A DNA stretch of 64,000 nucleotides, taken from a virus. The notes beneath the pieces were generated by a model. That model made no database searches and was not told the origin of the DNA. It saw only the letters and a list, made by a program, of their open reading frames with translations. The stretch lies in the IMG/VR virus record IMGVR_UViG_3300044995_000220. One strand, given 5' to 3'. The position numbers were made by a program, and so were the translations under genes. This document shows, piece by piece, positions 1 through 64,000 of the stretch; positions within the stretch are counted from its first letter, which is position 1; each line of letters starts with the position of its first letter.

Positions 1-1383
1 TGCACCTCGCGTTGTTTGATATTGGTGCCCGGTGTACGGATCTGTTAGCGTAAGAAGATCAGTTTTTGCAGGTTCAGTTGCACGATAGTATGCGCCAGGT
101 CCGATAGATAGTTGGCCAAAATTGCTAGGCGCATATGCTTTTTGTCGTAGATAGTCTGTGATGCCGCCGCGCTTTTCAATCCATTCGCTAAATGGAGCGA
201 TTAGATCGTCGTTTACGGCGTCGGCGCGAAATTCGACAAGCGCGCCTAGTTTGGTCTCGACGTCGGGGTAACGTGCAATGATCTCGTTTAGTACTGGCTC
301 TAGCGCAACGAGGCGATCGAGGTCTGCATCACTTGGTGTAATGCCGGCTGTCTTAGCAAATAGATCAATTACTTCGCCTGTTGCTAGCACGACACCACGC
401 GATGTTAAAGACGCTAGTGTGCGTGTTACCCCAGCTGTTTTTGCTGTGGTGTAGATGTCATCAGGTAGACGGGGCCATTCGCGTACGAGCTCTTCGGCTT
501 GTACGCCGTAAGTGCTGTTGAGGGCTTTGGCCGTTTTGACAGCATTTGTACGAATTTCAATTGCGCGAGATTCATATGATCGGAGCTGTTCTCCAAGGTC
601 TGCGCTATAGCGTAGCGGTGCTTCGCTAGCGACTTTTTTCAGCATCCAGCCTGTAGGATCTGCTGGGCGAAAAACGAAGCTAATATCGAAAAATTTTGGG
701 CTTGGGTTCAGCACTGAAACTTTGCGACCGTCAGGTAGTACGCGGCGCAGCATTTGTCGTGTATGTTCGCAATACTGCGCGCGTGTTGGTGCGCGGTGTC
801 CGCAGATGGTACAGACATCCCATCGAACATGGCACCCCATACTGACGGCGGGGAAATCCCCGTCAGCGATGCGTTGTGCAATTTCTGGATCACGGCTGTT
901 GACGAATTTTAGTAGTAGTTCAACTCGGTGCATGTACGAGTTGTATAGTGCTTTGGTAATCCATCCGAGGGATTTTGTTGGGTCTTTGTTAACATGGTGT
1001 TTGTAGATACCACCATATCTTTCAAACGTTTGGTAATGGTGATGTAGTGTTTCAGGCTCAGAGACCCAGCCGTCGAGAGATTTGGTGCACTCTGGATGGC
1101 CACATGAGGCGAGTTCACCAACTTTGTATGGCGCATTTGGGAAACCGTCGCCGTTACGGTTATCGTCGTAGAATTCGTATGCGCCTAGGGCGTTGACAAG
1201 GATGTACGAGATACCTTCTTCTGGTTGTATTGTTGAAAGGAAGTCATAGAGCGGCGACTGGCCTTCGGCGAATGCGCGTTTTTCAATGCTCAAACCGCCG
1301 TGTGGGCCGCGCCACGCGACTAACTGTACCGTTGGTTCCCCGGTTTTTGGGAAGCGCGCATCTAGTTCTAGGAGCTTTTCCAT
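1..1383 (-). CDS. Prohead/capsid maturation protease with C-terminal extension (3'-truncated by window edge)
   Basis: Not in the ORF track. Translated by hand from ATG at 1383, open to position 1: MEKLLELDARF...YILVNALGAYEFYDDNRNGDGF...IYKHHVNKDP...DFPAVSMGCHVRWDVCTICG...YCEH...KFFDISFVFRPAD. The His, VSMG Ser and DISFV..PA pattern matches HK97/T4-fold phage prohead proteases; lies in the portal operon. Confidence 0.8.
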   Translation of the reverse strand, partial: MEKLLELDARFPKTGEPTVQLVAWRGPHGGLSIEKRAFAEGQSPLYDFLSTIQPEEGISYILVNALGAYEFYDDNRNGDGFPNAPYKVGELASCGHPECTKSLDGWVSEPETLHHHYQTFERYGGIYKHHVNKDPTKSLGWITKALYNSYMHRVELLLKFVNSRDPEIAQRIADGDFPAVSMGCHVRWDVCTICGHRAPTRAQYCEHTRQMLRRVLPDGRKVSVLNPSPKFFDISFVFRPADPTGWMLKKVASEAPLRYSADLGEQLRSYESRAIEIRTNAVKTAKALNSTYGVQAEELVREWPRLPDDIYTTAKTAGVTRTLASLTSRGVVLATGEVIDLFAKTAGITPSDADLDRLVALEPVLNEIIARYPDVETKLGALVEFRADAVNDDLIAPFSEWIEKRGGITDYLRQKAYAPSNFGQLSIGPGAYYRATEPAKTDLLTLTDPYTGHQYQTTRGA

Positions 1384-1568
1384 TGTATAGAAGAATATGT
1401 CGTTAGCGTGTGACGATATTAACACACAGCGCTAAGGACGACAGCGTTGTGCATGCGGTGTGTAGCACCTAGTAACATAGCAGGCGCACCGACACGCAAT
1501 GCACTTCGAAGTCGATTTTTGTCAAGTGTTCTGTTTTTATCGAACACGTTGTATGCATTACTTACGTA

Positions 1569-3059
1569 TTATGCCTTTATTGAGGGTTTGAAATTAAACT
1601 TTTCAATTAACTCTTTTTCTATATCTTTGATTTCTTTTTTCACACTATTTATCCAGTATTGTATCTCCGCTTTTTCTTCACGGGTTTTAGCGTTTTTGAG
1701 TTGCTTCTCCAATCTTGCCAAGTTTTTATGTCTAAAGTTGTATGTGTCGATAAGTTCTTCCTTAGGTGTCAGCATCGGTGTTGACTTAGTCGCTGTCTGC
1801 TGCGGTGCTTGTTGAACCGCTGGCGGGTGCGGCGCTTGTTGAACCGCTGGCGGGTGTGGCGCTTGTTGAACCATTGTCTGCTGCGGTGCGGGTTGTTTCG
1901 CTGGCGGGTGTGGCGCTTGTTGAACTGCTGGCGGGTGTGGCGCTTGTTGAACTGCTGGCGGGTGTGGCGCTTGTTGAACCGCTGGCGGGTGTGGCGCTTG
2001 TTGAACCGCTGGCAGGTGCGGTGTTGGCTGTGTTTTTTTCATCGATTTCAATGTTTCTCTTATTTCTTTGTATGCGTTTTCCAATTGTCGTTTACGTTGT
2101 GGCAAATTACGAGTTTCTTCTCGTACTAGTGACAAACTGTCGCGCATAAATTTGTTTCTATTTGAAAGGCCTCTCAGAGAGTATCCATAGCCATAGCCGC
2201 TTGCTCCGCCTAGTGCCGCGCCCATTAGACCTAGCCTTAACGCGCCACGCAATCTGTCATCATCATCAGCAAGTGCGCCAGCGCCTGCTCCCATAATTCC
2301 GCCTGTGATGGCGCCTCCTATACTAGGTATAATTGGATTTTTTATAAATTTTTTATAGAGTTTTGACTTATCCCAGTTAGCCCATTTAAAGTGTGTTTCG
2401 TGACTTAGTTTTGGTATTTCTAGCAAATCTCTTGATTTGGCTAAGTATTTTTTCGAGGCTTTGTTGATTGCTTTTGCTAGTGAGTTGCCTTTCGTTATTT
2501 CGCGGGTCACTAGCGCTGAAAGCGGAGCATTGAGCGCTGCACCTGTTGCAGCGCCAGCTAAGCCGTAACGCAATGCTCCTCTAACTGGATCTTCGCTGTC
2601 GGTAACTGCGCCGATACCCGCACCGAGAGCACCGCCAAGAGTGGTACCTGCAAGAGTGCCGCCGGCAGTAGCTAGCCACGGGTTTTTTCTAAGTGTTTTA
2701 TTGACACCCAAAATATGCATTTTAACATTGGCATTTTTTTGAAATTGGTTAAAGTCTCGCAGCGCAGATTCGGCGTTTAGATTGCGCAAAAATTCAATTT
2801 CAGATAGTGTATAGCTACCGTCGGCTGCAAGCTTATCCAGGGTTTCGTCAACTATGGCGGCGCCGACTAGCGACGTGACGAGGGCCTCTCGTGTTGCGCG
2901 GTCTGCACTCAATTTAGTACCAGCGTCACTCGATGCCCAAGCGTCCAATGCAAGGTGAGCTAAACCTTCAAGTAAAGTGGGACCTTGCTGTGCGGCCGCT
3001 GTTTTGATATTGCGCCAAAGTGATCGCGCTTCGTAAGGCTTTATGGCGTTATTTATCAT
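1569..3059 (-). CDS. Putative virion internal/ejection protein with glycine-zipper helices and Pro/Gln repeats
   Basis: 496 aa ORF; GxxxG runs (AGGTLAGTTLGGALGAGIG; IGGAITGGIMGAGAGAL; LGLMGAALGGASGYG), QQAPHPPAV repeats, C-terminal charged helix. Confidence 0.55.
   Translation of the reverse strand: MINNAIKPYEARSLWRNIKTAAAQQGPTLLEGLAHLALDAWASSDAGTKLSADRATREALVTSLVGAAIVDETLDKLAADGSYTLSEIEFLRNLNAESALRDFNQFQKNANVKMHILGVNKTLRKNPWLATAGGTLAGTTLGGALGAGIGAVTDSEDPVRGALRYGLAGAATGAALNAPLSALVTREITKGNSLAKAINKASKKYLAKSRDLLEIPKLSHETHFKWANWDKSKLYKKFIKNPIIPSIGGAITGGIMGAGAGALADDDDRLRGALRLGLMGAALGGASGYGYGYSLRGLSNRNKFMRDSLSLVREETRNLPQRKRQLENAYKEIRETLKSMKKTQPTPHLPAVQQAPHPPAVQQAPHPPAVQQAPHPPAVQQAPHPPAKQPAPQQTMVQQAPHPPAVQQAPHPPAVQQAPQQTATKSTPMLTPKEELIDTYNFRHKNLARLEKQLKNAKTREEKAEIQYWINSVKKEIKDIEKELIEKFNFKPSIKA
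1803..2020. repeat. In-frame 27-bp tandem repeat (QQAPHPPAV, about 6-7 copies with one interruption)
   Basis: Unit ggcgcttgttgaac(c/t)gctggcgggtgt repeated within the 1569-3059 CDS. Confidence 0.95.
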
Positions 3060-3306
3060 TATGCCATTCCTTTTCGGCGTTTAGATTGTACAGTTCCTTA
3101 TATGCTGTGATACCGTCACGGATAATGCTTTGGTTTACATGATCTACAGCGATCTTCATAGCTAAGGCTTTGACGGCTTCTGGTAGCGTTGGCGCAGCAG
3201 GGGGGTAGCCACCTCGTCGATAAACAACTTCAAATGCGAGTTTTGCCCAGCCGTGTGTGCGTAGCGCTGCGCGTAATCGCGGTGAAACTAGGTTATCAAT
3301 GTTCAT
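3049..3306 (-). CDS. Hypothetical protein (85 aa)
   Basis: Fills the gap between 3306-4745 and 1569-3059 with overlapping stop/start codons. Confidence 0.7.
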   Translation of the reverse strand: MNIDNLVSPRLRAALRTHGWAKLAFEVVYRRGGYPPAAPTLPEAVKALAMKIAVDHVNQSIIRDGITAYKELYNLNAEKEWHNDK

Positions 3307-4745
3307 TACGCATCACGCCCTTTTGCGTTTTGGATGAATTTTTCAGTTTCAGCCATCAAACGGATTGTCGCAAAATCTAGTCCGGATCCGTGCATTTTTG
3401 CCATAGTTGCTTGCCGAAGAAAGCTGCGAGTTGCTGATGGATTTTTAGCGATTGACGGCGCAAAATTTTTGAGTGTGTCGTATGCATCGATCAATCCTTT
3501 AGGATTTTCACGATATTCAGCTTGGAGCATGTCGTCACTTTCTAGTGCTTTTTGGAATGCTTCGCGGTGTTTTGGATCATCGAAAAACTTTTTCTTGAGG
3601 ACTTTATGAACGGCGTCGATTGGTTCTCCTACAAATTTTTGAGCAAGCTGGTTGGCCAGCGCCTGGGCCATGGCGTTCTGCATTAGAGGATAGACTTGTG
3701 TAGACGCTGCCTGCTTTTCTTCAGCGAAGTCATCGTAACTGGCGTATACAGACATTGTTGGCATAGGTGTCGTCATGTCGTACGCCGCGTTGTTCATGTA
3801 ATCTTGTATGCGGGCGTCCTGTTCAGCGGCAGTTGGTCCTCCCCGAAGTAGAGATGAGCCGAGCGCGAGACCACCAACGGTTAGTCCGATTGGTAATGCA
3901 TTACGCTCGATCCAACCTGGTTCAAGCGTTGAACTATAATTATCTGGGATTTCGGTCGCAGCTACGTTTTGTTGCGCCTGGTGTGAAGTTTGAGTAGTGG
4001 GTGTTGAAGTTTGAGTAGTGGGCGTTTCGGGAAGTGCGGGAGTTTGAGCAGTAGATTCTACGGGAGAAGTGGGAGTTTGAGCAGTAGATTTTGCGGAAGG
4101 AGTGGGAGTTTGAGCAGTAGATTTTGTGGGAAGAGGAGTGGGAGTTTGAGTAGCAGGTTGTGCGTTATGTGATGTGTTAGATGCCGTAGAGGTTGATGCT
4201 TCCTGAGGAGTACGAGTTGCTGGACGCGCCCGGTAATGTGCAGGTACTTTGTGTCCCTGCATTTTGAGGTACTCTTCAGGCGTCATATTTGAGTAATTGT
4301 TACGCCACGCGCGTCGATTAGCGAGTAGTCCATGCTGTCGCGCAAGTTGCGCAGCATTACGTAATTCCTGCTCTTCTCGCTGTAGCCTTCGTAATTGTGC
4401 GACGGCTTTATCGGCTGCGCGCACTGCGGAGAATTCTTGTTTTGCTCCGGCTAGTGCGCCGCGCAAGCGTTCGCTCATACGCGCAAAAAAACCAGGACCT
4501 CTTGCACCAACACCGACGCCTTGTGCGACGTTCGTTGTCAGTAGGCCTTTACGTGGTAGTGCGCCATGAGTATGCAGCGTATTGATTGCACGTTGGAGTG
4601 CTGCACGTGTTTTTTGGTTGCGCGCTGCTTCTGCCGCACCTTGACGAAATCCGCGTAGACCTGCGGCGATTTGGTGAAAAATATTGGCGTTTTTTTCTAG
4701 GTTAGCGTCAATGTATGAAAGTACTTCGTTAGTAATGTTATCCAT
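3306..4745 (-). CDS. Putative virion internal protein with basic N-region, Thr/Pro linker and one hydrophobic helix
   Basis: 479 aa ORF; Arg/Ala-rich N-half, STAQTP repeats, LPIGLTVGGLALGSSLL segment, helical C-domain. Confidence 0.6.
   Translation of the reverse strand: MDNITNEVLSYIDANLEKNANIFHQIAAGLRGFRQGAAEAARNQKTRAALQRAINTLHTHGALPRKGLLTTNVAQGVGVGARGPGFFARMSERLRGALAGAKQEFSAVRAADKAVAQLRRLQREEQELRNAAQLARQHGLLANRRAWRNNYSNMTPEEYLKMQGHKVPAHYRARPATRTPQEASTSTASNTSHNAQPATQTPTPLPTKSTAQTPTPSAKSTAQTPTSPVESTAQTPALPETPTTQTSTPTTQTSHQAQQNVAATEIPDNYSSTLEPGWIERNALPIGLTVGGLALGSSLLRGGPTAAEQDARIQDYMNNAAYDMTTPMPTMSVYASYDDFAEEKQAASTQVYPLMQNAMAQALANQLAQKFVGEPIDAVHKVLKKKFFDDPKHREAFQKALESDDMLQAEYRENPKGLIDAYDTLKNFAPSIAKNPSATRSFLRQATMAKMHGSGLDFATIRLMAETEKFIQNAKGRDA
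3988..4155. repeat. Degenerate in-frame tandem repeats (STAQTPT / TQTSTP linker)
   Basis: Recurring gggagtttgagcagtagatt and gaagtttgagtagtgg units in the 3306-4745 CDS. Confidence 0.85.
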
Positions 4746-5598
4746 GACGCGTAACTTTCTTTAGGTTAGCAATTTTTGTTGCGATTTTGTTTTGGCGTTC
4801 GATAAGTGTTTCAAACTTAGCACGAATTTCCATAGCAACTTTAAGGCGATTCGTAAGCTCGTCTGGTATACCGACCCATTTTTGTTGTAATTCGGCGAGC
4901 TTCATTTTGACTTCGTTTTCTGCTGCACCTTCTCCTAATTCACTGCGGCCGCAGCGGTAACGAATAGCATTCAGCTCTGGTAACACATCGGCACCAAAAA
5001 GTGCCACTGCGTTTTTTTCGAAATCGTCGTGGTTCCAATTTTGGTATCGTGTATGTTCGACTATAGCGTTTATGGCGTCATCCCATGCGAAGTTCAATTG
5101 ATGGCGCTCGATCGCGAGATCGGCAGCTTGTTTTTCTGCGCGACGTAGTTCTACGAATGGGGAACGATAGGATGGTAAGAAATTATCGATTTCGTGGGTC
5201 AGTGCAGCAATTTTTTCTCGTGCGAAGAGTTTAGGGTTTGGAGGAGGAGGCGCGTATTCGTCAGGTAAATCTGGATATTCAGCCTCAGCTTGTTTTGTGT
5301 GAGCAACCGCTACAGTTTGTCGTAGATTTTCAATTACGGCTTCTGGGTCAGCTAGTTCAAAATAAGGTGAGCGATCTGCCTGCCCTTTTAATGCTGCGTA
5401 TTTCTGCTCAAATGCTTTGGTGTTGGTGTTGCGGCAGAGGCGGCGGATTTGTTCGGGGTTGAGACCGTTGTCGCGTGCAACTTTTGTTGCGAGTTCATTC
5501 AGTGACGCGCCGTTTTGGTCGCGGCCGGCCCAAAAAGCACGCGCGATGGCGGTTGCCTCGCGATCAAAGTCAGCGTTATCCCATGTAGCCATCGGCAT
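4738..5598 (-). CDS. Hypothetical head-operon protein (286 aa)
   Basis: Long ORF in operon; helical, C-terminal coiled coil. Confidence 0.75.
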   Translation of the reverse strand: MPMATWDNADFDREATAIARAFWAGRDQNGASLNELATKVARDNGLNPEQIRRLCRNTNTKAFEQKYAALKGQADRSPYFELADPEAVIENLRQTVAVAHTKQAEAEYPDLPDEYAPPPPNPKLFAREKIAALTHEIDNFLPSYRSPFVELRRAEKQAADLAIERHQLNFAWDDAINAIVEHTRYQNWNHDDFEKNAVALFGADVLPELNAIRYRCGRSELGEGAAENEVKMKLAELQQKWVGIPDELTNRLKVAMEIRAKFETLIERQNKIATKIANLKKVTRHG

Positions 5599-5618
5599 AT
5601 CTCAAGAATAAGAGGTAT

Positions 5619-6323
5619 TTATTCTTTTAGGATTTCGTCTCGTGTTATGCCAAGTTCTTCAGGTGTTTTCGTTAGACTTTTACTTGTCAAAGCAAATTCT
5701 AATGCAGCTAGTGCGTCTGATACGCGGTTTGTGGCTGTTGCGCTTTTGATAGTGGCAGCTGTTGCGGCAGCAGCACGTCCCCATTTGAACGATTCTTGCG
5801 CAGCTTTGCTAGTAATGGGTTTACCTCGATGTTCGAATGCACGGCTGTATGCCTCATTCATTATGTCTTCTAAGACTACTTGTGGATCTAGTGCTGGGCG
5901 TGGCTTTAGACGGTAACGATCGAGTAAGCGCGTGGCGCCTTCTATCAGTGCCAGTTCGTAGATTTCGCGTTCATTTTTAGTTAGTTGAAGCTGTTCAACG
6001 TATTGCCGCATTGCAAAGACGCTGTTGAAAACTGTGCGATCAAAGAACAGGGTCTGGTAAACGGCGTAAACTCCTTCGCGCAGTTCTAACGCTGATTCGA
6101 CCTCGGTGGCATTTGCTGCACACAAGCACAGCGCGTCCATGACGTGATGGTATGGTGAACGGTAGATTTCGTAGGCAGTCGCTACAATTTGGTTATCTGT
6201 CTGTCCACGTAATATATTGAAAAGTGCAAGATCGAGCGGATCCGCTGGCGGTTCAGCGTCCTTCTTTTCAGCAAGCGCTGCGATCTTTTGGTAACGGTGG
6301 CATGGTGCGACAGTGGGCAACAT
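5619..6323 (-). CDS. Hypothetical head-operon protein (234 aa)
   Basis: Long ORF in operon; no motif recognised. Confidence 0.7.
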   Translation of the reverse strand: MLPTVAPCHRYQKIAALAEKKDAEPPADPLDLALFNILRGQTDNQIVATAYEIYRSPYHHVMDALCLCAANATEVESALELREGVYAVYQTLFFDRTVFNSVFAMRQYVEQLQLTKNEREIYELALIEGATRLLDRYRLKPRPALDPQVVLEDIMNEAYSRAFEHRGKPITSKAAQESFKWGRAAAATAATIKSATATNRVSDALAALEFALTSKSLTKTPEELGITRDEILKE

Positions 6324-6413
6324 GTTACGTTGATTATGTTGTTCGCGGTTCTGTCTGCAACATGCTATGTTAATTATGCCGTACGCAGCTTTGTCGGTTA
6401 TATGCTGCGTTAA

Positions 6414-9146
6414 TTATGTCGTGCGCTGATTTTTAGGTAACAGTTGGTCGCCGTACTGTTCTAACGTTAGAATCGCATCGCCCAGCATACGGAATACGTC
6501 GCGGACGACTTGCTCCATTGTTATATAAGCTTCTTCTCCAATTCGTTCGCGGATTTGCTTGCTTTTTATGTAGAGCAGCAAAAGTGTGCGTCCTAGGCGA
6601 TCGAGCGCATTGTCAAGTGAAGGTAAGTAATTTTGAAGGAGAGAACGGATACTACGCACGTTAGCAAGTGACGCTACCGCCGCTACGTCGAAGACTCCGT
6701 CTTGATCGAGTTCAATAGCTTGGTCAAGGAATTGTGGTGCAATTTGTTCGGCAAAAAGTGTTGGGTTTGGTTCTTTAGTCATTACCGGTTGCGGTAGAGA
6801 TTGCCCTTGCATTGCATTTGGATCACCGCTTTGCATCGCGTTCGGATCAACGTTTTGCATCGCGTTCGGATCAACGTTTTGCATCGCGTTTGGATCAACG
6901 TTTTGCATCGCGTTTGGATCAACGTTTTGCATTGCGTATGGATCACTGCTTTGCATTGCGTATGGATCACCGCTTTGCATTGCGTATGGGTCTACGTTTT
7001 GCATCGCGTTAGGATCAACGTTTTGCATTGCGTATGGAACAGCTTCCTGCATTAGTGGATAGCCTGGCCCTCCCTGCATGAAATATTGTTGATTCATATC
7101 TGGAACGGGTGCCATAGCTGATTGCCCCATCATGTTTTGTGCTGGTCCCGCTACCATGCTTGCTGCTCCAATGGGAGCGGCCATTGCGCCACCACCCTGG
7201 TCGATGCTTTGGGCTCGGTTTTGAAGTTCAAGAAGCATTTGTTCCATTTGGTCTAGCGCTGCACGCTGCGCTTGGATTAGTTGCATCTTTTCTGCGATGG
7301 CGAGGTCAATCCCTGTCATTTGTGGTGGTGTTTGTGTAGCAGCCATCGCATTTGGATCTTGCATTTCGGGCGGAAGTTCGTTGTTATTAGGTGCAGCCAT
7401 TTTCGGCATGGCCCATGCTTTGAGTGGTAGATCATTAGCTACTGCTTCAACGACGCGCGAAGCATCTGGAACGCTTACGCCGTATAGATTGGCAACTTTG
7501 ACGACAGCTTCGAGTGCTGATAGCTTGGTGCGTTCATTACCTACACGGAACCCGTCATGATCACGTGCAACTTTGATACGTATGGCGCCAGTTTTTTCAC
7601 TGATCTTTTCTTCGATTGCTCTCATAATTAGCTGTGGGCGCGTAAGTAAATCACGTTCGGTAATCTGTTTTTTGATTGGAAACCAACGATAGCTTTGTGG
7701 GAAAACCATGACGTTTTGCGAGGGAGGCGCCACGATTTTTGATCCCCGCATTTTTTTTGAAATTACAATTGTTATATTGTTATCAGTACCAAAAGAAATT
7801 ATGTCACCGCGAGTTGTAGGTTGCTCCGCGGTGAATGGCTCGGTTGCACGTAGTGTCAAATCTTCAGACGAGATCAATACGCCTCGTTGATTTGCTTGTG
7901 GGCTTTCACGTGTCAATGCTTTAAGCATTGCAGTGATTTCACCGAATGTATCGTGGACGATGGGCTCCGCGACGAGTTCTGAAATGCATCCGCCTCGCCC
8001 ATCAACAAAAAGCACGAGGTACTTTCGGTCGCTTTTGTTGTATGGGGAAGGTACTTCGTTGAGTGTTTTACGGTTGTATGCACCGTATGCCATCACTTGA
8101 TGGTCTGTTTTCGGTGGTTCCACGCAAATTGGATGTGTTACAATGATTGCTTTTTCATTTGTGCCATCTGCTAAGTATACACGGTAAACGCCGGGGTACT
8201 CGGGTGTTGTTAGCGCTAGTGCTTCTTCGTTGAATACAGCGATATCACTTAGCGGACCAGTCCGTCGGTCCTTGATATAGAAGCCGTAGTAACGCAGTGC
8301 TTGGTAAGCTCTAGGTACTTCGTCTGGTGCGATTTCTTTCCGCACTTCTTGCAGAGGGGTACCTGCGACGGCAAGATAAACATCGTGCTTAAGTGGTATT
8401 TCAGTACGGAATCCAGCCGCTGTTTTGGCTGGCGCTTCACGCATAGCGAATGCGTCGCGTAGGACGTCCGCGCCGTAAATTTCCGCCATTTTACGGAGGT
8501 AACGCGGATGCTTTGTTAACCACTTCGTGTACGCTGTTTTGATGCCATCTGGCAAGCGGCTCACTAGTTCAGGAAAAACAAATGGGGCGTCGTTTGCCGC
8601 GCGTTTTTCGTTTTCATATGCAGCGCGAAATACTTCGAAAAGTTCTTCGTCGCTGACTGTTGTAGGATCAAATTCGGCAGCGTAACTATAACGTCCCGTT
8701 GTAGGCGGTACGACAATATTTCTGATGTCGACGTCTGTGTTAAGATCTTGGGGTAGTTCAACGCCTTGGCCGAGGGAGCTTATACCGTTGGTAGTGACTT
8801 TTTCGATCCATGCAGCTGTAAGCGGATAAAATCGGTCTTTTGACCGTACATACATTATATCGAGGGGCTTTACGGCGTTATCTACAACTACTGCTGGGAC
8901 AAATAGAATCTCAGCTTCACGTTTGAGGATGAACGCACCGATGCCTTCACCAGCGGGTGCGTCAGTTGCTAATACGCGGAAGGATACGAGATCTCGATAT
9001 AGTTCTGGGTGAGTCTTTTGAAATGCTTGATACGCAAGGTCTGAAAATCCTTTAGAAAAAAGCTCCTCTTCGTCGCTAGGACTTACGGGCTGAGCGAAGC
9101 TTTGTGTACGAGGCGACTGTGAGAGCGGAAAACCGTTCATGGGCAT
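6414..9146 (-). CDS. Large hypothetical head-operon protein (910 aa) with Met/Gln/Pro-rich repeat region
   Basis: Long ORF; AGGAG Shine-Dalgarno upstream; AMQNVDPN repeats. Confidence 0.8.
6806..7037. repeat. In-frame 24-bp tandem repeat (AMQ[NV/SG]DP[N/Y], about 9-10 copies)
   Basis: Unit ggatcaacgttttgcatcgcgtt(t/c) and variants within the 6414-9146 CDS. Confidence 0.95.
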
Positions 9147-9160
9147 TGGGAAGAGCTCCT

Positions 9161-9204
9161 AAAAAATAAACGCCTACCGCTAAAGTATACGGCGGTAGGC
9201 GTTT
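9161..9204 (-). terminator. Putative intrinsic terminator (13-bp stem, 11-nt loop, T-tract)
   Basis: aaacgcctaccgc (9168-9180) pairs with gcggtaggcgttt (9192-9204); followed on minus strand by ATTTTTT; downstream of 9260-10219. Confidence 0.65.
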
Positions 9205-9259
9205 TGTCATAGATTCAGTTTTTGTTTTGATTATGTCTACGTTGTTTTAGCACCGAAAG

Positions 9260-10219
9260 TCACTCTTCTTCTTCTTGTGTGTTTTGATTGTGCTCCCTGA
9301 TTGCGTGTTCTTTGATTGCGTCCAGAGACTTAGACATTGTTAGAGCACCTATCGGCGCGCCAATTGCCATGCCAATACCGTGTCTTTTGAGTCCGCTAAT
9401 AAGTGGCTTATTATGGCGATAGATTCCACGTGCCACTCGTTTTGCCTTTCCTTTAATTTTTGCGGCTGCGCGTCCGATAGCTTTGCCTACGCTACGAGCT
9501 TTGTTTTTTAGACTTTTCAATGTATCTTTTGCCGCTGCAACTTTTGGATTAATTAGGACATGGTCTTCGTCATCGACGTTATAGTCATCATCGATTAGTC
9601 CATGTTTAGCAAGTACATATTCGATTGCTGCAACAAGCGCAGGGTCTGGTTCTACTCCATGTTCTTGATGCGTATCTAGTACATGATCAAGTGTGTTGTC
9701 GAGTTCTTCTGCTGTTTTTACGTTTTCAATGATATCAACCATTACTTCAAGGCCAGGTGTGCCACTGTCAGCTAGAGCTGCTGATGCAAGTACAAGTTTT
9801 GGTGTTACAGGTGCATTTCGATTGGCAAGGTTTTCTACAAACATCGCAGCACGCGCGATTTTTTCACCTGTTTCCTCATTATTCAAATTTTCAGTAGCAT
9901 CTCTCATTTTTTTTCTGTGAGCAGCGTTGCTTTCTAGAGCTTTGCTAAAAGCATGACTGAAAACTAGATCACTACCTAGCGTTGCGCCGATTACTACCCC
10001 AGGACCGTGTCTTCTAGCTGCGCGCAGAAGTGATTTACCTAATGAGCGTGACTTCTTATTAACTTTTGATGCTGCGCGGCCTAAGGCTTTACCCGCAGCG
10101 CGCGCTTTGTTTTTAATAGTTTTCAATACATCTTTTGCAGCTGCTTCTTTTGGGTTGTATGCAGCGTTATAGATGTCGTAAAAGTACGGCAGTCTGGAAT
10201 TTTGAGTAATCCATGACAT
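9260..10219 (-). CDS. Modular head-operon protein, paralog of 10334-12514
   Basis: Basic/Gly-zipper - acidic module - basic/Gly-zipper; shares EKIARA...PVTPKLVLASAALA...VKTAEELDNTLDHVLD with its neighbour. Confidence 0.85.
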   Translation of the reverse strand: MSWITQNSRLPYFYDIYNAAYNPKEAAAKDVLKTIKNKARAAGKALGRAASKVNKKSRSLGKSLLRAARRHGPGVVIGATLGSDLVFSHAFSKALESNAAHRKKMRDATENLNNEETGEKIARAAMFVENLANRNAPVTPKLVLASAALADSGTPGLEVMVDIIENVKTAEELDNTLDHVLDTHQEHGVEPDPALVAAIEYVLAKHGLIDDDYNVDDEDHVLINPKVAAAKDTLKSLKNKARSVGKAIGRAAAKIKGKAKRVARGIYRHNKPLISGLKRHGIGMAIGAPIGALTMSKSLDAIKEHAIREHNQNTQEEEE

Positions 10220-10265
10220 GGTCGGGGTGTTCCTCGTTTTAGTACATTGGGGTTATTTTATTAAA

Positions 10266-10305
10266 ATGAATGCCTGTTACTATGCATACTATAACAGGCA
10301 TTCAT
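10266..10305 (-). terminator. Intergenic hairpin, possible terminator (14-bp perfect stem, 12-nt loop)
   Basis: atgaatgcctgtta (10266-10279) pairs with taacaggcattcat (10292-10305); short T-run after it on the minus strand. Confidence 0.5.
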
Positions 10306-10333
10306 ATTCGGTGAAATAGTTGTGAATGTAGGA

Positions 10334-12514
10334 TCATTCTTGGCGCAGCTGCGCAATGTAACCTGCCCGCAGTTCTTCAGGCATACCAGCAAGTGCAATT
10401 ACGTGAGCACGTTTTTCTTTTTGTGACATCGTTGCAGGGAGTAAACCACCCCACTTTGCGGCCGCAGCTTTTACTTTTTCTTCAAAGTTTACGCGTTTAT
10501 TGTTACGCGCATTTAGCAAAGCGCCAACTTGCCCGACATTTGGCATATCAGTTTCACCGTTGTCTGTGATGTATTCGTCGGGTTCGCGATTTTCTTTGTC
10601 GAGTTCAGCGTTGGCATTGTATTCCGCTGCATCTTCAAGTGTATTTTCGTCCACTTCATTCAGTGAACCGTCTGCTGCTGCTTTCAACACTTCGAGAAGC
10701 TGTGCTTCTTTTTCGTATTCGTTTTCATCGAACTCTTGCTCTTCTTGGTCCGCGCCTCGATTATGCAGAGCATGCATTGCAGCAGCACCGCCAGCTGCGC
10801 CCAGAATTGCACCAACAGCGGCTCCAGGACCATGCCTCTTGGCCGCTCTTCCGACTGCCGCTCCAGCCCTAGCTGCTTGTCTCTTAACCTTTGAAGCTGT
10901 CGTTCCTAGGGTGTTTTTAGTCTTAATTGCTGCACGTCGGATTGCTTTACTTGCGCTACGTGCAGCGCTTCGAATCTTCTTCATTACATCCTTTGCAGCG
11001 GCGACTTTTGCGTCGTCGTTTTCATCAGGTTCATAGTCATTGTCTTCATCAATCAAACCTCGATCTGCGAGTTCTTGTGCGACCGCAGAAACAAGTTTTG
11101 TATTTGGTTTAGCGCCATGCTCTTCTTGTGCATCCAGTACGTCATCAATAGTGTTGTCAAGTTCTTCAGCCGTTTTTACGTTTTGCATAATATGCGCCAT
11201 TACTTCGAGGCCAGGAGTACCTGCCTCGGCAAGCGCTGCTGACGCAAGAACAAGCTTTGGCGTCACAGGTGCTTCGCGATTGGCGAGACCTTCTACGAAC
11301 ATTGTGGCGCGCGCGACTTTTTCAGCTTCCTCTGAAACATCTTCTTCTACATCTTGGTCCACGTCCCGATTATGCAAAGCATGCATTGCAGCAGCACCGC
11401 CAGCTGCGCCCAGAATTGCACCAACAGCGGCTCCAGGACCATGCCTCTTGGCCGCTCTTCCAACTGCTGTTCCAGCCCTAGCTGCCTGTCTCTTAACCTT
11501 TGAAGCTGCCGTTCCTAGGGTGTTTTTAGTCTTAATTGCTGCACGTCGGATTGCTTTACCTGCGCTACGTGCAGCGCTTCGAATTTTCTTCATTACATCC
11601 TTTGCAGCGGCGACTTTTGCTTCGTCGTCGCTGTCATAGTCACTGTCATCGTCACTGTCATCGTCGTAATCCTCATCAATCAAACCGTGATCCGCGAGTA
11701 CCTGTTCAATCGCTGCAACGAGCTCTGGATCAGGTTCAACGCCATGCTCTTGTTGTTTATCTAGTACGTGATCAAGAGTGTTATCGAGTTCTTCGGCAGT
11801 CTTTACGTTCTCAACAATGTGGGCCATCGTTTCAAGGCCAGGAGGACCCCCTTCAGCAAGCGCTGCTGACGCAAGAACAAGCTTTGGCGTCACGGGTGCT
11901 TCACGTGCAGCGAGGTCTTGAATAAACAGCACAGCTCGCGCAATCTTTTCACTCGATTGTTTATCTAAGTGCGTGAGGCTGTTGTCGATCGCGGGGCCTT
12001 TCGGAGCCATTGGGTGAGGAATTTGCCTACCGACTACACCGCCTTCAGGCATGTCGGTGTTACCTGCGCCTACAAGGTATTGGAGCGACGATCGATTTTC
12101 TTCGTCGAGATCAGCGAGTGCGTTAGTTTCCGCTGCGCTCTCTAGCGTGTTAGGTCCAGTATCGTTTAGTGACGCTTCTTCTGCGGTTTTGGCCATCATG
12201 TAGGAGGCAATTTTCATTGCTCGCTCTTCTAACGGCATATAGGATGCCTGCTTTGCCATCGCTTGGACCGAGGCGGAGGGCCCATAGCCGCGCCTTACTG
12301 CCTCATCTGATGCGTCGATGAGCCATTGGCCGATCTTGATGTAGGCATCGTTCGGCAGCGGTCCTTCTAGGATCTGTGGTAGGCCGAGGTCAGTTGAAAT
12401 TTTATCGAAGACTCCGATGGCGAGGTCGTCATCTGCAAAAGGCGCCATGCGTCCAGCATCGGACATGCCGTCAGCCATGCCCTTGAGAAATGTGCGAGTA
12501 AATAGAGTTGACAT
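10334..12514 (-). CDS. Modular head-operon protein with internal 609-bp duplication
   Basis: 726 aa; two tandem copies of acidic module plus basic Gly-zipper module; similar N- and C-terminal motifs (SLN..NTLE.AA..NA...LD.ENR...Y...G.TDMP). Confidence 0.88.
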   Translation of the reverse strand: MSTLFTRTFLKGMADGMSDAGRMAPFADDDLAIGVFDKISTDLGLPQILEGPLPNDAYIKIGQWLIDASDEAVRRGYGPSASVQAMAKQASYMPLEERAMKIASYMMAKTAEEASLNDTGPNTLESAAETNALADLDEENRSSLQYLVGAGNTDMPEGGVVGRQIPHPMAPKGPAIDNSLTHLDKQSSEKIARAVLFIQDLAAREAPVTPKLVLASAALAEGGPPGLETMAHIVENVKTAEELDNTLDHVLDKQQEHGVEPDPELVAAIEQVLADHGLIDEDYDDDSDDDSDYDSDDEAKVAAAKDVMKKIRSAARSAGKAIRRAAIKTKNTLGTAASKVKRQAARAGTAVGRAAKRHGPGAAVGAILGAAGGAAAMHALHNRDVDQDVEEDVSEEAEKVARATMFVEGLANREAPVTPKLVLASAALAEAGTPGLEVMAHIMQNVKTAEELDNTIDDVLDAQEEHGAKPNTKLVSAVAQELADRGLIDEDNDYEPDENDDAKVAAAKDVMKKIRSAARSASKAIRRAAIKTKNTLGTTASKVKRQAARAGAAVGRAAKRHGPGAAVGAILGAAGGAAAMHALHNRGADQEEQEFDENEYEKEAQLLEVLKAAADGSLNEVDENTLEDAAEYNANAELDKENREPDEYITDNGETDMPNVGQVGALLNARNNKRVNFEEKVKAAAAKWGGLLPATMSQKEKRAHVIALAGMPEELRAGYIAQLRQE
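10759..11950. repeat. Intragenic direct duplication, offset 609 bp (203 aa)
   Basis: Blocks 11368-11620 and 10759-11011 are nearly identical at DNA level; the upstream acidic modules are also similar. Confidence 0.9.
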
Positions 12515-12547
12515 AGGTGAAGGTGCTCCTTGGCTCTAGTGTGTAGT

Positions 12548-13225
12548 CTAAGTTGTTTGAGACGATTCGTCAGTGTTAACAGTTTTATTGAGTGGAGAGC
12601 GGCTCTTCCACACACGCATTAGGTGCCGTGGCACATTGAGTTCGAGGTTTTCAGGTGTTGGTGGAGGAGCAAGCTTTGGATCAAACTTTGAACCAACGTA
12701 GCGTGCAGCACCTTGCACTGCGCCTTGTACTGGGATGCCAAGCAAGCCTAGGCGCGCTGTGAAGGGCGCCACTACCATACCTGACACCGCATGCGCAATA
12801 TCGCCACGTCGTGTCGCTGGGTCTCCTTGTAATATAATGTTACCAAGTTCTAGTGCTGGCATGCCAAGTGATAGCGCTTTCACCCATGTCGGAGACCCAG
12901 GTGAAAGATAGAAATCTTTGATTTGTCCTCCTATTGTGCGCGCGAGGCTACCTGTACGCTTGTAGCGCTGGGACAGTTGTTGCGCTAGGGTGATTGGGCT
13001 GCCGAAGATGGCTTCTCGGCCAAATTCAGCGACGTGTTTACCGAATGTTTTGAGTTTATTTGAAAAGCCGCGACCAGCAGGCGCTATTTTGTGCTCACGA
13101 AATAGGTCCTTTAGACCGTATCGGCCAAAAATGCGCGAGCGCGCTGCTGTCTTTACGGTGTTTAGGCGTTCTTCGAAGTCAGAATGTACCACTGGAACCA
13201 TGACGGAATTCCGCGCCGTAAGCAT
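12548..13225 (-). CDS. Hypothetical head-operon protein, basic with hydrophobic C-terminal helices
   Basis: ORF 12548-13270 in track; ATG at 13225 (or 13201) reduces overlap with the upstream RNAP gene; start uncertain. Confidence 0.65.
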   Translation of the reverse strand: MLTARNSVMVPVVHSDFEERLNTVKTAARSRIFGRYGLKDLFREHKIAPAGRGFSNKLKTFGKHVAEFGREAIFGSPITLAQQLSQRYKRTGSLARTIGGQIKDFYLSPGSPTWVKALSLGMPALELGNIILQGDPATRRGDIAHAVSGMVVAPFTARLGLLGIPVQGAVQGAARYVGSKFDPKLAPPPTPENLELNVPRHLMRVWKSRSPLNKTVNTDESSQTT

Positions 13226-14984
13226 ATGCTGGTACGGGATGTGTGCTGTGAATGTTTGAAGTTTCACCAAAATGTGCGGCTTCTAGGATTGTATTTTTGA
13301 GATAACGGTGAGCAAGACGCGCCATCCAATCCTTTTCTAACAAAGGATTCATAGTAAATGGTTTCATTACGAATTCAACTGGGGGCATGCTGCGATTGAT
13401 GTAAACCTCAGTTACGCCATGTGAGGCTAGTTCTCGTGCTAGAGCAGGCGTAATAAGAGTACCAACGGTATGATGCAGCACTTCTTGTCCAAGTCGCTGT
13501 CCGACAGCATTATCTAGCGGTACGCGCGTTGATCCTTCGCGATAGGCTTCGCGAAAGGCGTTATAGTTGATAATGTCGCCTTTTAGTAGTTCAGGGTGGT
13601 TTGGATCTGTGTCAAGTAGACGTACATGATTAATTTCACTTTTTGCAAGTAGTTCGAGATGACGTCGATCAAGATTAATGCCCTCGTTTTTGTAGAGGTT
13701 GTGCATTGCGTCAACAAAATACGCGCGTCCAGCACCGAGGCCTTTATATCCGACTATTTTTGCAGGATGAGGCACGCCATCGGTTAGCGCGTCACCGCGT
13801 TCAACCACGTCACCTTTTTTTACACGCAATGTTAGGTCAGGATGGGTATATACTTTCTTTTCGCCAATATAGATGTAGTGCCCTCCTTGCGGGGCTTTCT
13901 CAATTTTCGTTATAGTTCCATGCTCAGGAGCGAGAACTGCTTCATGTCGAAATGATGCGGGCACTTCTAATAATTGGCGTACACCTTTTAGTCCTGTTGG
14001 AAATTTATTCGTTGATTTGATTGTAAGTGTACCGTGACGTGATGAAAGCGCCATCTGTGTTAACGGTTCAGCCATAGCTTGCGCGGCTCGTACGCCGACA
14101 GGCGTACCTATTTGGTGTAATTTTCCTTTTTCATTGTGCCCTTGGCACATTTGGCAAACACCGCTTTGAGCGATGCACGTCATAGGTGAGCGTACAAGTA
14201 GACGATCAACATGTTTGGCTTTTAGTTGTTGAACAATCTGTGGCGTGACTAGAGTATTGCGGGGTAAACCATGATCAGCCTGTGTAAATCGGTCTAGGAT
14301 ATGGCTGTCATCGATTGACATCTTTACGCCGTTCATGGTTCCGCAGTCAGTTGTCGTCACAACAGTGGAAATAGTGTTTGCAACGAGTACTTTGGCCATT
14401 TCGCCAGGCTCCGATACTGAAATGCGAGCCTTAACTTCGTTTTCGCGGATTTCTGGGCCAGTCATCCAGTACTGCGCTGGAGTGAGTCCTTCGGCGTAAG
14501 ATCGATCAATTAGTTGGTGAATCACGCCATGTTTAGGGTGCACTGTTGCAAGCGGCGTTGCGACAATTTTCATAAGTTGGGCTGGATTCCCGCGCGCGCC
14601 AGATAATGCCATATGTGTCATTGAACCGGGGTGTTTTTTAGTATGAGCGAGTAGTTTCTCTTGTGTTTCAACAATCAATCGTTGACGCGCTGTTGGGTCT
14701 TTGAGTTTTTCAAGTTTTGCAAGTGCGGGACGAATGATAGCATCACGTTCTTTGTAATTAGGCTCGATGTCGTCTAAACCGACGGAAATTCCTTCAAGCG
14801 TTGCAATTTCGTCCCCACGTCGTTTAAGTGCTTGTATTGTTGAAACGTATTTTTGTGGGTCAGTTTTGGCAAGATTGACAAGATGGTCATGTAGTTCTTT
14901 GTTTGTAATTGGGCCACGGATTTCGTAGCCCTTAGGCATTACATCATTGATTAAAAAATGTCCAACTGTCGTCGCCATAGGCAA
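13179..14984 (-). CDS. rpoC: RNA polymerase beta' subunit, C-terminal half (RpoC2-like)
   Basis: SGARGN, bridge-helix region YAEGLTPAQYW...PGEMAKVLV, DCGT plus SPMTC...GVCQMCQG zinc site, trigger loop GVRAAQAMAEPLTQMALSSRH, GLKGVRQLLE. ATG at 14978 is the likelier start. Confidence 0.93.
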   Translation of the reverse strand: MPMATTVGHFLINDVMPKGYEIRGPITNKELHDHLVNLAKTDPQKYVSTIQALKRRGDEIATLEGISVGLDDIEPNYKERDAIIRPALAKLEKLKDPTARQRLIVETQEKLLAHTKKHPGSMTHMALSGARGNPAQLMKIVATPLATVHPKHGVIHQLIDRSYAEGLTPAQYWMTGPEIRENEVKARISVSEPGEMAKVLVANTISTVVTTTDCGTMNGVKMSIDDSHILDRFTQADHGLPRNTLVTPQIVQQLKAKHVDRLLVRSPMTCIAQSGVCQMCQGHNEKGKLHQIGTPVGVRAAQAMAEPLTQMALSSRHGTLTIKSTNKFPTGLKGVRQLLEVPASFRHEAVLAPEHGTITKIEKAPQGGHYIYIGEKKVYTHPDLTLRVKKGDVVERGDALTDGVPHPAKIVGYKGLGAGRAYFVDAMHNLYKNEGINLDRRHLELLAKSEINHVRLLDTDPNHPELLKGDIINYNAFREAYREGSTRVPLDNAVGQRLGQEVLHHTVGTLITPALARELASHGVTEVYINRSMPPVEFVMKPFTMNPLLEKDWMARLAHRYLKNTILEAAHFGETSNIHSTHPVPAYAYGAEFRHGSSGTF

Positions 14985-15010
14985 AGACTACGTGTTCTCA
15001 GTGGCGCATG

Positions 15011-15349
15011 TTATTGTTGAAATGAGGCTCTTTGCCCTGCTCCGAACACTCGACCTGCACCATATGCTGCTGCGCCAGTGGCTGCCGCAGCGCCGAGAGC
15101 TTTGCCCGCAGCCGGCAAACCACCTGCTCGCTGAAACGCCTTAGCACCAGCTGCAATGCCTTTACCAAGATTTTGCATCATACCGCCGCGTCCACGCTGA
15201 TATGCTTTGGCACCAGTAGTCCATGCGCGTGTTGCTGCGTTGCCGAGTGTAGAAAGTACGTTACCAATTTTATTCAGGCCGTAAAGGGTCAAGATTTTAT
15301 AAGCTCCACGTGCTCGTGCGTTATCAAGTGCTTTTTTCGTAAGCATCAA
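15011..15349 (-). CDS. Small basic Gly/Ala-rich protein
   Basis: 112 aa; cationic amphipathic segment followed by GKALGAAAATGAAAYGAG hydrophobic stretch. Confidence 0.7.
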   Translation of the reverse strand: MMLTKKALDNARARGAYKILTLYGLNKIGNVLSTLGNAATRAWTTGAKAYQRGRGGMMQNLGKGIAAGAKAFQRAGGLPAAGKALGAAAATGAAAYGAGRVFGAGQRASFQQ

Positions 15350-15729
15350 ACTCCTCCGTACGAAATGTTAGGACTTAGCCCGTTGCGATCACCAGGTTCA
15401 TTTGGTAACCCCATAGAGGCACCCCAAATTGGATCACCTGTCCGTTTTGGGGTTATTGGAGTGTCACCGTAGCCAAAATTATTTTCAGAGAAAAGTTTAG
15501 CAAGCGCTTCGATTGGTTCACCAGACTCATCAAGCAGAGCGTATTTAGTAGCAACTTTGCGGATTGCACGCGCTCTAACTTCGTTAGCAAATTTTTGTCT
15601 TGCAGCAGTGTTGAAGCTTTTTGTTACGCCGTAAAAGCCTGGGTCTTTTTCGAAGTGAAAGCCTCTTTGACGTTTTTTTAGTCGTGTAGTTATGCCGCGT
15701 ACAATGTTATTTAAATCTGCCATCAGCAT
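15346..15729 (-). CDS. Hypothetical protein (127 aa)
   Basis: Fills operon gap with overlapping start/stop codons. Confidence 0.7.
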   Translation of the reverse strand: MLMADLNNIVRGITTRLKKRQRGFHFEKDPGFYGVTKSFNTAARQKFANEVRARAIRKVATKYALLDESGEPIEALAKLFSENNFGYGDTPITPKRTGDPIWGASMGLPNEPGDRNGLSPNISYGGV

Positions 15730-16208
15730 CCACTCCGAAGGTAGCGGCGCATATCGTCAGCGTGCTGTTGATCTATGAAGGCACCTTCTTGTGCTAAGGC
15801 GTTGAGTGCTACGTCATTGGTAGTTGCTCGGAATAGCTCTGACCATTTAGCTACAACTTCAAGTTCCATAGAGAGTAGTGTTTTGAATACCGCACGAGGG
15901 TCATTTAGTCCGACAATCGCTGGAGGTGACGGATTGGCGTGTGCGTCTGCGCCAAGCGCTGTGATCTTCTTGTTCAATTTATATATAGATTCACGCTCTT
16001 CTTTGATGTGGTCTTGGAAATGTTGGTAGATCCCGTCGCGATAAAACGCTCGTAACTGGTCGCCGTAGTGAATGTACGCAAGTAGTAACGAATACTTCTT
16101 TGTTAGAATGTCCTGGAGGCGCGAGACATGCGCGCACATTGCTGGCGTGGCGTTTTCAAAGGACTTTGATTTTGTAGGGTCAAGTAAGTCATCTAAGAAG
16201 TCGAACAT
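15723..16208 (-). CDS. Ferritin/bacterioferritin-like four-helix-bundle protein (degenerate ferroxidase centre)
   Basis: LLAYIHY...FQDHIKEERESIYKLNKKITALGADA...LLSMELEVV...IDQQHAD follows the Bfr pattern (QY..H / EE..H / RI..LGG.P / E / EE.H) with several ligands changed. Confidence 0.7.
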   Translation of the reverse strand: MFDFLDDLLDPTKSKSFENATPAMCAHVSRLQDILTKKYSLLLAYIHYGDQLRAFYRDGIYQHFQDHIKEERESIYKLNKKITALGADAHANPSPPAIVGLNDPRAVFKTLLSMELEVVAKWSELFRATTNDVALNALAQEGAFIDQQHADDMRRYLRSGC

Positions 16209-16221
16209 TAGAGTCCTCGTT

Positions 16222-19200
16222 TTAGTTATTTACGCCTGTCAGCAACTCTGGCGGAAAATAGAATAAGGCTTCGTCAGGGCTAATGGAATAAACTGGCGCA
16301 GTGAGGTGTGGTCCTTCACTATAGTTATCAGCGCGCTTTTCGGTTTCGTTTTCAATTTCGATAGCGTCTGATAGCTTCAATTCGCCACGTCGATATGCTG
16401 CGAGTGCGTCTTCTCTCGTTTTGAATTTGCGCACTGGTCCAGTAGGAATTGTGTGTTTTGATGCGAGCGTGAATGCGATGATAGCTTCGTGTTGCGGAAA
16501 GACCATAAGTTTGTTCCGTTGTTGATCACTTAACAATAGGTTGCTAAGAGTCATTTGCTTAGCTTCTTGCACAGCTTCAGGACCGATTGGGAAGTGTACC
16601 TGCAAAGTGTCACCGTCGTAGTCTAGGTTCATACCTTTTTCGGCGAATGAGGACACGCGTATTGTTTTGCCGGGTACGGGTTTAGCGTACGCAGCGATAA
16701 TCGACCCTCGATGCAGTGTGGGCGCTCGATTGATAAGTACTGGGCGCTCGCGAATTTCTTCCAACAGCGCATTTCGCGCGGCAGGCGCGCGTTCATTGAC
16801 TAGTTCACGCGCTTGGAGCGCAGGGTAACCGGTGCGGATCAACCGCGCGACAATTAGTTTGTCAAGTGCCTGCCACAGCATATCCTCCGGAATACCAACT
16901 TCGTCCATACTCAAGTTTGAATCGGGTACAGCAGTACCACGTCCCGATACATCTTGTGTATGACGCATTAGCTTACGCTGGAAAAAACCTCCTTTTGGTG
17001 TACCGACGCCTGAAATATTTGCAAGTAAGCCTTTAACTTTCTGTTGTTGAAGTTTTGGGTCGCGAGGCAGCGCTATACCATATAGCTCTTCGACTTTTTC
17101 GTAGAGATCCAAACGATGTTTGCCTAAATCTGATGGTACAGCTGTTGTCTTCAGCGTTTTGTTCGAATCAAGAAGTTGACTGTAGAGTTTATTTACGTCG
17201 GATACCATTAGTTGCGACGGATCGTGAACGCTTGGCAAAATTGGACGGAATACTGGAGGAATGACTGGTACCTTGCTGATCACGTAGGCGTCGGCGGGGT
17301 TTAAATTATGCTTTTGAAGTGCTTCTAAGTATTTGATTTGCTTGACTACATCGTCGAGCGCAGCTCCTTTGGCGGTTTTGAGCTGTTCACGTAGTTCACG
17401 AAGTTTACGCGGTACATCGATCTTCGAGAGTTCATGGCGAAACCATGCACCCCCGTTAGTTCGCAGTGCGGTCCTGAATTGTGTTTCAGTCATGCCGAGC
17501 AGACGGCGTACGGGCTCTTCGAATACAGGATTTGGGATAGGCTCGTGCAAATCAATATGAGAAAAAAGTGCGCCTTGTAGACCGCCGGTCTTACGAGGAT
17601 CAAATAGACCGCCGGGCATTGGTTTGAGATCTTTCGCGCGCACCGTTGTGTTATTTTCGATTGCTCCCGAACTGCGCGTTAGCACATCTTTGTCAGTCAT
17701 TGGTAGTAGCGAGAATTTTGAACCACGCTTATCTACCTTTACGCCTGCGCCTTCTAGCATTCCAATAAACTTATTGAAGGCAAACGATGGCTTTGGTTCT
17801 GGTAGCGGCAATCCCATTTGCACGGCTTTCCAATATTCATCGTTCTTTTGACCACGAACTGTTGTTGCTTCGCGCAGAAAGCTGCGTGCGTTGTGTGCGA
17901 GCAGCGCATCAAATTCCATTTTACCGATGCTTTTAGCGCTTTCGTCTCCCCCAGTCTTGAGAGGCTGTTCGTTGATGTCATAGGGTCCGACACCGTGACC
18001 AGAGAAATTGGTGTCAGTACTTTTGAACAGTTTATAAATATACTGTTTACCGACTAGTACGCCTTTGCTGTCGGGCCCAATAATTTTACGTTTGAGTATT
18101 GGATCGTAGAGTACTTCTTTGTCTTTGACGCCGTGTTTGTTCAGTAGGTCACGGGCCCATTTGACAGCGTCATGGCCTGCCGTGTTGTCATATACGATTG
18201 GTTTTCCTGTTTTTTCAGCGACTTTTGAAACAGCTGTTTCAATAATTTGCGCGGGGTTGATACGTGATACGACTCCGGCCGACGTCATTAACAGATCAAG
18301 TGGACGCCCTTGTTCATCACGCAGCATTTCGTGGTCTGGTACGATTTTGGCGACGACACCCTTATTACCGTAGCGACCTGCGAGCTTGTCGCCAATTTGC
18401 ATAGGTTCGCGTGTTTTTACAAGGATTGTAATTTGTTTATTTGAGCGTACTACATCGATAATTTCACCAGGCACACTGTGTTCCCAAGTCAGTGCGATGT
18501 CTTTGAATGGTTTGACAAGTGATTTACTAAGACGCCCAAGTATGGCGTCGGTACCAGTTACAGATTGTTTCATTAGGCCCGCTACAAGTAAGTCTTTCGG
18601 ATCAACTTTTGTGCCTTTTTTGATTACACCGCTCTCATCGAGTTTACTGTACATTGACGCGGGGTATTTAGCACCGTAGTAAAGTTGATGCTTTGCACGG
18701 TTCAGTTCGGTGCCCGTACTAATCGGAAAAACCTCGCGATACATGTGTTCGCTGGTTAGTTTTCGCGCTGCGGACTCCGAAATTACGACGGCATCGTTTG
18801 AGTTGTAGCCGTAGTACGGTAAGTATCCAACGAGTAGATTTTTGCCTAATGCAAGCACACTGTTACGCGTGTAGTTTGACTCTGCAAGGCGCTGACCTTC
18901 TTTAACTTTGTCACCAGGCTTTACGCTGACAGTGTGATCTAGGAACGTTTTCGAAGGAAACGGAAATTTTTGATAGTAGGGCACCTTAATGAGTCCAGCG
19001 TCGCCTGCTGCTGCTCGTTTTTCAGCATGTGGCTTAATGTATATGAATTGATTGTCGATCTTCGCGACGGTCCCCGAAACCGGTGCAGTCGGCACGATCA
19101 TATGGCCATAAATTGTTTCAAATGAATGGCCATCTGGATGATGTGATTTAACTTGCACAAGTGGTGCTTCGCGCTCCACGAGCGGCAACGCTTGCGTGCC

Positions 19201-20730
19201 CATCTTGGATCCCATGATCGCGCGGTTACCTTGGATTGAGTGGATCAATGGGATTAGCGTTGTTGCTGGTGAGTACATGTACTTGACGTGATCAAGTTGG
19301 TGTGTCACCTGACTTGCAGGTACACGTGTTTGTTTGCCATTGACGAATGCGTCGACTGTGCCTTTGAGTTCTTGGTGAGGAAACGCAACGACATATTTGT
19401 GCAAGTCGCCAGCTCGTATAAATTCCTCTTTACCAGTCTTTACATTGCGTAGTACTGTGTAGAGGTTACCTTTGTCGTCACGGTGCGCGGCAATTGTTGC
19501 CCGAATATCTACACCTGAGTGGTTTGATTCAGGTGTGCGAATTGGATCCAGTGCACCAAAGTGCGTGTTGTGGATCATGCGCGCGTCCAGGGGGATTGCG
19601 CGGTCTGAGGGAATTCCGCCTTCACCGAGACTCGTCACTTTCACTGCGTGATCGATGATTTCCATTGGATTGATTCCCATGGGAACGCTAGAAAGTGACG
19701 ATGTTGTGACGAACTTACGGATTGCATCCGAGAACGGCGCAGGTTTAAGGGCGTCTCGGATTACGTTTTTGTTTGTTAGTGCTAGTTTTGCTTTAGGTAT
19801 CCATTGACGAGAGGACAGACGAATTCGTTCTGAGATGAAATCATCAAGCGCATGAAATGTTTTGAATTTTAGTGAGTCAGTGTCATCAACTTGCGCTTTG
19901 CCAGCATGGACATCGAGTATTTTCTTCGCAGCGCTAAGCAGCGTCTCAGGTGCGACCTTAGTGTGCGCAGAACCAAGTGTTTCGCTCGTTACTTCAGGAT
20001 CAAGCGTTGATTGGTTATAGTGCTTTTTGATAGCTTCGACTTTTGCTTCATGTGACGCGTTTGGATCCAGCACAGCTGGATGCTCTAGCTTTGTGTAAAG
20101 CTTGTTAATTGTTGGCGCAATTTGGTGTCCGTACTCTTTTTCATTGGCGCGCGCTACGCCTTCGCCTAAGTGCTTAGCAATTTGGCTGTGCTCAACGCCA
20201 AGGCCTCGCAATACGGCGTAAAGAGGCAAATTTGACGTACCATATTGAAGGTAGAATGTTCCTTTATCAGGATTAAATGTGAGATTGAAGTTTTTTCCGC
20301 GCCCGAGGTTGAATACTGTTTTGAGTTCGCCGTTGTCAGCTCGCTGGGTGTAAACTCCCGGTTTGCGGCGTAATTGGTTTGCAATTTGATATTCGTTGCC
20401 ATCTACGATGATGGTGTGGCGCGATGTTAAGTACGGTATGTGCGCTAGCGTAAAGTTTTTTGCTTCGTCGAGAATTTTTCCGTTTGCGTCTTTAAGTACA
20501 AGTGTGCCTTTGACTGGTTCATAAAGTGATGAACCTTTCATAAGTGCGTTGTATTCGTCCGATGGTGCAAAATCTTGTGAATTTACACGTACATCTTTGA
20601 TTTCCAGCGTTTTACCCTTGAGTTCAAGGGGGAAAACAGTAGTTAACGCCTTAGTTGTCTTTTCGTGCAGTTTTTGGCGAAGTGTAGCTGCGCTGGTCAG
20701 TACGGGCGTTGGTGCACTCATCTCAATCAA
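16222..20730 (-). CDS. rpoB: RNA polymerase beta subunit fused to N-terminal half of beta'
   Basis: beta motifs: IIVDGNEYQIANQLRRKPG, INPMEIIDH..VTSLGEGG, HFGALDPIRTPES, NRAIMGSKM, GYNSNDAVVISE, GDKLAGRYGNKGVV, SRIN, GKMEFDALLAH. From about 17730: beta' motifs GGLFDP, PVIPPVFRP, SDVNKLY, VLINRAPTLHR, NLDYDGD. ATG at 20721 is the likelier start. Confidence 0.95.
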   Translation of the reverse strand: MIEMSAPTPVLTSAATLRQKLHEKTTKALTTVFPLELKGKTLEIKDVRVNSQDFAPSDEYNALMKGSSLYEPVKGTLVLKDANGKILDEAKNFTLAHIPYLTSRHTIIVDGNEYQIANQLRRKPGVYTQRADNGELKTVFNLGRGKNFNLTFNPDKGTFYLQYGTSNLPLYAVLRGLGVEHSQIAKHLGEGVARANEKEYGHQIAPTINKLYTKLEHPAVLDPNASHEAKVEAIKKHYNQSTLDPEVTSETLGSAHTKVAPETLLSAAKKILDVHAGKAQVDDTDSLKFKTFHALDDFISERIRLSSRQWIPKAKLALTNKNVIRDALKPAPFSDAIRKFVTTSSLSSVPMGINPMEIIDHAVKVTSLGEGGIPSDRAIPLDARMIHNTHFGALDPIRTPESNHSGVDIRATIAAHRDDKGNLYTVLRNVKTGKEEFIRAGDLHKYVVAFPHQELKGTVDAFVNGKQTRVPASQVTHQLDHVKYMYSPATTLIPLIHSIQGNRAIMGSKMGTQALPLVEREAPLVQVKSHHPDGHSFETIYGHMIVPTAPVSGTVAKIDNQFIYIKPHAEKRAAAGDAGLIKVPYYQKFPFPSKTFLDHTVSVKPGDKVKEGQRLAESNYTRNSVLALGKNLLVGYLPYYGYNSNDAVVISESAARKLTSEHMYREVFPISTGTELNRAKHQLYYGAKYPASMYSKLDESGVIKKGTKVDPKDLLVAGLMKQSVTGTDAILGRLSKSLVKPFKDIALTWEHSVPGEIIDVVRSNKQITILVKTREPMQIGDKLAGRYGNKGVVAKIVPDHEMLRDEQGRPLDLLMTSAGVVSRINPAQIIETAVSKVAEKTGKPIVYDNTAGHDAVKWARDLLNKHGVKDKEVLYDPILKRKIIGPDSKGVLVGKQYIYKLFKSTDTNFSGHGVGPYDINEQPLKTGGDESAKSIGKMEFDALLAHNARSFLREATTVRGQKNDEYWKAVQMGLPLPEPKPSFAFNKFIGMLEGAGVKVDKRGSKFSLLPMTDKDVLTRSSGAIENNTTVRAKDLKPMPGGLFDPRKTGGLQGALFSHIDLHEPIPNPVFEEPVRRLLGMTETQFRTALRTNGGAWFRHELSKIDVPRKLRELREQLKTAKGAALDDVVKQIKYLEALQKHNLNPADAYVISKVPVIPPVFRPILPSVHDPSQLMVSDVNKLYSQLLDSNKTLKTTAVPSDLGKHRLDLYEKVEELYGIALPRDPKLQQQKVKGLLANISGVGTPKGGFFQRKLMRHTQDVSGRGTAVPDSNLSMDEVGIPEDMLWQALDKLIVARLIRTGYPALQARELVNERAPAARNALLEEIRERPVLINRAPTLHRGSIIAAYAKPVPGKTIRVSSFAEKGMNLDYDGDTLQVHFPIGPEAVQEAKQMTLSNLLLSDQQRNKLMVFPQHEAIIAFTLASKHTIPTGPVRKFKTREDALAAYRRGELKLSDAIEIENETEKRADNYSEGPHLTAPVYSISPDEALFYFPPELLTGVNN

Positions 20731-20758
20731 AATTTAAAGACAATACGTGGTAAAAGTT

Positions 20759-20784
20759 TTTAGCGGGGTTTTGTGTCCGCTAAA
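20759..20784. other. Intergenic hairpin upstream of RNAP gene (8-bp stem, 10-nt loop)
   Basis: tttagcgg (20759-20766) pairs with ccgctaaa (20777-20784). Confidence 0.5.
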
Positions 20785-20871
20785 GGAGGTGAGAGTGACG
20801 TGCTAATACGCGCGGTTTTTCGTTTTGTCATTTTTGTTGCGCGGTGATTGTGATAATGATTGCTGCGCACT

Positions 20872-20909
20872 TCGGGGTGTGCCGTGGTTACAACCGCGGC
20901 ACACCCCGA
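20872..20909. other. Near-perfect 38-bp palindrome over the stop codon of 20888-21298
   Basis: tcggggtgtgccgtggtt-ac-aaccgcggcacaccccga: 18-bp arms with one mismatch/wobble. Confidence 0.85.
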
Positions 20910-21298
20910 GAACGAATCCGCGCTTCATTTTGCGTTACTTCGGGTTCTTCCCACGCGATCGTAACGTAGATTTCACCTCGATCATTTGAAAATTCGCGTG
21001 CGTGTAGTTTCCAGGGCCCTGCATCGCCTGCGTTTCGCAGCCGGTTTATTAGTTCAATATACTCGTTGTGCCGCGTGTGTGGACAAATGTAATCGCCTTG
21101 TTCAGGTAATAGTTCAGGTCGTTCTTGAATTGCATCTTTGCAACGATTACAACTGTTCCAAGGCCGAAACACTGAGTATGTTTCGTGAAAAACTTTCATC
21201 CGGCGCGGGGGTTCTTCCGCCGGTTCTGAAAAGCCTATACGTGGTCCTCGGATAGTCTCTTCGTGTTTTGCTTGTTGTGAGTTCATCCAGTCTTCCAT
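20888..21298 (-). CDS. Hypothetical protein with putative Zn ligands
   Basis: 136 aa; CNRC and CPH..H motifs; directly downstream of the portal gene. Confidence 0.7.
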   Translation of the reverse strand: MEDWMNSQQAKHEETIRGPRIGFSEPAEEPPRRMKVFHETYSVFRPWNSCNRCKDAIQERPELLPEQGDYICPHTRHNEYIELINRLRNAGDAGPWKLHAREFSNDRGEIYVTIAWEEPEVTQNEARIRSRGVPRL

Positions 21299-21299
21299 T

Positions 21300-23021
21300 T
21301 CAACCCTGCGCCTTCATGTAAGCCAATTGGTTTTGCTCTATTTGTTGTAGCAATTCTTTTGTGATGCAGTACATAATGAAGTCTTCGCCTTTGAGTGAAT
21401 CAAGCCGTGAACGCCTTGTACCTGCGTCGTATTGTGCTAGTTCTTCAGCGATTGGTTGTGCTTTGGCGATGATTGCCTGTTGATCGTACGCGAAACTGCT
21501 CCGCGATTGAAGCGCTTGTTGCTGTGCTTGTATTGAAAGTGATTGTTGAAGTTTTTGAAGTGCAACTTGGGTTTCTTGTTCAGCCCGAGTGTCGGCTAGA
21601 GTATCTTCGCGTCGCTGTTTACGTTCATGATCAAGATCAATGTCAAGCATTTCTGCCATTGTGGTGTTCGAAATTAGTTGGCTTTGCCATAGTTGAATTT
21701 TGAGTTGTTTATTTTCGATGTCGTCAATCATTTTGAAATCAGCAAGGCGCATTTTGATTGACGCCCAACCCATGAATTGTGCAACTTTGCGTTCAATCCA
21801 CTGGATGAGTGCGTTGAGATTTTCAATATGTGTTTGTAGTTGGTTTTCAATCATTCGCAATGTGATTTCACCTCGGGTTTGCCCAAGACCCCCTGTAAGA
21901 AACTCCATCGGTACGCCGAGTGAAAGTACAATTGCTCTTTCAGCTTCTTGTAGTTCGCCGAGAGTGAGCAACGCACGACCTTCACCGCCAATGTTCTGAA
22001 CGCCGACAGGTACAGGCGAAAATTGAATACGTAGCGGATCTCGACGGAACAATCGCCAGTTACGTTCCATTTCCATTTTCCAACGATCAAGTGGAATGGT
22101 CGTAATAGGGTCTCCTTGTCCGCTAGCCGCTATTGGATGGATGATTCTAAATGGTGTGATGTATTCGAGTGCAATCGCTTCATTTGCTCGTCGAAGTATT
22201 GCTGTAAAGAGGAAATTTTTAATTGCACTCGTGATTGGAGGAAATCCCCATTGAGCTTGTACACCAGCAGGTCCTGGCATTTTTAGATGATAAAGTGAAC
22301 CTTCATCAAATCGAAAAGTCTTGCGCTCTTGCATTGCGCGCAAGATCTCCATCGGCATGTGATTGATGAATGTTTTGTTGCCGGCTCGCACCTTTGCTAT
22401 GTCATCGCGTGGGATCTGGTAGTAATAGACACTTTCGCCAGTGACTCGGTTGTGTTCAATGTCAATTAATTTTGGATCCCATCGAATTAGTGTGAGCTTA
22501 GTAGGGTCTTTGAGTTTGTAGTCTTCAACCTTTGAGATCACACCTTTGCGTTTACACTGCTTGCAGTCGTGCGTGAATTGAAGTTTCGGGAGATTGAATT
22601 TGTATGATGCCGCTGAGATGTCTTCTCGTGTGCCGCAGTACTCACATACCAGTTCGCGTTTGATCGGCTCATAAACTGAAACGAACGCGTTGCCATATAG
22701 CCAGACGTCGTAGCTTACTAGCGTTAGAAAGCCTTTGAGTCGTAGAGTTTCTTCGAAGAGTCTTTTGTGGCGCGCTTTTTCTTCATCCGAATTCGATTCG
22801 TAAATGAATCGTGTGATTGGGTATTCGCCGAATTTACGGACTACGCCGTAAATATGCGCTGAATGGAATCCAAGGTATTCTGCCCATTTGAACAGGTCTT
22901 TGAGCTTCCGAGGTACAAACCCCGTTAAGTAGTCAAACATGGGGTTCGCATGCGACATCGCATGACGTCCTCCGAAACCCAGCAGCATATCGTCATAGTT
23001 CACTCCGCTGTCGATGGTCAT
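21300..23021 (-). CDS. Portal protein
   Basis: VWLYGNAFVS, WGFPPI, ALEYITPFRII, LGVPMEFL patterns typical of phage portals; CEYC/CKQC zinc-ribbon insertion; Gln-rich C-terminal helix. ATG at 23021 preferred over GTG at 23048. Confidence 0.8.
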   Translation of the reverse strand: MTIDSGVNYDDMLLGFGGRHAMSHANPMFDYLTGFVPRKLKDLFKWAEYLGFHSAHIYGVVRKFGEYPITRFIYESNSDEEKARHKRLFEETLRLKGFLTLVSYDVWLYGNAFVSVYEPIKRELVCEYCGTREDISAASYKFNLPKLQFTHDCKQCKRKGVISKVEDYKLKDPTKLTLIRWDPKLIDIEHNRVTGESVYYYQIPRDDIAKVRAGNKTFINHMPMEILRAMQERKTFRFDEGSLYHLKMPGPAGVQAQWGFPPITSAIKNFLFTAILRRANEAIALEYITPFRIIHPIAASGQGDPITTIPLDRWKMEMERNWRLFRRDPLRIQFSPVPVGVQNIGGEGRALLTLGELQEAERAIVLSLGVPMEFLTGGLGQTRGEITLRMIENQLQTHIENLNALIQWIERKVAQFMGWASIKMRLADFKMIDDIENKQLKIQLWQSQLISNTTMAEMLDIDLDHERKQRREDTLADTRAEQETQVALQKLQQSLSIQAQQQALQSRSSFAYDQQAIIAKAQPIAEELAQYDAGTRRSRLDSLKGEDFIMYCITKELLQQIEQNQLAYMKAQG

Positions 23022-23048
23022 TGCGTCTCTAACCGAAAGAAGTAACAC

Positions 23049-25109
23049 ATGATCGTAGAAGGCGCTCTACTTAGAAAATCTATACCTGTTTTCCGTATAG
23101 CAGTGCCAGAACAATCGTTTCTTGCACGAGCATGGGGAGGCGTGTATGACAATGGTACATGGCTATTTCCCGCTTATTTTCCTTTCGCGAAGTGGGCGTT
23201 TGAAGATCTTCGTAAGTTAGCTCCGCAGGCAGTATGGGATGATGCCGCTCTAGGACATCTTGCTGCGGTACGTGCTGCTGATAAAGCATGGGAAGCGGCT
23301 GTTACTGCATGGAATCATCATGAACCGGTGCCTTTGCCAGTTAACGACGATTTTTTCGCACCTAACTTTACACCGTATAGTCATCAGCGCCTTGGTATTG
23401 CGCGCCTTGTTTACTGGTGGCGCTCGTTCCTTGATTGGGACATGGGCACAGGTAAGACGCGAACTGTGATCGATGCCCTACGCATACTGCGCTTTCAAAA
23501 AAATTTTCGAAAAGCTCTTGTGCTTGGACCACCTGTTGTATTGGAATCATGGGTGAGAGAGGTTGCGCGTTGTTCAAACGGTACGTGGACGGCTGTAATT
23601 TGGGACGGTACGCCAGAGGCTGAAGTGGCAGCACAGACTGCTGATATTGTATTGGTGTCGTACACTCGCGCACGTATGGAACGCGAGGCGGCGAAGAATG
23701 CGGTGCGAGAGTTAGCGATTACACCTGCGCAGCGAGAACGTTATAAACTTGCTCCTCTTACTCAAGAGGATATTGCGCGTTTTACGCGCCTTGCAGCACA
23801 TCCTTTATACGCGCTCGACTACGACACCATTATTGCCGATGAGAGTCATTACTTAGGTAATTGGACCTCAGGTCAAACACAAGCGGCGATTGAGCTATCG
23901 GCTAAAGCTGTGCGACGTTACTGCTTAAGTGGTACGCCTGGCGATGATCCACGTAAGCTTTACGGCCAACTTTATTTCCTGTCTCCGGCACTTATACCAC
24001 TATCGTACCATAAGTTTGTAGAACGCCACGTTGTTTATTCGCGGAAAAATAAGCATATTGTCGTTGGCTTTCGTTTCCTCAATGAGCTCAACGAGCGATT
24101 CCGTAACGTCGCACTCCGCATGAAGAAAGCCGATTGCCTTGATTTGCCGCCAGTTACGACTGTTGATCTGTACTACGACCTCGGCGTTGCACAACGTGCT
24201 CGGTACAATGAGCTTGTTATGGAAATGGCGATGTCTGTTACGCCAGAGTTGATTTATGCGGAGCCAGCACGTGTCACTGAAGAGGTTACAGCGCAGCGGC
24301 AGTCAGTGCGACTTCCACACGGCGCTACACGTGTCACCAAGCTGCTTCAGGTACTCTCTGGTTTTGTCATTCAAGGTGCAGATTACGCAATTTGCGATGC
24401 GTGCCCCCGTATGGAGGCGTGTGTCGAGGCCAAAATTCGTCCATACACCAAAAAATGTGAGGTTGTGCAATCCGCACCTGAGCGCTGTGTATTACGCGAC
24501 ATTGAAAATCCTAAGCTAGACTTGTACAAAGAACAGCTCTTTCTAATTTTGAATACTGACGAAACTAATAAAGTTATTGTTTGGGCAAATTATCTTGAAG
24601 AACTTGATGATCTTGAGACAGCGACTAAAGCTTTAGGCGTTGACTATGTGCGCGTCGACGGTCAAACACTCTCTCGGCAGAAACGCATTGATCGTTTTCA
24701 AAACGACACTAAGTGCCGAGTTTACATTGGGCAAATACGTACCGGCATTGGTGTCACGCTAACGGCAGCTAATTATACGATTTTTTACTCATTGCCGTGG
24801 GATCCACTTCAGTATCGGCAAGCTATGGATCGTAATAATCGGCCTGGACAGCGCCGTGCGATGACGGTCTATCGCTTGCTCACTTCAGACGCTACATGGG
24901 GTTTGGACCGCTATGTGGCTCAAGTTTTGACTTTCAAGGAAAATATCACACTTACTCTTACTGACTTAGTTGCGTGTGCGGGTTGCGATCAGCAAATGAC
25001 GTGCGCGCGCAACAAAATTCTTCCCTTCCGAAAGGGATGTAAGTACGCTGCTAACGTTTCACGCCCTATTGCTAACGTGGAGGCTATTGAACATGCGTCT
25101 AACTCTTGA
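23049..25109 (+). CDS. SNF2-family (SF2) helicase/ATPase
   Basis: DMGTGKT (Walker A), DESH (Walker B), LSGTP, RVDG, GIGVTLTAA, QAMDRNNRPGQ. Confidence 0.92.
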   Translation: MIVEGALLRKSIPVFRIAVPEQSFLARAWGGVYDNGTWLFPAYFPFAKWAFEDLRKLAPQAVWDDAALGHLAAVRAADKAWEAAVTAWNHHEPVPLPVNDDFFAPNFTPYSHQRLGIARLVYWWRSFLDWDMGTGKTRTVIDALRILRFQKNFRKALVLGPPVVLESWVREVARCSNGTWTAVIWDGTPEAEVAAQTADIVLVSYTRARMEREAAKNAVRELAITPAQRERYKLAPLTQEDIARFTRLAAHPLYALDYDTIIADESHYLGNWTSGQTQAAIELSAKAVRRYCLSGTPGDDPRKLYGQLYFLSPALIPLSYHKFVERHVVYSRKNKHIVVGFRFLNELNERFRNVALRMKKADCLDLPPVTTVDLYYDLGVAQRARYNELVMEMAMSVTPELIYAEPARVTEEVTAQRQSVRLPHGATRVTKLLQVLSGFVIQGADYAICDACPRMEACVEAKIRPYTKKCEVVQSAPERCVLRDIENPKLDLYKEQLFLILNTDETNKVIVWANYLEELDDLETATKALGVDYVRVDGQTLSRQKRIDRFQNDTKCRVYIGQIRTGIGVTLTAANYTIFYSLPWDPLQYRQAMDRNNRPGQRRAMTVYRLLTSDATWGLDRYVAQVLTFKENITLTLTDLVACAGCDQQMTCARNKILPFRKGCKYAANVSRPIANVEAIEHASNS

Positions 25110-25764
25110 ACACAACGATGTAATTAAGGCGCTAGCTCTGTATGTTCGCTCTAAAGGCTTCGTTGTTGAGGCAACGCCTGAGAATTTTGTGATTGTTAAC
25201 GAAAGCGCAGATCCTTCTAAGTTTGACCTCGTTGTTACGGTTAAAAATGCTGATACAGCGCCTACTGATGGGGCATCCGCCACTCGATCTATTTCACGTC
25301 CAACGCAGGGAAGTCAGGTTTCGCGTTCAGCAACGCGTCCAACTCCACCACAACAAGTACCAAAAAATGATCTTTTTCGGCCTATAGCACCTCCTCGACC
25401 GATTCCGCCTGCGCCAAAACATCGTGTACTCGATAAGCAGGCCGCGTCGTCACCTGCGCTTATGTGGGCTGCGCAACATCCACATATGCCAAGGGCTAGT
25501 GTCATTGTACCGGCGTTTGAAGACTCCGAAAAAAAGGCTGAAGATCTGGTAGATGATTATGCGCCGCCCTCTGTGTCTCGTACGCCTGATGTGCCATCTG
25601 AAAGTGCGTTGATCGTTGATCCAAGCGAGATGTCGCCCGACGATCGCGCCGTTTTTGAGGACATTATTGCGCGTTCGCAGGCAGCTGTAAAAGAGGGCCC
25701 GCAATATGCTGAGGACTCTTTTAAAGATCCAGTCCAGCCGGAAGGCTACGTGGAGGATGAATGA
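25093..25764 (+). CDS. Hypothetical protein with Pro-rich disordered centre
   Basis: ATG at 25093 preceded by GGAGG; folded-looking N-terminal about 55 aa. Confidence 0.7.
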   Translation: MRLTLEHNDVIKALALYVRSKGFVVEATPENFVIVNESADPSKFDLVVTVKNADTAPTDGASATRSISRPTQGSQVSRSATRPTPPQQVPKNDLFRPIAPPRPIPPAPKHRVLDKQAASSPALMWAAQHPHMPRASVIVPAFEDSEKKAEDLVDDYAPPSVSRTPDVPSESALIVDPSEMSPDDRAVFEDIIARSQAAVKEGPQYAEDSFKDPVQPEGYVEDE

Positions 25765-26573
25765 ACGAGAAACGACATCTATCTGTTATTCCCCCGGAAC
25801 TTGTGGACCCGGGATTGCCGGGTGGTGCATTTTCGCACGCCCAGTACGAGACATATAAAAGCTGTGGTCGGGCTTATGAGTTTAAGTACATCAAGGAGCA
25901 GCGGATAGCTCCAAGTCCAGCGACAGCACGGGGTATTGCAATCCACACTGCTGTTGAAACAGCTCTTCGACACAAGCAACGACAAGGTGAAGTTCCATCT
26001 CTCGATGGTCAGCTTGCAGTCGTTGCTGATACTTTTGAAAAAGCTAAGGAAGAGGTCGACTGGGGCGACGAGGACCCTGGTAAAGTCAAGGACGTTGCGC
26101 TCAGTCTTTACCGCGTTTACCACACTCAAGGGTTACCAAAAATTTTGCCTGTTGAGGTTGAAACTCCCTTCGTTGTTAAGGTAGGTAGCGTCACCGTGCG
26201 TGGCGTTATTGATCTTATTGACTTAGAAAAAGAACAGCCGGGCGACCCTGGTCGTCTTGCCGTCGTTGATCTTAAGACGTCATCGTCGAAGTGGTCTGAG
26301 AATGAAGTAAAGAACGATACGCAACTATCTCTTTACACTGCTGTTAAGCGTATCATCCATGGACGCATCGACAACCTTGTCAGCACTAAGACTCCAGCGT
26401 TGCATCGGTTGTCAACGACGCGGGGTCCGCGTGATCATCGCAACTTAATTGAAGACTACGAGCAGACTGTTGACGCTATCAAGAAAGGTATTTTTCTGAT
26501 GGCGCCGATAGACTCATGGAAGTGTACGCCGAAGTATTGTAGTTACTATAGTCAGTGCCGAGGACGCGATTAA
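25761..26573 (+). CDS. PD-(D/E)XK nuclease, Cas4/RecB-like
   Basis: N-terminal SC, RGVIDLID, VVDLKT, QLSLY, C-terminal C...YC.YYSQC (1+3 Cys Fe-S pattern). Confidence 0.88.
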   Translation: MNEKRHLSVIPPELVDPGLPGGAFSHAQYETYKSCGRAYEFKYIKEQRIAPSPATARGIAIHTAVETALRHKQRQGEVPSLDGQLAVVADTFEKAKEEVDWGDEDPGKVKDVALSLYRVYHTQGLPKILPVEVETPFVVKVGSVTVRGVIDLIDLEKEQPGDPGRLAVVDLKTSSSKWSENEVKNDTQLSLYTAVKRIIHGRIDNLVSTKTPALHRLSTTRGPRDHRNLIEDYEQTVDAIKKGIFLMAPIDSWKCTPKYCSYYSQCRGRD

Positions 26574-26630
26574 CTAGTACGGAGTACGTCTTTATGATGC
26601 CGTGCTCAACTTACAACAACGGAGGGGCCT

Positions 26631-26822
26631 ATGGGCGAGAAGTACGGCGTTGTCACGAATTTCAATACAAAAGTGGTAGAAGAAAACGAAGCGGAGCCTT
26701 TACGGCGTATGGCTGATGTGGCAAATCTCAGCCGGTGCCCAAAGTGCGACGCTGTCATTCAAGAAACCGCGACTCTATCTCATCAGTGTCCGAACTGCGG
26801 AACGTTGCCGTTCGAGCACTGA
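26631..26822 (+). CDS. Small zinc-ribbon protein
   Basis: 63 aa; CPKC and CPNC; GGAGG upstream. Confidence 0.7.
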   Translation: MGEKYGVVTNFNTKVVEENEAEPLRRMADVANLSRCPKCDAVIQETATLSHQCPNCGTLPFEH

Positions 26823-27184
26823 AGAATGAGTCACACATTCTTTACGACGCGCGCATCCACCAGCGCGTCGTCAACTATTTATTTACGGCTTACTTTACAT
26901 CCCCCTATCCTGAGGAGATTGTTGCGGTAGAGATGTGGGCATGTTACCGTCATCTTCTCGAAGGGGGTGCGGTTAGCGAGTTGCCGATTAGCCTCATCAA
27001 CAAGCGAGCCGCTGTTGCAGTAATTCGAAAAATTTTGCGTGGCGAGCTCGTCTTGTTTGACGATTCTGAAACTTTAGACCAAGGAGACCAAAATGACTCA
27101 AGAGAGCACGGAGAACAAGCTCAAGGTAAAGGCAAAATCGAAGTCGTCTGTCCAGTCCGAATCGGACACGGAGCGAGTTCTTGA
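26735..27184 (+). CDS. Hypothetical protein (start uncertain)
   Basis: Fills gap between the zinc-ribbon gene and ParB, but in-frame starts are GTGs overlapping the upstream gene. Confidence 0.45.
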   Translation: MPKVRRCHSRNRDSISSVSELRNVAVRALKNESHILYDARIHQRVVNYLFTAYFTSPYPEEIVAVEMWACYRHLLEGGAVSELPISLINKRAAVAVIRKILRGELVLFDDSETLDQGDQNDSREHGEQAQGKGKIEVVCPVRIGHGASS

Positions 27185-28151
27185 TCCTCTCGGTTTTGAG
27201 TATGAGTTCTTGCCGCTGCCACTTGAGGTTGCGGCGTCAGGCGTCATTACGATTGCGCCTAAAGATCTCGTCGTCAGCAAAGTTGACGCGCGTTCGGCGC
27301 CAGCTTTGGTCGACGAAGATTTCGTTGCGTCGATTAAGAAAGATGGATTGATCCAAGATCCGTGCGTAACTTACGCACGGCACAAGAAGACGGATAAGGA
27401 AGTTTGGCTAGTTGTCGCCGGCCGTCGTCGTCGTGAAGGAGCAATCAAAGCTGGTCTTAAGACCATTATGTGTAAGGTCAAAGAGATCTCAGACCTGAAG
27501 GAGTACCTTATTCTCGCAGGTCAAGAAAATCTCAAACGAGACCAAATGACGTTCTGGGATAAGTATGTGTACTTCCAGAACCTCATTGCTGCCGGTCTTA
27601 AACAATCAGAGATCAAAGATGTGCTTTCAATTTCGGAAGGCAACGTCTCCCAGGTGCTTGCTGTCGGCAAGCTTGATGAACGTGTGCAAAAAATGGTGCG
27701 CGAAGGCACCAAAGAGCCCTTCAAGAGCTATGCTCCGTCAGTTGTACGCGAACTCAAACGCGTCACTGATCCTGAAGTGCAAGTGGCATTTGCACAGCAA
27801 GCGATTGACGAGAATTTGGAGCCTCGTGCACTTAAGTTTCTTATCGAAAAATGGCTCAATAAACAAGCTCAGGCCCAAGCCCAAGACGAGGGCAAAGGAA
27901 AGAACAAGAACACAAAGACTGGCGGACGTGGCGTAAAGCTACCTGACGAAATTACGGCTAAAGATCTTAAGCCGATCACGAAAGCCAGTCTTGCTGCGAT
28001 CTACAATTTCTCAAACGCTCGCCTTGCTAAACTCAAGGCGAGTGAAAAAGCCAAGCCAGAAACCGTTGCGTATGAAAAAGGCCGACGTGATGGGCTGGCG
28101 CAAGCCGCAGGCCTCATGGAGTTGCCTGCACTCTCTGAGGATGAAGAGTAA
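27093..28151 (+). CDS. ParB/Spo0J-like protein
   Basis: GLIQDP.V, VVAGRRR (GxxR CTP motif), ENLKRDQM, central HTH QSEIKDVLSISEGNVSQVL; AAGGAG RBS. Confidence 0.85.
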   Translation: MTQESTENKLKVKAKSKSSVQSESDTERVLDPLGFEYEFLPLPLEVAASGVITIAPKDLVVSKVDARSAPALVDEDFVASIKKDGLIQDPCVTYARHKKTDKEVWLVVAGRRRREGAIKAGLKTIMCKVKEISDLKEYLILAGQENLKRDQMTFWDKYVYFQNLIAAGLKQSEIKDVLSISEGNVSQVLAVGKLDERVQKMVREGTKEPFKSYAPSVVRELKRVTDPEVQVAFAQQAIDENLEPRALKFLIEKWLNKQAQAQAQDEGKGKNKNTKTGGRGVKLPDEITAKDLKPITKASLAAIYNFSNARLAKLKASEKAKPETVAYEKGRRDGLAQAAGLMELPALSEDEE

Positions 28152-28154
28152 TCC

Positions 28155-28979
28155 TTAACTAAGTATATCTGCGAGGCTCTTGATCTCTTCTTCAGAGAGA
28201 TGAGCTCGTAGACGATTGAGAGCGCGTTTTTGTATTCCTTCCACGCGCGCGGCAGTCATTTGTGAACCGTCGATCTCGTACAGGATCTGACCAATTGTCC
28301 GCGCGTCTTTTGGCTCACCTCCGCGAAGTCCAAACGCGTAGATCAATACTAGCCGCTCAACTCGCGTTAGCTGTGCTTGCGCTAGTAGGGCTAGGGGGTC
28401 TACGCGTCGGCGTTGAACGTCGCTTTCGATGTCGACGTTGTCATCTATAATTACAACGTTGTCAATCGACGCGATTGAAGGTTCTTCGAAGTCTTCGACG
28501 GGCTCACCGAGTACTTGCTTTCTTTCTTTTTCGACACGTGTGCGCCGCATCGCTTTCCGGGTGTGGTTTGGAACGTGAACCGTTCGCATCCGGTAAATGA
28601 CTTCTTGCATTTTTACATTGACCCAGTTCGCTGCGTACGTGAGAAAGCGATTACCGCGCGCAGGGTCAAATAGCGTGATTGCATGGAGTAACCCTTCATA
28701 GCCTGCCGAAAGCAGTTCGGCGAACAATGCGTCGTCGTGCGCTTTGCGCCTCGCTTGTTTGATTACAAAACGGTAGTAACCACTTGCGATCGCATTGCGC
28801 AACGTATCACGCAGTTTTTGGAACTGCTCACGTTCGACTGGGTTGGTCGCTAACTCTGCACGTGTTCGTGCTTCTTGGTATGCTGTGAATAGAGTATGCT
28901 CCTCTTGCGCCGTTCGGATGGGATGGTTGCCCACATCGCGGAAATGCAGATCTAGCAGCGCGCTCGTTGTCTTAGACAT
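28155..28979 (-). CDS. RNA polymerase sigma-70-family factor (sigma 1)
   Basis: Region 1.2-like LHFRDVGNHPIRTAQEE, region 2 GLLHAITLFDPARGNRFLTYAANWV, region 4 RVERLVLIYAFGLRGGEPK. ATG at 28979 preferred over track start 29051. Confidence 0.88.
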   Translation of the reverse strand: MSKTTSALLDLHFRDVGNHPIRTAQEEHTLFTAYQEARTRAELATNPVEREQFQKLRDTLRNAIASGYYRFVIKQARRKAHDDALFAELLSAGYEGLLHAITLFDPARGNRFLTYAANWVNVKMQEVIYRMRTVHVPNHTRKAMRRTRVEKERKQVLGEPVEDFEEPSIASIDNVVIIDDNVDIESDVQRRRVDPLALLAQAQLTRVERLVLIYAFGLRGGEPKDARTIGQILYEIDGSQMTAARVEGIQKRALNRLRAHLSEEEIKSLADILS

Positions 28980-29067
28980 TTTGCTAAAATCTTTACATAG
29001 CGCCAGACACAGGGTAAACCAACTATCTGCTGTGACTGGCGCTTCAGTCACTTACAAGGAGAGCATC

Positions 29068-30207
29068 ATGGCCAATAACAAGCAGAACAAGCAGAATACA
29101 CAATCGTCTGACACCGCGGCACCTACGGGACCTTCGGCTGCAACGTCCTCAGAGCTGGCAACGGTCAGTTCTGCCGAAGTCGCTGAAGACGTAGCTGATG
29201 TGCCGGTACATGCGCTAACCAAACGCTACAGTGACGCGCTACCCCATCTAGCTACGTACCTAGAGCGGGTACTGCCACCTACACCTGGTGAGCTTCAGAA
29301 TGCGCTTGCGGGGCTGTCGCCTGAAAAGCGTGCAGCGTTCACCGCAGCGCTTGCTCGTATGAACCCGGTAAAGGCTGGACAGCACACTACGCGACAGGAG
29401 TTTCGCTTGCCTGAGATGCGGGTGTTTCACGGCACGGGAACCGACGAGCTTCGCCCGCGAGATTGTCCACAAGGCGGCATTTATACGACTGATGGTCGTA
29501 TCTTGGCCGCACCGAAGGAAGCGCTTAGCAACCTTAAGCACAATCCTAAGTACGCCAAGCTCGGTACAACGGTGACATGTTTTGTTATCGGCGTACACGA
29601 AGCGTACACTTTCTGGCCTCCGCGGTCAGGTAATAACCCGCCCGGCGTTGAGGTGCGTCCTAACGTACCCATTTGCCGCAGTCTTGATCGCAAACGTGGT
29701 AGCTATTTCGGTGCATGCGAAGCGTGCGCGTATCGTCCTTTCAAAGACGGCAAGGCAAATACAAAAGATGCATGCCGTAACGAGGACCATCTTTACGTCG
29801 TTTTGAGCGATTTCAGCGGCATCTACCGCTTGGTAGTACACGGTAAGTCGATCAAGCCTTGCTCAGCAGCCATCAAAAAGAAGACACGCCCGTGGGTGAC
29901 ATACTACGAGCACGCCTTTGAGTTGGAAGCGAAAGAAGCAAGGCAGGGTACCGATCGTTGGTTTGAGCTTACTGCTTCAGTTGCGACTGACGTACCTGAC
30001 CCCTCAGAGCAAGAAGCGGCTTTGCTCGACGTATTGGTGCGATATGTCGACTACGAAGTTTACTTTCCACAACTGTATACAATTTACACAACGGAGCCTA
30101 AGGTGAATGAAAATAATGGCTCTGTATCCGACATGGATGAGTTGTTGAAGAATGCCAACGCCGTTCTGTCGGGTCAGATGAAGGACTTTAGCAACAACAA
30201 CCTTTAA
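29068..30207 (+). CDS. Hypothetical replication-module protein, possible ssDNA-binding/recombination protein
   Basis: ATG at 29068 with AAGGAG RBS; CRSLD...GACEAC metal motif, beta-rich core, acidic C-terminal tail; SSB role inferred from context only. Confidence 0.5.
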   Translation: MANNKQNKQNTQSSDTAAPTGPSAATSSELATVSSAEVAEDVADVPVHALTKRYSDALPHLATYLERVLPPTPGELQNALAGLSPEKRAAFTAALARMNPVKAGQHTTRQEFRLPEMRVFHGTGTDELRPRDCPQGGIYTTDGRILAAPKEALSNLKHNPKYAKLGTTVTCFVIGVHEAYTFWPPRSGNNPPGVEVRPNVPICRSLDRKRGSYFGACEACAYRPFKDGKANTKDACRNEDHLYVVLSDFSGIYRLVVHGKSIKPCSAAIKKKTRPWVTYYEHAFELEAKEARQGTDRWFELTASVATDVPDPSEQEAALLDVLVRYVDYEVYFPQLYTIYTTEPKVNENNGSVSDMDELLKNANAVLSGQMKDFSNNNL

Positions 30208-30218
30208 TCATATGAGTT

Positions 30219-30286
30219 ACGGCCTGCGTCCCTGTACTGCGTAAAGTGGGAAAGGGACGCAGGCCGTTGTTTTCTTACTGTTTTTT
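30219..30286 (+). terminator. Putative intrinsic terminator (15-bp perfect stem, 19-nt loop, T-rich tail)
   Basis: acggcctgcgtccct (30219-30233) pairs with agggacgcaggccgt (30253-30267); followed by tgttttcttactgttttttt. Confidence 0.65.
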
Positions 30287-30304
30287 TGCCTGACGGAGCG
30301 ACCT

Positions 30305-31420
30305 ATGGTGAACGGATACGCTGAAATTGTTCTAAAGCATGCACCCTGGTCGATCTCTAAGGTCAATGTGCTGAATCAGTGCGGCAAACAGTATTTTCAC
30401 AAGTACGTCGAAAAATTACCTGAAGGAAAGAAAGCTGACGCGTCCCGAGTAGGGGTTGTAGCTCATGCTGTGATTGAAACTGGTTTGCGGACACCTGGCA
30501 TTGATCTCCATGAGGTGCTGCGTAATCAATGTGAATCTAACCAACTTTCGCGGGAGGAGATTCTTACATGCTCCACGAAGATGGTAGCGATAGAAGACTT
30601 TCTGGGACGAGTCGATGTTTTTAAGAAAAACAACGGCGTTATTGACGAATTTATCGAGCACCAGCTTGCAATTTCCCCAACGCATGAAGCTGTGTCATTC
30701 AAACTTACCGCCGACTCATCTCCAAATCTTTGGCGCGGTCAATTTATTTGGCGGGGAGACAACGTTGTAGAATTGGTAAATGCGCCACTAATCGATCACG
30801 CTAAATACAGCCCATACGCCACTTGCGTCGTTGTGCCGAAAGGTCCTTTCAGGGGCACATTCGATGTTGTTGAAGTTGGACAAACAACCCTTCGTCTTGC
30901 GTCGTTTCCACCTACTACGAAGTCTCTGCCTATCACTGTTGGTGATGTTATCGAAGGTGGCATTACTACAAAGCCCTTACTTCGTGGTGTCATTGATCAT
31001 GCAATGCGCACCAATGACGACTTCTTGATTGTGCTTGATCATAAATCAGGCAAGAAGAAGCCAATTGGAGAGCACGCAACACAATTTTATGCGTATATGG
31101 CGCTTGCGATAGTTAACTTCCCGTGGGTACGCGGCATCCAATCAGGTATTCATTATATTGGTGAACCAAAGGTCGAGTGGTTTCCACGCTTTGACGGTAC
31201 GTCAGGCGCATGGACTCGCGAAGAGATCATTCGCATAATATTTCCTTGGTTGAGGCAGTACCTTAATAGAACTGCACTCAAACTTGAACTTATTGATGCC
31301 GGTACGCCTAAAGTTGAAACTGGCTGGCAATGTAGCTTCTGCGGCTTCTCTGAAAGCTGTGAACAAGGACAAATTGAAATCAAAAAACGTGCTCAGAAAA
31401 AAGGAGAGATCAACGTTTAA
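30305..31420 (+). CDS. PD-(D/E)XK nuclease, Cas4/RecB-like, with internal insertion
   Basis: WSISKVNVLNQC, LRGVID, VLDHKSGK, QFYAY, C-terminal CSFCGFSESC. Confidence 0.85.
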   Translation: MVNGYAEIVLKHAPWSISKVNVLNQCGKQYFHKYVEKLPEGKKADASRVGVVAHAVIETGLRTPGIDLHEVLRNQCESNQLSREEILTCSTKMVAIEDFLGRVDVFKKNNGVIDEFIEHQLAISPTHEAVSFKLTADSSPNLWRGQFIWRGDNVVELVNAPLIDHAKYSPYATCVVVPKGPFRGTFDVVEVGQTTLRLASFPPTTKSLPITVGDVIEGGITTKPLLRGVIDHAMRTNDDFLIVLDHKSGKKKPIGEHATQFYAYMALAIVNFPWVRGIQSGIHYIGEPKVEWFPRFDGTSGAWTREEIIRIIFPWLRQYLNRTALKLELIDAGTPKVETGWQCSFCGFSESCEQGQIEIKKRAQKKGEINV

Positions 31421-31441
31421 TACATAGGGTGAAGGGCACCC

Positions 31442-34400
31442 ATGACACGAAAGACCGGAAAAACCGGAACAACTAAGTTTTCGTATACTGACGGCCACAA
31501 GTTCCTGACCTTGTTGGACGTTACGCAGCTTAAGACGCTGCTTGAACACACCTTCCCTGAGAATCGCACTACGCAGATTGGTGCATCAGTAGTCAGAACA
31601 AATTGCCTTGCGGGTAGCGTCACTGGGCACATCGATAAAAATCCATCGATGTATATTGACGTCGCGCGAGGTACTATTAAGTGCAAATCGTGCGGGTACT
31701 TCAGTCGTAATCTCTTACAGCTTTTCCAAGACGCGCGCGGCTGGGCATATCGCGAAACACTCTCGCACGTGCTTACATATACTGGCCGTCGCCTTGTCTC
31801 AGAGAAAACTGAAAGTGACGTCGAGGCGTATGATATCCATAACCTTGCTGTCACCACGTTGTTATATGTCTGTGCAACGTACGCGCAGCGCTTACTTGCA
31901 CCACCAGTTGATCCAGAAGATCGTAAAAATTACGACGAGATTGCGCTGCATGCTGCTGCACCAGTTTTAGAGTGGCTCTTCCAACACCGTAAGCACAAGC
32001 CCGAGTATATTGGGATACTGCCTTACGGGATTTGGCCACCGCAACATTTACTGTATAGCTATGCTGTTGAAAGGCTAGAGGCACAAGCCAGTGCGCAATA
32101 TGCGCGCTTTCAGAATACGCATCTAACGCCTGAACGCCGCGAAAAGATTCTTGCTCGCATCAAGACTATTGCTGAACCAGCTGGCTCTGAATGGACTAAC
32201 ACAGTTGCATTCTTCAATGGGCACGGTTTGCGTACACCAGGTAGGATTCGATTACGTAGACCGCACAACGAAGACGAAAAAGACGGCAATCACCTCACGT
32301 TGCCAGGTTTTACTGAAGACGAGCCAATTGGTTATTTTGGACTGTTTGCACCGCACCTTGGTGGACTCGATCCTGCTGAAGCTAAAGCACTACGGTTTTA
32401 CCTTGTTGAAGGCGAAAATGATGCAATAACGGCGCAGGAACATTTCATAGCATCCGGTCTTACTGGCTTCGTTTTTCTCGCTTCAAACGGAGCACACAAC
32501 GATCTAGATGCGCTTGTCGCAGCAGGAATTGATACAATCTACATCATCCCTGACCATCCTTCACGTGGTAAAGGCGAAGTATGGTTGCGAGGGCGGCTGC
32601 TTACTGGGTCTGAAATTGGCATCAACATCTTTCGAGGATGGTCGGAGCTCGACAAAGTCCCGGGCATGCCAAAAGACCCCGATGACGTAATACAGCTCGG
32701 TGGATTTGAAATATTTAAGCGCACCGTCATCGACGAAGTAACTAAATGGTTTGTGCCTGTTGATGTTTGGGCATTCGACCGCGCTGTAGAAGATGCCGCG
32801 ACACTCGGATCCGACGCCGTTAGAGAACGTACAGCTGTTGCAGTTACGTACGGTGAAATTGTACGTAATGCTGCACAGCTTTCTCAGTATGTTGATCGCA
32901 TTTGTGCGCAACTCAATTTAAGTCCAGCAGTCGTTAGAAACCAAATTGTTCGTAGTAAGGATGATGAGGCTGGTTTGATTGCCCGTCTTATCGATGTCCT
33001 TACACGGTTGTTTCATCCGCTTTACAAAGAAGATACATCACGCGGAGCAGTCCTATATCTACATCATCGAGTTAAAGACCGTACAATCCGCTTTGGCACT
33101 GATGATGGCATGGGTGCGCTTTCAGCTCTGGCGAACGTTGTTGGAGACGTACACACGTTCTTTGCTGAACAAGTAGGTATTCCTGCGTGGATGTTGCCAC
33201 AGCAGGGCCTTGGCACAATGCAGCCAGTTCGTGAGCTTCAACGTATTTTTGCCGACTATCTCAAAATCGCTATTCAGTCGATCTTCCAAGATATACCTAC
33301 GCGTGAGGAGTGCACACAGTATGGACAAGGTGTGCATGTTATTGAAGATCTGAATGTGCCGTTTGGCGTTGTGATCATAGTGGTCAACGGCCCGAGTGTT
33401 TATGAAGGTACATACGCTTCAGACGGATCGCTCACACTTACATGGCGAAAACTCGATGGGCCGTCACGTGGGCGCGCGCTTTTTCTTACTGAAGCAACGC
33501 CACTTTTTTCAGAGTTGCGCAGTGTTGCGGATCTCGAAGAAGCAAATCATTACACGATTGACGACGTACGCTACTACATCAACAAACTTATACAGTTTTA
33601 TCGCACTGGCTGGCGTACGCTAAATACTGATATCGATGCAATTTTTCTTGCATACTATCAAGCGGCGTTTTCTGCACCTCATCTTTCTCCATCAAAAGTA
33701 CACTTAGAACTTGTTGGGCAACATTCTTCAGGTAAGTCTACAGCTCTAAGTACATTTTGTGGTGGACAATTCCCTCATCTACAGATTTGCCCTTGGGCTA
33801 AGGGCCTTGTGAATTATTCGCCGGCTTCTATTTATCAAGGATTCAATCGGGCCGCAGTGACATTAGGTTTGGAAGAGTTCACGCGGGATTTGACGTTCAC
33901 CACTCTAAAAACTGTTCAGGTACAATCAATCAATGAATTACTTCGACAAGTTATTTTTCCTGGCGGCGCAGTAATTTCACGCGCACTTCCAACCGGCGGT
34001 ATGCGCCAAATGGTTGTGCGTACTAATGTTGTAACGGCTTCCATACACCCCGCGCATGATCCTCAAGACGCAAGCCGTCGTTTGACGATCGAGACTGTAA
34101 AAATCGAAGGGCTCAAAGATCCCCAGATAGTGTTTTCTGAGCTTTTCCCACCCGAAGAGCTTACACGTATGCGCCGTGTGCTGGGTCTTGGCTTGATCAA
34201 ATTTTATCGGCCTTACCGCGAGCACTACGAAAAAATAGAGCGCGAACTAGGTACAGGTAAATTAATTACGTCGTTTACGGTCGACACACGCTTTTTGCGT
34301 AACTTTTATCCTATCGCGCCTCTTATGGCGTTGCTTGGTGAAGACTGGAGATCTTTCGTTATTAGAGCTACTGAATCGCGGCGTGGTCGGCTGCTCGCTA

Positions 34401-34933
34401 ATGCTCGTAGCGATGTTCCGACACAGTTGTTTGATACGATTTTTCGCACCAATAACTTGCGGATTGGTCAATCAAGCACAGTGACTTCCGTAGCTGTAAT
34501 GCTTGGATCAAAAGATCCAGCTCGCTGGCTTGCACTAAACCATGCGCAAGCTGGAGTGTATTACTTTGAAGATCTTGGATATCTTGTCGTTGATTGGATT
34601 TCAATAGTTGCACCCGGCGGCTTACTTCATCGTGTTGAGCCATATTATCGTACTCCGCCAAACTTACTTAAGCACCAGCTTGATCAGCACCCTCTTTCTA
34701 AACGCGAACATCAATATGACACAGCTAAAGTTTTGTCCGCTTTGCGCTCTTTTGGCGGTGTAATGCGGACTGACGAAATTACCGTTATAGATGTTTCAAA
34801 GGTCGTTTCTGATCTTCGTAAATCGTTTGTCGAACGGCAACCCAACATTGACCGTAATCAGTCCAATGGTTCAGTCGACGATGGTCCACCTGGACTAGTA
34901 CGTCGCAATCATATTCTCAATAACAACTTATAA
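31442..34933 (+). CDS. Primase-helicase fusion (zinc finger + TOPRIM + P-loop NTPase)
   Basis: C...H.D.NPSM...CKSCG zinc finger, LVEGENDAI TOPRIM, GQHSSGKST Walker A, LEEF Walker B. Confidence 0.85.
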   Translation: MTRKTGKTGTTKFSYTDGHKFLTLLDVTQLKTLLEHTFPENRTTQIGASVVRTNCLAGSVTGHIDKNPSMYIDVARGTIKCKSCGYFSRNLLQLFQDARGWAYRETLSHVLTYTGRRLVSEKTESDVEAYDIHNLAVTTLLYVCATYAQRLLAPPVDPEDRKNYDEIALHAAAPVLEWLFQHRKHKPEYIGILPYGIWPPQHLLYSYAVERLEAQASAQYARFQNTHLTPERREKILARIKTIAEPAGSEWTNTVAFFNGHGLRTPGRIRLRRPHNEDEKDGNHLTLPGFTEDEPIGYFGLFAPHLGGLDPAEAKALRFYLVEGENDAITAQEHFIASGLTGFVFLASNGAHNDLDALVAAGIDTIYIIPDHPSRGKGEVWLRGRLLTGSEIGINIFRGWSELDKVPGMPKDPDDVIQLGGFEIFKRTVIDEVTKWFVPVDVWAFDRAVEDAATLGSDAVRERTAVAVTYGEIVRNAAQLSQYVDRICAQLNLSPAVVRNQIVRSKDDEAGLIARLIDVLTRLFHPLYKEDTSRGAVLYLHHRVKDRTIRFGTDDGMGALSALANVVGDVHTFFAEQVGIPAWMLPQQGLGTMQPVRELQRIFADYLKIAIQSIFQDIPTREECTQYGQGVHVIEDLNVPFGVVIIVVNGPSVYEGTYASDGSLTLTWRKLDGPSRGRALFLTEATPLFSELRSVADLEEANHYTIDDVRYYINKLIQFYRTGWRTLNTDIDAIFLAYYQAAFSAPHLSPSKVHLELVGQHSSGKSTALSTFCGGQFPHLQICPWAKGLVNYSPASIYQGFNRAAVTLGLEEFTRDLTFTTLKTVQVQSINELLRQVIFPGGAVISRALPTGGMRQMVVRTNVVTASIHPAHDPQDASRRLTIETVKIEGLKDPQIVFSELFPPEELTRMRRVLGLGLIKFYRPYREHYEKIERELGTGKLITSFTVDTRFLRNFYPIAPLMALLGEDWRSFVIRATESRRGRLLANARSDVPTQLFDTIFRTNNLRIGQSSTVTSVAVMLGSKDPARWLALNHAQAGVYYFEDLGYLVVDWISIVAPGGLLHRVEPYYRTPPNLLKHQLDQHPLSKREHQYDTAKVLSALRSFGGVMRTDEITVIDVSKVVSDLRKSFVERQPNIDRNQSNGSVDDGPPGLVRRNHILNNNL

Positions 34934-35023
34934 AAGCCGTAGATACTGAAAGACAAACGAACATCTAAGTTCCAGTATTACAAAACGGTCGAACTCAAAC
35001 CCTTTCCGAAATGGAGCTGTTAA

Positions 35024-38000
35024 ATGGCGTCAATCTCGCTATCGGAAGCGCCCCCTCCGTTTCACTGTGATATTTGCGCGCGCCCCGAATTTGCTTACAA
35101 AGCAGGTCCGGGGTGTACGTCGTGCCCTGCCTTTAAGGGTACACACTACTTTCCCTACTCGGATGGCCCAGATTACGCGGACATCCTCGTTATTGGTGAC
35201 GCGCCGATTGCACCTCGTCTGTCAATTGTCGGCGGTCAAACCATTCCAGACAACTCGCTGTTTCATCAACCGTTCCGTGAGGACGGTGCACGCGTTCTGA
35301 AGAACGCGATCAAAGAAGTACAGCGCCGGCATCCAGAATTTGCTGTGCTGAACTTTCGATATGTGTACGCCGTAAAGTGTGCTGTCGACGCACCTAGTAA
35401 AGCAATCATCACAGCATGTCGCACACCGCTCAAGACTGAAGTTACTCGGTTAGCGGCTATGCGTCAGGCTAACGCGCCAGAGCGTTCGATTACAGTTATC
35501 GCGTGTGGTGTACCATCGCTTCATGCGCTTGGTATCCCAGTGCGGTCTGAAAAAGAAGCTATTGGGCGCGTTTTCGAAAATGTGAAATTTGGTGATGCGT
35601 ATCTCACAGTTGTCTTTACACAGTCGCTTAAGTCCCTCGCCGCTGCGGTCGGCAAATATAGTTCTGTATTAGCCGACGTTGAGCGGGCTATGCGAATTGC
35701 GGCACACGCCGAAATTCGTGTACTTACGCGAGCAGAAATTGAAAAAGATTACATCTATCCAAAAACCATTGCTGAGGTGAAAGATCTCGTACGGCATGTT
35801 TTTGATTATACGCGACCTGGCATCGATCCTCTTGATTGGAAAATTTCGTTCGATACCGAAACTAATACACTACATCCACATTGGACTGGCACTAAACTGA
35901 TCGCCGTTTCATTCGCATGGGATGATGGTAAAGCGGCTACAGTGCCTCTTTGGCACAAAGATACGCCGTATGATCCATCCGCAGCATACGAACACATTGT
36001 TTGGCTATTGCGAAGTGGTAAACCGTGTATTTGGTTCAATGCCAAGTACGATTTCAAAGTTTTCTGGCGTTTGGGTTGGCCTCTTGGTGAGGTAGGAAAA
36101 ATTGCGTGGGATGTATTTTGTGCTGAACATGTGCTCGAAGAAGACAAAAAAGGGCAATACAACCTCAAGTATTTGACTAAACAATTCTTGCCCTTTCTCG
36201 CTGGTTATGAAGACCGCTTGCATGATGAACTAGTAAAAACTGACGTTGCGCGCTTTACGGAAGTGCAAGTTTCGACGAAACGTGCAGTTAAACTACCAGC
36301 TACGGTTGCGGCAGCACTTGAACGTGCCATTGCTGCTGGACACGTTAAGAATGCCCGCTTTCGTACTGAAACAATTAAGAAAGCCATAGAAAAGCTCAAA
36401 CAACTACCCTTAGGAAAAGTTGACCAAGCTCACATTCAGCAGCAATTAGACGATCTAAATTTGTTGCTCGCCGCCAAAACTAACGGCGAATTTACAGGTA
36501 AGGCTGAGCGCGAAGCCGCTAAGGAGCGTAAGCATAAAGGAGGTTTCGAAAATATCTCTCTTGATGAGCTTTACTTCTACGCCGCTGTTGACGCTGACGC
36601 TACACGACGCCTTGCCATCAAACAAAGTGCACGTATGTATGATGAAGATGACAAGTTTGATCGCTGGCGTCGTCAAGTCCATGAAGAAATTGTTTCAGGG
36701 CCGCCAAATAGTGAGCTGTCAAAATATCGCGTTGAAGTTCTGTGCAATCATCCTGCGCCGTTACACCGATTGGTAAAAGAGGACTACCTTCCACGACAAA
36801 CACAGCTTGCGAAGATCGAATATCTAGGCATCAACATTGACCAAGATTACTTAGAATGGGGCAACCGCGCGCTGGATAACACAATCACTGCAACTACTGA
36901 AAAAATTTTCGAATTGTGCGGTGAGAAGTTTCCATTGAATAGCCCGAAGAAATTATCTCACTACCTTTTCTATGGAGGCGTAGGTTACAAGCATCCAGAT
37001 CCAGAGCTCGCTGAACAAATTGCGCGTGAAAACCCTGATACTGTTCGCTATGTCGGCGGACGAATCATGTATCGCCCCGAGCATTACACCGTAAAGGGGC
37101 AGATGCAAACTAGCGAAGCTGTACTCAAGAGTCTCGTTACGCGGTACAAGTGCCCGCTTGCGAATTTGCTGATGACACTGAAGAAAGCTGATAAAGCCAA
37201 AAACAGCTTTTTCAAAAACATCGGCATCTTGTCTAATATGTTCGGGGATGGACACATTCATCCTGGTTACAACATTACAGGTACGTCCACTGGACGCCTC
37301 TCATCGTCCTCGGGCGTTGAAGGCATCGGCTTCAACAATCAAAACATTATCAAGGGCCAAATTGGAGCTCTGCGCAATATGCGCGGAAATCTTGTGCTCG
37401 GCTCAGATGGCAAACCTGTCTTTGAAGGTGTGAAATGTAAAAAGCTCTTCATTCCTGACGATGACAGTTATTGTTTTGGTAATGCTGACGCTAAAGGCGC
37501 TGAAATTTCAATTTTTGCGGGTTATGCCAAAGATACTGAATTGATCAACGCCCTGCTTGAAGGCATGGATCCGCACTGCTTTTTCGCATCACAATGCCTT
37601 AATCCTGATCTCGTTGCCGCCGGATTACACGGAGAAGAACGACGCATCGCATTGGCGAACGCTGCCATTGACGATGAACATGCGTGGTCGTACGACGATT
37701 TCCTCAAAGGCAAAGATGATTTGCTGGAAGATAAAGCGTATGGTAGGCGGCTCAAAGCTTTACGTGACAATATCAAACGTCTTGTCTTTGGGCTGCTTTA
37801 CGGTGCCGGTGTGAAGAAAATCGCTGAAATTGCTGGCATCAACCTCAATTTGGCGCAGCAAATCAAGAAATTACTATTTACTAAGTTTCCAACATTAGAG
37901 ACGTTCATCAACCAGACAATCTGGGAGATGCGTACTTTCGGCATTGTAGAAACTTACCATGGACGGCGTCGCCGTTTTTCGCTCGGTAAGTATGCTCCTA

Positions 38001-38473
38001 GTGCTCTTCGCGCCAAAGCGGAAAGGCAAGCTGTCAACTTCAAAATACAAGCGACTAACAGCGATATTGTTTTGACAGTGCTGTGTTGGGTTGCTGACGT
38101 AATTGAACGTGATCTCAAGGGGAGGATTCTACTCACCGTACATGACTCAATTGGTTTTCAAGTACCGAAAAAGTACGCGCATCAAGTACCAGAAATTTTC
38201 AAAAAGTACGGTACCGAACGTGTGGCACGTGAGTGTCCATGGCTTCCCGTGCCATATCGATGGGATGTTGAGCTTGGCCCAAACTATGGTGAATTGATGA
38301 GCGCAGATAAATATCTTGCTCAACTTCCGCCACCGCTTCCAATCGCTGAGCTAGACGGTTACACCGAAGAAGAAATCTTCGAAGATTTGCGTGATCCAGA
38401 TGAACACGAACTCTCGCCGGTAACTAAGTCAAAAAGAGCATCTTTGTACACGAGCGATACAAGCGACTTATGA
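35024..38473 (+). CDS. polA: Family A DNA polymerase with N-terminal family-4 UDG-like domain and 3'-5' exonuclease
   Basis: UDG-like ILVIGDAP, YAVKC, VIACG; exonuclease SFDTET, FNAKYD, YAAVDAD; polymerase TGRLSS, DAKGAEI (A), KRLVFGLLYG (B), LLTVHDSI (C). Confidence 0.93.
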   Translation: MASISLSEAPPPFHCDICARPEFAYKAGPGCTSCPAFKGTHYFPYSDGPDYADILVIGDAPIAPRLSIVGGQTIPDNSLFHQPFREDGARVLKNAIKEVQRRHPEFAVLNFRYVYAVKCAVDAPSKAIITACRTPLKTEVTRLAAMRQANAPERSITVIACGVPSLHALGIPVRSEKEAIGRVFENVKFGDAYLTVVFTQSLKSLAAAVGKYSSVLADVERAMRIAAHAEIRVLTRAEIEKDYIYPKTIAEVKDLVRHVFDYTRPGIDPLDWKISFDTETNTLHPHWTGTKLIAVSFAWDDGKAATVPLWHKDTPYDPSAAYEHIVWLLRSGKPCIWFNAKYDFKVFWRLGWPLGEVGKIAWDVFCAEHVLEEDKKGQYNLKYLTKQFLPFLAGYEDRLHDELVKTDVARFTEVQVSTKRAVKLPATVAAALERAIAAGHVKNARFRTETIKKAIEKLKQLPLGKVDQAHIQQQLDDLNLLLAAKTNGEFTGKAEREAAKERKHKGGFENISLDELYFYAAVDADATRRLAIKQSARMYDEDDKFDRWRRQVHEEIVSGPPNSELSKYRVEVLCNHPAPLHRLVKEDYLPRQTQLAKIEYLGINIDQDYLEWGNRALDNTITATTEKIFELCGEKFPLNSPKKLSHYLFYGGVGYKHPDPELAEQIARENPDTVRYVGGRIMYRPEHYTVKGQMQTSEAVLKSLVTRYKCPLANLLMTLKKADKAKNSFFKNIGILSNMFGDGHIHPGYNITGTSTGRLSSSSGVEGIGFNNQNIIKGQIGALRNMRGNLVLGSDGKPVFEGVKCKKLFIPDDDSYCFGNADAKGAEISIFAGYAKDTELINALLEGMDPHCFFASQCLNPDLVAAGLHGEERRIALANAAIDDEHAWSYDDFLKGKDDLLEDKAYGRRLKALRDNIKRLVFGLLYGAGVKKIAEIAGINLNLAQQIKKLLFTKFPTLETFINQTIWEMRTFGIVETYHGRRRRFSLGKYAPSALRAKAERQAVNFKIQATNSDIVLTVLCWVADVIERDLKGRILLTVHDSIGFQVPKKYAHQVPEIFKKYGTERVARECPWLPVPYRWDVELGPNYGELMSADKYLAQLPPPLPIAELDGYTEEEIFEDLRDPDEHELSPVTKSKRASLYTSDTSDL

Positions 38474-38514
38474 AAAATGTAGACTCATCTATATGAACAA
38501 ATAAAAAACAGATA

Positions 38515-38537
38515 CTCCACGGTATAAGTACGTGGAG
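38515..38537 (+). promoter_or_regulatory. Hairpin occluding the RBS of the PcfJ-like gene
   Basis: ctccacg (38515-38521) pairs with cgtggag (38531-38537), which contains the GGAG 5 nt before ATG 38543; loop contains TATAAG. Confidence 0.35.
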
Positions 38538-38542
38538 ACGAC

Positions 38543-40168
38543 ATGAACGTCGAAACCAAGAACATAATTTCGCAAGCGGCCGACGAGTGGGGGTGCGCGC
38601 CAACGGCGCGCGCCTTCCGATGCGTCGCCGAAAGAGCACGGCGGGGCCTTGAGCCCCGCGGCATTCCGGTCACTGACCGGAGTGAACGGATCGCGCGATG
38701 GCGCGCGATCTTTCGGCGGTATGCGCCGCAGCATAAGCTGCGGATACCGCCTTTTATGCCCCCGCGGGAGGTGCCTGCGAGGGCATTGGCCGCCGCCGCT
38801 GTTGCGCTCGCTCGCGACGCGGAGCGGCAGGGTGGCCCCCACGCCAAGCGTGGGGGCTGGGACGCGATGGGCCATTACGGCCCATCAGGGCGAGTTCTGC
38901 TGAACGCTTGGCGGCGTTCAGCAGGGTCGGTGCGTCGGTTTGTGGCGCTGCTTCTATGGTACAAGCGCCACCCCGGTGCACCGTTGCCAGACGTCGGAGG
39001 CCTTAGTGCCTCCCAGGCCGCGTGGGCTCTTCGTGCGGCCCACGCGGGTACATACCTTGTCGCCGCAAGAGCACTTGCGGCGCTAGGTCGGCTTGCGGCA
39101 GTGCCGCGAGCAATCGCGCTCCAGGGCGCGCTAGATCGCGCCCGACAGGAGGATCGGGCACGGGAGGTGTCCGATCCGGACCACATCACCACTGTCCGCA
39201 CGCGGCATCTTAACCTTAATGCCGCGATTGAGGCGGACAGAAAGATCTCGGCGGCGCCACCTGAGCGCCGCCCGGCGATCGCCTGGGCGCTCGCCGAGGT
39301 TTTTGATCTTGATGTGCGTTTTGTTGCGCGTTTGCGCAACTACGCCATCGCAAAAGGCGGGGCCCTTTGCCCTGCCTTCTCTCCGTACTTAGAGCCGCGC
39401 ACGATTGCGCGGCTCGTCCTGGGCGAGGCACCTGAAGTCGTTCGCCCAGGGCTTACGCGGGGGGAGGCGGTCGCCTCCCTCAAAGAGGGAATTTCCGAGA
39501 GCCGGCTGCCACGCTGGCTCTTGGAAAGCGATGAAGCCTTCCGCGAGTCTCAGTTAGGACCCGCGGCACGGCTTGTACGGTCTGTTCCGGTTGCGCGCTG
39601 GATCCTAAAAATTGCGCGGCGACCGGAACAGGAAAATGCGCTTGTGCGGTACCGCGAATTTCGCGGGCCGCACGGCGAAGTTGTCCACGGGCGCTATCTC
39701 GATTACCTCGGCGAGGTAGCGCCTGAGGACCTTACCGGCGAGGGTGGCACAGGTGTGGATGCCGTCATGCGGCGCGCAATTGCGCGTGTGACGGCGGCAC
39801 GTCTTGCCGCCCTCGCGGAGGAGAACAGGGAGCTCGCCCCTGCGCCTCCGTGGGAGGCGAAGCTCCCGAAAGGGGTGCGCGTGTTGCGCACCTCTCGCGC
39901 CCTCGTAGAAGAGGGCAAAGACATGGAGCATTGTGTGGGGGGCTATGCTCCGTACGTGCAGCGCAAGGAATCAATAATCCTTGCGTTGCGATCAGACGAC
40001 GGTACGCGGAGTACTGTCGAACTCCGTCCTATGGGCAACGGTACGTACACCGTTGCTCAACATTACGGGCGTCGGAACACGGCGCCTTCGAAGAGCTGCC
40101 AAGCTCTTCTCGATCAAGTTCTCGCCGTGATATACGGCCACGGCGAAAACACAACTGACGCCCCGTAG
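38543..40168 (+). CDS. PcfJ-like domain protein (GC-rich)
   Basis: C-terminal LVEEGKDMEHCVGGY...STVEL...Q.YGRRN pattern of PcfJ domains; markedly higher GC than flanks. Confidence 0.8.
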   Translation: MNVETKNIISQAADEWGCAPTARAFRCVAERARRGLEPRGIPVTDRSERIARWRAIFRRYAPQHKLRIPPFMPPREVPARALAAAAVALARDAERQGGPHAKRGGWDAMGHYGPSGRVLLNAWRRSAGSVRRFVALLLWYKRHPGAPLPDVGGLSASQAAWALRAAHAGTYLVAARALAALGRLAAVPRAIALQGALDRARQEDRAREVSDPDHITTVRTRHLNLNAAIEADRKISAAPPERRPAIAWALAEVFDLDVRFVARLRNYAIAKGGALCPAFSPYLEPRTIARLVLGEAPEVVRPGLTRGEAVASLKEGISESRLPRWLLESDEAFRESQLGPAARLVRSVPVARWILKIARRPEQENALVRYREFRGPHGEVVHGRYLDYLGEVAPEDLTGEGGTGVDAVMRRAIARVTAARLAALAEENRELAPAPPWEAKLPKGVRVLRTSRALVEEGKDMEHCVGGYAPYVQRKESIILALRSDDGTRSTVELRPMGNGTYTVAQHYGRRNTAPSKSCQALLDQVLAVIYGHGENTTDAP

Positions 40169-40219
40169 TTACGCTTCGTAAAATTAGAAGGTTTACGGAG
40201 TAAACGGGGCGTTTTTTTT
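40158..40219 (+). terminator. Terminator between convergent PcfJ-like and methyltransferase genes
   Basis: acgccccgt (40158-40166) pairs with acggggcgt (40204-40212), with an imperfect inner stem; T8 run follows. Confidence 0.65.
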
Positions 40220-40227
40220 GGCTTTGA

Positions 40228-41136
40228 TTATTTATGCTCCTTTTTGTTTTTTTGGTATGGTTCAGGATTAAATCCTACCCACTCAATACCTTCAACATTT
40301 TCAAACCGCTTAGCCATTACTACTAAAGCATCTAAATTATTGTCGACAAGAATAAATCGGCGACCCAGTTCAAGTGCCGCAACGCCTGTAGTCCCACTTC
40401 CAGCAAAAAAGTCTAGTACTAAGGCGTCTGGTCGTGTTGATGCTTGAATTATTCGACGAAGAATACCGAGAGGTTTTTGCGTTGGATAGCCCGTTTTTTC
40501 TGAACCGTTCGTTGGAACAATCGTATGCCACCACGTATCGGTTGGGAGCTTTCCGCGCGCAGCCTTTTCCGGTCCAACAAGTCCTGGAGTCATATACGGG
40601 ATACGCTCAATTTCATCGACATTGAAAATATAGTTGGATGGATCCTTAGCGTAGAGCAAAATATTATCGTGTTTTGGAGGCCATTTGTTTTTTGGCCGAC
40701 CGCCATAATCGTACGCCCAAATAATTTCGTTAAGAAACGAATTACGTCCAAAAATACCGTCTAGTAGTATTTTGCAATAATGAACTTCACGGTAATCTAT
40801 ATGGAAATAGAGACATCCATGAGGGGCTAGAACGCGATGCGCTTCAACAAGTCGTGGCTCTAAGAAGGCTAGATAGTCGTCGAAGATGTCGCTGAAGCAT
40901 TTTGTGCCGACAACGATGCTCTTATAGCGACGACCTTGAAATCCTGTGCGATCACCTTCAACGGAGCTTACTGTCTTAAGTTGCGTTCGTTGCTGGATCT
41001 TCCCTGTATTAAATGGGGGATCGATGTAAATGAGATCTACAGAGGCTGACGGTAGTGTTCGAATAAACTCAAGATTCTCAGCGAAGTGAATGCTTCCAGT
41101 TGTGCGTGTTCCGTTAGTAAACCGTGTGGTGTTCAT
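40228..41136 (-). CDS. Site-specific DNA methyltransferase (N6-adenine/N4-cytosine, beta class)
   Basis: DLIYIDPPF (motif IV) precedes YPTQKP and VLDFFAGSGTT (motif I). Confidence 0.93.
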   Translation of the reverse strand: MNTTRFTNGTRTTGSIHFAENLEFIRTLPSASVDLIYIDPPFNTGKIQQRTQLKTVSSVEGDRTGFQGRRYKSIVVGTKCFSDIFDDYLAFLEPRLVEAHRVLAPHGCLYFHIDYREVHYCKILLDGIFGRNSFLNEIIWAYDYGGRPKNKWPPKHDNILLYAKDPSNYIFNVDEIERIPYMTPGLVGPEKAARGKLPTDTWWHTIVPTNGSEKTGYPTQKPLGILRRIIQASTRPDALVLDFFAGSGTTGVAALELGRRFILVDNNLDALVVMAKRFENVEGIEWVGFNPEPYQKNKKEHK

Positions 41137-41175
41137 GCTAGAGAACCTTGTACAGGTTCTTATTCAAACACCTTC

Positions 41176-42909
41176 TTAGTCATCGTCAATAGATGACGTC
41201 AAATTCACCTCTTGATTACCAATTTGTAGAGCCATACGTGCAAAGTTCAGTGAGTGCAAGAAGTCATCGGGTTGATTCGGTGCGTGGCGCCAAACCTTAC
41301 GCGTTGCTCCCGTTTGCCCGATCACTTCTTCATACTCCGCGAGGATGTCCTTGAAGGGCTGTTCCATGATCGTGTCAGACTCACGCGGAAATTGAAACTC
41401 CTTGCGAAGGAGAGCTGTCATAAGAGAGTCAATAGAAACTGTACGGTTTACCGTTACAAACTTACCTTTGTTATTCCACGATAGATACGTTGCTGCCGTA
41501 CCTGAGTAGCGAAACTTTATTACACGCTGCGGGTTTTGGATTTTATTGCGTAACATGTCCATCGACATATTACCTTCACCCGCATCGCCACCGATAAACA
41601 TACGGTAGTGAGTAACCTTATCGTAGAGCATCAAGGTATCAAAGATCTCTTCAAATTCTTGAAGTGGCGATGTGCCTGGAAAAATCTTGTAGTAAAGTAA
41701 ACGTGTACGGCCAAGACCAAGCTTACCGATGATTGTGAGCACTGTGCGGGATTTGATTGTAACTGCGCCTTCAGGTCCCGACTTTGTTGCCATACCGCCG
41801 CCAGACCAATCAATACCCGCAGCAATCTTAGTAACTCCTGTGAGATTATCGCGTGTCGGCGTTCGACTAATTAGCGGACCATCGCACGCAGCTTGAAGTA
41901 CTTCTTTAGTAACAAGTCGACGACCTTGAGAGTCACTTACCCCCATAACCTCATTCCTAAAAACTGAGATTGGGTAAGCTTCAGGTCCTTCGAGATTGTA
42001 TAAGACATCAGTTTTCCATTTTTCAAGCGCTGCATCACGCAATGGTCCTATGGGCCATGCCGCAGGCACAAACTGAGGCATCATTGGCCGTGATATGTGG
42101 TAACCTTTGGTTTGACGAATGTGCCCATCCTCATCTGGTGGCTGTGGATTCATATCAACCCAAACACCATTACGAGGATTCAAATATGATTTACACTTCG
42201 TGCAGATTGGGCCCCGCTTACCGCACTGAGTTTCACTCAACAAAATGGAGTATCTGCCGCAACTGTCGCATTTAATCGCCCACTCAGTTTGCGTTGATTC
42301 TTGGAACATCTGCTCAATGCCGTTCTCCATCGTTTTCGGTGTACCGCAAAGGACGAGGTAGCCCCCCTTTTTTGACATCGCAAGACATTCTTTGATAACG
42401 GGGCGAACAACATCAAGCAGCATATCTTGTACTTCGTCTAGCATCAGACGATCACAAGAACGGCCACGACAACGATCAGCATCGTCAGAGGCATAGCTAA
42501 ATTCAATTTGTGACCCATGCGCAAAGTAACGCGCTAACACACGATTTGTGGTTTCCTCATTGACAAATATGTCACGAATAAGCGGCGAAAACTGCATTAA
42601 TTTGCCGACACGAGAAACTGAAAAAATTTGAGTTTGTTCTTTAGTCGGCGCAATAAAAAATGTTTTAAAGTGCGGAATCACAACGCACTCACTAATTGCA
42701 AATGTCGCGAGCGTCATGCTCTTGCCGACTTGCCGGCAAGTTTTGAGTAGCATTTTTTGAGGGGACTCATCATAGATCGCCCGGAACATTGGGTAGTCTT
42801 CCAGGCTAAATGGTTTCCCCTCCCACATTAGGAGACGTTCGGCAAAGTATGAACGTGTCCCTTCAATACAACGCTTCGGCTGATTAGACGGAGTATTGTA
42901 AGATTGCAT
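41176..42909 (-). CDS. terL: Terminase large subunit
   Basis: KTCRQVGKS (Walker A), RGRSCDRLMLDEVQD (Walker B), GTPKT, CDSC/CTKC ribbon, AGIDW and DDFLHS nuclease motifs. ATG at 42909 preferred over track start 43050. Confidence 0.92.
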   Translation of the reverse strand: MQSYNTPSNQPKRCIEGTRSYFAERLLMWEGKPFSLEDYPMFRAIYDESPQKMLLKTCRQVGKSMTLATFAISECVVIPHFKTFFIAPTKEQTQIFSVSRVGKLMQFSPLIRDIFVNEETTNRVLARYFAHGSQIEFSYASDDADRCRGRSCDRLMLDEVQDMLLDVVRPVIKECLAMSKKGGYLVLCGTPKTMENGIEQMFQESTQTEWAIKCDSCGRYSILLSETQCGKRGPICTKCKSYLNPRNGVWVDMNPQPPDEDGHIRQTKGYHISRPMMPQFVPAAWPIGPLRDAALEKWKTDVLYNLEGPEAYPISVFRNEVMGVSDSQGRRLVTKEVLQAACDGPLISRTPTRDNLTGVTKIAAGIDWSGGGMATKSGPEGAVTIKSRTVLTIIGKLGLGRTRLLYYKIFPGTSPLQEFEEIFDTLMLYDKVTHYRMFIGGDAGEGNMSMDMLRNKIQNPQRVIKFRYSGTAATYLSWNNKGKFVTVNRTVSIDSLMTALLRKEFQFPRESDTIMEQPFKDILAEYEEVIGQTGATRKVWRHAPNQPDDFLHSLNFARMALQIGNQEVNLTSSIDDD

Positions 42910-43567
42910 TTTGACGCACACGCCGTTCCGTACGCTCGTCGCAATGTACACGGCACATGGCCAAATGATGAATTTGTACGTCGAGCGCTGTAGTCGGCTC
43001 TTCACGTAGTATACGCTGTAAAGCCTCGTAAGGCAGCTTTTTCTTTTCAAGCCACACTTGCTCGACGCGATTTACGAAGTCCCAGTCAAGTTTTGTAAAT
43101 TTATCAAGCACATCTTGAGCAAAGCTCAACGGATCCGGCGCCAATACCATACCTTCATCATGTAGCACAGCGGCAACAGCAGGATCGATTGTATCTGGAT
43201 CAAAGCCGTGATCCTCAGTGATACGCTCACCCGTTAATCGCTCAATCTCCAAAACAGCCCAGCAAAGTTGCTCAGGTGTCGGATGAGGAATTGCGTTAGC
43301 AGCAGCTGGGATCCCGTCGCAAGCCAACGCCATAGAAAAAAACACATCATGGTCGTAAGTCCAAACAGACCCCGTCACAATAGTCTGCGCAGCTAATAGC
43401 TTCGCCATCAACGAGTCAGTCGCAGGTACTTTGTGCCGTTCTAGTTCAATGCGAATAGTATCTGGTTCCCAAACTCCAATCGTAGTGCCAAGTGCATGCA
43501 TTGCAGCTTGCCATGCTACACTCAGCTCAACTTCAGGATTCCGGAGCAACTCTATCGCATGTGACAT
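42884..43567 (-). CDS. Hypothetical protein (227 aa)
   Basis: Long ORF in terminase operon; no motif recognised. Confidence 0.7.
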   Translation of the reverse strand: MSHAIELLRNPEVELSVAWQAAMHALGTTIGVWEPDTIRIELERHKVPATDSLMAKLLAAQTIVTGSVWTYDHDVFFSMALACDGIPAAANAIPHPTPEQLCWAVLEIERLTGERITEDHGFDPDTIDPAVAAVLHDEGMVLAPDPLSFAQDVLDKFTKLDWDFVNRVEQVWLEKKKLPYEALQRILREEPTTALDVQIHHLAMCRVHCDERTERRVRQNAILQYSV

Positions 43568-43569
43568 TT

Positions 43570-44631
43570 TCAGCCTTGAGTAACAGGTACACCTGCTGCG
43601 CGAAGCTGCCTAGCAAAATCTGCTTTCATGTCAGCTGGTAACGTGTTGACAATCTCTACTACTTTTTGAATATCTAGTTGCCCATTTGGAGCAATTTCAC
43701 GGATCACGTCTGAACCAAGTGCATCGGAATAGAATGTCAAGGGCAAACGCTCCAAATGAATCGGACGAACAAATACACCACCAAGATCGATCGCATCGTC
43801 AGCAACTTTCTCAGCGTTAAAAACAGTCGCTATTGGATCAGGGATTTTGCGATCGTAGTATTTAGCGAGCCCAGCGAGTTCATCGAGCTCATTGATTGCT
43901 GCTGCAATTTTCACTCGCGTTTCATAATTACGCAGCCCATGCCGATCAGTGATCACAGCTTCAGCTAACTTGCTATAACCAGATTTCACTTCCTCATCAT
44001 TAGCAAGCATCGCACGAACTTCCAATGTCGAAGCTAGTGCGTACGGATCCGTTGAAGCTCGGCCTGCCCAGCGATACGACTCGGTACGTAGTTCTACTCC
44101 GTGCGCATCAGCTGCTGCTGCAAGCTTACTGAATGCAGCGGCACGTGTTTCAGGACGTAGCTTACGGATTTGCTCCAACAAACGTTCTTCAGCAATCTTA
44201 ATTTCATTAGCGTCGCGCACAGGATAAGACTTAGTCTCTGGAAATAGACAATCCTCTTCACGAAGTTCAGCTACCTTCTCTTGAACGGCAGCAAGCTTTG
44301 AACGTTTAATACCGTAAGCATCGAGCGCCTCTTCAATCGCTGCTACAACAGTCGACGGTACGAGGGGCACAATGCGTCCTGACGCCGCAACCTTTGTCTG
44401 CGCTGCGCCATGTTTGGCGTACAGGTATGAAACCACCGCATGTGCTGGAGTGTGCACCGGAAACATTTCGCGTTCAGGCCACGCAAATGCTGTAGCTGGT
44501 ATTTGGTCGCGTCTATCTTCAAATTCTGCGCCCTTAACAAATGCTACCGCACCTGGGTGGCGATCAAGCAGATAAGAAAGCAAACTATGGCCGGGATCGT
44601 TGTACAGGTCGCACATGACGCCCTCAATCAT
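43570..44631 (-). CDS. Hypothetical, probably virion-associated protein (353 aa)
   Basis: Two copies of a F(A/P)..PE...(F/Y)PV motif; several K-x-A sites. Confidence 0.65.
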   Translation of the reverse strand: MIEGVMCDLYNDPGHSLLSYLLDRHPGAVAFVKGAEFEDRRDQIPATAFAWPEREMFPVHTPAHAVVSYLYAKHGAAQTKVAASGRIVPLVPSTVVAAIEEALDAYGIKRSKLAAVQEKVAELREEDCLFPETKSYPVRDANEIKIAEERLLEQIRKLRPETRAAAFSKLAAAADAHGVELRTESYRWAGRASTDPYALASTLEVRAMLANDEEVKSGYSKLAEAVITDRHGLRNYETRVKIAAAINELDELAGLAKYYDRKIPDPIATVFNAEKVADDAIDLGGVFVRPIHLERLPLTFYSDALGSDVIREIAPNGQLDIQKVVEIVNTLPADMKADFARQLRAAGVPVTQG

Positions 44632-45635
44632 ACGCTGTTAGGATCGAATGTGGGACAGACCTCATAAACACGAGAAAGCGCATCACGCTCAGCAGCGCGT
44701 GCGTTATCAACGATGCGTTGTGCTTCAAGTACAGCCGCTGCAAGGCGTTCGCAGTTAGCGCTGCATGCTGCGATTTTTGCTGCATACTCATCGCGCGCGG
44801 CTTTTTTGGCAGTAAGCAGTGCTTGGTATGAACGATTGTCGCCAGCAAATGCTCCTTGTTGGAGTACAAAATCTTTTACATTAGTCGTAAGTGGTGTACC
44901 AGGCGGAATGCTCGTATCCTGAAGATTAACAACGATTGTGCGCGCAGCTTCGAGAAACGCTACGTCAGCAACTAAAAAATCGTAAATTGCTTTGTCTGTT
45001 GCACAAGCAGATTCACACGCGTTTGCAGCGGCTTGTGCTGCATCACGGTCTGCTTCAGCTTTAATACGTGCGTTGCGCGCAGCGATGTATGCTCTTTTGC
45101 GCTCATCTTCAACAGAAACACCAGGTACAGGCAAGTCGTAAGATTGCGTCGGATTAGTGGCAAACGGCGTAAAGACTGCACGCCAGTCTTCAACTAGCGC
45201 TGAAAGCCGAGCCAGAATTTGCTTGTACGCTGCGTCAGCCGTTGTAAGCGTATCGTAAACGACTGTCATAACTGACGAAAGATATTCAGTGCGACCGTTA
45301 CGCACAGCAGCGGTGCGGTCGCGAAATAAACCCGTAAGTTCATCGATATTAGCAACTCGCGCGAACGTATCGGGTGGAATCACAATTAAATCATTAGCTT
45401 TGACTTTTACATATTTTGGTGAATTAGGATCAGTCTGCCGTATGTCATATGGAGTTGCAACACGCGCGAGCACATCATCTTTTGGATCATTGGCGTCGGA
45501 GATCGATAAGACAAATAAATCTTTGAAAGGCAAATCTCCTTTATCAACAACAATCGTTGTGATTTCAAATTTTTGTGTACCGTCAACTAGAGTGATCGGA
45601 CGCCGTTGTTGTACAACTTGTGGAATAGTGCTCAT
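44628..45635 (-). CDS. Hypothetical putative structural protein with C-terminal coiled coil
   Basis: 335 aa; shares LFV...D..ARVA module with the next two genes; CxxxC pairs in Ala-rich helices. Confidence 0.7.
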   Translation of the reverse strand: MSTIPQVVQQRRPITLVDGTQKFEITTIVVDKGDLPFKDLFVLSISDANDPKDDVLARVATPYDIRQTDPNSPKYVKVKANDLIVIPPDTFARVANIDELTGLFRDRTAAVRNGRTEYLSSVMTVVYDTLTTADAAYKQILARLSALVEDWRAVFTPFATNPTQSYDLPVPGVSVEDERKRAYIAARNARIKAEADRDAAQAAANACESACATDKAIYDFLVADVAFLEAARTIVVNLQDTSIPPGTPLTTNVKDFVLQQGAFAGDNRSYQALLTAKKAARDEYAAKIAACSANCERLAAAVLEAQRIVDNARAAERDALSRVYEVCPTFDPNSV

Positions 45636-46030
45636 CGGCTTTCTGTAGAGTATACAAAAGTATGTTGTCCACCGAATAACACACCAGTTTCACCTGCATA
45701 ATCACGGTTAACGGCTTTTAAACGTCGCCTCACATCGGTAGCAAATGCAGCGGCCTTTTCTTTAATCGTAAATTCACGCGTAACCTCTGCCTTCCGATAA
45801 AAATCAAGATATCGTGCAATAGCTTCTTCTTTAGTGGCAGGCCAACTTTCAATGTCGCGTACGAGAGCAACGTTACTAAATTCGTCAGTATCAGTTGCAA
45901 AAACAAATAATTCACGTGGGATAACACTTGCTTGATCAATCGTCGTTGTCACTATATAGGTCGTAACTTCAGGTGGAATACGCGGCACTACAATCTCTTT
46001 TTGAGTGACAACAATCCAAGACATCTTCAA
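45632..46030 (-). CDS. Hypothetical putative structural protein (132 aa)
   Basis: ELFVFATDTDEFSNVA module; overlapping start/stop with neighbours. Confidence 0.7.
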   Translation of the reverse strand: MKMSWIVVTQKEIVVPRIPPEVTTYIVTTTIDQASVIPRELFVFATDTDEFSNVALVRDIESWPATKEEAIARYLDFYRKAEVTREFTIKEKAAAFATDVRRRLKAVNRDYAGETGVLFGGQHTFVYSTESR

Positions 46031-46938
46031 GGCCCCACAGTAGTAGTAATCAAAACGGTGAACGCAGTATTGTTTCGCGTCGCAGCACGTTGAAGATTTG
46101 CAACTTCGTGGCGCACAACGTTGAACAAATCAAGTGCTGCATCAAGTGTAGGTGAAACGGTTGTATTGCGCACACTACGGACTAATGGTGCTTCGATCTC
46201 ACGCATCGTCGCACCGCCACCTCCAGCCACTATTAGAGCACCGCCCCGCCGTAGTTCCCACGAAAGACCTCGTTCTCGCGTCGGAAAATAGCGGGGCTCT
46301 AACCCAGCAAAGCTTTCCTGCACACGCACCCACGGGAAAGCCCATGTACCGCCAGTGTCGTTAGTAAACGTCTTGTTAACTCGCGCTGTAGACCCTGTGT
46401 AACCAAGGATCTGAGCGTAACCGTTGTTTGCAGGGTTCGCAAAACCACTCAGTAAAATCCACCGCCCAATATCATCGTTAGTGAACGTATAGCCAGGCAG
46501 TTGTAGCTGAGCCCCTGTAAAACAACTTGCAGCAGTTCCTTGTACACGATTTTCAATTTGTGCAATGATGAAGTCTTGATCCGTGTACGGCGCTTGATTT
46601 TGAAGCCAATGCGGAAGTGAAGTTGTAATGCGTAGTGTATCTCCAGGCAATGCTCCTAAAAAGAAGGAGTCTCCACCAGCACCGCGTACATCGAAGTACT
46701 TCAACTCACTAACTGGCAATGTGGCGAAGTCGGCGAGAGTCGCAATACGTTCAAAGCTGTCAAATCCACCAACGTTGCGCACAACGAAGAGCTGTGCATA
46801 TGATATCGGATCCGTAGCGATTGGTGGATCAGATGGTGGATCACTTACCGGCACCGTGACAGCCCACTGCGTAGCTTGGTACCCAGTGATGCGGACATAG
46901 CCTTGTTGGCGGATGCGTATGGTCACAGGTATAGACAT
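46027..46938 (-). CDS. Hypothetical putative structural protein (303 aa)
   Basis: QLFVVRNVGGFDSFERIA module plus a beta-rich insertion resembling virion structural proteins. Confidence 0.7.
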   Translation of the reverse strand: MSIPVTIRIRQQGYVRITGYQATQWAVTVPVSDPPSDPPIATDPISYAQLFVVRNVGGFDSFERIATLADFATLPVSELKYFDVRGAGGDSFFLGALPGDTLRITTSLPHWLQNQAPYTDQDFIIAQIENRVQGTAASCFTGAQLQLPGYTFTNDDIGRWILLSGFANPANNGYAQILGYTGSTARVNKTFTNDTGGTWAFPWVRVQESFAGLEPRYFPTRERGLSWELRRGGALIVAGGGGATMREIEAPLVRSVRNTTVSPTLDAALDLFNVVRHEVANLQRAATRNNTAFTVLITTTVGP

Positions 46939-47509
46939 GCAACTCTACCTTGGCGTCGATCAATCGCTTCAGCGACCAGGCCTTGCGCTTGTAGCACCTG
47001 ATGGTACTGTAGTGTACACTGCTATCACTAAGGTAGGCGAAAAACTCCGAGGTGCCGAACGCTTAGGTGCGATCTATCGCTTTATCGCCGACACGCTCAC
47101 CTCGCGCAACGGGCGCGTTCTCCATGCTGCGATCGAAGGTCCGAGCTTTGGCAGCGTGCATCGTGAATTTGCCCTCGGCGAGGTAAGTGGGGTCGTTCGC
47201 TTTACAATCTATCATTTATCCGCCGTGGAACCTCTTATCGTCGCGCCGTCTCAGCTTAAGCTTTTCGCCTCCGGTTACGGCGCCGCTAACAAAGATGATG
47301 TACTAAACGCCGTAAATCGGCAATGGGGTACGGCGCTTACAGATGATAACGAAGCCGACGCAGTAGTCTTAGCACAAATCGCTCGCGCCGTTCATCAGCG
47401 CATTCGCTGTCCAACACGAGCGCAAGCTGAAGTTGTGCACGCATTAGTTACGTCGTCTTCGAGGCCGCGTACGCAACGGACACGGCGTAAATCCACTACC
47501 AACATCTAA
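46937..47509 (+). CDS. ruvC: RuvC-like Holliday junction resolvase
   Basis: YLGVD, AAIEG, LKLFASGYGAANKDDV, DNEADA: D/E/D/D catalytic set. Met at 46937 gives the usual spacing to the first Asp. Confidence 0.9.
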   Translation: MQLYLGVDQSLQRPGLALVAPDGTVVYTAITKVGEKLRGAERLGAIYRFIADTLTSRNGRVLHAAIEGPSFGSVHREFALGEVSGVVRFTIYHLSAVEPLIVAPSQLKLFASGYGAANKDDVLNAVNRQWGTALTDDNEADAVVLAQIARAVHQRIRCPTRAQAEVVHALVTSSSRPRTQRTRRKSTTNI

Positions 47510-47519
47510 GAGGGGTCAT

Positions 47520-49898
47520 ATGGAAGGGTCTCTCACAACATCGTCTATTGTTTCAACTCCAATCAACTCGGTATCTAAAACATCACAACATCGCGTGAGT
47601 AAGAAAGAAGACCAGGTCTTCGTCATTCGTGATGAAAATCGTTTTCGCCTCGACCCCGCGTTCGTCGCTAATTACGTCGACAAGCAACCCCCATGGGGTT
47701 TTGGGCTTCTCAGCCGAATCATCTACGAACGCACCTACGCGCGGCCTGTATCGAAAAAGCTCCTTAAAGAGCAAGCCATGTTGTACCGAGGTATGAATGA
47801 GCAGGCTGCGAATGAATACGCGAAGAGGAGTAAACAAACACACGAGCAATATTGGCAAACAGTACTACGTGTAGTTGAAGGTGTTAGCTCAATTCTCAAA
47901 CAACAAGTACGCGATACAGGGCAGCCATGGAGTGACGACGAAGAGCAACATCACGCACAAGAGATGTTCAAACGTATATGGCTTTTTAAGTTCACGCCCC
48001 CTGGTCGTGGGCTGTGGTTTATGGGTACTGAAGCTATGGAGATCAAAGGTGGCGCGGCCCTAAATAACTGCGGCTTCGTCTCAACTGAAAACATCGATCA
48101 AGATTTCGCCGAACCTTTCTGCGTGCTCATGGACTATTCCATGCTTGGGGTCGGCATGGGATTCGATCTGCGTGGCGCAGGTCGTGTCACACTTGTTTCT
48201 CCAGCTACGTCGCTTGACACACATGTTGTTGAAGATTCGCGCGAAGGATGGATTGAGTGCGTGCGCATCGTACTCAATGCATTTGTCGGGCGAGGTGCCC
48301 TACCACGCGCATGGGATTATTCGCAGATTCGAAAAGAAGGCACTCCTCTCAAGACTTTTGGAGGCACCGCAAGCGGATCAAAACCGCTGGAGCAGTTGCT
48401 AACCACGCTTACAACCATGTTGTACAGCGTTGTTGGGCAGCCTATTAGTGGCAAGACCATTACGTCAATCATGAACATGATTGGCAAATGTGTCGTTGCT
48501 GGTAATGTGCGCCGTAGCTCAGAAATCGCTCTCGGCGATCCAGAGGACACTGATTTTATCACGCTCAAGGATCCTACTGAGCTCAATGCTATGCGTGCGC
48601 GCCTGGCTGAAATTGAAAAAGCTAACCCAGAGTGGTGCGCTCTACAAAAAAAGATCGACAAACTTCGCCAAAAACGTGCAGCCAAAGGGCTCAGCGTACT
48701 TGATCCCGAATTCGCTGCTATTCAGGCCAAAATTGATAAACTAGAAAAAAAGCAAAAAGCACTGCTGGAGCGTGATCCTGCATGGAAGGCACTTAATGCT
48801 GAGATCGATGCGCACCCACTGATGTCTTATCTCTGGGCTTCGAACAACACTGCACTTTGTCCTCTAAATTACAACTATGAAAAACTTGCCGCCAGTACGG
48901 TGCTCAACGGGGAGCCAGGTTACGCATGGCTCGACGTAATTCGCGCCTACGGACGATTGGTTGATCCGCCGGACTGGAAAGATCAAAACGCTAAAGGTTT
49001 CAATCCATGTGGTGAACAAACATTGCACGATATGGAGCTTTGTTGTCTTGTCGAAACTTACCCAACAAGGCACGAAAATCTTGATGATTACTTGATGACA
49101 CTGAAATATGCGTACCGTTATGCCAAAGCTGTAACTTTGGTACCGACACACAATAAGCGCACTAACGCCGTTATGGTGCGCAATAGGCGCATCGGTACGT
49201 CGATGGCGGGTATAATTGAGCAGTATTCTAAATTAGGTTTGCAAGAGTGCATCCGTTGGTGGGACGCGGGTTACCGCGAAATTTGTAAATGGGATATTGA
49301 GTATTCAAGTTGGCTTGGTGTCAATACATCAATCAAACGCACATCGATTAAACCAGGGGGTACAACGCCATTACTTGCAGGCGTTGAAGGGGGTATGAAA
49401 GCTCCGACCGCACGTTACTATATGCGAACCGTTCGGTTTGATTACCGTTCGCCACTAGTCAAACAACTCGCTAAAGCGGGCTACCGTGTCGAAAAGGATC
49501 GTACAACGCCTCGCACAATGGTTGTGTATTTCCCATGTAAGACTAAGCCCGGTGTACTAATAGCTGAAGAACTGAGTTTGTGGGAGCAAGCACAAATTTT
49601 TACAGCGCTCCAACGTTACTGGAGTGATAACATGGTTTCTGCAACACTTACTTTCCAACCTCATGAAGCCAATACGTTAGCTCGCTTGCTCAAGTGCTTC
49701 GAAGGACAATGGAAATGTGTTTCATTTCTGCCGCTTTTGAACCACGGTTTCCTTCAAGCACCATATATTCCATGCACTAAAGAACAATACGAAGAAGCAA
49801 TCGCTAAAATTTCAGAAGTGGATGAACTGACCGTTAAACACGACACCGACGATAAGTGGTGCTCCGGCGGCATTTGCGAACTGCCTATTAGTCAGTAA
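47520..49898 (+). CDS. nrdJ: Class II (adenosylcobalamin-dependent) ribonucleotide reductase, monomeric RTPR type
   Basis: PPGRGLW, LNNC, GVGMGFD, GNVRRS, GEPG, NPCGEQ.L...ELCCL, RRIG, TSIKPGGT, C-terminal C.GG.C. Confidence 0.92.
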   Translation: MEGSLTTSSIVSTPINSVSKTSQHRVSKKEDQVFVIRDENRFRLDPAFVANYVDKQPPWGFGLLSRIIYERTYARPVSKKLLKEQAMLYRGMNEQAANEYAKRSKQTHEQYWQTVLRVVEGVSSILKQQVRDTGQPWSDDEEQHHAQEMFKRIWLFKFTPPGRGLWFMGTEAMEIKGGAALNNCGFVSTENIDQDFAEPFCVLMDYSMLGVGMGFDLRGAGRVTLVSPATSLDTHVVEDSREGWIECVRIVLNAFVGRGALPRAWDYSQIRKEGTPLKTFGGTASGSKPLEQLLTTLTTMLYSVVGQPISGKTITSIMNMIGKCVVAGNVRRSSEIALGDPEDTDFITLKDPTELNAMRARLAEIEKANPEWCALQKKIDKLRQKRAAKGLSVLDPEFAAIQAKIDKLEKKQKALLERDPAWKALNAEIDAHPLMSYLWASNNTALCPLNYNYEKLAASTVLNGEPGYAWLDVIRAYGRLVDPPDWKDQNAKGFNPCGEQTLHDMELCCLVETYPTRHENLDDYLMTLKYAYRYAKAVTLVPTHNKRTNAVMVRNRRIGTSMAGIIEQYSKLGLQECIRWWDAGYREICKWDIEYSSWLGVNTSIKRTSIKPGGTTPLLAGVEGGMKAPTARYYMRTVRFDYRSPLVKQLAKAGYRVEKDRTTPRTMVVYFPCKTKPGVLIAEELSLWEQAQIFTALQRYWSDNMVSATLTFQPHEANTLARLLKCFEGQWKCVSFLPLLNHGFLQAPYIPCTKEQYEEAIAKISEVDELTVKHDTDDKWCSGGICELPISQ

Positions 49899-49910
49899 TC
49901 AACACGTAAA

Positions 49911-49960
49911 TAACGTAAAACGGCCTCGAAAGCGTTGTCTTCCGAGGCCGTTTTACGTTA
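49911..49960. terminator. Bidirectional terminator-like hairpin (18-bp perfect stem, 14-nt loop)
   Basis: taacgtaaaacggcctcg (49911-49928) pairs with cgaggccgttttacgtta (49943-49960), between convergent nrdJ and tail-fibre genes. Confidence 0.75.
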
Positions 49961-49976
49961 GTGCATTATATGGCAA

Positions 49977-52769
49977 TTAGCTACGACGTAAAATATAGCC
50001 TGAACACCAGACCGTCAAACGTCCATACGTAATAAACAATCTAAAAGAAACACGATATTCAACATCGCCGAACGTCAAACTTGGTTTCAAGATCGGAGTA
50101 TAATCCGAGTAACTATAATTAGCACCTGTTGAATTCCATGACTGAACATAGCCTTCAGCATCAATAATTGGACTTGGATCAGCCGCATCAGAGCGAAATG
50201 GTACACGGCACGTTCCTGCGATCAGCGCACCGGCACTAGTTCCCACCACAATTCGTATACGGCAAATCCAGCCCTCAACTGTATATCCAGAAGGGATTGC
50301 AGCGGTTACGGGATCAACGGCCACTGGATTAGGTAAAAAGAACGAAGTATCAAGAGGCAAAGTATCCAAATCAGTGCGATCAACCAACTGTACTTCTTTA
50401 GTAAAAAGATACGTACGCGTATATGTACCCCCATGATGATGGTTATTCGTTGCGTCAACAGGAGTACCAGTTTCAAGACCATCAAGTAACTGTTTATCAG
50501 CAGTGATAAGAATGTTCTCAGTATTACGTTCATTAACCTCCCCAACACGCCAACGCGCACGATCGCCACAAAAAATGGTTCCTTTCTTAGTCTGTTGACC
50601 AAAATTTGGCGTGAAACCAGGTGCAGCGTTAGTGAGTACTTCGAGCCAAGGCGTGTTGTTCGTCGCCGAGCCAATCACTATACCGGGATAGCGTGAAGGA
50701 GGTTGATGGAAACCAAATTTTGTTAGTGAATTCGTACTACCAGTATATTGCCCTGTAAGAAAACTTACTGTTGCCCCAGCATAGCTTGTAACTGAAGAAA
50801 AATCAGCGGGCGTGTTGTCAAGTTTTCGCAAAACGAATTCACCGAGCGTAGGGCCTGTGTCGCTCGTAAAGCGTTCAAAAATATAAATCGTATTTTCCTC
50901 ACCCGTAGGCGAAATTAGCCCTTGAACTCGCACGAAAATCAACGGAATTAGAGCTCCATCAGCAGGGTCGACAAGGCTGTACGAAATGTACGCCGGCAAA
51001 AATGGCCAAATAAACGGGAATCGTACTGCAATATCGCTTGCACTCAATTTCAAGCGAGACGGCGTAGTACCAGCACTAACTGGTTCTGTGGCATTAAGCC
51101 CTGAACCTGAACCAAACCAAAAAGGCATAAACTGGATATCCGCCCAGTCAATATTGCCAGAACGAGGCAAAGAAGTGTTATTGGTGCTACGCAAATAAGC
51201 TGAGAAACGCCGCGCACCGTTCGACAACAATGTAAAATCTTTGTTAATTGGGTTTTGTCCTTTCAGTTCATGTCCATCTTCGTTTACGCGGAAATTCAGA
51301 CCGCCACCAGTTGTGGCAGTAGGTGCGGCGTTAAGCAACGCATCCAACGCTTGCCGAAGTGAACCTGCTGTGCGACCCAAAGCTCGATTGCCAATTGTTG
51401 CGTTGCCTGTAACGCTTTCGACGCCAACTCGTCGGGCACCGCTATTTCCAGCCACCGAGGATCCAAGGTGCGAAACAACCGCATCAATAGCAGCTTCAAC
51501 AGTGCCAGATGGAATGCTTGGATTAGGCGAAGCCGCAGCATCAGCGTGCCAAAGACCAGACCCATCATATCCTACAAGCGTGGCACCCGAGGACCCGAAT
51601 ACAGTACTTGCAAGCGCGGCCCTCATGACGCGACTCTCCCCCAACCGAATTGTTTCACCGACTGCGACTCGCGTACCGTCAATGAAAACAAATTCGCCGT
51701 TGATTATTTTACCAATTGGCACTGCTCCTGGAATCTTTTCAGGCTCTCGACCAGTTGAGAAAAGCGACCAACCGACAGTTGGCGTAATATTCGGTGTATT
51801 GCCACCAACACGATCAATAGGCAAATCCCAAATCGATTGTCGCCGTCCTCCGCGTGGGGTAGGTACACCGCTCTCAACTGGCCCTTTTGGATAGCCAATG
51901 GCGAGGCCTTCACCCTCACGCAAAAGATTTACCTGTACGCCGTTCTCAGTAGCAGCAAAGAATGCTGCCATTTGTGCTGCTGTAACTTGATGTGCTTCTG
52001 CATCATACGCGCCTTGCACGATGCCACCGGTGAAAGGTGTCGGAAACACCGCTGCTGGAGACGCCGCTGTTGTTGATGCTCGCAAAAAGTTTGCAATACC
52101 GTATGTCCCTTGCGACGTATAGTCAGTGTTAATCGCATTGATTAATGCAGCCAACGTCGTTACACCACCGTTAGTGCCATAACGGATCGTCCATTTTGTC
52201 TTCGGAATTTCAGTAACAGAGAACTGAACAACGTTGGTTGCTAGTGTAGGGTCGGCAATGAGATCGACTTGTATGCGGTTAGCACCGAGCGAAAGGCTGT
52301 TAGCGATCGCAAAGTCGTCAGCGTCAAAATAGCCACGCTGTCCTGTATACTGCGAGCTCGCCGTTAATATCAGGTCGTTGACGAGAGGCGTACCGGAGTA
52401 TGGCAAGCCCCCGACAAAAACGCGCCCACCGCGCGGGCGACCCCCACTATTCCTACCAGGTGTAAGCGATGGATAGATCCATAGATCATCTCCAACCATT
52501 GATAGTGCAAAGTTACCCGGTGTCGGTTCAGTCAGCGTAAAAGCCGCATTTGAACGAATGATTAAACAGCGGTCATAGTCCAAGTAGTACAGTACGTTCT
52601 GCATGTAGCGCCGGAGAATCTCCGTGCGAGCCCGTAAATTTTCGAGTGGTCGGTTAGTAGTGCCACTCCAAACTACTTCCGCTGGGGCAATGGGTTGGAT
52701 TGATGCAGCGTCGGCCTGCCCAGTATCAGAGCCTTGTTTGAAGTTTACGTTCTCGTCAAAGTTCGCCAT
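49977..52769 (-). CDS. Putative tail fibre / receptor-binding structural protein (930 aa)
   Basis: Last gene of baseplate operon; N-terminal NRPLENLRARTE motif, Gly/Thr-rich beta-type sequence. Confidence 0.6.
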   Translation of the reverse strand: MANFDENVNFKQGSDTGQADAASIQPIAPAEVVWSGTTNRPLENLRARTEILRRYMQNVLYYLDYDRCLIIRSNAAFTLTEPTPGNFALSMVGDDLWIYPSLTPGRNSGGRPRGGRVFVGGLPYSGTPLVNDLILTASSQYTGQRGYFDADDFAIANSLSLGANRIQVDLIADPTLATNVVQFSVTEIPKTKWTIRYGTNGGVTTLAALINAINTDYTSQGTYGIANFLRASTTAASPAAVFPTPFTGGIVQGAYDAEAHQVTAAQMAAFFAATENGVQVNLLREGEGLAIGYPKGPVESGVPTPRGGRRQSIWDLPIDRVGGNTPNITPTVGWSLFSTGREPEKIPGAVPIGKIINGEFVFIDGTRVAVGETIRLGESRVMRAALASTVFGSSGATLVGYDGSGLWHADAAASPNPSIPSGTVEAAIDAVVSHLGSSVAGNSGARRVGVESVTGNATIGNRALGRTAGSLRQALDALLNAAPTATTGGGLNFRVNEDGHELKGQNPINKDFTLLSNGARRFSAYLRSTNNTSLPRSGNIDWADIQFMPFWFGSGSGLNATEPVSAGTTPSRLKLSASDIAVRFPFIWPFLPAYISYSLVDPADGALIPLIFVRVQGLISPTGEENTIYIFERFTSDTGPTLGEFVLRKLDNTPADFSSVTSYAGATVSFLTGQYTGSTNSLTKFGFHQPPSRYPGIVIGSATNNTPWLEVLTNAAPGFTPNFGQQTKKGTIFCGDRARWRVGEVNERNTENILITADKQLLDGLETGTPVDATNNHHHGGTYTRTYLFTKEVQLVDRTDLDTLPLDTSFFLPNPVAVDPVTAAIPSGYTVEGWICRIRIVVGTSAGALIAGTCRVPFRSDAADPSPIIDAEGYVQSWNSTGANYSYSDYTPILKPSLTFGDVEYRVSFRLFITYGRLTVWCSGYILRRS

Positions 52770-52781
52770 GGTTTTAGATCC

Positions 52782-53291
52782 TTATGCAGTTACAGCGATA
52801 CGCCACGTATACGTGACAGTAATGGCGCCAGTCTTAGCGATTACAGGATAGACTTGTCGAGCGAAGAGCTGGCCGTTACCTAAAAACAACCCCACCTCTC
52901 GCAGAGAATGTCCGTTAGCTTGGAGCGTAGTAAGCGTACCTGTAATAATGAGTTCCCCAGACGCAGGTACGACAGTACGATTCGCCGCAGTAAGATGAAT
53001 TTCATCAGCCGGACCAAGTGGACTACCGAGCGCAAGATCCCCGATCGTCGGCGGTGTTCCGTTAGTACCAGGCACTAATTTGACTATGCGCCAGTCAGAC
53101 GGATCACCCGAATCTTGCGACCAGAGATATAGCGGTGAATTGAAACCATTATACGTGATTTGATTTCGAAGCGCATAACGCCGTAAAGGTCGTTTATCCC
53201 CAGGTCGCCATGTCTCAATTTGGAGATCTCCGCGGAGTTTGAATTCAGGTTTGAGTGTTGGGGTATGAAGATGCTGGATATACGTGTTCAC
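52782..53291 (-). CDS. Tail-collar / fibre-attachment protein
   Basis: NQIT..G...ANGHSLREVGLF...LFAR.V...IAK...ITVTYTW pattern of myophage tail-collar fibre proteins. Confidence 0.7.
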   Translation of the reverse strand: MNTYIQHLHTPTLKPEFKLRGDLQIETWRPGDKRPLRRYALRNQITYNGFNSPLYLWSQDSGDPSDWRIVKLVPGTNGTPPTIGDLALGSPLGPADEIHLTAANRTVVPASGELIITGTLTTLQANGHSLREVGLFLGNGQLFARQVYPVIAKTGAITVTYTWRIAVTA

Positions 53292-56200
53292 GCACCAAGA
53301 GTAATCTGCACTGCTCGATCAACCAAGCCCAATTCATTCGCAGATTGAGTCGCTGCGCGATAAATCGTTGGATCGGTACCGCCATGCGCAAGGCGCGTTT
53401 CTCCTGGATCCAGAGGGTCCCCATCGTTGCGATGGCGTCGGATACAGTAAACGTAGTGCAAGATGTTAGGACCAGCCGGAAAACCGCCAAGGATCGTAAT
53501 TTCCATCGTATTGTAGTTAACGATGTAATCCACCCCTTCAGCGGGTCGTCGTACACCACCGATCAATACAGTGGGGTCAAAACGCGCTTTGACCAGCGTA
53601 GTCTGCACATCTCCAGGTGGTAGTGTAGCTGGCAATGTGTATGTACCAGGCGCGCCTGGCACTCCCGTCGTAGTCTCAGTGTATTGAAATGCGTCGCCAT
53701 GTCGTACAATGCCAGGAGGTCCAAAGATCAGGTTGTTATGCACTATCCTTATAGTCTCAGGCACAAATGGGCCATAACCTAGCGTAAAATTCTCATTCAA
53801 ATGGACCTTATCGACAAAATCCGTCAATGAATCAAGATAGATATAGGTATGTGATGGCTTCGCCTCGTTAATTAGGCGTACTACATCAGGAATAAATTCG
53901 CTTGGTAACGGCGTGTTTTTATCAATGCGAATCAAAACCGCATGATACTTCAAAAAGCGGTCCATCATAACAAATGCGACAGTACGACGATAAAGCAGTG
54001 GTGGCAGCTTTACATCGATCTGCACCGGAGGGATTGTACCCTCCGCTTCGGGCGGGGGAAAACGACCAAGTGTAAGAGTAACGCCATCAGGTTGTACTGC
54101 TTCAATAGGGAAATATCCCTTAAAACCAGGCGTCGAAACGATAATATGCTGACCGATGTCCCGCGTCCGCGCAGTTGGTACACCAGGGTCAAATGAAAGC
54201 ACAATACTGTTCGCGCCGTACCACCATGCTTTACCGGCGCGATCTTCGCCAGGCTGACCTTCGTCGTCAACGTCGTACGCAAGGCCAAAATCACCATAAA
54301 CAGGTGTGTCTAGTGCTCCATAGATATGTTCAATCAGCGTTGGCGATACTTTGCGTCGACTTGATACATCAACATCAAGCTTGAGAACATCGCTAGGAAT
54401 AACGACGTTGTGCCACCACGTTGGGTCACGCAAGTAGTCAACAACTCGAAAAGCGTCAGTTAACGCCTCAAATGCACGAAACTTGAGTACATTGACGCTA
54501 GCTGGATCAACTATATCCGGCCGCATCGCAACTAACAATGGAAAGTTATACGTAGCACGTGACGTTATAACACGCTGTTGATTAGTTCGTGAAAGAGCCC
54601 ATGTAAGACCTGACTGATCAGTGAAACCATATGGCGTCTCTAAAATGACAGTTGTGTTGTTCTCGACAGCAAGAATGCGAAAGACGCCATTGTTGCGCGC
54701 AAAGCCGGAACCTTGCACAATAATCGAGCCGTTAACGTCCTCTTGCCCAAAAAGATACGATCCCGCTGTCACGCGAAAACGCGTAGTAAGCGCAACGTGA
54801 GTATACGACCAAGTAACGTTAACTGCATCCGGCGGTGTTGGCGCTACAACGACCGTTGTCGGTGAAAGTACAGCAGTAACAGTATATTCATCAACTGATG
54901 TGCCATTTTGCACACGAATTACTGCACCAATGTCCGACGGAAAAAATCCTGCCGTAGGTGAATAAAACTGTTCAAGCGCTGCGTTTAGTACACCGTCGCG
55001 CCCCTCAGCAGAATCAATCAACTGTCCGTCTACACCTGATGCTACGATACCGTTGTCATAACCGCGCAAAACTTCATCGTCGTCGCGAACAACGGGGAAA
55101 CCCGCCATGACATTCATCGCGCTCTCAAATCGTTCCAACGTCGGACCAAGCAAAAAAAGCTGCGCGACGCCACGCAAAAACGTACGATACTGTTCGCTCG
55201 TCGGTTTTTTGTAACCGAGTAAGTACCCAAAATTATTATAAAGCGCTTCTTCGTCTACTAATGTATTCGCACCCCATAGTGCCATAACTGGCACGCTAGC
55301 TGTAACATTGAATTCAAATGGAGGGACATATGGTCGAAAGAAAGCTATGCTGAATACCGGGCTACCTGGGTCCGGTGCAAAACAGATATAAACTGTACCT
55401 CCATGAGTTACGATATCACCGACGTTATACGCCGCAAAAGCGGTCCATTCACCGCGATCGACGTAATCGTAGACAGCAACAGCACGCATCCAAGTGTAAT
55501 TAGCGCGCGCCGGCAATGTATCACTCCACGCTGAGCGCACAATAATTTTGCCAGCCTCATAATCGACAACATAATCAACGCCTTCAATGACGTTTTCACC
55601 AGCAGGGTACGTAGTCGTCGAACCATCAGAATTCATTATTACAACAGGCGTGGCACGACGTGCGATAATCGAAAGGCTACCAACATCAATAAACGTTTGC
55701 GGTAGCAGCAATTCAGGCTGCATATTCGCAGTGAACGTACCCGAGTAAAAGACGAACGTTATGCGCACACGGTTGTTCAGCGTCGCAATAAAATTACGCG
55801 GACGCCATAGAGTTACTGTGCCGAAGTTCGAACCTCCAAAACAGTAAAATAGTCCACTATTCTCAAAAGATTCAGGGTCGTCTACATAGATATAACAATT
55901 CGTGATTTGATCCCACATCGTGGGGTCAAAAACAGGGCCCGAGACGTGATCGACCTTTGCACGGTAAAGTAGCCAAACTCCGTTGTGTACAAGGTCACCA
56001 GCTGTGTATGATGTTGCCGGCGTCCAAAAGCCCTTGAAATACGGTTCAGTGGTGAAAACTACCTCCATAGTGCCAGGATTGATTGCGGCGTCAGTAAGAT
56101 TATTTGATGCGCGAACCGTAAGTCGTGGGTTGGCAGGTAACAAAACACCTATTTTCTCACGATCAAAAGGTGTACGTACAACACTAATGCGTACATTACG

Positions 56201-56854
56201 TCGCGCAAAATTTTGCTCAAATTCTGGTGCAGTATCTCCTAGCAGTAATTTAGAACCATCAACGCCAACAATACGCACAAGAATCGGTGAACCGCCACCA
56301 AGTACACGTAGACGAAACCAATCACCAATTTTTACACCAGCTGCCGCCCAATTACGCCCAACTGGATCAGTAAACTGTGCAGGCTCAACAACCGACAATG
56401 CACGAACTGGAAATAACGGTTCTGTTGTGCCATTACCGTCAACATTGAATAAATCGCGTCTGAATCTAATTGCGCCGTCACGCACATAATAATCGCGGGT
56501 TCGAACTAGCGTCGCAGTGGGCGCTACAACACGATTTAGAATGCTGGAAACGTCAGCTAGCGTAAGATCTGGTGGTGAAAATTCATAAGTATCTTCAGAC
56601 GGCGATGCCCCCTCGACGTAAAACAGACGATCCCGTCGCAATTCTAAGTACTTATAGTAATATCGGCTAAACAGCGGCATGTCTTTAAGACTCGTGCCGA
56701 GGATCGTCTGAAGCATTTCTAAGTAAATTTGCCCAAGATTGAGCTGTACGCCTTCATAATATGCAGTCAGCTCATCAGCATCACGGAAAAACGCTGTCCA
56801 AAATCCCGAAAGTGCATTGATAAAATTACGAGAAGAATCAGGAATAAGCGGCAT
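53288..56854 (-). CDS. Baseplate wedge protein (1188 aa)
   Basis: Follows baseplate-J-like gene; NFGYLLG...LFLLGPT core; two W..A..Y..GD.V carbohydrate-binding-like motifs. Confidence 0.65.
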   Translation of the reverse strand: MPLIPDSSRNFINALSGFWTAFFRDADELTAYYEGVQLNLGQIYLEMLQTILGTSLKDMPLFSRYYYKYLELRRDRLFYVEGASPSEDTYEFSPPDLTLADVSSILNRVVAPTATLVRTRDYYVRDGAIRFRRDLFNVDGNGTTEPLFPVRALSVVEPAQFTDPVGRNWAAAGVKIGDWFRLRVLGGGSPILVRIVGVDGSKLLLGDTAPEFEQNFARRNVRISVVRTPFDREKIGVLLPANPRLTVRASNNLTDAAINPGTMEVVFTTEPYFKGFWTPATSYTAGDLVHNGVWLLYRAKVDHVSGPVFDPTMWDQITNCYIYVDDPESFENSGLFYCFGGSNFGTVTLWRPRNFIATLNNRVRITFVFYSGTFTANMQPELLLPQTFIDVGSLSIIARRATPVVIMNSDGSTTTYPAGENVIEGVDYVVDYEAGKIIVRSAWSDTLPARANYTWMRAVAVYDYVDRGEWTAFAAYNVGDIVTHGGTVYICFAPDPGSPVFSIAFFRPYVPPFEFNVTASVPVMALWGANTLVDEEALYNNFGYLLGYKKPTSEQYRTFLRGVAQLFLLGPTLERFESAMNVMAGFPVVRDDDEVLRGYDNGIVASGVDGQLIDSAEGRDGVLNAALEQFYSPTAGFFPSDIGAVIRVQNGTSVDEYTVTAVLSPTTVVVAPTPPDAVNVTWSYTHVALTTRFRVTAGSYLFGQEDVNGSIIVQGSGFARNNGVFRILAVENNTTVILETPYGFTDQSGLTWALSRTNQQRVITSRATYNFPLLVAMRPDIVDPASVNVLKFRAFEALTDAFRVVDYLRDPTWWHNVVIPSDVLKLDVDVSSRRKVSPTLIEHIYGALDTPVYGDFGLAYDVDDEGQPGEDRAGKAWWYGANSIVLSFDPGVPTARTRDIGQHIIVSTPGFKGYFPIEAVQPDGVTLTLGRFPPPEAEGTIPPVQIDVKLPPLLYRRTVAFVMMDRFLKYHAVLIRIDKNTPLPSEFIPDVVRLINEAKPSHTYIYLDSLTDFVDKVHLNENFTLGYGPFVPETIRIVHNNLIFGPPGIVRHGDAFQYTETTTGVPGAPGTYTLPATLPPGDVQTTLVKARFDPTVLIGGVRRPAEGVDYIVNYNTMEITILGGFPAGPNILHYVYCIRRHRNDGDPLDPGETRLAHGGTDPTIYRAATQSANELGLVDRAVQITLGA

Positions 56855-56855
56855 C

Positions 56856-58925
56856 TTAGACGCCTCGCTGCTCCAACGCTACTTGATCAGCAACTGCAAG
56901 ATAACGTACAGTACGGTCGCTAACACCTTGACGCACAAGCTGTCGGGCTAACGCAGCATAATATCCCGTAGTAGGTAAACCAAAATCCTCAGGGTTAAGT
57001 AAACGCGCTGAAGTTGTCACGCCATCTGGTACAACTGAAACGATATCATCAGTGGCATAACGATAGACTCGCCCGTCAGGTGCTAGCAACTCATACTTGA
57101 TTGTAAACGGATACGTCGCAGCAATATTACTGTCCGCGTTTTTGGCCGCCTGCCCGATGCCACCTGTATCGGGACGCGTACCGAATGGCGTCTTAACAAT
57201 GTAATCAATAATCGCTCGCTGTACGGCATCAGTATTTACAGTAAATGTGCCGTTTGCATTGAATACATCAAGTGTGTTACGCGGAACGATCCTCGCACGG
57301 TATGGTAGCGAAAACGACAAGTACACTGGATGAAAAGCTCTAACGAGTGGATTAGCGCCAAGTGTACGGTTAAAGTCGTCCTTTACGTAATTAGCAATTG
57401 GTCCAAATCCAGCGAGAGTTTCGTACGTAACTTCTAACGTCAGACCTCCAAAATTGAACGCAGGCCAGCCAATTTCGATAAGCGTTACAGCTCGCTGCGA
57501 TTGAGCTTCTAGTGGATTTTTACAAATTACACGAAAACCGAGCGCAGTACCTGGTGTAGGAGTATTAACAACAGAGGAATTGAGGCGATTAGTAAATACG
57601 ACGTTGCCTGTAACTGGATCACGGTACGGGTCAAGCGCTGGTGGCGCATTGAGCACCTCAACCTGCTTTACACGGTATACCGGTACACCAGGTAACATCG
57701 CACGATTGAATTCCGCAATACGGCGCGAAGTTGTAATCGTGTTGAGCGGCCCATGAATTACTTTGTTGTTAAATGCTGGATAGTTGTTGCCAACTGTGTA
57801 TGCAATCGCTGGTACCGGTGTTTGCTCATCAGTCGCAATTTCAAACGGCACGCGAGACGAAATCTCTAACTCAGTCGCGCGTACTTCTCTCACTACGTAT
57901 TGAAACGGTGCGTTGGGCGTACCTGAGACCAACACAAGTATATCTCCAGGCACAACACCTGCCGTAATAAAAGACCCAGTTGGAGGTGCTGGATCACGCA
58001 AAATTGTAACAAGATCATCAGGACGAGGTGTCAAATCTTGTACAACAACGCGCTCCACGACTTCTTGAGTTTGAAGTCGGATATAGATGTCGGCGTGCCC
58101 TCCAACATGCAACTCAACGCCTGTCGCAGGATCACTCGCGATGTCTCGTTGCATTTCTGGATCGCCGTAATTTACCGTAAGCAACGTTTGAATCTCAGGA
58201 AATAGCTCACCACGCAGCAATGCATCATTTGATCGCGCATTGACAATAGCACGTAGTGAAAGAGCATTCTCACTAGTTGCAATAAACTCTGCTGTTGATT
58301 GAAGATCATCTCCAAACGCAAATGCCGTCACATTCTCCGCATAACTAAAAAACGGACTGAATGGATCGACAGCAACAAAACGCCCAGCTGGCTGATTATA
58401 CGCTTTACCCACACGCGCAGCGGTGAGGTTAACTTGAGTAACGTAATCAATTACACGGCCACTCGCATCAATATTTGGCCGCAAACTGTTTGCACTGATA
58501 AGAATGTCAGCGTCGCTATCGATATAAAACACCAGTTGCGGTGTTTTGAAAAAGCGTGTACGGCGTGGGATCAGCGCATCAACTCGTTGTGTAAAATGTA
58601 ACGTTGCAACGCCTTTAGCAAAACGGCCTTGCTTACGTGTTCTATAAAAATTCGACAAGATTGCGTCAGCTGCATCACGCACGCTCTCGGTATCAGGCAA
58701 CTTCTGAATATCTCGGAGCGACAAACGATTTTTAATTTCTCGAATCTGATTGCGTAGCAACGCAAACACAGTCGCATGACCATCAATCAGCGTACTGCCA
58801 AGTACTGAGCCTTCACTGTAATCGTTGTCAGTACCCCGCTGTTGACTACGCGTTGTAAGAACGTCTCGGAGTAGAATCGCACTCTCCTCAACGTCCCGCT
58901 CGTTGATTTTATAATCCGTCGACAT
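56856..58925 (-). CDS. Baseplate J / gp6-like wedge protein
   Basis: DYSEGSV, VNLTAARVGKAYN, FAFGDDLQST patterns; gp25-J-wedge synteny. Confidence 0.75.
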   Translation of the reverse strand: MSTDYKINERDVEESAILLRDVLTTRSQQRGTDNDYSEGSVLGSTLIDGHATVFALLRNQIREIKNRLSLRDIQKLPDTESVRDAADAILSNFYRTRKQGRFAKGVATLHFTQRVDALIPRRTRFFKTPQLVFYIDSDADILISANSLRPNIDASGRVIDYVTQVNLTAARVGKAYNQPAGRFVAVDPFSPFFSYAENVTAFAFGDDLQSTAEFIATSENALSLRAIVNARSNDALLRGELFPEIQTLLTVNYGDPEMQRDIASDPATGVELHVGGHADIYIRLQTQEVVERVVVQDLTPRPDDLVTILRDPAPPTGSFITAGVVPGDILVLVSGTPNAPFQYVVREVRATELEISSRVPFEIATDEQTPVPAIAYTVGNNYPAFNNKVIHGPLNTITTSRRIAEFNRAMLPGVPVYRVKQVEVLNAPPALDPYRDPVTGNVVFTNRLNSSVVNTPTPGTALGFRVICKNPLEAQSQRAVTLIEIGWPAFNFGGLTLEVTYETLAGFGPIANYVKDDFNRTLGANPLVRAFHPVYLSFSLPYRARIVPRNTLDVFNANGTFTVNTDAVQRAIIDYIVKTPFGTRPDTGGIGQAAKNADSNIAATYPFTIKYELLAPDGRVYRYATDDIVSVVPDGVTTSARLLNPEDFGLPTTGYYAALARQLVRQGVSDRTVRYLAVADQVALEQRGV

Positions 58926-58926
58926 G

Positions 58927-59376
58927 TCAGCTTTTCACCTTAGCGTACGGAATCAAAACTGAAAGCGTGCTTCGTGCCACGTTGACGATGCGCACCCAGA
59001 TATCGAATGAAAGAGTATCAACTTGTGTAAACTGAAGTAAATTCACAGTAAATAAACGTTCAGTGTCAGGTAATGACAGTTGACGACTTTGAATAGCTTT
59101 TAGTTGAGTTGTAGCGTCTTCGATGTATTCCAAGATAGCTGTCTGAATAGTGTCCACATCATCAACATTGCCACCAATAAGATATGCAAAGTTAGTCCCT
59201 TCAAGACGACGCCAAGGATGCGATCCTTTTGGCGTCAAAAAAATCTTAAGCCACTGATTGGCAAGCTTTTGAATTCCATCAACGAGAATCGGTGATTTGA
59301 ATCCAAAAGTAAAGTTGGCGCCATACCGCTGTTCGGTAGGGTCAATTAGCTGAATGTGTAAATCTTTCGCCATCAA
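58927..59376 (-). CDS. gp25-like baseplate wedge / sheath initiator
   Basis: 149 aa; GIQKLANQWLKIFLTPKGSHP...GT.F pattern; directly precedes J-like gene. Confidence 0.72.
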   Translation of the reverse strand: MMAKDLHIQLIDPTEQRYGANFTFGFKSPILVDGIQKLANQWLKIFLTPKGSHPWRRLEGTNFAYLIGGNVDDVDTIQTAILEYIEDATTQLKAIQSRQLSLPDTERLFTVNLLQFTQVDTLSFDIWVRIVNVARSTLSVLIPYAKVKS

Positions 59377-60620
59377 TACACCTCTCCGTCACCCCACAAA
59401 CCTGTTGTGTAATTGTATGTGTGAGGCTCAATATTCGTAACTGTGGGATGGATGGGTGTGAGTGACACTCCGCCCTCAGCAACTTCCGCAGCTAAAGCCC
59501 CAGTGTCGTCAGCTTCAGTATGAGTCGAACGTAGTCGCTCGATAAAAATCTGCCTGCGTGTCTGCGTCTCTATATCGTTAGCACGCTCAGGCGCAGCCAA
59601 CGAAATATACGCACCAAGAAAAAGTGACTGCGCACCAGCTGTGTCAACAGTCCCGATCGCAGTACGTGCTACGTCACGTGCAGCAATGGCACGTGGAGCC
59701 TGCGCAGGACGAAAGATCTCAGTTGCAAGATCAAAGTTCCCTTCGTTCATGATAGAAACTGAAAGCGCACTATCGTCGGTCGCGCTATAATCGAAACCAT
59801 TGTGTTCAGTGTTTTTCCATGCACCATTTGAAAAATTACGATGAGTCAGTTCACCAGCTAGAGTCGACGCGGTATAGATTAAAGCTGGTGTAGTACCATC
59901 AGTCGGTGTACTGATAGTGCGTGGTATAGTTGGATACGCCGTAAAGAGTTTCGCCAAGAGAATTGCCAACGTAAGCAACTGAAGACTCGTGTAAGGCAAC
60001 TCGAAAAATGCGTCAGTACGCCCAGCTTCAAAATCTGTACGTGCAATGCCAAGCGCGCCTTCAAGTCCAATAAAAATGCCGTGTTCACTGCGCGCAGGCA
60101 CGACACTCGTACGATAGTCCAACGCAGGTCCGACAGCAATCCCCCCGTTGCGATCAATCAAGAAATGGTACGCTGGACCATTACGACGCTGCGTCATATT
60201 GCGACGAACAACGTCATTCTTTTGTACTGAGTAAGTCTCCTCCGTTAGTTCTGCCGAAACAAGTACATCAGGCAACGCAGCAAACGGCGCAAGACCACTA
60301 ATTCCTGGTCCCCTCACCGTGCGTATAACTGTGTTGCGAGCAGAGAAACGAGCAGCGTCGAGCTGAAGCCCATATGCACACAATACAATTTGACGTATAT
60401 CCCGCGGATTGTCATCGTCTGGAGGCGTAACATGCGCTGGGTTAGCGTTGATATAGCTAAACTGAAGCGCCTCTAAAAAACCTATGTCACTCAATAGGCG
60501 CTGAGGAATTGTTCCAGAGCCCGGACGAGGCGTTAGGTTAGCATACTGCGTAACGCGGCGACGACGATCATTGGCAAGGCGCGTAAGAGCGCCGCTAAGT
60601 ACATCAGCAGGTGTGGGCAT
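59373..60620 (-). CDS. Amidase_2 / PGRP-fold peptidoglycan amidase-like protein (degenerate)
   Basis: RQIVLC, AYHFLIDRNG, IGLEG, YTSLQLLTL..LLAKL..YP, THRN follow the amidase-2 layout with changed Zn ligands. Confidence 0.62.
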   Translation of the reverse strand: MPTPADVLSGALTRLANDRRRRVTQYANLTPRPGSGTIPQRLLSDIGFLEALQFSYINANPAHVTPPDDDNPRDIRQIVLCAYGLQLDAARFSARNTVIRTVRGPGISGLAPFAALPDVLVSAELTEETYSVQKNDVVRRNMTQRRNGPAYHFLIDRNGGIAVGPALDYRTSVVPARSEHGIFIGLEGALGIARTDFEAGRTDAFFELPYTSLQLLTLAILLAKLFTAYPTIPRTISTPTDGTTPALIYTASTLAGELTHRNFSNGAWKNTEHNGFDYSATDDSALSVSIMNEGNFDLATEIFRPAQAPRAIAARDVARTAIGTVDTAGAQSLFLGAYISLAAPERANDIETQTRRQIFIERLRSTHTEADDTGALAAEVAEGGVSLTPIHPTVTNIEPHTYNYTTGLWGDGEVY

Positions 60621-60623
60621 ACC

Positions 60624-61322
60624 TTATCGTAACCGCTGCGCTTTCTCTAGCAACGCTTTGATTTGATTAAGCTGATACGAAAGCTGTCCTTGCGTCAATC
60701 CTGTGGCGCGCATGATTTCCTTACCGCTTTTTACGGCACTACCTCCGTACCCAGTGCGCATCTCGAATATTTTTTTCTGTATTGGCGTCATATCGTGATA
60801 AGCGAGGTGTACGACCTCAGGGTCGTCCATATATTGTATGAAGGTAGGCCCTTCACCTGATTCCATGAACTCTTTTTTGCCCACCAAATCTACAACTTCA
60901 CGAAGCTTTGATGGAGGTACCCTCATGTAATCGGCGATATCGTTGAGTGATGGAGGCCTACCATGTAAATCTTCGAGCTCACGGTATGCCCTGTTGTAGT
61001 TGTTAAACAGCAATCGTTTTTGCTCAGGCACACCAAGCGTCGACTGCCTCGCGTACGCCGTACGTGAAAGTTTTTGAAGTTGATTAGTCAAATGCGTTGA
61101 AAGTGACGCTCCTGCTGTTGGGCTATAAGTTTGAAACGCTTTGATAGCTAACAGCTTTGCTTCATTTTCAAGCATTGTCTGTGGTACAACGGCAGACCAG
61201 CGCATAGTCTCCCGTCGAATTACCGGCCACATCTGCTTGATCAGAGCTTCAAGATCAGCTGGAGACTGCGTTCGTTTCCACTGCCGCCACAGTTCTAAAT
61301 CACGATTCTTTGTGTCGTCCAT
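60624..61322 (-). CDS. RNA polymerase sigma-70-family factor (sigma 2)
   Basis: Region 2 AIKAFQTYSPTAGASLSTHL, region 3 LEDLHGRPPSLNDIADYM, region 4 MTPIQKKIFEMRTG...SGKEIMRATGLTQGQLS. Confidence 0.82.
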   Translation of the reverse strand: MDDTKNRDLELWRQWKRTQSPADLEALIKQMWPVIRRETMRWSAVVPQTMLENEAKLLAIKAFQTYSPTAGASLSTHLTNQLQKLSRTAYARQSTLGVPEQKRLLFNNYNRAYRELEDLHGRPPSLNDIADYMRVPPSKLREVVDLVGKKEFMESGEGPTFIQYMDDPEVVHLAYHDMTPIQKKIFEMRTGYGGSAVKSGKEIMRATGLTQGQLSYQLNQIKALLEKAQRLR

Positions 61323-61331
61323 AGCAATAAC

Positions 61332-64000
61332 TCATGTTCCTGGACTAAGCATGCGACGTACCTTTTGGACGTAAAGTTCAAGCACGCTGTCCCAATCGGC
61401 ACGGGTCTGCGGATAATCAGCAGGTACACCTGCCGTTGTTGAGCTTGGTTGTATATTGGGAGGATCAGTATAACCACGTTGCTCAACAGTCGGTTCAGAA
61501 CCAGGACCAGGTCGCAGCCGAAATATTCGCTCGTAGTACACAGCAGACGCGCGACTTGTCGGCGCACGAATCTCAGTGCCTGCCTGTCCAGTTGCAACTA
61601 CGTCGTTAACGGTTTCGTTATAGTACGCAAAATCAAATTTTGGCGTTTCAACGTCACCAGTCACAAGCAAGTCGTTAATTGTCCGACCACCATGCCAAAA
61701 GCGAATGTACTGCTCTAACGTGCACACAGGACGCGCTGCGAGCTGCATTGCCACGTGATAATTGTCAAACGCATCGGCGTAAACAGTGCGAGGATTAGGT
61801 GCAAGTTCTTCATTTGGGTCAAGATTATGTCGCACTGTTTGTTGACCCTCAGATGAAACACCTCCAGCTCGCGCTGACGAATTTGCGCTTGCCGGATTCG
61901 GCTGCGTATTCTCAGCACCAGCTGTGGCTTCTTCATTGGCTTGTGCACGTATAGCGGCATCAACAGCTTGCTGACGCGCCACAAGAGTTTCAACAGAGTC
62001 TCCAATGATCTGAATCTCTTCAACGTCAAGGCCGCGCGCGTAACCCAAAACACGATCCCAGCGAAACACCGCTGGCACGCGGTTAGGTCGCGCGCCACCG
62101 TAAAAGAATCGCTGATAGAATTCTTCGGCGCGATTTTCGTCTTGAATGATTACGCGGATTTCATCGATAATTTCAGCTGGCGCTGATGTAACACGTCCAG
62201 CAAAGCGATTAGCATCATTGCGTACATCATTGATAAATTCATGTATCGTACGGCAAAACGACATTTGCACAGTCGTTGCCATCGATACTCCACCAGACGT
62301 AGCAAAACCAGTATGCACAATCGTTTGGATGTATCCAACACAATGCATACGTGTACGCATTGAATCAAACAGCATTGCAGGAAAGCCAGGAACAAGATAT
62401 GGATTGAAACGCAGATTCGCTCCTGCATTACGCTGTGAATAGCGTTGTTTGAGATACTCGTATTGCGCATATAGCCGAAAAAGTCTGGCAAACTGGTTGC
62501 CTTCAGTTTCTTCTTGCGCGTTGACTACGTCCCCGTATGTCACTCCCTGCACAGTTTGCTGTGCAGTGCCACTAGGAACACCTTCACGATTAGGCTGTGT
62601 AGCACCTACGTTAGCCGTGCCAGGTAGCGCTGTTTGCCCACTTGCAGCAATTCTTGGAATACGACGCGTAACAACAGTTTCCTGCGCACGCGGACGGCCC
62701 CAATTCAACAACGGGCGATCCTCTTCTCGAATCAATGGGCGGTAAACGGCACCTGCAAAAGGTCGTTCCGAAATGACATCAGGAGGAATCTTATTTTCGC
62801 GAAACAGCGAACGAATGCGTGTAAAGAAACTTGCTTGCGATCGCGTGCGCGCAAAGCCTATATCGCCCCGTTGTTCAGGATCTGACACTTTTTCTGTGTT
62901 GTAGTAACCGCCATAACCAAGCGCGATGTAATAAAGATCCGGACGGATAGGTGCATAATCCTGCCAAAACGGATTAGTTGTATAACCGCGCGATGCAGCA
63001 AAAGCGTTAAATTCTGCGCTACCACGCCCTGTAAGCAGTACACGCAACGCCATCTGCTGATTATGAAGCAGCCAATTGACAAATCGCTGCGCACCTTCTT
63101 GTGGACTCGTAGCAGCGACATAGGGCTGCCGATCCCACGGATTAATTGTCCAATGTCCGACTGGTGAAGTAGCGTACTGCTTTTGATTACCAAGAGCCCA
63201 TGAAACGTAGCCTGTAACGCCCTGCTCGTTGAATGATACCCAGTACAGAGCAAACGTAACTGCAAAAAGCTGATCTTCAGTTAAACCACTAAACGCTTGT
63301 CGACAAATAGGTAACAACAGACGCATCATTTGCGCCATCTTTTGCACTGTTGAACGGCGTTCAAACGCCGTATCACTCTGTGCTTGCCGTCCACGTCTGT
63401 TTGTAGTGCGTGGAGGAGGCAATGGCCAAAGGGCCGTTTGCTGTGCAATCACGTAATTCGCTGGATCAAGGCCACCACCAGTTTGTAGCCAAAAACGGGG
63501 TGCGGGTGAACCATTAAGTGAAACGCGAACAATGTTACCTAAAGATACTCGGGACGCATAAGTTGCCTGCGTTTGATCAGTTGTTGACGCAATCAACGCG
63601 TTGTTAATGTCGTAAGTTGTCGATCGCGGAATTTCAACAGAACGCGTTGTAAGTGGAACAATGTTCGCAGGTAACTGTGCACTCTGACCACTCGTCGTTG
63701 ACTGCGGTGTCGAATTCTCCTCAGCACCTTGGCTGTTTGCAAACTGCCGAAGCATTTGAAACCATGACGGCAGTGACATACGCGCCGTAACAGGACCCTT
63801 GTAAAACTCTTCTGGCCAAATCAACAAATTACGTCCCGATTCAGTCGCACCTGGTGCACCTCCTGCACCCTCATTTGCACTTGATGCAACACGATGGTGC
63901 ATTAAGGCATCGGCCTCCTCAGGGTAGCCTACAGTGAGCGCATGAAGCATGAATTCGCGATTGCTACCTTGTGCACGCAGCAATCGCGTCATAACACTGT
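61332..64000 (-). CDS. Putative baseplate hub protein with inserted GH73-like domain (5' end may lie outside window)
   Basis: Frame is open from the window edge through ATG 63992; ANLRFNPYLVPGFP...GYIQTIVH hub-like motif; internal NEQG...GYTTNP segment. Confidence 0.55.
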   Translation of the reverse strand, partial: SVMTRLLRAQGSNREFMLHALTVGYPEEADALMHHRVASSANEGAGGAPGATESGRNLLIWPEEFYKGPVTARMSLPSWFQMLRQFANSQGAEENSTPQSTTSGQSAQLPANIVPLTTRSVEIPRSTTYDINNALIASTTDQTQATYASRVSLGNIVRVSLNGSPAPRFWLQTGGGLDPANYVIAQQTALWPLPPPRTTNRRGRQAQSDTAFERRSTVQKMAQMMRLLLPICRQAFSGLTEDQLFAVTFALYWVSFNEQGVTGYVSWALGNQKQYATSPVGHWTINPWDRQPYVAATSPQEGAQRFVNWLLHNQQMALRVLLTGRGSAEFNAFAASRGYTTNPFWQDYAPIRPDLYYIALGYGGYYNTEKVSDPEQRGDIGFARTRSQASFFTRIRSLFRENKIPPDVISERPFAGAVYRPLIREEDRPLLNWGRPRAQETVVTRRIPRIAASGQTALPGTANVGATQPNREGVPSGTAQQTVQGVTYGDVVNAQEETEGNQFARLFRLYAQYEYLKQRYSQRNAGANLRFNPYLVPGFPAMLFDSMRTRMHCVGYIQTIVHTGFATSGGVSMATTVQMSFCRTIHEFINDVRNDANRFAGRVTSAPAEIIDEIRVIIQDENRAEEFYQRFFYGGARPNRVPAVFRWDRVLGYARGLDVEEIQIIGDSVETLVARQQAVDAAIRAQANEEATAGAENTQPNPASANSSARAGGVSSEGQQTVRHNLDPNEELAPNPRTVYADAFDNYHVAMQLAARPVCTLEQYIRFWHGGRTINDLLVTGDVETPKFDFAYYNETVNDVVATGQAGTEIRAPTSRASAVYYERIFRLRPGPGSEPTVEQRGYTDPPNIQPSSTTAGVPADYPQTRADWDSVLELYVQKVRRMLSPGT

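Follow-up and report, generated by a model that had tools for sequence, protein, structure and literature searches.

Assemblin of the herpesviruses (MEROPS S21) recognises the consensus (V/L/I)-x-Ala|Ser. Among phages, every T4-type prohead protease characterised so far cleaves after a Glu residue (PMC5694885, PMC10052503), the code being Leu/Ile-x-Glu for T4 gp21 (MEROPS S77) and Ala/Ser/Gly-x-Glu for gp175 of phiKZ and gp245 of SPN3US. The latter two belong to large phages whose heads contain a multisubunit RNAP along with many ejection proteins. In these phages many head proteins are processed at the short motif, propeptides hold several sites, and self-cleavage of the protease falls just past its catalytic domain (PMC5694885, PMC10052503).

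The locus described here comes from an uncultured phage with a 123 kb genome, of which a window of 64,000 nucleotides was analysed; all positions refer to this window, negative numbers lying to its left. The original prediction was that the protease of this phage reads K-x-A, trimming its own two sides and processing numerous cargo proteins. The K-x-A examples listed for it are all present in the genes named, each of which lies on the minus strand, and the claim is supported by specificity and conservation tests on the sequences. We infer, with good though incomplete confidence, that K-x-A is the recognition code and the predicted cleavage code of the prohead maturation protease. The cut would probably fall after Ala (P3 Lys, P1 Ala), because T4 L/I-x-E and phiKZ A/S/G-x-E share this P3-x-P1 geometry and because it recalls the Ala|Ser sites of assemblin. 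The wider consensus suggested by the sequences is hydrophobic (L/M/I), E/T/V, K, T/V/I/Q, A, then S/A/E. No publication was found that reports Lys-x-Ala specificity for any phage protease.

By analogy with T4 and phiKZ, this putative Ser/His protease of the T4 gp21 / herpesvirus assemblin fold would be incorporated in the core of the prohead and become active once the shell has assembled. Cuts at K35-R-A37 and K250-V-A252 would release its own 215-residue catalytic core, and the scaffold-like protein, encoded just downstream, would be chopped into small peptides at 11 sites. The HK97-fold capsid protein would lose about 30 N-terminal residues at K28-L-A30, and trimming or splitting would affect the internal cargo and ejection proteins, whose genes lie between those for RNAP and that for the protease.

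The prohead protease and its predicted self-cleavage sites

The features of the protease gene are as follows:

1..1383, minus strand: N-terminal 461 of the 635 codons of the prohead protease gene, which extends to -524, outside the window
1273..1281, minus strand: predicted N-terminal self-cleavage site K35-R-A37, context IEKRAF, from conservation
994-996, minus strand: candidate catalytic His130, invariant in a 48-sequence alignment, codon checked by translation
841..843, minus strand: candidate catalytic Ser181 (in VSMGC), invariant in the same alignment, codon checked by translation
628..636, minus strand: predicted C-terminal self-cleavage site K250-V-A252, context LKKVAS, from conservation
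529-537 and 346-354, minus strand: further K-x-A in the linker, from sequence

The true start of the gene is the ATG at 1383, and its 635-aa product, the gene for which runs past the left end of the window, matches the PHROG head maturation protease (E 2.8e-10), with 1289 homologs found. The catalytic domain spans approximately residues 38-245 and is followed by a poorly conserved linker. In the AlphaFold model (pLDDT 82), the catalytic domain has the assemblin-like fold of T4 gp21, the best solved-structure match (5jbl, Z 9.6, rmsd 3.3 A over 141 residues) ahead of the next at 6.2; herpesvirus proteases score between 4 and 5.6 (VZV 5.6, HCMV 4.8, KSHV 4.0), and Foldseek lists gp21 and the herpesvirus proteases first, weakly (E 0.14). 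No sequence match to gp21 was found in PDB or Pfam. The VSMGC motif was confirmed at 832-846 as predicted. Ser181 and His130 are candidate catalytic residues, the superposition giving no residue-level equivalence to gp21; they lie 51 residues apart, compared with 55 for T4 gp21, where H85 and S140 are catalytic (bioRxiv 10.64898/2026.03.04.709575).

The predicted self-trimming draws on two sites flanking this domain. At the first, EKRAF (residues 34-38), the 118 protease homologs retain E34 in 118, K35 in 95 and A37 in 93 cases, and the site is kept in 12/12 locus orthologs with a flank score of +2.7. At the second, K250 and A252 are invariant (118/118) and conservation collapses directly past them. 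This site lies past the last strand of the catalytic domain, in a segment of pLDDT <50; it has the highest flank score of all sites (+6.1), is preceded by K, Q or M across homologs, and has counterparts in Arash gp222, phage G gp19 and Rhodococcus phage E3 gp77.

The resemblance to T4 gp21 extends from structure to organisation, both enzymes being encoded between the portal and capsid genes and adjoining a scaffold gene, with a three-residue code fixed at its first and third positions; the Ser/His pair, a candidate one here, would be a further parallel. The predicted self-trimming, scaffold fragmentation, capsid propeptide removal and processing of internal proteins would likewise follow T4. 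Unlike gp21, which it does not match in sequence, the present enzyme has an invariant CxxC...CxH insert and is extended at its C-terminus by about 385 residues, and its predicted code fixes Lys and Ala where that of gp21 has Leu/Ile and Glu. The large RNAP-packaging phages phiKZ and SPN3US, whose head-protein processing otherwise parallels the scheme predicted here, differ in that their Glu cuts were mapped by mass spectrometry, whereas the K-x-A cuts are predicted. Assemblin shares the fold superfamily, Ala at the presumed P1 and a preference for Ser/Ala next, but has a hydrophobic residue at the third-last position where Lys stands here, and its structural match is weaker than that of gp21.

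Restriction of the motif to head modules

Bare counts were compared with per-protein shuffles. At positions 1-20730, K-x-A occurs 70 times against 52.1 expected (z 2.8, p 0.0044); setting aside the two paralogous repeat genes still leaves an excess (53 vs 39), as does omission of the two RNAP genes (59 vs 38.8, z 3.6). The enrichment over replication proteins that had been anticipated is slight in this count: at 1.34x, the excess barely exceeds the 1.28x of the replication genes (35 vs 27.4, z 1.6). When the whole protease and two upstream genes are counted in (17 genes, -524 to 23048), K-x-A is only 14th of 325 a-x-b pairs. Because of this rank and the nearly equal replication ratio, the bare count is a weak test alone; the signal is strong once flanks, conservation and relatives are included. 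The reverse motif A-x-K is not enriched at 54 vs 52.4, which rules out a simple effect of Lys/Ala-rich composition.

An unbiased scan of about 340 a-x-b pairs places K-x-A first in nine head modules, namely those of the present phage, five IMG/VR relatives, Salmonella phage Arash, Vibrio phage D181 and Bacillus phage G. In the present phage, with RNAP and portal left out and the genes just left of the window added, 81 copies stand against 44.5 expected (z 6.6). The z values are 5.3 for Arash, 7.0 for D181 and 3.2 for phage G, and 10.7, 8.2, 6.3, 5.4 and 4.7 for the IMG/VR relatives L008, L012, L009, L010 and L011. In the tail and replication modules tested from the present phage and six of the relatives, K-x-A is not conspicuous. 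Rhodococcus phage E3 shows no K-x-A enrichment, which counts against the code. The pattern [EAV]K[TIVQR]A[AS], fixed a priori, occurs 3-9 times against 0.1-0.5 expected in seven head modules on which the original prediction had not drawn, compared with 1 vs 0.3 in the replication genes and 0 vs 0.2 in the tail genes of the present phage. Glu-ending controls show no enrichment in the head genes ([ASG]-x-E 97 vs 107, [LI]-x-E 84 vs 69), which sets this protease outside the Glu-specific group, though it probably works in the same mode.

Conservation and flank preferences

Only in head proteins does the Lys of K-x-A show conservation beyond background, and the expectation that homologs would keep the motif was thereby borne out. 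In head proteins it is retained in 0.88 of comparisons against 0.74 for other Lys (p 6e-6), while the corresponding values in replication proteins, 0.83 and 0.80, do not differ significantly; the conservation excess of K-x-A over the local background is +0.15 (p 4e-5). A flank matrix trained only on distant relatives separates the head sites of the present phage (mean +0.4) from non-head sites (-2.2 to -3.2) with p 8e-12. After Ala, S/A/E/Q are preferred and Pro, Tyr, Cys and Trp depleted. Glu directly before the Lys is 2.9-fold enriched, yet found at only 18/95 head K-x-A sites. The second protease site falls in a linker of pLDDT <50 and the scaffold sites among indels, but on average the neighbourhood of conserved sites is no more variable than that of other positions (flank identity 0.52 vs 0.53).

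Neither an absence of enrichment nor an absence of conservation was thus encountered. Some of the individual sites originally listed are probably chance occurrences: QKIAA (5619 gene, kept in 1/11 orthologs), PKEAAA (9260 gene, 4/9) and most sites of the RNAP gene, whose flanks resemble those of non-head sites.

Gene order, scaffold-like protein and capsid protein

On the minus strand, the order is portal homolog (21300-23048), RNAP and cargo genes, protease, a scaffold-like 183-aa gene and the HK97-fold capsid gene; the protease gene therefore sits between portal and capsid genes and adjoins the scaffold-like gene. Within its 183 aa, the scaffold-like protein holds 11 K-x-A sites, and its orthologs hold 7-13 each, with conserved K-T-A-S islands among indels. 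The capsid protein of the present phage has a single N-terminal copy, K28-L-A30, at a helix break, where K28 is retained in 120/121 and A30 in 121/121 capsid proteins. This copy lies within a well conserved, helix-rich N-terminal segment, so the invariance of K28 and A30 could be structural. The capsid protein of phage G has no K-x-A. Both the dense scaffold sites and the capsid copy, together with the gp21 fold, speak for the predicted maturation.

Alternative readings of K-x-A

Could K-x-A be a by-product of composition or helix formation in Ala/Lys/Glu-rich head proteins, inflated by repeats and devoid of specific function? The modest bare excess (z 2.8, with 1.28x in replication genes) and the recurrence of the same modules in the 9260 and 10334 genes would fit, but this reading fails the enrichment, conservation and flank tests and is very improbable: A-x-K is not enriched, the excess survives removal of the repeat genes, K-x-A leads the ranking in nine independent head modules, K and A are invariant amid variable flanks, and the flank matrix transfers between distant phages. 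Even less credence is due to a protease that keeps the T4/phiKZ Glu rule (x-x-E), with K-x-A unrelated to it. Such a rule could draw on the enrichment of Glu before Lys and on E34 of the first protease site, which is invariant and thus more constant than K35 or A37. Against it stand the Glu-ending controls, the small share of head sites with Glu before Lys, the K/Q/M at the invariant second site, and the scan, in which no x-E pair is among the top motifs of any head module except L-x-E, 5th in L010 (z 3.1).

A more serious, if still unlikely, contender is an uncut binding or capsid-targeting tag that loads proteins into the prohead, recognised by the non-catalytic part of the protease, the scaffold or the inner shell surface. 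Head-module specificity and conservation fit a tag equally well, as does the capsid site in its conserved, helix-rich N-terminus. In addition, the published Arash virion study, which reports protein coverage and whose supplement gives gene and protein sequences, found the scaffold-like, K-x-A-rich gp223 at 100% peptide coverage in virions. A tag leaves unexplained the invariant copy in the disordered linker at the end of the catalytic domain, the 7-13 copies per scaffold protein, and the i/i+2 two-residue pattern mirroring P3/P1 of gp21-type sites. Tag and cleavage do not exclude each other: the sequence that targets proteins in T4 is also the one that is cut. A comparably low probability attaches to cleavage elsewhere within the motif, for example directly after Lys, given that only K and A are fixed and that the computation does not locate the bond. 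HK97-type proteases, of the same fold, do cut after Lys, the HK97 capsid protein being cleaved at Lys103|Ser104. Cleavage after Ala is nevertheless favoured by the closest structural relatives, the T4 and phiKZ-type enzymes, which recognise the residues at P3 and P1 and cleave after the second of the two (PMC5694885), and by the preference for S/A/E/Q and depletion of Pro, Tyr, Cys and Trp after Ala, as for P1' and the herpesvirus Ala|Ser sites.

Should cleavage at K-x-A hold, the Lys-x-Ala code would be a new specificity in the gp21 fold, with Ala at the presumed cut recalling assemblin, and mature virion proteins, propeptides and packaged cargo would become predictable across a large uncultured clade with a virion-packaged multisubunit RNAP. 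The code is directly testable in the cultured relatives Arash, Vibrio phages D181/D148/D69 and phage G. Protease specificity is also relevant to those host defences that sense prohead proteases through decoy loops (bioRxiv 10.64898/2026.03.04.709575).

Other candidate substrates

Further candidate substrates and sites are listed below:

1569..3059, minus strand: 496-aa Gly-zipper protein, candidate sites K19-T-A (2997-3005) and K76-L-A (2826-2834)
3049..4745, minus strand: 85-aa and 479-aa proteins, candidate sites AKLAF (3235-3243), EKNAN (4686-4694) and EKQAAS (3708-3716)
4738..5598, minus strand: 286-aa protein, 10 K-x-A vs 2.6 expected (z 5.0, shuffles)
5476-5484, 5287-5295, 5206-5214, 5125-5133, 5008-5016 and 4894-4902, minus strand: strongest sites of the 286-aa protein, each kept in 8-11/11 orthologs
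6414..9146, minus strand: 910-aa head protein, candidate sites EKRAA (8598-8606), RKMAE (8484-8492), AKTAA (8418-8426), VKVAN (7491-7499) and PKMAA (7395-7403)
9260..12514, minus strand: two paralogous cargo genes built from repeats, encoding proteins of 319 aa (4 K-x-A sites) and 726 aa (13 sites)
12245-12253, 12182-12190, 11795-11803, 11609-11617, 11000-11008 and 9710-9718, minus strand: example sites of the repeat genes
12548..13270, minus strand: protein of about 222-240 aa, N-terminal VKTAA site at 13145-13153
19012..19020, minus strand: K571-R-A, context HAEKRAAAG, in a variable loop of the fused RNAP beta/beta'-N gene
43570..44631, minus strand: 353-aa protein, predicted additional substrate with 9 K-x-A, two ORFs from the terminase gene

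The two sites of the Gly-zipper protein are kept in 6/8 (K19-T-A, flank score +3.0) and 8/8 (K76-L-A, +3.8) orthologs at 30-57% identity, and those of the 85-aa and 479-aa proteins, all with positive flank scores, in 8/8 (AKLAF), 6/6 (EKNAN) and 6/9 (EKQAAS). For the 910-aa protein, a strict-column alignment of eight orthologs shows K and A of AKTAA and VKVAN to be invariant while their neighbours vary; with a tolerance of +/-6 columns, EKRAA is retained in 7/10, RKMAE in 10/12, AKTAA and VKVAN each in 9/12 and PKMAA in 10/10 orthologs. The annotated TTG start of the 12548 gene overlaps the upstream gene by 92 nt and, with orthologs of 222 aa, translation probably begins further downstream; VK[TI]AA is kept in 7/10 orthologs by strict columns and 8/10 with tolerance.

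In the repeat genes, K-x-A marks the starts (EK[IV]AR) and interiors (NVKTAEE) of acidic modules and the starts of basic/Gly-zipper modules (AKVAAAK), the orthologs carrying 12-19 copies each against 5-8 expected. Being paralogous, the repeats of the 9260 and 10334 genes do not provide independent counts. The whole RNAP gene has no K-x-A excess (11 vs 10.2), and K571-R-A may be its only plausible site, a weak candidate; in relatives, the loop retains K-x-[A/G/S], and in three of them an insert of about 140 aa stands between EKKAE and EK[TVE]AA.

A broader reading, offered tentatively and on balance doubtful as a whole, is that a very large, mostly uncultured clade of gp21-fold proteases (at least 1289 homologs, including those of Salmonella phage Arash, Vibrio phage D181 and probably Bacillus phage G) switched from a Glu-ending code to Lys-x-Ala|Ser/Ala, resembling assemblin sites. 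Under the same reading, the 9260 and 10334 proteins would be split into separate acidic modules and cationic Gly-zipper peptides, and the packaged RNAP beta subunit would be cut in its loop, the insert in relatives being a pyrophosphatase-like one between two motif copies.

Last but not least, the 353-aa protein, which lies outside the range of the original prediction, has head-like flanks (for example QEKVAEL, TKVAAS and VKIAAA; mean score +1.1), and its K-x-A are kept in 17/18 ortholog comparisons.

Genomic setting of the head module

The window lies on one contig of 123,104 bp and corresponds to its minus strand; the two differ at a sole position among the 64,000 bases, window 12601, inside the 12548-13270 gene (G in the window, T in the genome copy). 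Positions 1-23048 form a single minus-strand gene block, laid out as follows (genes are named hereafter by their left-end window coordinates).

21300-23048, minus: portal homolog
16222-20730, minus: fused RNAP beta/beta'-N gene
13179-14984, minus: RNAP beta'-C gene
Between the beta'-C gene and the protease gene, minus: about 12 genes without database families
Crossing the left edge of the window, minus: protease gene

Past the left edge, the genome carries genes for a scaffold-like protein of 183 aa, two small products, a protein of 172 aa and a capsid protein of 307 aa. The capsid protein shows the HK97 fold (Foldseek E 5e-9) and shares 41% identity with the major capsid protein of Salmonella phage Arash. 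Arash and Vibrio phages D181, D148 and D69 are the closest, yet distant, cultured relatives (protease identity 29-39%), and relatives at 41-87% identity were found in IMG/VR. Arash virions have been reported to contain gp222, the protease homolog, along with the portal and the RNAP subunits (PMC10585845). A megablast query of 12 kb had no match among GenBank phages. The protease and the capsid protein had no hit in sequence searches of the PDB, PHROGs had none for the scaffold-like protein, the capsid protein or the small head proteins, and a Pfam search of the head proteins gave no useful match. The 12548 gene, whose annotated TTG at 13270 overlaps the beta'-C gene by 92 nt and whose orthologs measure 222 aa, probably starts downstream of that codon.

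K-x-A is enriched in head modules

The original prediction had drawn attention to the recurrence of Lys-any-Ala (K-x-A) across window 1-20730 as the candidate cleavage tag of a head-maturation protease, and every example it listed was found in the sequence. Counting against shuffles upheld an excess over chance, albeit only a modest one, with 70 observed against 52.1 expected (z 2.8, p 0.0044); the figures were 53 against 39 (z 2.5) without the two repeat genes, 9260 and 10334, 59 against 38.8 (z 3.6) without the RNAP genes, and 35 against 27.4 (z 1.6) in the replication genes. Among 325 a-x-b pairs (two fixed residues separated by any one residue) scored over 17 genes, including the whole protease and two upstream genes (window -524 to 23048), K-x-A ranked only 14th, partly because tandem repeats inflate other pairs such as A-x-Q. 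In the 496-aa protein of 1569-3059, PHPPAVQQA is repeated in frame about nine times, and the 910-aa protein of 6414-9146 carries about ten in-frame DPNAMQNV-like units. A compositional artefact was considered as an alternative explanation; the reverse motif A-x-K showed no excess (54 observed against 52.4 expected), so the signal is not caused by local Lys/Ala richness.

When approximately 340 testable a-x-b pairs were scored against per-protein shuffles, module by module, K-x-A took rank 1 in all nine head modules tabulated.

K-x-A in head modules (counts are observed vs expected; L numbers denote loci of IMG/VR relatives)
This phage, RNAP and portal genes excluded, genes as far as the capsid gene included: 81 vs 44.5, z 6.6
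Arash gp217-226: 48 vs 24, z 5.3
D181: 51 vs 23, z 7.0
L008: z 10.7
L012: z 8.2
L009: z 6.3
L010: z 5.4
L011: z 4.7
Bacillus phage G gp14-28: z 3.2

In the tail and replication modules tested, from this phage and six of those relatives, K-x-A was not prominent (ranks 11 to 314), nor was it enriched in Rhodococcus phage E3, a more distant carrier of the protease family; E3-like actinophages seem to be without the code. K-x-A is a real signal and is linked to the head module. The longer form first proposed, [EAV]K[TIVQR]A[AS], held up in head modules from which it had not been derived (3-9 per module against 0.1-0.5 expected); outside the head module of this phage, it occurred once in replication (0.3 expected), not at all in the tail (0.2) and once in the remaining genes (0.5).

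The RNAP beta'-C protein (601 aa, window 13179-14984) contains no K-x-A against 3.2 expected (z -2.0), and counts are also low in the tail modules of this phage (9 against 13.7) and D181 (4 against 9.9); the motif may be avoided in proteins that must stay intact.

Conservation and flanking preferences

The motif is also conserved in homologs: against close relatives, the K-x-A Lys of head proteins is retained in 0.88 of comparisons and other Lys in 0.74 (Fisher p 6e-6), with no significant difference in replication proteins (0.83 vs 0.80). Against all relatives, the K-x-A Lys exceeds its local background by +0.15, compared with -0.01 for other Lys (p 4e-5). The data gave no support to the notion that conserved sites lie in more variable sequence.

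A flank matrix trained solely on the K-x-A sites of L008, L012, Arash and D181 favours L/M/I two residues upstream of the Lys, E/T/V immediately upstream, Q/V/T between Lys and Ala and S/Q/E/A after the Ala; it scores against Pro, Gly, Tyr, Cys and Trp. Applied to this phage, it gave means of +0.4 for head sites and -2.2 to -3.2 for non-head sites (p 8e-12), so the flank preferences carry over from phage to phage.

The protease

The protease start was placed at the ATG at 1383 rather than the GTG at 1425 because homologs open with M-x-K-I-x-E-L, and the residue numbering proposed earlier is reproduced from this start (EKRAF at residues 34-38; VSMGC at window 832-846). Its N-terminal domain matches PHROG head maturation proteases, and its predicted fold (pLDDT 82) has T4 gp21 as top solved-structure match (Z 9.6, rmsd 3.3 A over 141 residues); herpesvirus proteases score lower, at Z 4-5.6. 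Homologs of the protease number about 1289. Both candidate catalytic residues, S181 (codon 841-843) and H130, are invariant in the 48 that were aligned. Of two candidate self-cleavage sites, the first, K35-R-A37, is shared by about 80% of homologs. At the second, K250 and A252 are invariant in 118 homologs (52-99% identity), conservation collapses immediately past them, and the model places them past the last strand of the catalytic domain, in the sole internal segment with pLDDT below 50. The corresponding position reads [LM]-x-K-[VI]-A in Arash gp222 and phage G gp19 as well, and K-Q-A in E3 gp77. A co-fold model pairing the protease core and the N-terminal part of the scaffold-like protein gave no answer (score 0.01) and so weighs neither for nor against the reading.

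Downstream of the candidate catalytic Ser, window 763-813 (residues 191-207) encodes CxxC-x10-CxH (C191, C194, C205, H207), which is invariant in 48/48 aligned homologs, is also found in Arash, phage G and E3, and looks like a zinc-knuckle insert. Two relatives carry protease ORFs of about 1000 aa (L007:4377-7388 and L010:8354-11329) that match only from about residue 193, i.e., VSMG|C (window 832-846), and two intein domains (Pfam PF05203 and PF14890) occur in the 831-aa homolog P0097; in some family members, the candidate catalytic-serine motif thus seems to be interrupted by an intein.

Candidate substrates

The scaffold-like protein holds 11 K-x-A against 2.3 expected, and its orthologs hold 7-13, with K-T-A-S/G islands conserved amid substitution- and indel-rich stretches. 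The capsid protein has one K-x-A only, located in the N-terminal arm where a helix breaks (K28 in 120/121 and A30 in 121/121 homologs), and the motif is also found in Arash and D181. Within the window, candidate substrates with conserved, well-scoring sites are encoded by the 1569, 3049, 3306, 4738, 6414, 9260/10334 and 12548 genes; the 5619 gene is an exception, lacking conservation at its N-terminal K-x-A sites. In the RNAP and portal genes, K-x-A is not enriched and the site flanks are non-head, which rules out RNAP as a heavily marked substrate and leaves it one candidate site, in the loop at 19012-19020.

Two ORFs from the terminase gene, a 353-aa protein (43570-44631, minus) carries nine K-x-A with head-like flanks, retained in 17/18 ortholog comparisons; it probably represents another head or protease-substrate protein, encoded outside the head operon.

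K-x-A as a probable cleavage code

In enzymes of the T4/phiKZ type, cleavage follows the Glu of L/I-x-E or A/S/G-x-E, the enzyme trims itself past its catalytic domain, and propeptides have multiple sites (PMC5694885, PMC10052503). Retention of the Glu rule was considered for this protease, but it was rejected since Glu-ending motifs are not enriched in head genes. The most economical reading is that K-x-A would take the role of T4 L/I-x-E, the Lys occupying P3, the Ala P1 and the cut falling after the Ala. Less probably, the motif is a targeting tag that stays uncut, or the cut falls after the Lys; cleavage at K-x-A, its scissile bond and the choice of individual sites used are inferred. The preference for S/A/E after the Ala recalls herpesvirus assemblin, the sites of which are Ala|Ser. 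As a cleavage code of a prohead protease, K-x-A would be new in its specificity. A full-text literature search found no description of a K-x-A or Lys-x-Ala phage protease motif; the Arash paper (PMC10585845) and its supplement contain neither cleavage mapping nor peptide lists, and the phage G multi-omics paper reports no cleavage sites.

Inserts in the RNAP beta gene of relatives

The RNAP loop HAEKRAAAG (window 19012-19020) is occupied in three relatives, L021 (5397-5849), L018 and L022, by an inserted segment of about 140 aa whose matches to inorganic pyrophosphatase are weak and below threshold (PF18823, E 0.0014; PF00719, E 0.0086). K-x-A lies on both sides of the insert (EKKAE ... EK[TVE]AA), which may therefore be a domain released by proteolysis or looped out. 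In L020, an intein-like insert of about 360 aa, aligned to window 18379-18387, interrupts the conserved DKL|AG motif of the RNAP beta gene; its first residue is Cys and it ends in ...SGNS.

Follow-up and report, generated by a model that had tools for sequence, protein, structure and literature searches.

Two adjacent genes on the minus strand of an uncultured phage, located between positions 9,260 and 12,514 of a 64,000-nucleotide stretch of DNA (the window), encode proteins built of repeated acidic and basic modules. The question raised by this locus is what these proteins do and whether they are cut into their modules. The initial annotation had described them as polyproteins, in which K-x-A motifs delimit acidic pro-segments and cecropin-like cationic peptides. 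Here, we compared this reading with the gene neighbourhood, the protein family, the structural models and the distribution of the motif.

Organization of the two modular genes

The open reading frames of 726 and 319 aa were present exactly where the initial annotation had placed them (Table 1), and the set of three acidic and four basic modules common to the two genes was confirmed at the DNA and protein level. A 300-nt repeat family with three copies (71-75% identity) corresponds to the acidic module, and a 98-nt family with four copies (65-76% identity) corresponds to the start of the basic module. A further 300-nt pair, with 91% identity and an offset of 609 nt, represents the two basic modules, B1 and B2, of the long gene. 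Protein alignment reproduced the quoted motifs EK[IV]ARA, VTPKLVLASAALA, VKTAEELD, GLID and K[VE]AAAKD as well as the Gly/Ala helix. The KRHG[PI]G hinge was also found as quoted, with the exception of one copy, which reads RRHGPG. The 609-bp offset had been taken as a sign of a recently duplicated unit. This is true for the basic copies, which are recent or homogenised (dS of 0.13 for B1 vs B2), but not for the acidic copies, which are old (dS of 0.82 for A1 vs A2). Since the basic copies alone are recent or homogenised, there was no simple recent duplication of the whole unit. The plus-strand open reading frames over the region (10500-11036, 11040-11639 and others) were judged to be antisense artefacts, which mirror the repeats of the Ala/Lys/Arg-rich coding strand.

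Table 1. Coordinates of the features in the window, with the evidence for each.
Feature	Residues	Position	Strand	Evidence or description
Long gene P0001	726 aa	10334..12514	(-)	ORF, translation, iterated profile searches, AF2 model mefb6c08c5c73
Conserved N-terminal helical domain	1-110	12185..12514	(-)	pLDDT 86-98
Repeat R	111-185	11960..12184	(-)	Profile searches, AF2 model, DNA repeat D4 pairing with R'
Acidic module A1	186-280	11675..11959	(-)	Five-helix domain, pLDDT about 92-96, alignments
Poly-Asp/Ser/Tyr linker after A1	281-298	11621-11674	(-)	
Basic module B1	300-381	11372..11617	(-)	K-V-A start, cationic amphipathic helix, HGPG hinge, Gly-zipper helix
Acidic module A2	397-491	11042..11326	(-)	Alignment, profile searches, AF2 model
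Basic module B2	503-584	10763..11008	(-)	91-92% nucleotide identity to B1
Repeat R' and C-terminal helix-loop-helix	598-726	10337..10723	(-)	Profile searches, AF2 model
Terminator-like hairpin and U tract, just downstream of long gene		10262..10305	(-)	dG -20.6 kcal/mol, z -5.8, 0/200 shuffles as stable
Short gene P0002	319 aa	9260..10219	(-)	ORF, profile searches, AF2 model m1f43248f7c83
Basic module B0	24-92	9944..10150	(-)	DNA repeat D3, charge and periodicity analysis
Acidic module A3	119-213	9581..9865	(-)	Five helices, pLDDT 93-97
Basic module B3	226-300	9320..9544	(-)	HGIG hinge
Terminator-like hairpin and U tract, just downstream of short gene		9160..9204	(-)	dG -22.7 kcal/mol, z -5.6, 0/200 shuffles

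The long protein consists of an N domain, a repeat R, the units [A1, B1] and [A2, B2], a second repeat R' and a C-terminal helix-loop-helix. Repeat R carries a conserved NTPE...LD..NR...Y..G.G.T..P..G.VG segment; its first half is helical, and its second half is a conserved coil. The short protein begins with a leader of 23-26 aa ending in K24-E-A26, followed by basic B0, acidic A3 and basic B3, and it does not have the N, R and C parts. The AF2 models of both proteins are all-helical and elongated. The acidic modules were modelled as a confident five-helix domain (pLDDT 90-97), A3 being 79% identical to A1 in amino acid sequence, and the C-terminal helix-loop-helix of the long protein reached a pLDDT of 96-97.

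The long gene is a member of a family without annotation, which comprises about 99 representative clusters and in which the two ends are conserved and the middle varies. The conserved frame comprises the N domain, the two repeats and the C-terminal helix-loop-helix, arranged around a hypervariable insert. Full-length members span about 300-890 aa, which is an about three-fold range within one clade. An uncharged Gly/Ala stretch of at least 16 aa was found in 50 of 72 family inserts, and many members have the acidic module without a recognisable basic module. A comparison of module copy number in related phages, which the initial annotation had suggested, revealed close relatives with one acidic and one basic module in a single gene. 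The sequence cluster of the short protein has one member, and a gene of this kind was not found in relative loci L005 or L012.

Neither blastn for the region nor tblastn for a homologue gave any match in cultured phages. In the whole genome of Salmonella phage Arash, the one relative with a proteomic study, profile searches detected no family homologue, which is not proof of absence, and none was found in Vibrio phage D69. Searches of PHROG, Pfam and PDB-sequence profiles with the two proteins and with 33 family members offered no credible family. One family member matches a 'head maturation protease' PHROG at 3e-5. Structure searches remained in the noise range for helical bundles and long helices: the best Foldseek E value for the 726-aa model was 0.53 in the PDB and 0.02 in BFVD. 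The 319-aa model was likewise in the noise range (VIA-align wide Z of 7.4 or less, AFDB clusters at E 0.17 or worse, ESM Atlas TM of 0.27 or less). An ESM Atlas feature search returned only unnamed viral clusters with scores below 0.8.

Head-module neighbourhood and the K-x-A motif

The genes come from an uncultured myophage with a genome of about 170-190 kb, distant kin of Arash; its clade is represented in metagenomes by 988 relatives of the major capsid protein (MCP). Both modular genes lie inside the head morphogenesis module, in the order portal, RNA polymerase, two modular genes, prohead protease and MCP (307 aa). By synteny with Arash, the genes are bracketed by homologues of the portal (1e-93) and the MCP (2e-62), and they adjoin homologues of the Arash virion proteins gp218, gp220 and gp222. 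The gp222 homologue is a 649-aa product encoded at window -524..1425, which matches phrog_18299 (head maturation protease) at 4e-10 and shares 39% identity with Arash gp222 in its N-terminal part. A prohead maturation protease is thus encoded near the modular genes, as in the case of processed internal head proteins. In close, minimal and long family members, the same order was kept, namely the RNAP beta' C-terminal gene, a ~240-aa gene, the family gene and a ~840-aa gene. The RNAP subunits of Arash are among the most abundant proteins of its particle (PMC10585845), and the phage studied here probably packages its own multisubunit RNA polymerase.

A weak PHROG match of the short gene (8e-5) and the nearest weak viral-library Foldseek rows (E 0.02 or worse) pointed to tail tape-measure proteins. 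These matches are driven by low-complexity helices, and no such match was obtained for the long gene or the 33 family members. Moreover, the tail and baseplate genes are located at 50-65 kb, far from the modular genes, and the length of the family varies about three-fold within one clade. A tape-measure-like function is therefore extremely improbable.

The initial annotation had assigned a K-x-A motif to each module boundary. The motif does stand at each module start, but its frequency within the two Lys/Ala-rich proteins is as predicted from their composition (17 observed vs 12.7 expected, z 1.3). What makes it significant is its conserved position in the family and its enrichment in other head proteins. 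In the family alignment, K-x-A forms 8 conserved columns, compared with at most 2 for any other X-x-Y pattern. The motif is near-invariant in the N domain at aa 88-90 and 109-111 (75/81 and 84/88 family members). Family-conserved columns occur in the R'/C-terminal part at aa 602, 611, 683 and 701, and a further column at aa 673 reads K-R-V in the long protein. In other head proteins, K-x-A ranks at the top of 400 patterns (58 observed vs 30.4 expected, z 5.3), with a similar result for a second set of open reading frames (59 vs 30.5, z 5.8). The z-scores were -1.4 for tail proteins and -1.1 for RNAP, and the background set of other open reading frames showed a mild excess (z 2.7). Arash gp220, gp223 and gp225 are also enriched in the motif.

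The position of K-x-A near the N-terminus was also analyzed. Of 15 head-module proteins, 7 carry it at residues 10-32, the short gene product and the MCP among them, vs 10 of 98 other open reading frames (p 0.0016). Across 121 MCP homologues, K is kept in 120 and A in 121; this invariance is non-specific because the MCP N-terminus is conserved throughout. Proteomic coverage of the Arash MCP (86.6%) neither supports nor excludes the loss of the first 29 residues. In the variable inserts of the family, enrichment was seen only for K-x-A-[S/A], whose z-score is inflated by the relatedness of the sequences, and not for K-x-A by itself (z 1.2).

As far as can be judged from sequence, K-x-A shows the behaviour of a functional motif in the head proteins of this clade. 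Together with the nearby prohead protease, it makes polyprotein-like processing a reasonable inference, and processing of the modular proteins by a protease is plausible. As the best explanation, we propose that the two genes encode internal head proteins of the prohead-core or ejection type, with a cargo-slot frame, which would be cut at K-x-A by the prohead protease. We give this reading an even chance.

Alternatively, the uncleaved proteins might function as a scaffold, a core or an assembly factor, with K-x-A serving a structural or docking role and the Gly/Ala helices used for packing or membrane anchoring. The all-helical elongated models fit such a function, and the C-terminal helix-loop-helix recalls the coat-binding domains of scaffold proteins, such as that of P22 gp8. 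The conserved coil segments in R and R' resemble binding peptides, K-T-A-E-E is placed at a helix N-terminus, and K-x-A does not exceed composition in the two proteins. However, a separate 183-aa scaffold-like gene, itself with 11 K-x-A (z 6.5), exists between the protease and MCP genes. In addition, K-x-A leaders recur in many unrelated head proteins, as would be expected of a processing or targeting signal more than of a fold feature, and the wide length range of the family suits cargo better than a ruler-like scaffold. We thus regard this alternative as rather unlikely. A predicted complex of the MCP with the last 129 residues of the long protein scored 0.00, which is no evidence either way.

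Properties of the basic and acidic modules

The basic modules, about 75-95 aa in length, consist of a 46-59 aa helix with a charge of +14 to +17, followed by an H-G-P/I-G hinge and a Gly/Ala helix. The cationic helices are amphipathic over their whole length, with a coherent periodicity of 97.5-99 degrees that was matched by at most 2 of 500 shuffles. Their maximum hydrophobic moment over 18 residues is 0.70-0.83, compared with 0.66 for the N-helix of cecropin A used as a yardstick. In close relatives, the charge of the helices is only +3 to +12 and the mean moment 0.24-0.47, except for one relative at 0.70. The Gly/Ala helices are flanked by basic residues, are borderline for transmembrane segments (KD 0.8-1.46) and, as Gly-zipper helices, were modelled with low AF2 confidence (32-47). 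GxxxGxxxG Gly/Ala helices of this kind are also typical of the Pfam families Gly-zipper_Omp (PF13488) and Gly-zipper_YMGG (PF13441). Weak matches to these families were found in the long gene, in a neighbouring 496-aa protein and in family members, but the motif is short and compositional, and every match is below the Pfam gathering score (for Gly-zipper_Omp, PF13488, at aa 347-382 of the long protein, 21.5 bits vs a cut-off of 25).

It had been claimed that this arrangement is the established cecropin architecture. The cationic amphipathic N-helix, the Gly-Pro hinge and the hydrophobic C-helix are real, and the hydrophobic moment is comparable. On the other hand, a Pfam scan (E <= 0.01) gave no match of either protein to cecropin (PF00272), and the helix is 2-3 times longer than that of cecropin (46-59 vs about 21 aa), with a mostly Ala apolar face of 11/3 periodicity. 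Cecropin is a secreted precursor giving a mature peptide of ~35-40 aa, whereas here the module is embedded in a phage head-module protein without a signal peptide. Judging from these sequences, the modular proteins are not relatives of insect cecropins, and the likeness is a physical analogy only.

The same annotation had assumed that polyprotein precursors release cecropin-like membrane-lytic or DNA-condensing peptides from acidic modules that neutralise their charge. Such release agrees with the end-to-end amphipathic helix and with K-x-A ahead of every module. Charge balance does not agree with it: the A1 domain and the linker stretch carry -12 each, yet the net charge is -42 for the long protein and +10 for the short one. 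The most conserved motif of the acidic module, K-T-A, is nearly invariant in 47 acidic modules and sits mid-domain, with K-T-A-E-E at a helix start in the AF2 models, where it could be a structural helix-capping motif and not a cleavage site. The acidic domain is folded, widely and independently conserved, often present without a basic module, and bears K-T-A in its middle; therefore, it is not simply a neutralising pro-segment. Furthermore, the Pfam scan gave no match to any other antimicrobial-peptide family, a search for standalone basic-module proteins of 52-170 aa found none, helix charge and moment are lower in close relatives, and Asp and Pro residues occur within the hydrophobic helices encoded by the short gene. 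Release of cecropin-like peptides in this form is distinctly unlikely.

The basic flanks of the Gly/Ala helices and the hairpin that each gene has of its own would also suit late membrane proteins outside the virion, active in lysis timing, superinfection exclusion or host membrane remodelling, for which the head-module location would be incidental. This is very unlikely. The portal-to-MCP position of the family gene is strictly kept in all relatives examined, the hydrophobic helices are weak, and inspection of the N-termini revealed no signal-like hydrophobic segment or anchor in either protein. Moreover, the modular proteins have the K-x-A signature and double Gly-zipper modules in common with neighbouring head-module proteins.

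Proposed maturation and its significance

In the case of processed internal head proteins, the conserved frame (N domain, two R repeats, C-terminal helix-loop-helix) would probably direct the protein into the prohead, on either side of a hypervariable insert used as a cargo slot. Here, the slot would hold two units. In each of them, an acidic five-helix domain is followed by a polyacidic linker, a cationic helix, an H-G-P-G hinge and, finally, a Gly-zipper helix. An internal stretch with the order basic-acidic-basic would have been copied into the second gene, which has a new short leader ending in K-E-A. K-x-A, often in the form [E/T]-K-[T/I/V]-A-[A/S/E], would be the recognition motif of the prohead protease of this phage. 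During head maturation, the modular proteins would be cut into pieces, like T4 core proteins and the ejection-protein propeptides of phiKZ and SPN3US. The basic pieces, about 90-100 aa long, would remain associated with the DNA and may be ejected, meeting the host membrane. We infer, rather than observe, the virion location of the modular proteins, their cleavage, the scissile bond and their DNA or membrane activity.

The closest parallel is found in phiKZ-like phages. In SPN3US, which packages an RNAP, the prohead protease gp245 cleaves the paralogous ejection proteins gp53 and gp54, each at several A-X-E sites (PMC10052503). Tandem paralogs in the head module of a myophage and a phage-encoded prohead protease (gp245/gp175) are alike in these phages, phiKZ with its inner-body proteins included. 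The multisubunit RNAP that they package has a probable counterpart here, and their short tripeptide motif, which recurs at N-terminal leaders and several times within a protein, has a candidate counterpart in K-x-A. Their propeptides are cut into several pieces (PMC10052503), whereas cleavage is putative here. In PHROGs and Pfam, they share no sequence or profile similarity with the modular proteins, and their motif is A-X-E or S/A/G-X-E in place of the candidate K-x-A. The phage studied here, about 170-190 kb with a 307-aa MCP, is unlike the phiKZ-like giant phages, and a cargo of cationic helix and Gly-zipper is not described for their ejection proteins. A literature search on glycine-zipper ejection proteins found no papers.

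The prohead core of T4 contains the internal proteins IPI-III with a capsid-targeting leader, and gp22, gp67 and gp68 are cut by gp21. The resemblance would consist in basic internal proteins that travel with the DNA, short leaders removed at a tripeptide and degraded acidic core proteins. However, there is no homology, the T4 motif is L/I-x-E, and the T4 internal proteins are single-domain and not modular inserts in a conserved frame. In adenovirus, pVI, pVII and pX/Mu are cut in the capsid by the adenoviral protease, which frees a membrane-lytic helix and DNA-condensing peptides. This is an analogy only, since the virus is eukaryotic and its protease and motifs are unrelated. A bolder version of our proposal is that a K-x-A-specific protease frees cargo peptides of ~90-100 aa, each with a cationic amphipathic and a Gly-zipper part, which are ejected with DNA and RNAP and permeabilise or bridge the inner membrane; related phages could swap this cargo. 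Such peptides would correspond, in a phage, to adenovirus protein VI and would resemble cecropins in their physical properties; we consider this version unlikely.

If the proposed reading is true, the modular proteins define a protein family, hitherto without annotation, in a large clade of ~180 kb phages that is almost uncultured and apparently packages its own RNA polymerase. K-x-A would then be a testable maturation-protease signature of this clade, unlike the Glu-directed motifs of T4 and phiKZ-like phages and nearer the Ala|Ser rule by which herpesvirus assemblin cleaves. The cationic and Gly-zipper pieces would be candidate membrane-active or DNA-compacting virion peptides. A conserved frame with interchangeable inserts (acidic domain, cationic helix, single or double Gly-zipper) would suggest how phages diversify the proteins that are injected with their DNA.

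Two genes built from acidic and basic modules

The two tandem genes of the initial annotation were recovered as ORFs whose coordinates match those reported exactly. Their source is a 123-kb IMG/VR virus record, ~71% complete, of which the window is a part. A DNA repeat search confirmed that the genes share acidic and basic modules. The acidic module was found as a 300-nt unit in three copies (71-75% identity), and the start of the basic module as a 98-nt unit in four copies. The search also revealed a 300-nt pair of 91% identity at an offset of 609 nt. The motifs quoted for the modules are present in the protein alignment, except that one hinge reads RRHGPG and not KRHGPG.

Coordinates of P0001, P0002 and other features of the region (window numbering unless a contig is named)
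Feature	Position	Strand	Description
P0001 (long gene)	10334-12514	minus	ORF, 726 aa
P0002 (short gene)	9260-10219	minus	ORF, 319 aa
91% identical pair	10708-11007 and 11317-11616		300-nt units
Portal gp204 homologue	21300-23048		tblastn 1e-93
Virion protein gp218 homologue	6414-9146	minus	910-aa gene; tblastn 5.5e-17 and 3e-7 (two segments)
Tandem repeat in gp218 homologue	6807-7038		24-nt unit
gp220 homologue	4738-5598		tblastn 1.4e-4
gp222 homologue	starts at 1425		649-aa gene; tblastn 5.8e-44
MCP gp226 homologue	~2.7 kb past left window edge		307-aa gene; tblastn 2e-62
183-aa protein	-1100..-549, outside window (L009 2042-2590)	plus (L009)	acidic, helical
496-aa head-module protein	1569-3059	minus	Gly-zipper hairpins
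240-aa ORF	12548-13270	minus	upstream of P0001
Ferritin-like gene	15723-16208	minus	Pfam 1.6e-10
Four small genes	L011 6093-7910		adjoin minimal family member
RNAP beta' C-terminal gene	L011 1297-4254		LAGLIDADG insertion

The 609-bp offset had been taken as the trace of a recent duplication of one unit. Codon-level comparison of the copies within P0001 gave a dS of 0.13 for the basic pair B1/B2, in agreement with a recent origin, but of 0.82 for the acidic pair A1/A2, which argues against a single recent event covering the whole unit. Judged from these values, the basic copies are young or homogenised and the acidic copies old. The difference between adjoining modules points to gene conversion, or to a partial or selective re-duplication, inside a single gene. 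P0002 opens with a new 23-26 aa leader, and the rest of it copies the middle of P0001 in the order basic-acidic-basic. It is the only member of its sequence cluster, and no P0002-like gene was found in the related contigs L005 or L012.

Position in the head module

Among cultured phages, Salmonella phage Arash is the nearest relative and three Vibrio phages come next, with 35-36% identity in the RNAP beta/beta' fusion. Correspondences with Arash were determined by tblastn of its proteins against the whole record, and the gp222 homologue also matches a head-maturation-protease PHROG at 4e-10. The protease itself is taken to be the N-terminal part of this 649-aa product, ~260 aa. In Arash particles, the RNAP subunits rank with the most abundant proteins (PMC10585845). 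On the strength of these gene correspondences, the protease match and the RNAP abundance, P0001 and P0002 are assigned to the head module, in the order portal, RNAP, P0001/P0002, protease, MCP. Each of the two genes is followed by a strong terminator-like hairpin. Relatives of the MCP numbered 988 at E <= 1e-10, many of them on contigs of 170-190 kb, and the clade is common in metagenomes and almost uncultured.

Other features were recorded in this region. The tandem repeat of the gp218 homologue (~9.7 copies) encodes AMQNVDPN-like octapeptides, which are absent from Arash gp218 (615 aa). The ferritin-like gene lies between two RNA polymerase genes of the head module, a position kept in the related contigs L005, L006 and L012. 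The 240-aa ORF contains a hydrophobic Gly-rich segment and, with a TTG start, would share 92 nt with the RNAP gene; a gene of similar size occupies the same position in all relatives examined. The insertion in the RNAP gene of contig L011 is consistent with an intein, and in two Vibrio phages (hits H2/H3) a homing endonuclease separates the parts of a split large RNAP gene.

A constant frame with a variable insert

An exhaustive search placed P0001 in a family of 99 representative clusters; no homologue was found in Arash or Vibrio phage D69. Profile mapping revealed a shared frame of N domain, repeat R, variable insert, repeat R' and C-terminal helix-loop-helix. Homologues of ~500-540 aa carry one acidic and one basic module each, minimal members (~300-430 aa) have almost no insert, and contig L005 has a single P0001-type gene. 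Gene position is kept in both a minimal (L011) and a long (L012) member. Other inserts carry the acidic domain together with Pro/acidic linkers and hydrophobic Gly/Ala helices, from one to several, and an uncharged Gly/Ala stretch of at least 16 aa occurs in 50 of the 72 inserts. Some contain double Gly-zipper hairpins, a type also found in the neighbouring 496-aa protein. The latter has two such hairpins with a DDxxRLRxAL turn, as well as ~8 QQAPHPPAV repeats, and the same module occurs in the inserts of the distant members P0028, P0042 and P0085. These common modules suggest exchange among head-internal proteins. Among the small genes next to the minimal member of L011, one has an HExxH motif, and the product of another is 106 aa long, rich in Gly/Ala and has K-x-A sites near its start; in L011, insert functions may be carried by separate genes.

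Structures were modelled by AF2 with family alignments. Both proteins are predicted to be all-helical, with a pLDDT of 86-98 for the N domain and ~96-97 for the C-terminal domain. Each acidic module is predicted as a five-helix bundle (pLDDT 90-97); the cationic helices were modelled with moderate confidence (mostly ~50-84) and the Gly-zipper helices with low confidence (32-47). Fold searches with the models of P0001 and P0002 returned no meaningful match. The cationic helices carry a charge of +14 to +17, within proteins of net charge -42 (P0001) and +10 (P0002). One amphipathic face, with Arg/Lys on the polar and mostly Ala on the apolar side, is kept along 46-59 residues at 97.5-99 degrees, i.e., an 11/3 periodicity, matched by at most 2 of 500 shuffles. 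The hydrophobic moment is comparable to that of the cecropin A N-helix, taken as the yardstick sequence. In close relatives the charge is lower (+3 to +12), as is the mean moment in all but one. The hydrophobic Gly/Ala helices are borderline for membrane spanning. The proposed cecropin likeness of the basic module holds in the physical sense of a cationic amphipathic helix, and not as an evolutionary relationship.

The K-x-A motif and proposed processing

The genes had been proposed to encode polyproteins delimited by K-x-A. Counted over P0001 and P0002 together, the motif does not exceed the level expected from composition. Across the family alignment of 97 sequences, 8 columns conserve it, against no more than 2 for any other X-x-Y pattern, the family shuffle statistics ignoring phylogenetic relatedness. 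K-T-A is the best-conserved feature across 47 acidic modules. In the other head-module proteins, from mechanically called ORFs, K-x-A ranks first in over-representation among 400 gapped pairs (58 observed vs 30.4 expected, z 5.3), and a second ORF set gave 59 vs 30.5 (z 5.8). Elsewhere, z was -1.4 for tail proteins, -1.1 for RNAP and +2.7 for the remaining ORFs. The motif falls at residues 10-32 in 7 of 15 head-module proteins vs 10 of 98 other ORFs (p 0.0016), the carriers including P0002 (K24) and the MCP (K28). The sites of P0002 include K24-E-A26, K168-T-A170 and K226-V-A228. Family columns, K-T-A conservation, head-protein enrichment and N-terminal placement make K-x-A look functional. 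The main rival explanation holds that the proteins act uncleaved, in scaffolding or assembly, with K-x-A as a structural or docking motif. The MCP site is near invariant among 121 homologues (K in 120, A in all 121), although the entire N-terminus is conserved too. The Arash MCP carries K27-E-A29, and Arash gp220, gp223 and gp225 are also enriched in K-x-A. The strongest carrier is the 183-aa protein between protease and MCP, with 11 K-x-A (z 6.5) and several K-T-A-S, which is likely the scaffolding protein.

In view of these patterns the polyprotein idea is reasonable. Two of its parts lack support: the cecropin likeness, which is of a physical kind, and the acidic module as a mere neutraliser, since this module is a predicted folded, independently conserved domain that itself holds the best-conserved site. 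A parallel is provided by the head proteins of SPN3US/phiKZ, whose leaders and multi-cut propeptides are cut at A-X-E (PMC10052503). On the best reading, P0001 and P0002 belong to a new head-internal protein family whose members have a cargo slot and are probably processed by the prohead protease at K-x-A. The basic pieces may serve in DNA compaction, in membrane-surface binding or as an ejection conduit.

Follow-up and report, generated by a model that had tools for sequence, protein, structure and literature searches.

A fused-and-split bacterial-type RNA polymerase in an uncultured hot-spring phage and its relatives

Introduction

How the two large subunits of RNA polymerase (RNAP) assemble, and why they need alpha, is an old question; to our knowledge, every cellular RNAP needs the alpha (Rpb3/11) platform. 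The locus described here comes from a large, uncultured phage of a hot-spring microbial mat. In the 64,000-nt stretch of DNA analyzed (hereafter, the window), beta and the N-terminal half of beta-prime share one gene, and the rest of beta-prime is encoded by a second gene. The locus raises the question of whether this layout is real, how common it is, and what kind of polymerase the two genes may encode.

Results

Organization of the RNAP module

The RNAP genes, the small genes between them and the upstream portal gene are all on the minus strand:

21300..23048, minus strand: portal gene, directly upstream of the RNAP module (tblastn)
16222..20730, minus strand: fused RNAP gene (P0001), ORF of 1502 aa, Pfam Rpb2_2/3/6 and Rpb1_1/Rpb1_2
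17731..20721, minus strand: beta portion, aa 4-1000 (alignment with E. coli RpoB; Pfam)
17713..17733, minus strand: beta/beta-prime junction, aa 1000-1006 (alignments)
16225..17715, minus strand: beta-prime-N portion, aa 1006-1502, with clamp, clamp helices, double-psi beta-barrel (DPBB) and catalytic loop
17107..17247, minus strand: clamp helices, aa 1162-1208, predicted docking surface for a 232-aa phage sigma
16609..16629, minus strand: catalytic loop NLDYDGD, aa 1368-1374, all three Asp retained
15723..16208, minus strand: ferritin-like gene, 161 aa (Pfam PF00210, E 1.6e-10)
15346..15729, minus strand: 127-aa gene between the RNAP genes, kept only in close relatives
15011..15349, minus strand: 112-aa hydrophobic gene between the RNAP genes, kept only in close relatives
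13179..14984, minus strand: beta-prime-C gene (P0002), ORF of 601 aa, Pfam Rpb1_4 and Rpb1_5
about 14370-14459, minus strand: bridge helix in P0002
about 14145-14345, minus strand: second Zn site in P0002 (Cys214, 270, 277, 280)
about 14025-14096, minus strand: trigger loop in P0002, without the SI3 insert

This map agrees with a sequence-only reading of the window, which had described a 1502-aa ORF passing without a stop from beta into beta-prime as far as the catalytic loop, a junction at about 17730, and a separate 601-aa beta-prime-C gene behind three small ORFs (161, 127 and 112 aa). ORF and Pfam/profile coordinates bear out the continuous frame, which extends beyond the catalytic loop, the alignments place the junction as listed, and the second gene and the three ORFs were confirmed. 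HMM alignment to RpoB, RpoC, RpoC1 and RpoC2 likewise matched domains and profile coordinates to the claimed halves. Since homologues of P0001 begin at Met4 and those of P0002 at Met3, the likely starts are the ATG codons at nt 20721 and nt 14978, giving proteins of about 1499 and 599 aa, respectively.

The fused gene

Pfam domains in P0001 follow the order Rpb2_2, Rpb2_3, Rpb2_6 (aa 122-925), then Rpb1_1, Rpb1_2 (aa 1115-1394). With NCBIfam profiles, P0001 scored 330 bits for bacterial RpoB and 172 bits for rpoC_TIGR, against 113 bits for archaeal B; the HMM scores are clearly bacterial-type. The bacterial RpoB equivalog cut-offs were missed (NF001616 and TIGR02013, 330 vs 896 and 301 vs 801 bits), and on these profiles we class P0001 as an RpoB homologue below orthologue grade.

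The beta DPBB with its SBHM scored well above the Pfam gathering score (Rpb2 domain 6, PF00562, 152.9 vs 23.4 bits) and Rpb2_3 reached 28 bits vs 21. Alignment with E. coli RpoB showed that the catalytic DPBB lysine motif GNKG...AKI and the flap-tip helix are retained, and both active-site lysines (E. coli K1065 and K1073) are present, GRYGNKGVVAKI being aligned to GRHGNKGVISKI. Residues of the rifampicin pocket are mostly substituted in the same alignment; judged from substitutions at Rif-contact positions only, the phage RNAP is probably insensitive to rifampicin.

At the junction, the final beta helix leads into the first conserved beta-prime strand through a tight connection of about 6 residues, and E. 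coli beta LEDE and beta-prime residues 1-14 have no counterpart. The junction has equal length in the main clade, in Salmonella phage Arash, in Vibrio phage D69 and in a sister lineage termed G002, and it follows the same sequence pattern in an unsplit relative, P0317.

The beta-prime DPBB of P0001 carries NLDYDGD and NRAPTLHR (PF00623, 73.7 vs 25.3 bits). Of the zinc sites, the C-terminal one proposed earlier for the second gene is indeed there, whereas the N-terminal beta-prime Zn ribbon (E. coli C70, C72, C85, C88) is deleted at about nt 17570. The loss is a 32-residue deletion found in every lineage of the phage RNAP family. The final 35-40 residues of beta-prime-N form a tail that Arash and D69 do not have.

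The beta-prime-C gene and the break

P0002 matched PF04998 with 59.3 bits (gathering score 28.5). In the beta-prime-C alignment (A1), Cys214, 270, 277 and 280 and the trigger-loop His317 are invariant and the helices are divergent; the C-terminal 120 aa are family-specific. Positions 163-539 of the bacterial rpoC profile TIGR02386 correspond to P0001 residues 1093-1465 and positions 549-1070 to P0002 residues 4-483, so that beta-prime in P0001 ends at profile position 539 of 1147. The beta-prime sequence is complete across the break and none is lost. The break point maps to a surface loop, residues 553-571 in E. coli beta-prime.

Gaps between the genes are tiny, and no terminator-like site occurs on the coding strand from 20730 to 13179. 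Scans for sigma-70-type promoters and terminators near the RNAP genes returned fewer sites than shuffled controls. Pfam and sequence searches found no intein motif in P0001 or P0002, and no Rfam intron was detected in 12500-21500. The window contains no tRNA genes, and its sequence was absent from the RNA runs searched in Logan.

The 127-aa and 112-aa genes and two neighbouring genes (u136, d240) had no Pfam, PHROG or NCBIfam match, and the ferritin-like gene had no NCBIfam match. In the protein Atlas, the 127-aa protein gave no usable match and the 112-aa protein matched structures of membrane-protein fragments only, with TM below 0.5. The ferritin-like gene occupies this position in only part of the main clade. 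A role of the three genes as conserved RNAP partners was considered and rejected: Arash, D69 and many IMG/VR loci lack them or have other genes in their place. On this distribution we regard them as variable cargo.

Conservation of the layout

An intact junction with a separate beta-prime-C of about 600 aa was found in 75 of the 80 best IMG/VR loci, where beta-prime-C lies 0.56-5.7 kb downstream of the fused gene. Fusion and the same end point were seen in all of the best 120 protein clusters at 90% identity. Salmonella phage Arash and Vibrio phages D69, D181 and D148 share this junction and break, and the family comprises 1134 clusters (50% identity, E ≤ 1e-30). Judged from these homologues, the fused-and-split layout predominates in a very large phage RNAP family with cultured members, and the earlier impression that the combination is unusual does not hold. 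The arrangement is common and annotated, yet a search of the open full-text literature turned up no account of this layout and none of a split intein in a phage RNAP; of the earlier caveat that it might be already described and common, only the second half came true.

A 2%-divergent variant contig from the same sample differed by 149 substitutions and no indel over 13000-20033 (Logan contigs from one sample were compared). Because junction and break are conserved, chance and artefact are excluded and the layout is real. Two loci (L126 and L147) showed single stops within the junction matches; their open frames still span at least 1465 aa, and the stops probably arise from matches overrunning the gene's stop codon. 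Long open frames 5' of beta-prime-C in GC-rich relatives were rejected as N-terminal extensions, being Arg/Pro/Ser-rich noise.

The portal gene shares 33% identity with Arash portal gp204 (tblastn) and also matches D69, an unsplit-lineage locus (L189, E 7e-78) and G002. Portal-RNAP synteny is maintained in every lineage of the family.

Comparison with known RNAPs

The closest known counterparts are Arash gp206 and gp216 (OQ632216) and the proteins of Vibrio phages D69, D181 and D148, which have the same two-gene architecture (1525 + 606 aa; 1527 + 609 aa). They share the junction, the Zn-ribbon loss, the portal neighbour and a sigma pair with the window, at 30-36% identity: P0001 is 35% identical to gp206 end to end, and P0002 30-33% identical to gp216 and the D69 protein. 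Like them, the window's locus has, behind the portal gene, a fused gene of about 1450-1530 aa (without inserts) and a separate beta-prime-C of about 600 aa. The Arash/D69 type nevertheless forms a separate sub-clade, has unrelated intervening genes (9 in Arash, 2 in D69) and carries AADYDGD in the catalytic loop instead of NLDYDGD. The Arash genes are annotated plainly as "beta" and "beta-prime", and the paper leaves the architecture undiscussed (PMC10585845). Unsplit phage RNAPs from metagenomes such as P0317 belong to the same family, but their beta-prime continues past the window's break and they fall outside the split clade.

Phages of the phiKZ/AR9 type also encode beta and beta-prime homologues with beta-prime split after the DPBB and without alpha or omega, and a virion-packaged form of their RNAP exists (PMC7598289). 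In those phages beta is in 2-3 pieces unfused to beta-prime, and there are two RNAP sets per genome without a sigma homologue (PMC7598289), whereas the window has a continuous, fused beta, one set and two sigma-70-family genes. Similarity to the window's RNAP is only 22-25%, over parts.

Among cellular enzymes, RpoBC of Helicobacter and Wolbachia resembles the phage protein in joining beta and beta-prime in frame in rpoB to rpoC order. These fusions keep beta-prime whole, with its Zn ribbon, whereas the window's beta-prime stops after the DPBB; P0001 scored far below the RpoBC fusion cut-offs (NF007172 and NF011417, 318 vs 5372 bits). It does not hold beta and a whole beta-prime in one ORF, as the unsplit phage relatives would. 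Cyanobacteria and plastids divide beta-prime after the catalytic DPBB into RpoC1 (gamma) and RpoC2, but gamma is unfused to beta, RpoC2 has a large insertion, and the break in cyanobacteria lies about 51-55 residues beyond the phage one: on gamma profiles of 619-626 positions, P0001 extends no further than position 563-573. The sequence-only reading was therefore right to set the locus apart from both cellular arrangements, and its placing of the break at roughly the cyanobacterial position needs correction by that distance.

It had also suggested membership in a deep-branching metagenomic lineage. The mReC screen (Weinheimer & Aylward 2020) likewise concerned tailed-phage contigs with RNAP subunits recognizable by cellular HMMs and, as its available text states, required separate beta and beta-prime of at least 800 aa each and the motif NADxDGD. 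Since the window's clade has a fused beta, a 601-aa beta-prime-C and the motifs NLDYDGD, AADYDGD or AADFDGD, it does not fit mReC by this published filter, as far as that text goes. On the same partial basis, published screens that need separate full-length beta and beta-prime or canonical NADFDGD overlook the family.

Missing subunits and sigma factors

As the sequence-only reading had noted for the window, no alpha or omega is recognizable. HMM searches found no alpha (PF01000, PF01193) in the window's 123-kb record, which is about 71% complete, or in 3 complete related genomes; for omega (PF01192), the same search returned only a sub-threshold match of 13.7 bits, in an ORF of 505 aa. HMMs could overlook an analogue of either subunit if it is divergent, or the phage could use alpha and omega of its host. 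All three complete genomes and the window's own record gave one PF00562 match each, that is, one RNAP set, and the complete genomes likewise encode sigma-70-type factors.

Two sigma-70-family genes lie in the window:

60624..61322, minus strand: sigma-70-family factor, 232 aa (Pfam Sigma70_r3; phrog_351), orthologue of Arash gp10
28155..29051, minus strand: sigma-70-family factor, 298 aa, regions 2 to 4 (Pfam Sigma70_r2; NCBIfam RpoS/RpoD-like)

Phage sigmas usually redirect the host core RNAP. The 232-aa protein matches Arash 11904-12560 (gp10) with E 8e-25, its family sits on contigs of the same lengths as RNAP-bearing ones, and the gp10-type gene is located among structural genes; it is a candidate initiation factor for the phage RNAP. 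The 298-aa sigma is the counterpart of Arash gp196, with a match to Arash 120959-121303.

A predicted complex places the 232-aa sigma on the clamp helices (interface residues 163-209 of modelled chain 1) with a docking score of 0.65, the best of 3 controls reaching 0.01. Of 80 solved complexes 58 attained this docking mark, as did 2 of 110 mismatched pairs; these counts hold only roughly because custom alignments were used. The pass may reflect the model's memory of solved sigma/beta-prime complexes, or mere family likeness.

Evolution of the fusion and the split

Unsplit single-chain members are about 2,030 aa long, and 16 unsplit representatives fall outside a clade (SH-aLRT 98) containing all split forms; the fusion is therefore probably older than the split. 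One of them, P0317 (2033 aa), is 35% identical over 1431 aa, shows the same junction and Zn-ribbon loss, and adjoins an upstream portal homologue. In the G002 lineage, a split intein divides RNAP at the catalytic loop, and the protein is unsplit at the window's break point. G002 is nested within the split clade in the architecture tree, which calls for either two splitting events or a single reversal; this tree has long branches and was rooted assuming bacteria to be a valid outgroup.

The catalytic-loop site bears inteins or a split intein in relatives, and this RNAP gene contains a group I intron in Vibrio phage D181; it is a frequent target of inteins and of group I introns that carry homing endonucleases. 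The family occupies a long branch apart from all 23 sampled bacteria, the only cellular members of the tree. No bacterial donor emerged from the best 80 GTDB loci, which were all ordinary rpoC at 22-28% identity, with no close relative and no prophage copy. The history proposed here starts with capture of a bacterial rpoB-rpoC pair that would then have fused into one chain, the unsplit relatives being survivors of that stage. In the clade ancestor, beta-prime may have been split after the DPBB, plausibly via insertion of a mobile element, as the gene is a hot spot for such elements.

Discussion

The reading we favour, and consider probable, is that the two genes encode the whole catalytic core of a bacterial-type phage RNAP, which would be alpha-less, sigma-dependent, two-chain and probably virion-carried. 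Chain 1 (about 1499 aa) is beta tethered to the N-terminal half of beta-prime with clamp, clamp helices and the catalytic DPBB bearing DYDGD; chain 2 (about 599 aa) supplies bridge helix, second Zn site and trigger loop. Together they would form an active core that needs neither alpha nor omega, the covalent beta/beta-prime tether substituting for part of the assembly role of the alpha platform. Promoter recognition would be directed by the 232-aa sigma bound to the clamp helices, with the 298-aa sigma perhaps taking this part later. Core and sigma may be packed in the capsid and delivered with the DNA, which would make early transcription independent of the host polymerase.

Packaging is suggested by the Arash particle proteome, in which gp206 gave the most spectra (3516) with 100% coverage, above the major capsid protein (PMC10585845). 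The same source lists gp216, sigma gp10 and helicase gp217 in purified particles together with many enzymes, e.g., ribonucleotide reductases, and its authors allow for carry-over of abundant infection proteins (PMC10585845). An ordinary RNAP made after infection for middle or late transcription, with carry-over explaining its detection, is in line with these enzymes and with the single RNAP set per genome, which must also serve later transcription. Such a polymerase is harder to reconcile with a spectral count exceeding that of every other Arash particle protein, with RNAP genes adjoining the portal gene in every lineage, and with a gp10-type sigma encoded among structural genes, and we think it quite improbable. 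Somewhat less improbable, though still unlikely, is a hybrid core in which the phage chains need host alpha2 (and omega), and/or the phage sigmas serve the host core. The missing phage alpha and omega, the overall retention of regions homologous to bacterial beta and beta-prime parts, and the classical redirecting role of phage sigmas agree with it. The hosts, however, seem very diverse (Salmonella, Vibrio, hot-spring mat, GC-rich relatives) and identity to any bacterial RNAP is only 25-28%, lowering the odds of a conserved fit to host alpha; moreover, the sigma is predicted to dock on the phage clamp helices. RNAPs of the phiKZ/AR9 type are active without alpha or omega (PMC7598289), and the gp10 sigma shares the Arash particle list with the RNAP chains (PMC10585845).

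Joining of the two products into a single beta::beta-prime chain, by trans-splicing or by an intron spanning the three small genes, has precedents nearby: the split intein of G002, the group I intron of D181 and the unsplit single-chain relatives. We give it very little weight, as the end of P0001 and the start of P0002 are extein-like sequence, neither a Hint/intein match nor a Ser/Cys...DT block was found in the two genes, nor any Rfam intron in 12500-21500, and the gap in relatives holds 0.56-5.7 kb of differing protein-coding genes, some on the opposite strand in Arash. An assembly error, frameshift or decaying pseudogene could be suspected of a single metagenome contig compared with contigs from one sample only, but this has a negligible chance of being right: the junction and break recur in hundreds of independent contigs and isolate genomes, the divergent strain contig shows no indel across 7 kb, every catalytic motif is preserved, and the proteome gives complete peptide coverage for Arash gp206 (PMC10585845).

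If the two-chain, alpha-less core is virion-carried, it would be the second such case among multisubunit RNAPs, and an independent one. Arash can be cultured on Salmonella, making co-expression, cryo-EM, promoter mapping and rifampicin tests feasible. Unlike phiKZ/AR9, the family keeps sigma-70-type factors, which would make it a compact, sigma-directed transcription system of two or three proteins, orthogonal to the host. A wider reading, which we offer tentatively and rate below an even chance, is that the family is a natural series of minimal RNAP cores (one chain; two chains; two chains with a split intein) whose tether between beta and beta-prime would let them assemble with neither alpha nor omega. 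Carried in the capsid together with their own sigma, these cores would handle all transcription of phages of about 160-190 kb with no need for the host polymerase, and the G002 catalytic loop would be completed only by protein trans-splicing. The family presents a bacterial-type core that appears to dispense with alpha, with beta tethered to beta-prime, in three natural forms: one chain, two chains, and a pair of chains whose active site bears a split intein.

The fused and split RNAP genes

The large subunits of a multisubunit RNA polymerase (RNAP) are encoded in the window by two genes:

16222-20730, minus strand: fused RNAP gene, a 1502-aa ORF (product P0001) with beta followed by beta-prime-N
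13179-14984, minus strand: beta-prime-C gene, a 601-aa ORF (product P0002)

Between these two genes are three small ORFs (161, 127 and 112 aa), with overlaps or gaps of no more than 26 nt. Pfam searches placed the beta domains Rpb2_2, Rpb2_3 and Rpb2_6 within aa 122-925 of P0001 and the beta-prime domains Rpb1_1 and Rpb1_2 within aa 1115-1394; P0002 contains Rpb1_4 and Rpb1_5. In the NCBI bacterial rpoC profile, positions 163-539 were matched by P0001 residues 1093-1465 and positions 549-1070 by P0002 residues 4-483, and together the two products make up one beta-prime with no loss at the break. ORFs, Pfam domains and rpoC profile together confirm the sequence-only reading of a beta-prime that is both fused to beta and split. 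Judging by where homologues begin, translation probably starts at Met4 of P0001 (nt 20721) and at Met3 of P0002 (nt 14978).

The anatomy of both products was read by aligning them to E. coli RpoB and RpoC. At the junction (aa 1000-1006 of P0001, nt 17713-17733), the last beta helix (GAGVKVD) is followed after about 6 residues by the first conserved beta-prime strand, with no counterpart in P0001 for the beta LEDE or for beta-prime residues 1-14. The N-terminal beta-prime Zn ribbon is missing as well, through deletion of 32 residues including four Cys. P0001 keeps the clamp helices, NRAPTLH, the beta DPBB lysines, the flap-tip helix and a catalytic loop (NLDYDGD) with all three Asp; it ends near E. 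coli beta-prime residue 553, after which comes a tail of its own of 35-40 residues. P0002 begins near beta-prime T572 and contains a divergent bridge helix, a second Zn site with all four Cys, a trigger loop that lacks SI3, and a last 120 aa specific to the family. Since most rifampicin-contact positions are replaced in P0001 (Q513S, F514V, D516M, R529K, S531T), we infer that the phage enzyme would be insensitive to rifampicin.

Conservation of the layout

The window belongs to an IMG/VR viral contig of 123 kb (about 71% complete) whose source is a hot-spring or microbial-mat metagenome. Positions 13000-21000 were matched exactly by Logan contigs from two runs, and those of a third run from the same sample contained a strain variant over 13000-20033 with 149 substitutions and no indels; as all runs represent one sample, this support for the layout is weak by itself. 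Among the best 120 clusters at 90% identity (55-98% identity), every one combines PF00562 with PF00623 and stops at one shared query point. The junction was intact, with a beta-prime-C of about 600 aa located 0.56-5.7 kb downstream, in 75 of the 80 best IMG/VR loci. The same layout is present in the cultured Salmonella phage Arash (OQ632216; gp206 of 1525 aa and gp216 of 606 aa) and in Vibrio phages D69, D181 and D148, with 30-36% identity to the RNAP proteins of the window. The layout, which had been considered unusual, is common and conserved within a huge family of phage RNAPs that has cultured members.

Relatives vary in what the gap contains. The three small genes of the window were found in near relatives only, although the ferritin-like one among them recurs in part of the main clade. 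In Arash the gap is filled by nine unrelated genes, some on the opposite strand, and in D69 by two. The gap genes are incidental cargo and not conserved subunits.

Comparison with known RNA polymerases

By HMM score, the phage enzyme belongs to the bacterial type, the bacterial models scoring well above the archaeal ones: 330 bits for RpoB versus 113 for archaeal B in the beta part, and 172 and 191 bits for rpoC versus 51 for archaeal A' and 19 for A''. All equivalog cut-offs lie far above these scores, and identity to any bacterial protein found was only 22-28%. We found no solved structure from this family; the nearest are the Thermus, cyanobacterial and Bacillus RNAPs.

The earlier interpretation is partly supported: the combination does differ from every arrangement described so far in cells and phages. 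The fusions of Helicobacter and Wolbachia keep beta-prime whole, whereas that of the phage is split. In cyanobacteria, beta-prime is split without fusion to beta and at a nearby but not identical point, the gamma subunit extending 51-55 residues beyond P0001. The phiKZ/AR9 enzymes (PMC7598289) have a split beta, two sets per genome and no sigma, none of which applies here. In the literature, crAss-like single-chain RNAPs are described as not recognised by beta or beta-prime HMMs, unlike the phage enzyme, and the published filter for mReC sets this clade apart. Our literature search found no published description of the fused-and-split layout.

A 17-kb unverified contig from human faeces (MT836236, 'Bacteriophage sp.') showed yet another arrangement, its RNAP genes forming three ORFs (504, 745 and 1449 aa) with about 27% identity. 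The contig may be bacterial DNA or represent a further lineage of phage RNAPs.

Inteins, introns and inserted domains

Five IMG/VR contigs, among them the complete 161.6-kb genome G002 with terminal repeats, form a sister lineage with a split intein in the RNAP. The beta plus beta-prime-N ORF of this lineage (1770 aa) closes with the catalytic loop (AADFDGD) and, directly after it, intein block A, which has 32 residues and Ser as the first of them. A second ORF, on the opposite strand and about 104 kb distant, is 905 aa long from an upstream GTG and 897 aa from the likely ATG. It begins with the intein remainder (Pfam Intein_splicing positions 44-153 of 155, with a block B motif); this C-piece of about 250 aa ends in ...VYD before Thr+1, and the ORF continues through the remaining beta-prime without the break seen in the window. 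The split intein is atypical, and the RNAP is divided exactly after the catalytic DFDGD. Trans-splicing would restore a complete beta::beta-prime chain, about 2,390 aa long.

Loci of the split-intein lineage
L175:6957-9674: P0123
L184:753-6065: corresponds to G002:C1, ~41.8-47.1 kb
L173, L174, L176, L177: further loci

In main-clade relatives, the catalytic-loop site (P0001 position 1374) is occupied by intein-like insertions that span about 510-535 aa and include LAGLIDADG domains (P0021-P0024, P0040, P0053, P0078, P0084, P0099, P0111). They lie directly after D[YF]DGD and do not start with Cys or Ser. Similar LAGLIDADG-bearing insertions were present near positions 402 and 784 (P0004, P0036), so that putative inteins recur at at least three conserved sites of the fused gene. 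In Vibrio phage D181 (OZ196140), the fused gene is interrupted at about aa 514 by a group I intron (Rfam RF00028, 100.7 bits, L188:5006-5286) and a homing endonuclease gene after it; the near-identical D69 is without the intron. The OZ196140 annotation lists the pieces as separate hypothetical proteins.

With selfish elements at several sites, the fused RNAP gene is a hot spot for them, which makes a mobile-element origin of the split in the window plausible. The two RNAP products of the window contain no intein motif, and positions 12500-21500 gave no Rfam match; the two chains are thus most likely separate proteins.

Many members also have an inorganic-pyrophosphatase-like domain inserted in beta near position 574 (P0034, P0030, P0012 and others). 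It matches PF18823, sometimes PF00719, is accompanied in some members by a P-loop kinase (AAA_18), and is absent from P0001. As part of an RNA polymerase, such a pyrophosphatase would remove the polymerase's own product.

Family size and phylogeny

An exhaustive search with P0002 matched 1134 clusters (50% identity, E ≤ 1e-30). Among their best 150 representatives, free-standing beta-prime-C was the majority architecture, some had inteins or added domains, and 16 were single chains of about 2,000-2,900 aa with beta, beta-prime-N and beta-prime-C continuous. Added domains include a GNAT acetyltransferase at the C-terminus of beta-prime-C (P0251) and an Acb1/2H phosphoesterase (anti-CBASS Acb1-like) at its N-terminus (P0376). 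One single chain from a metagenome (P0317, 2033 aa) aligns with P0001 at 35% identity across 1431 residues and shares its junction and Zn-ribbon loss; its gene follows that of a portal homologue in a phage-like contig.

Trees built from the beta-prime-C region, with ten bacteria as the root, recovered the phage family as a single group (support 100). One clade (SH-aLRT 98 under LG+C20, 95 in FastTree) contained all split forms and none of the 16 unsplit ones. A concatenated beta plus beta-prime tree showed a long branch between 18 phage sequences and 23 bacteria of 8 phyla. From the placement of the unsplit forms, and with long branches and an assumed root, we read the trees as suggesting that a bacterial-type rpoB-rpoC pair was captured by a phage, that the captured genes were fused, and that the split would have come later. 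The G002 lineage, unsplit at the break site of the window, nests within the split clade, which requires two events or one reversal.

Sigma factors, virion proteins and gene neighbourhood

The complete genomes of Arash, D69 and the related phage G001 each contain one RNAP set. HMM searches of these genomes and of the window's own record gave no match for alpha and, for omega, only a 13.7-bit match within a 505-aa ORF. The window contains two sigma-70-family genes:

60624-61322: 232-aa sigma, orthologue of Arash gp10 (E 8e-25)
28155-29051: 298-aa sigma, corresponding to Arash gp196

The family of the 232-aa sigma is present on contigs of the same sizes as those with the RNAP. Complex prediction of this sigma with P0001 residues 1000-1502 gave a score of 0.65, versus 0.01 for the best of three controls, with a predicted interface at the clamp helices (aa 1162-1208). 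Of 80 solved complexes, 58 reached this score, as did 2 of 110 mismatched pairs; since the prediction used our own alignments, these counts apply only approximately. The modelled docking shows likeness to the known sigma/beta-prime contact, not binding itself.

In published mass spectrometry of purified Arash particles (PMC10585845), gp206 ranked first among all proteins by number of spectra (3516, with 100% coverage), and gp216, gp10 and the helicase gp217 were also detected; the authors of that study caution that abundant proteins may have been carried over. The portal gene directly adjoins the RNAP genes in all lineages.

Next to the portal/RNAP module, a divergent gene (23049-25109, plus strand) encodes an SNF2-family helicase, possibly a RapA-like transcription partner. 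Helicase genes also occur near the RNAP genes of Arash, and an SNF2 gene near the unsplit RNAP at locus L189. Downstream of beta-prime-C, the genes at 10334-12514 and 9260-10219 (both minus strand) share internally repeated modules (tblastn, several segments), with glycine-zipper-like stretches and a weak PrsW-like match; their products may be head-internal or ejection proteins. Positions 38001-40000 have a GC content of 0.60, versus ~0.47-0.50 elsewhere, and contain a 541-aa ORF with a PcfJ-like domain, which may be a recently acquired gene.

The core has a two-chain architecture, and the mechanism is most likely that of an alpha-less, sigma-dependent and probably virion-delivered RNAP. The two chains would assemble into a core without alpha, initiation would depend on sigma, and in this phage, too, the core would probably be packaged and delivered with the virion.
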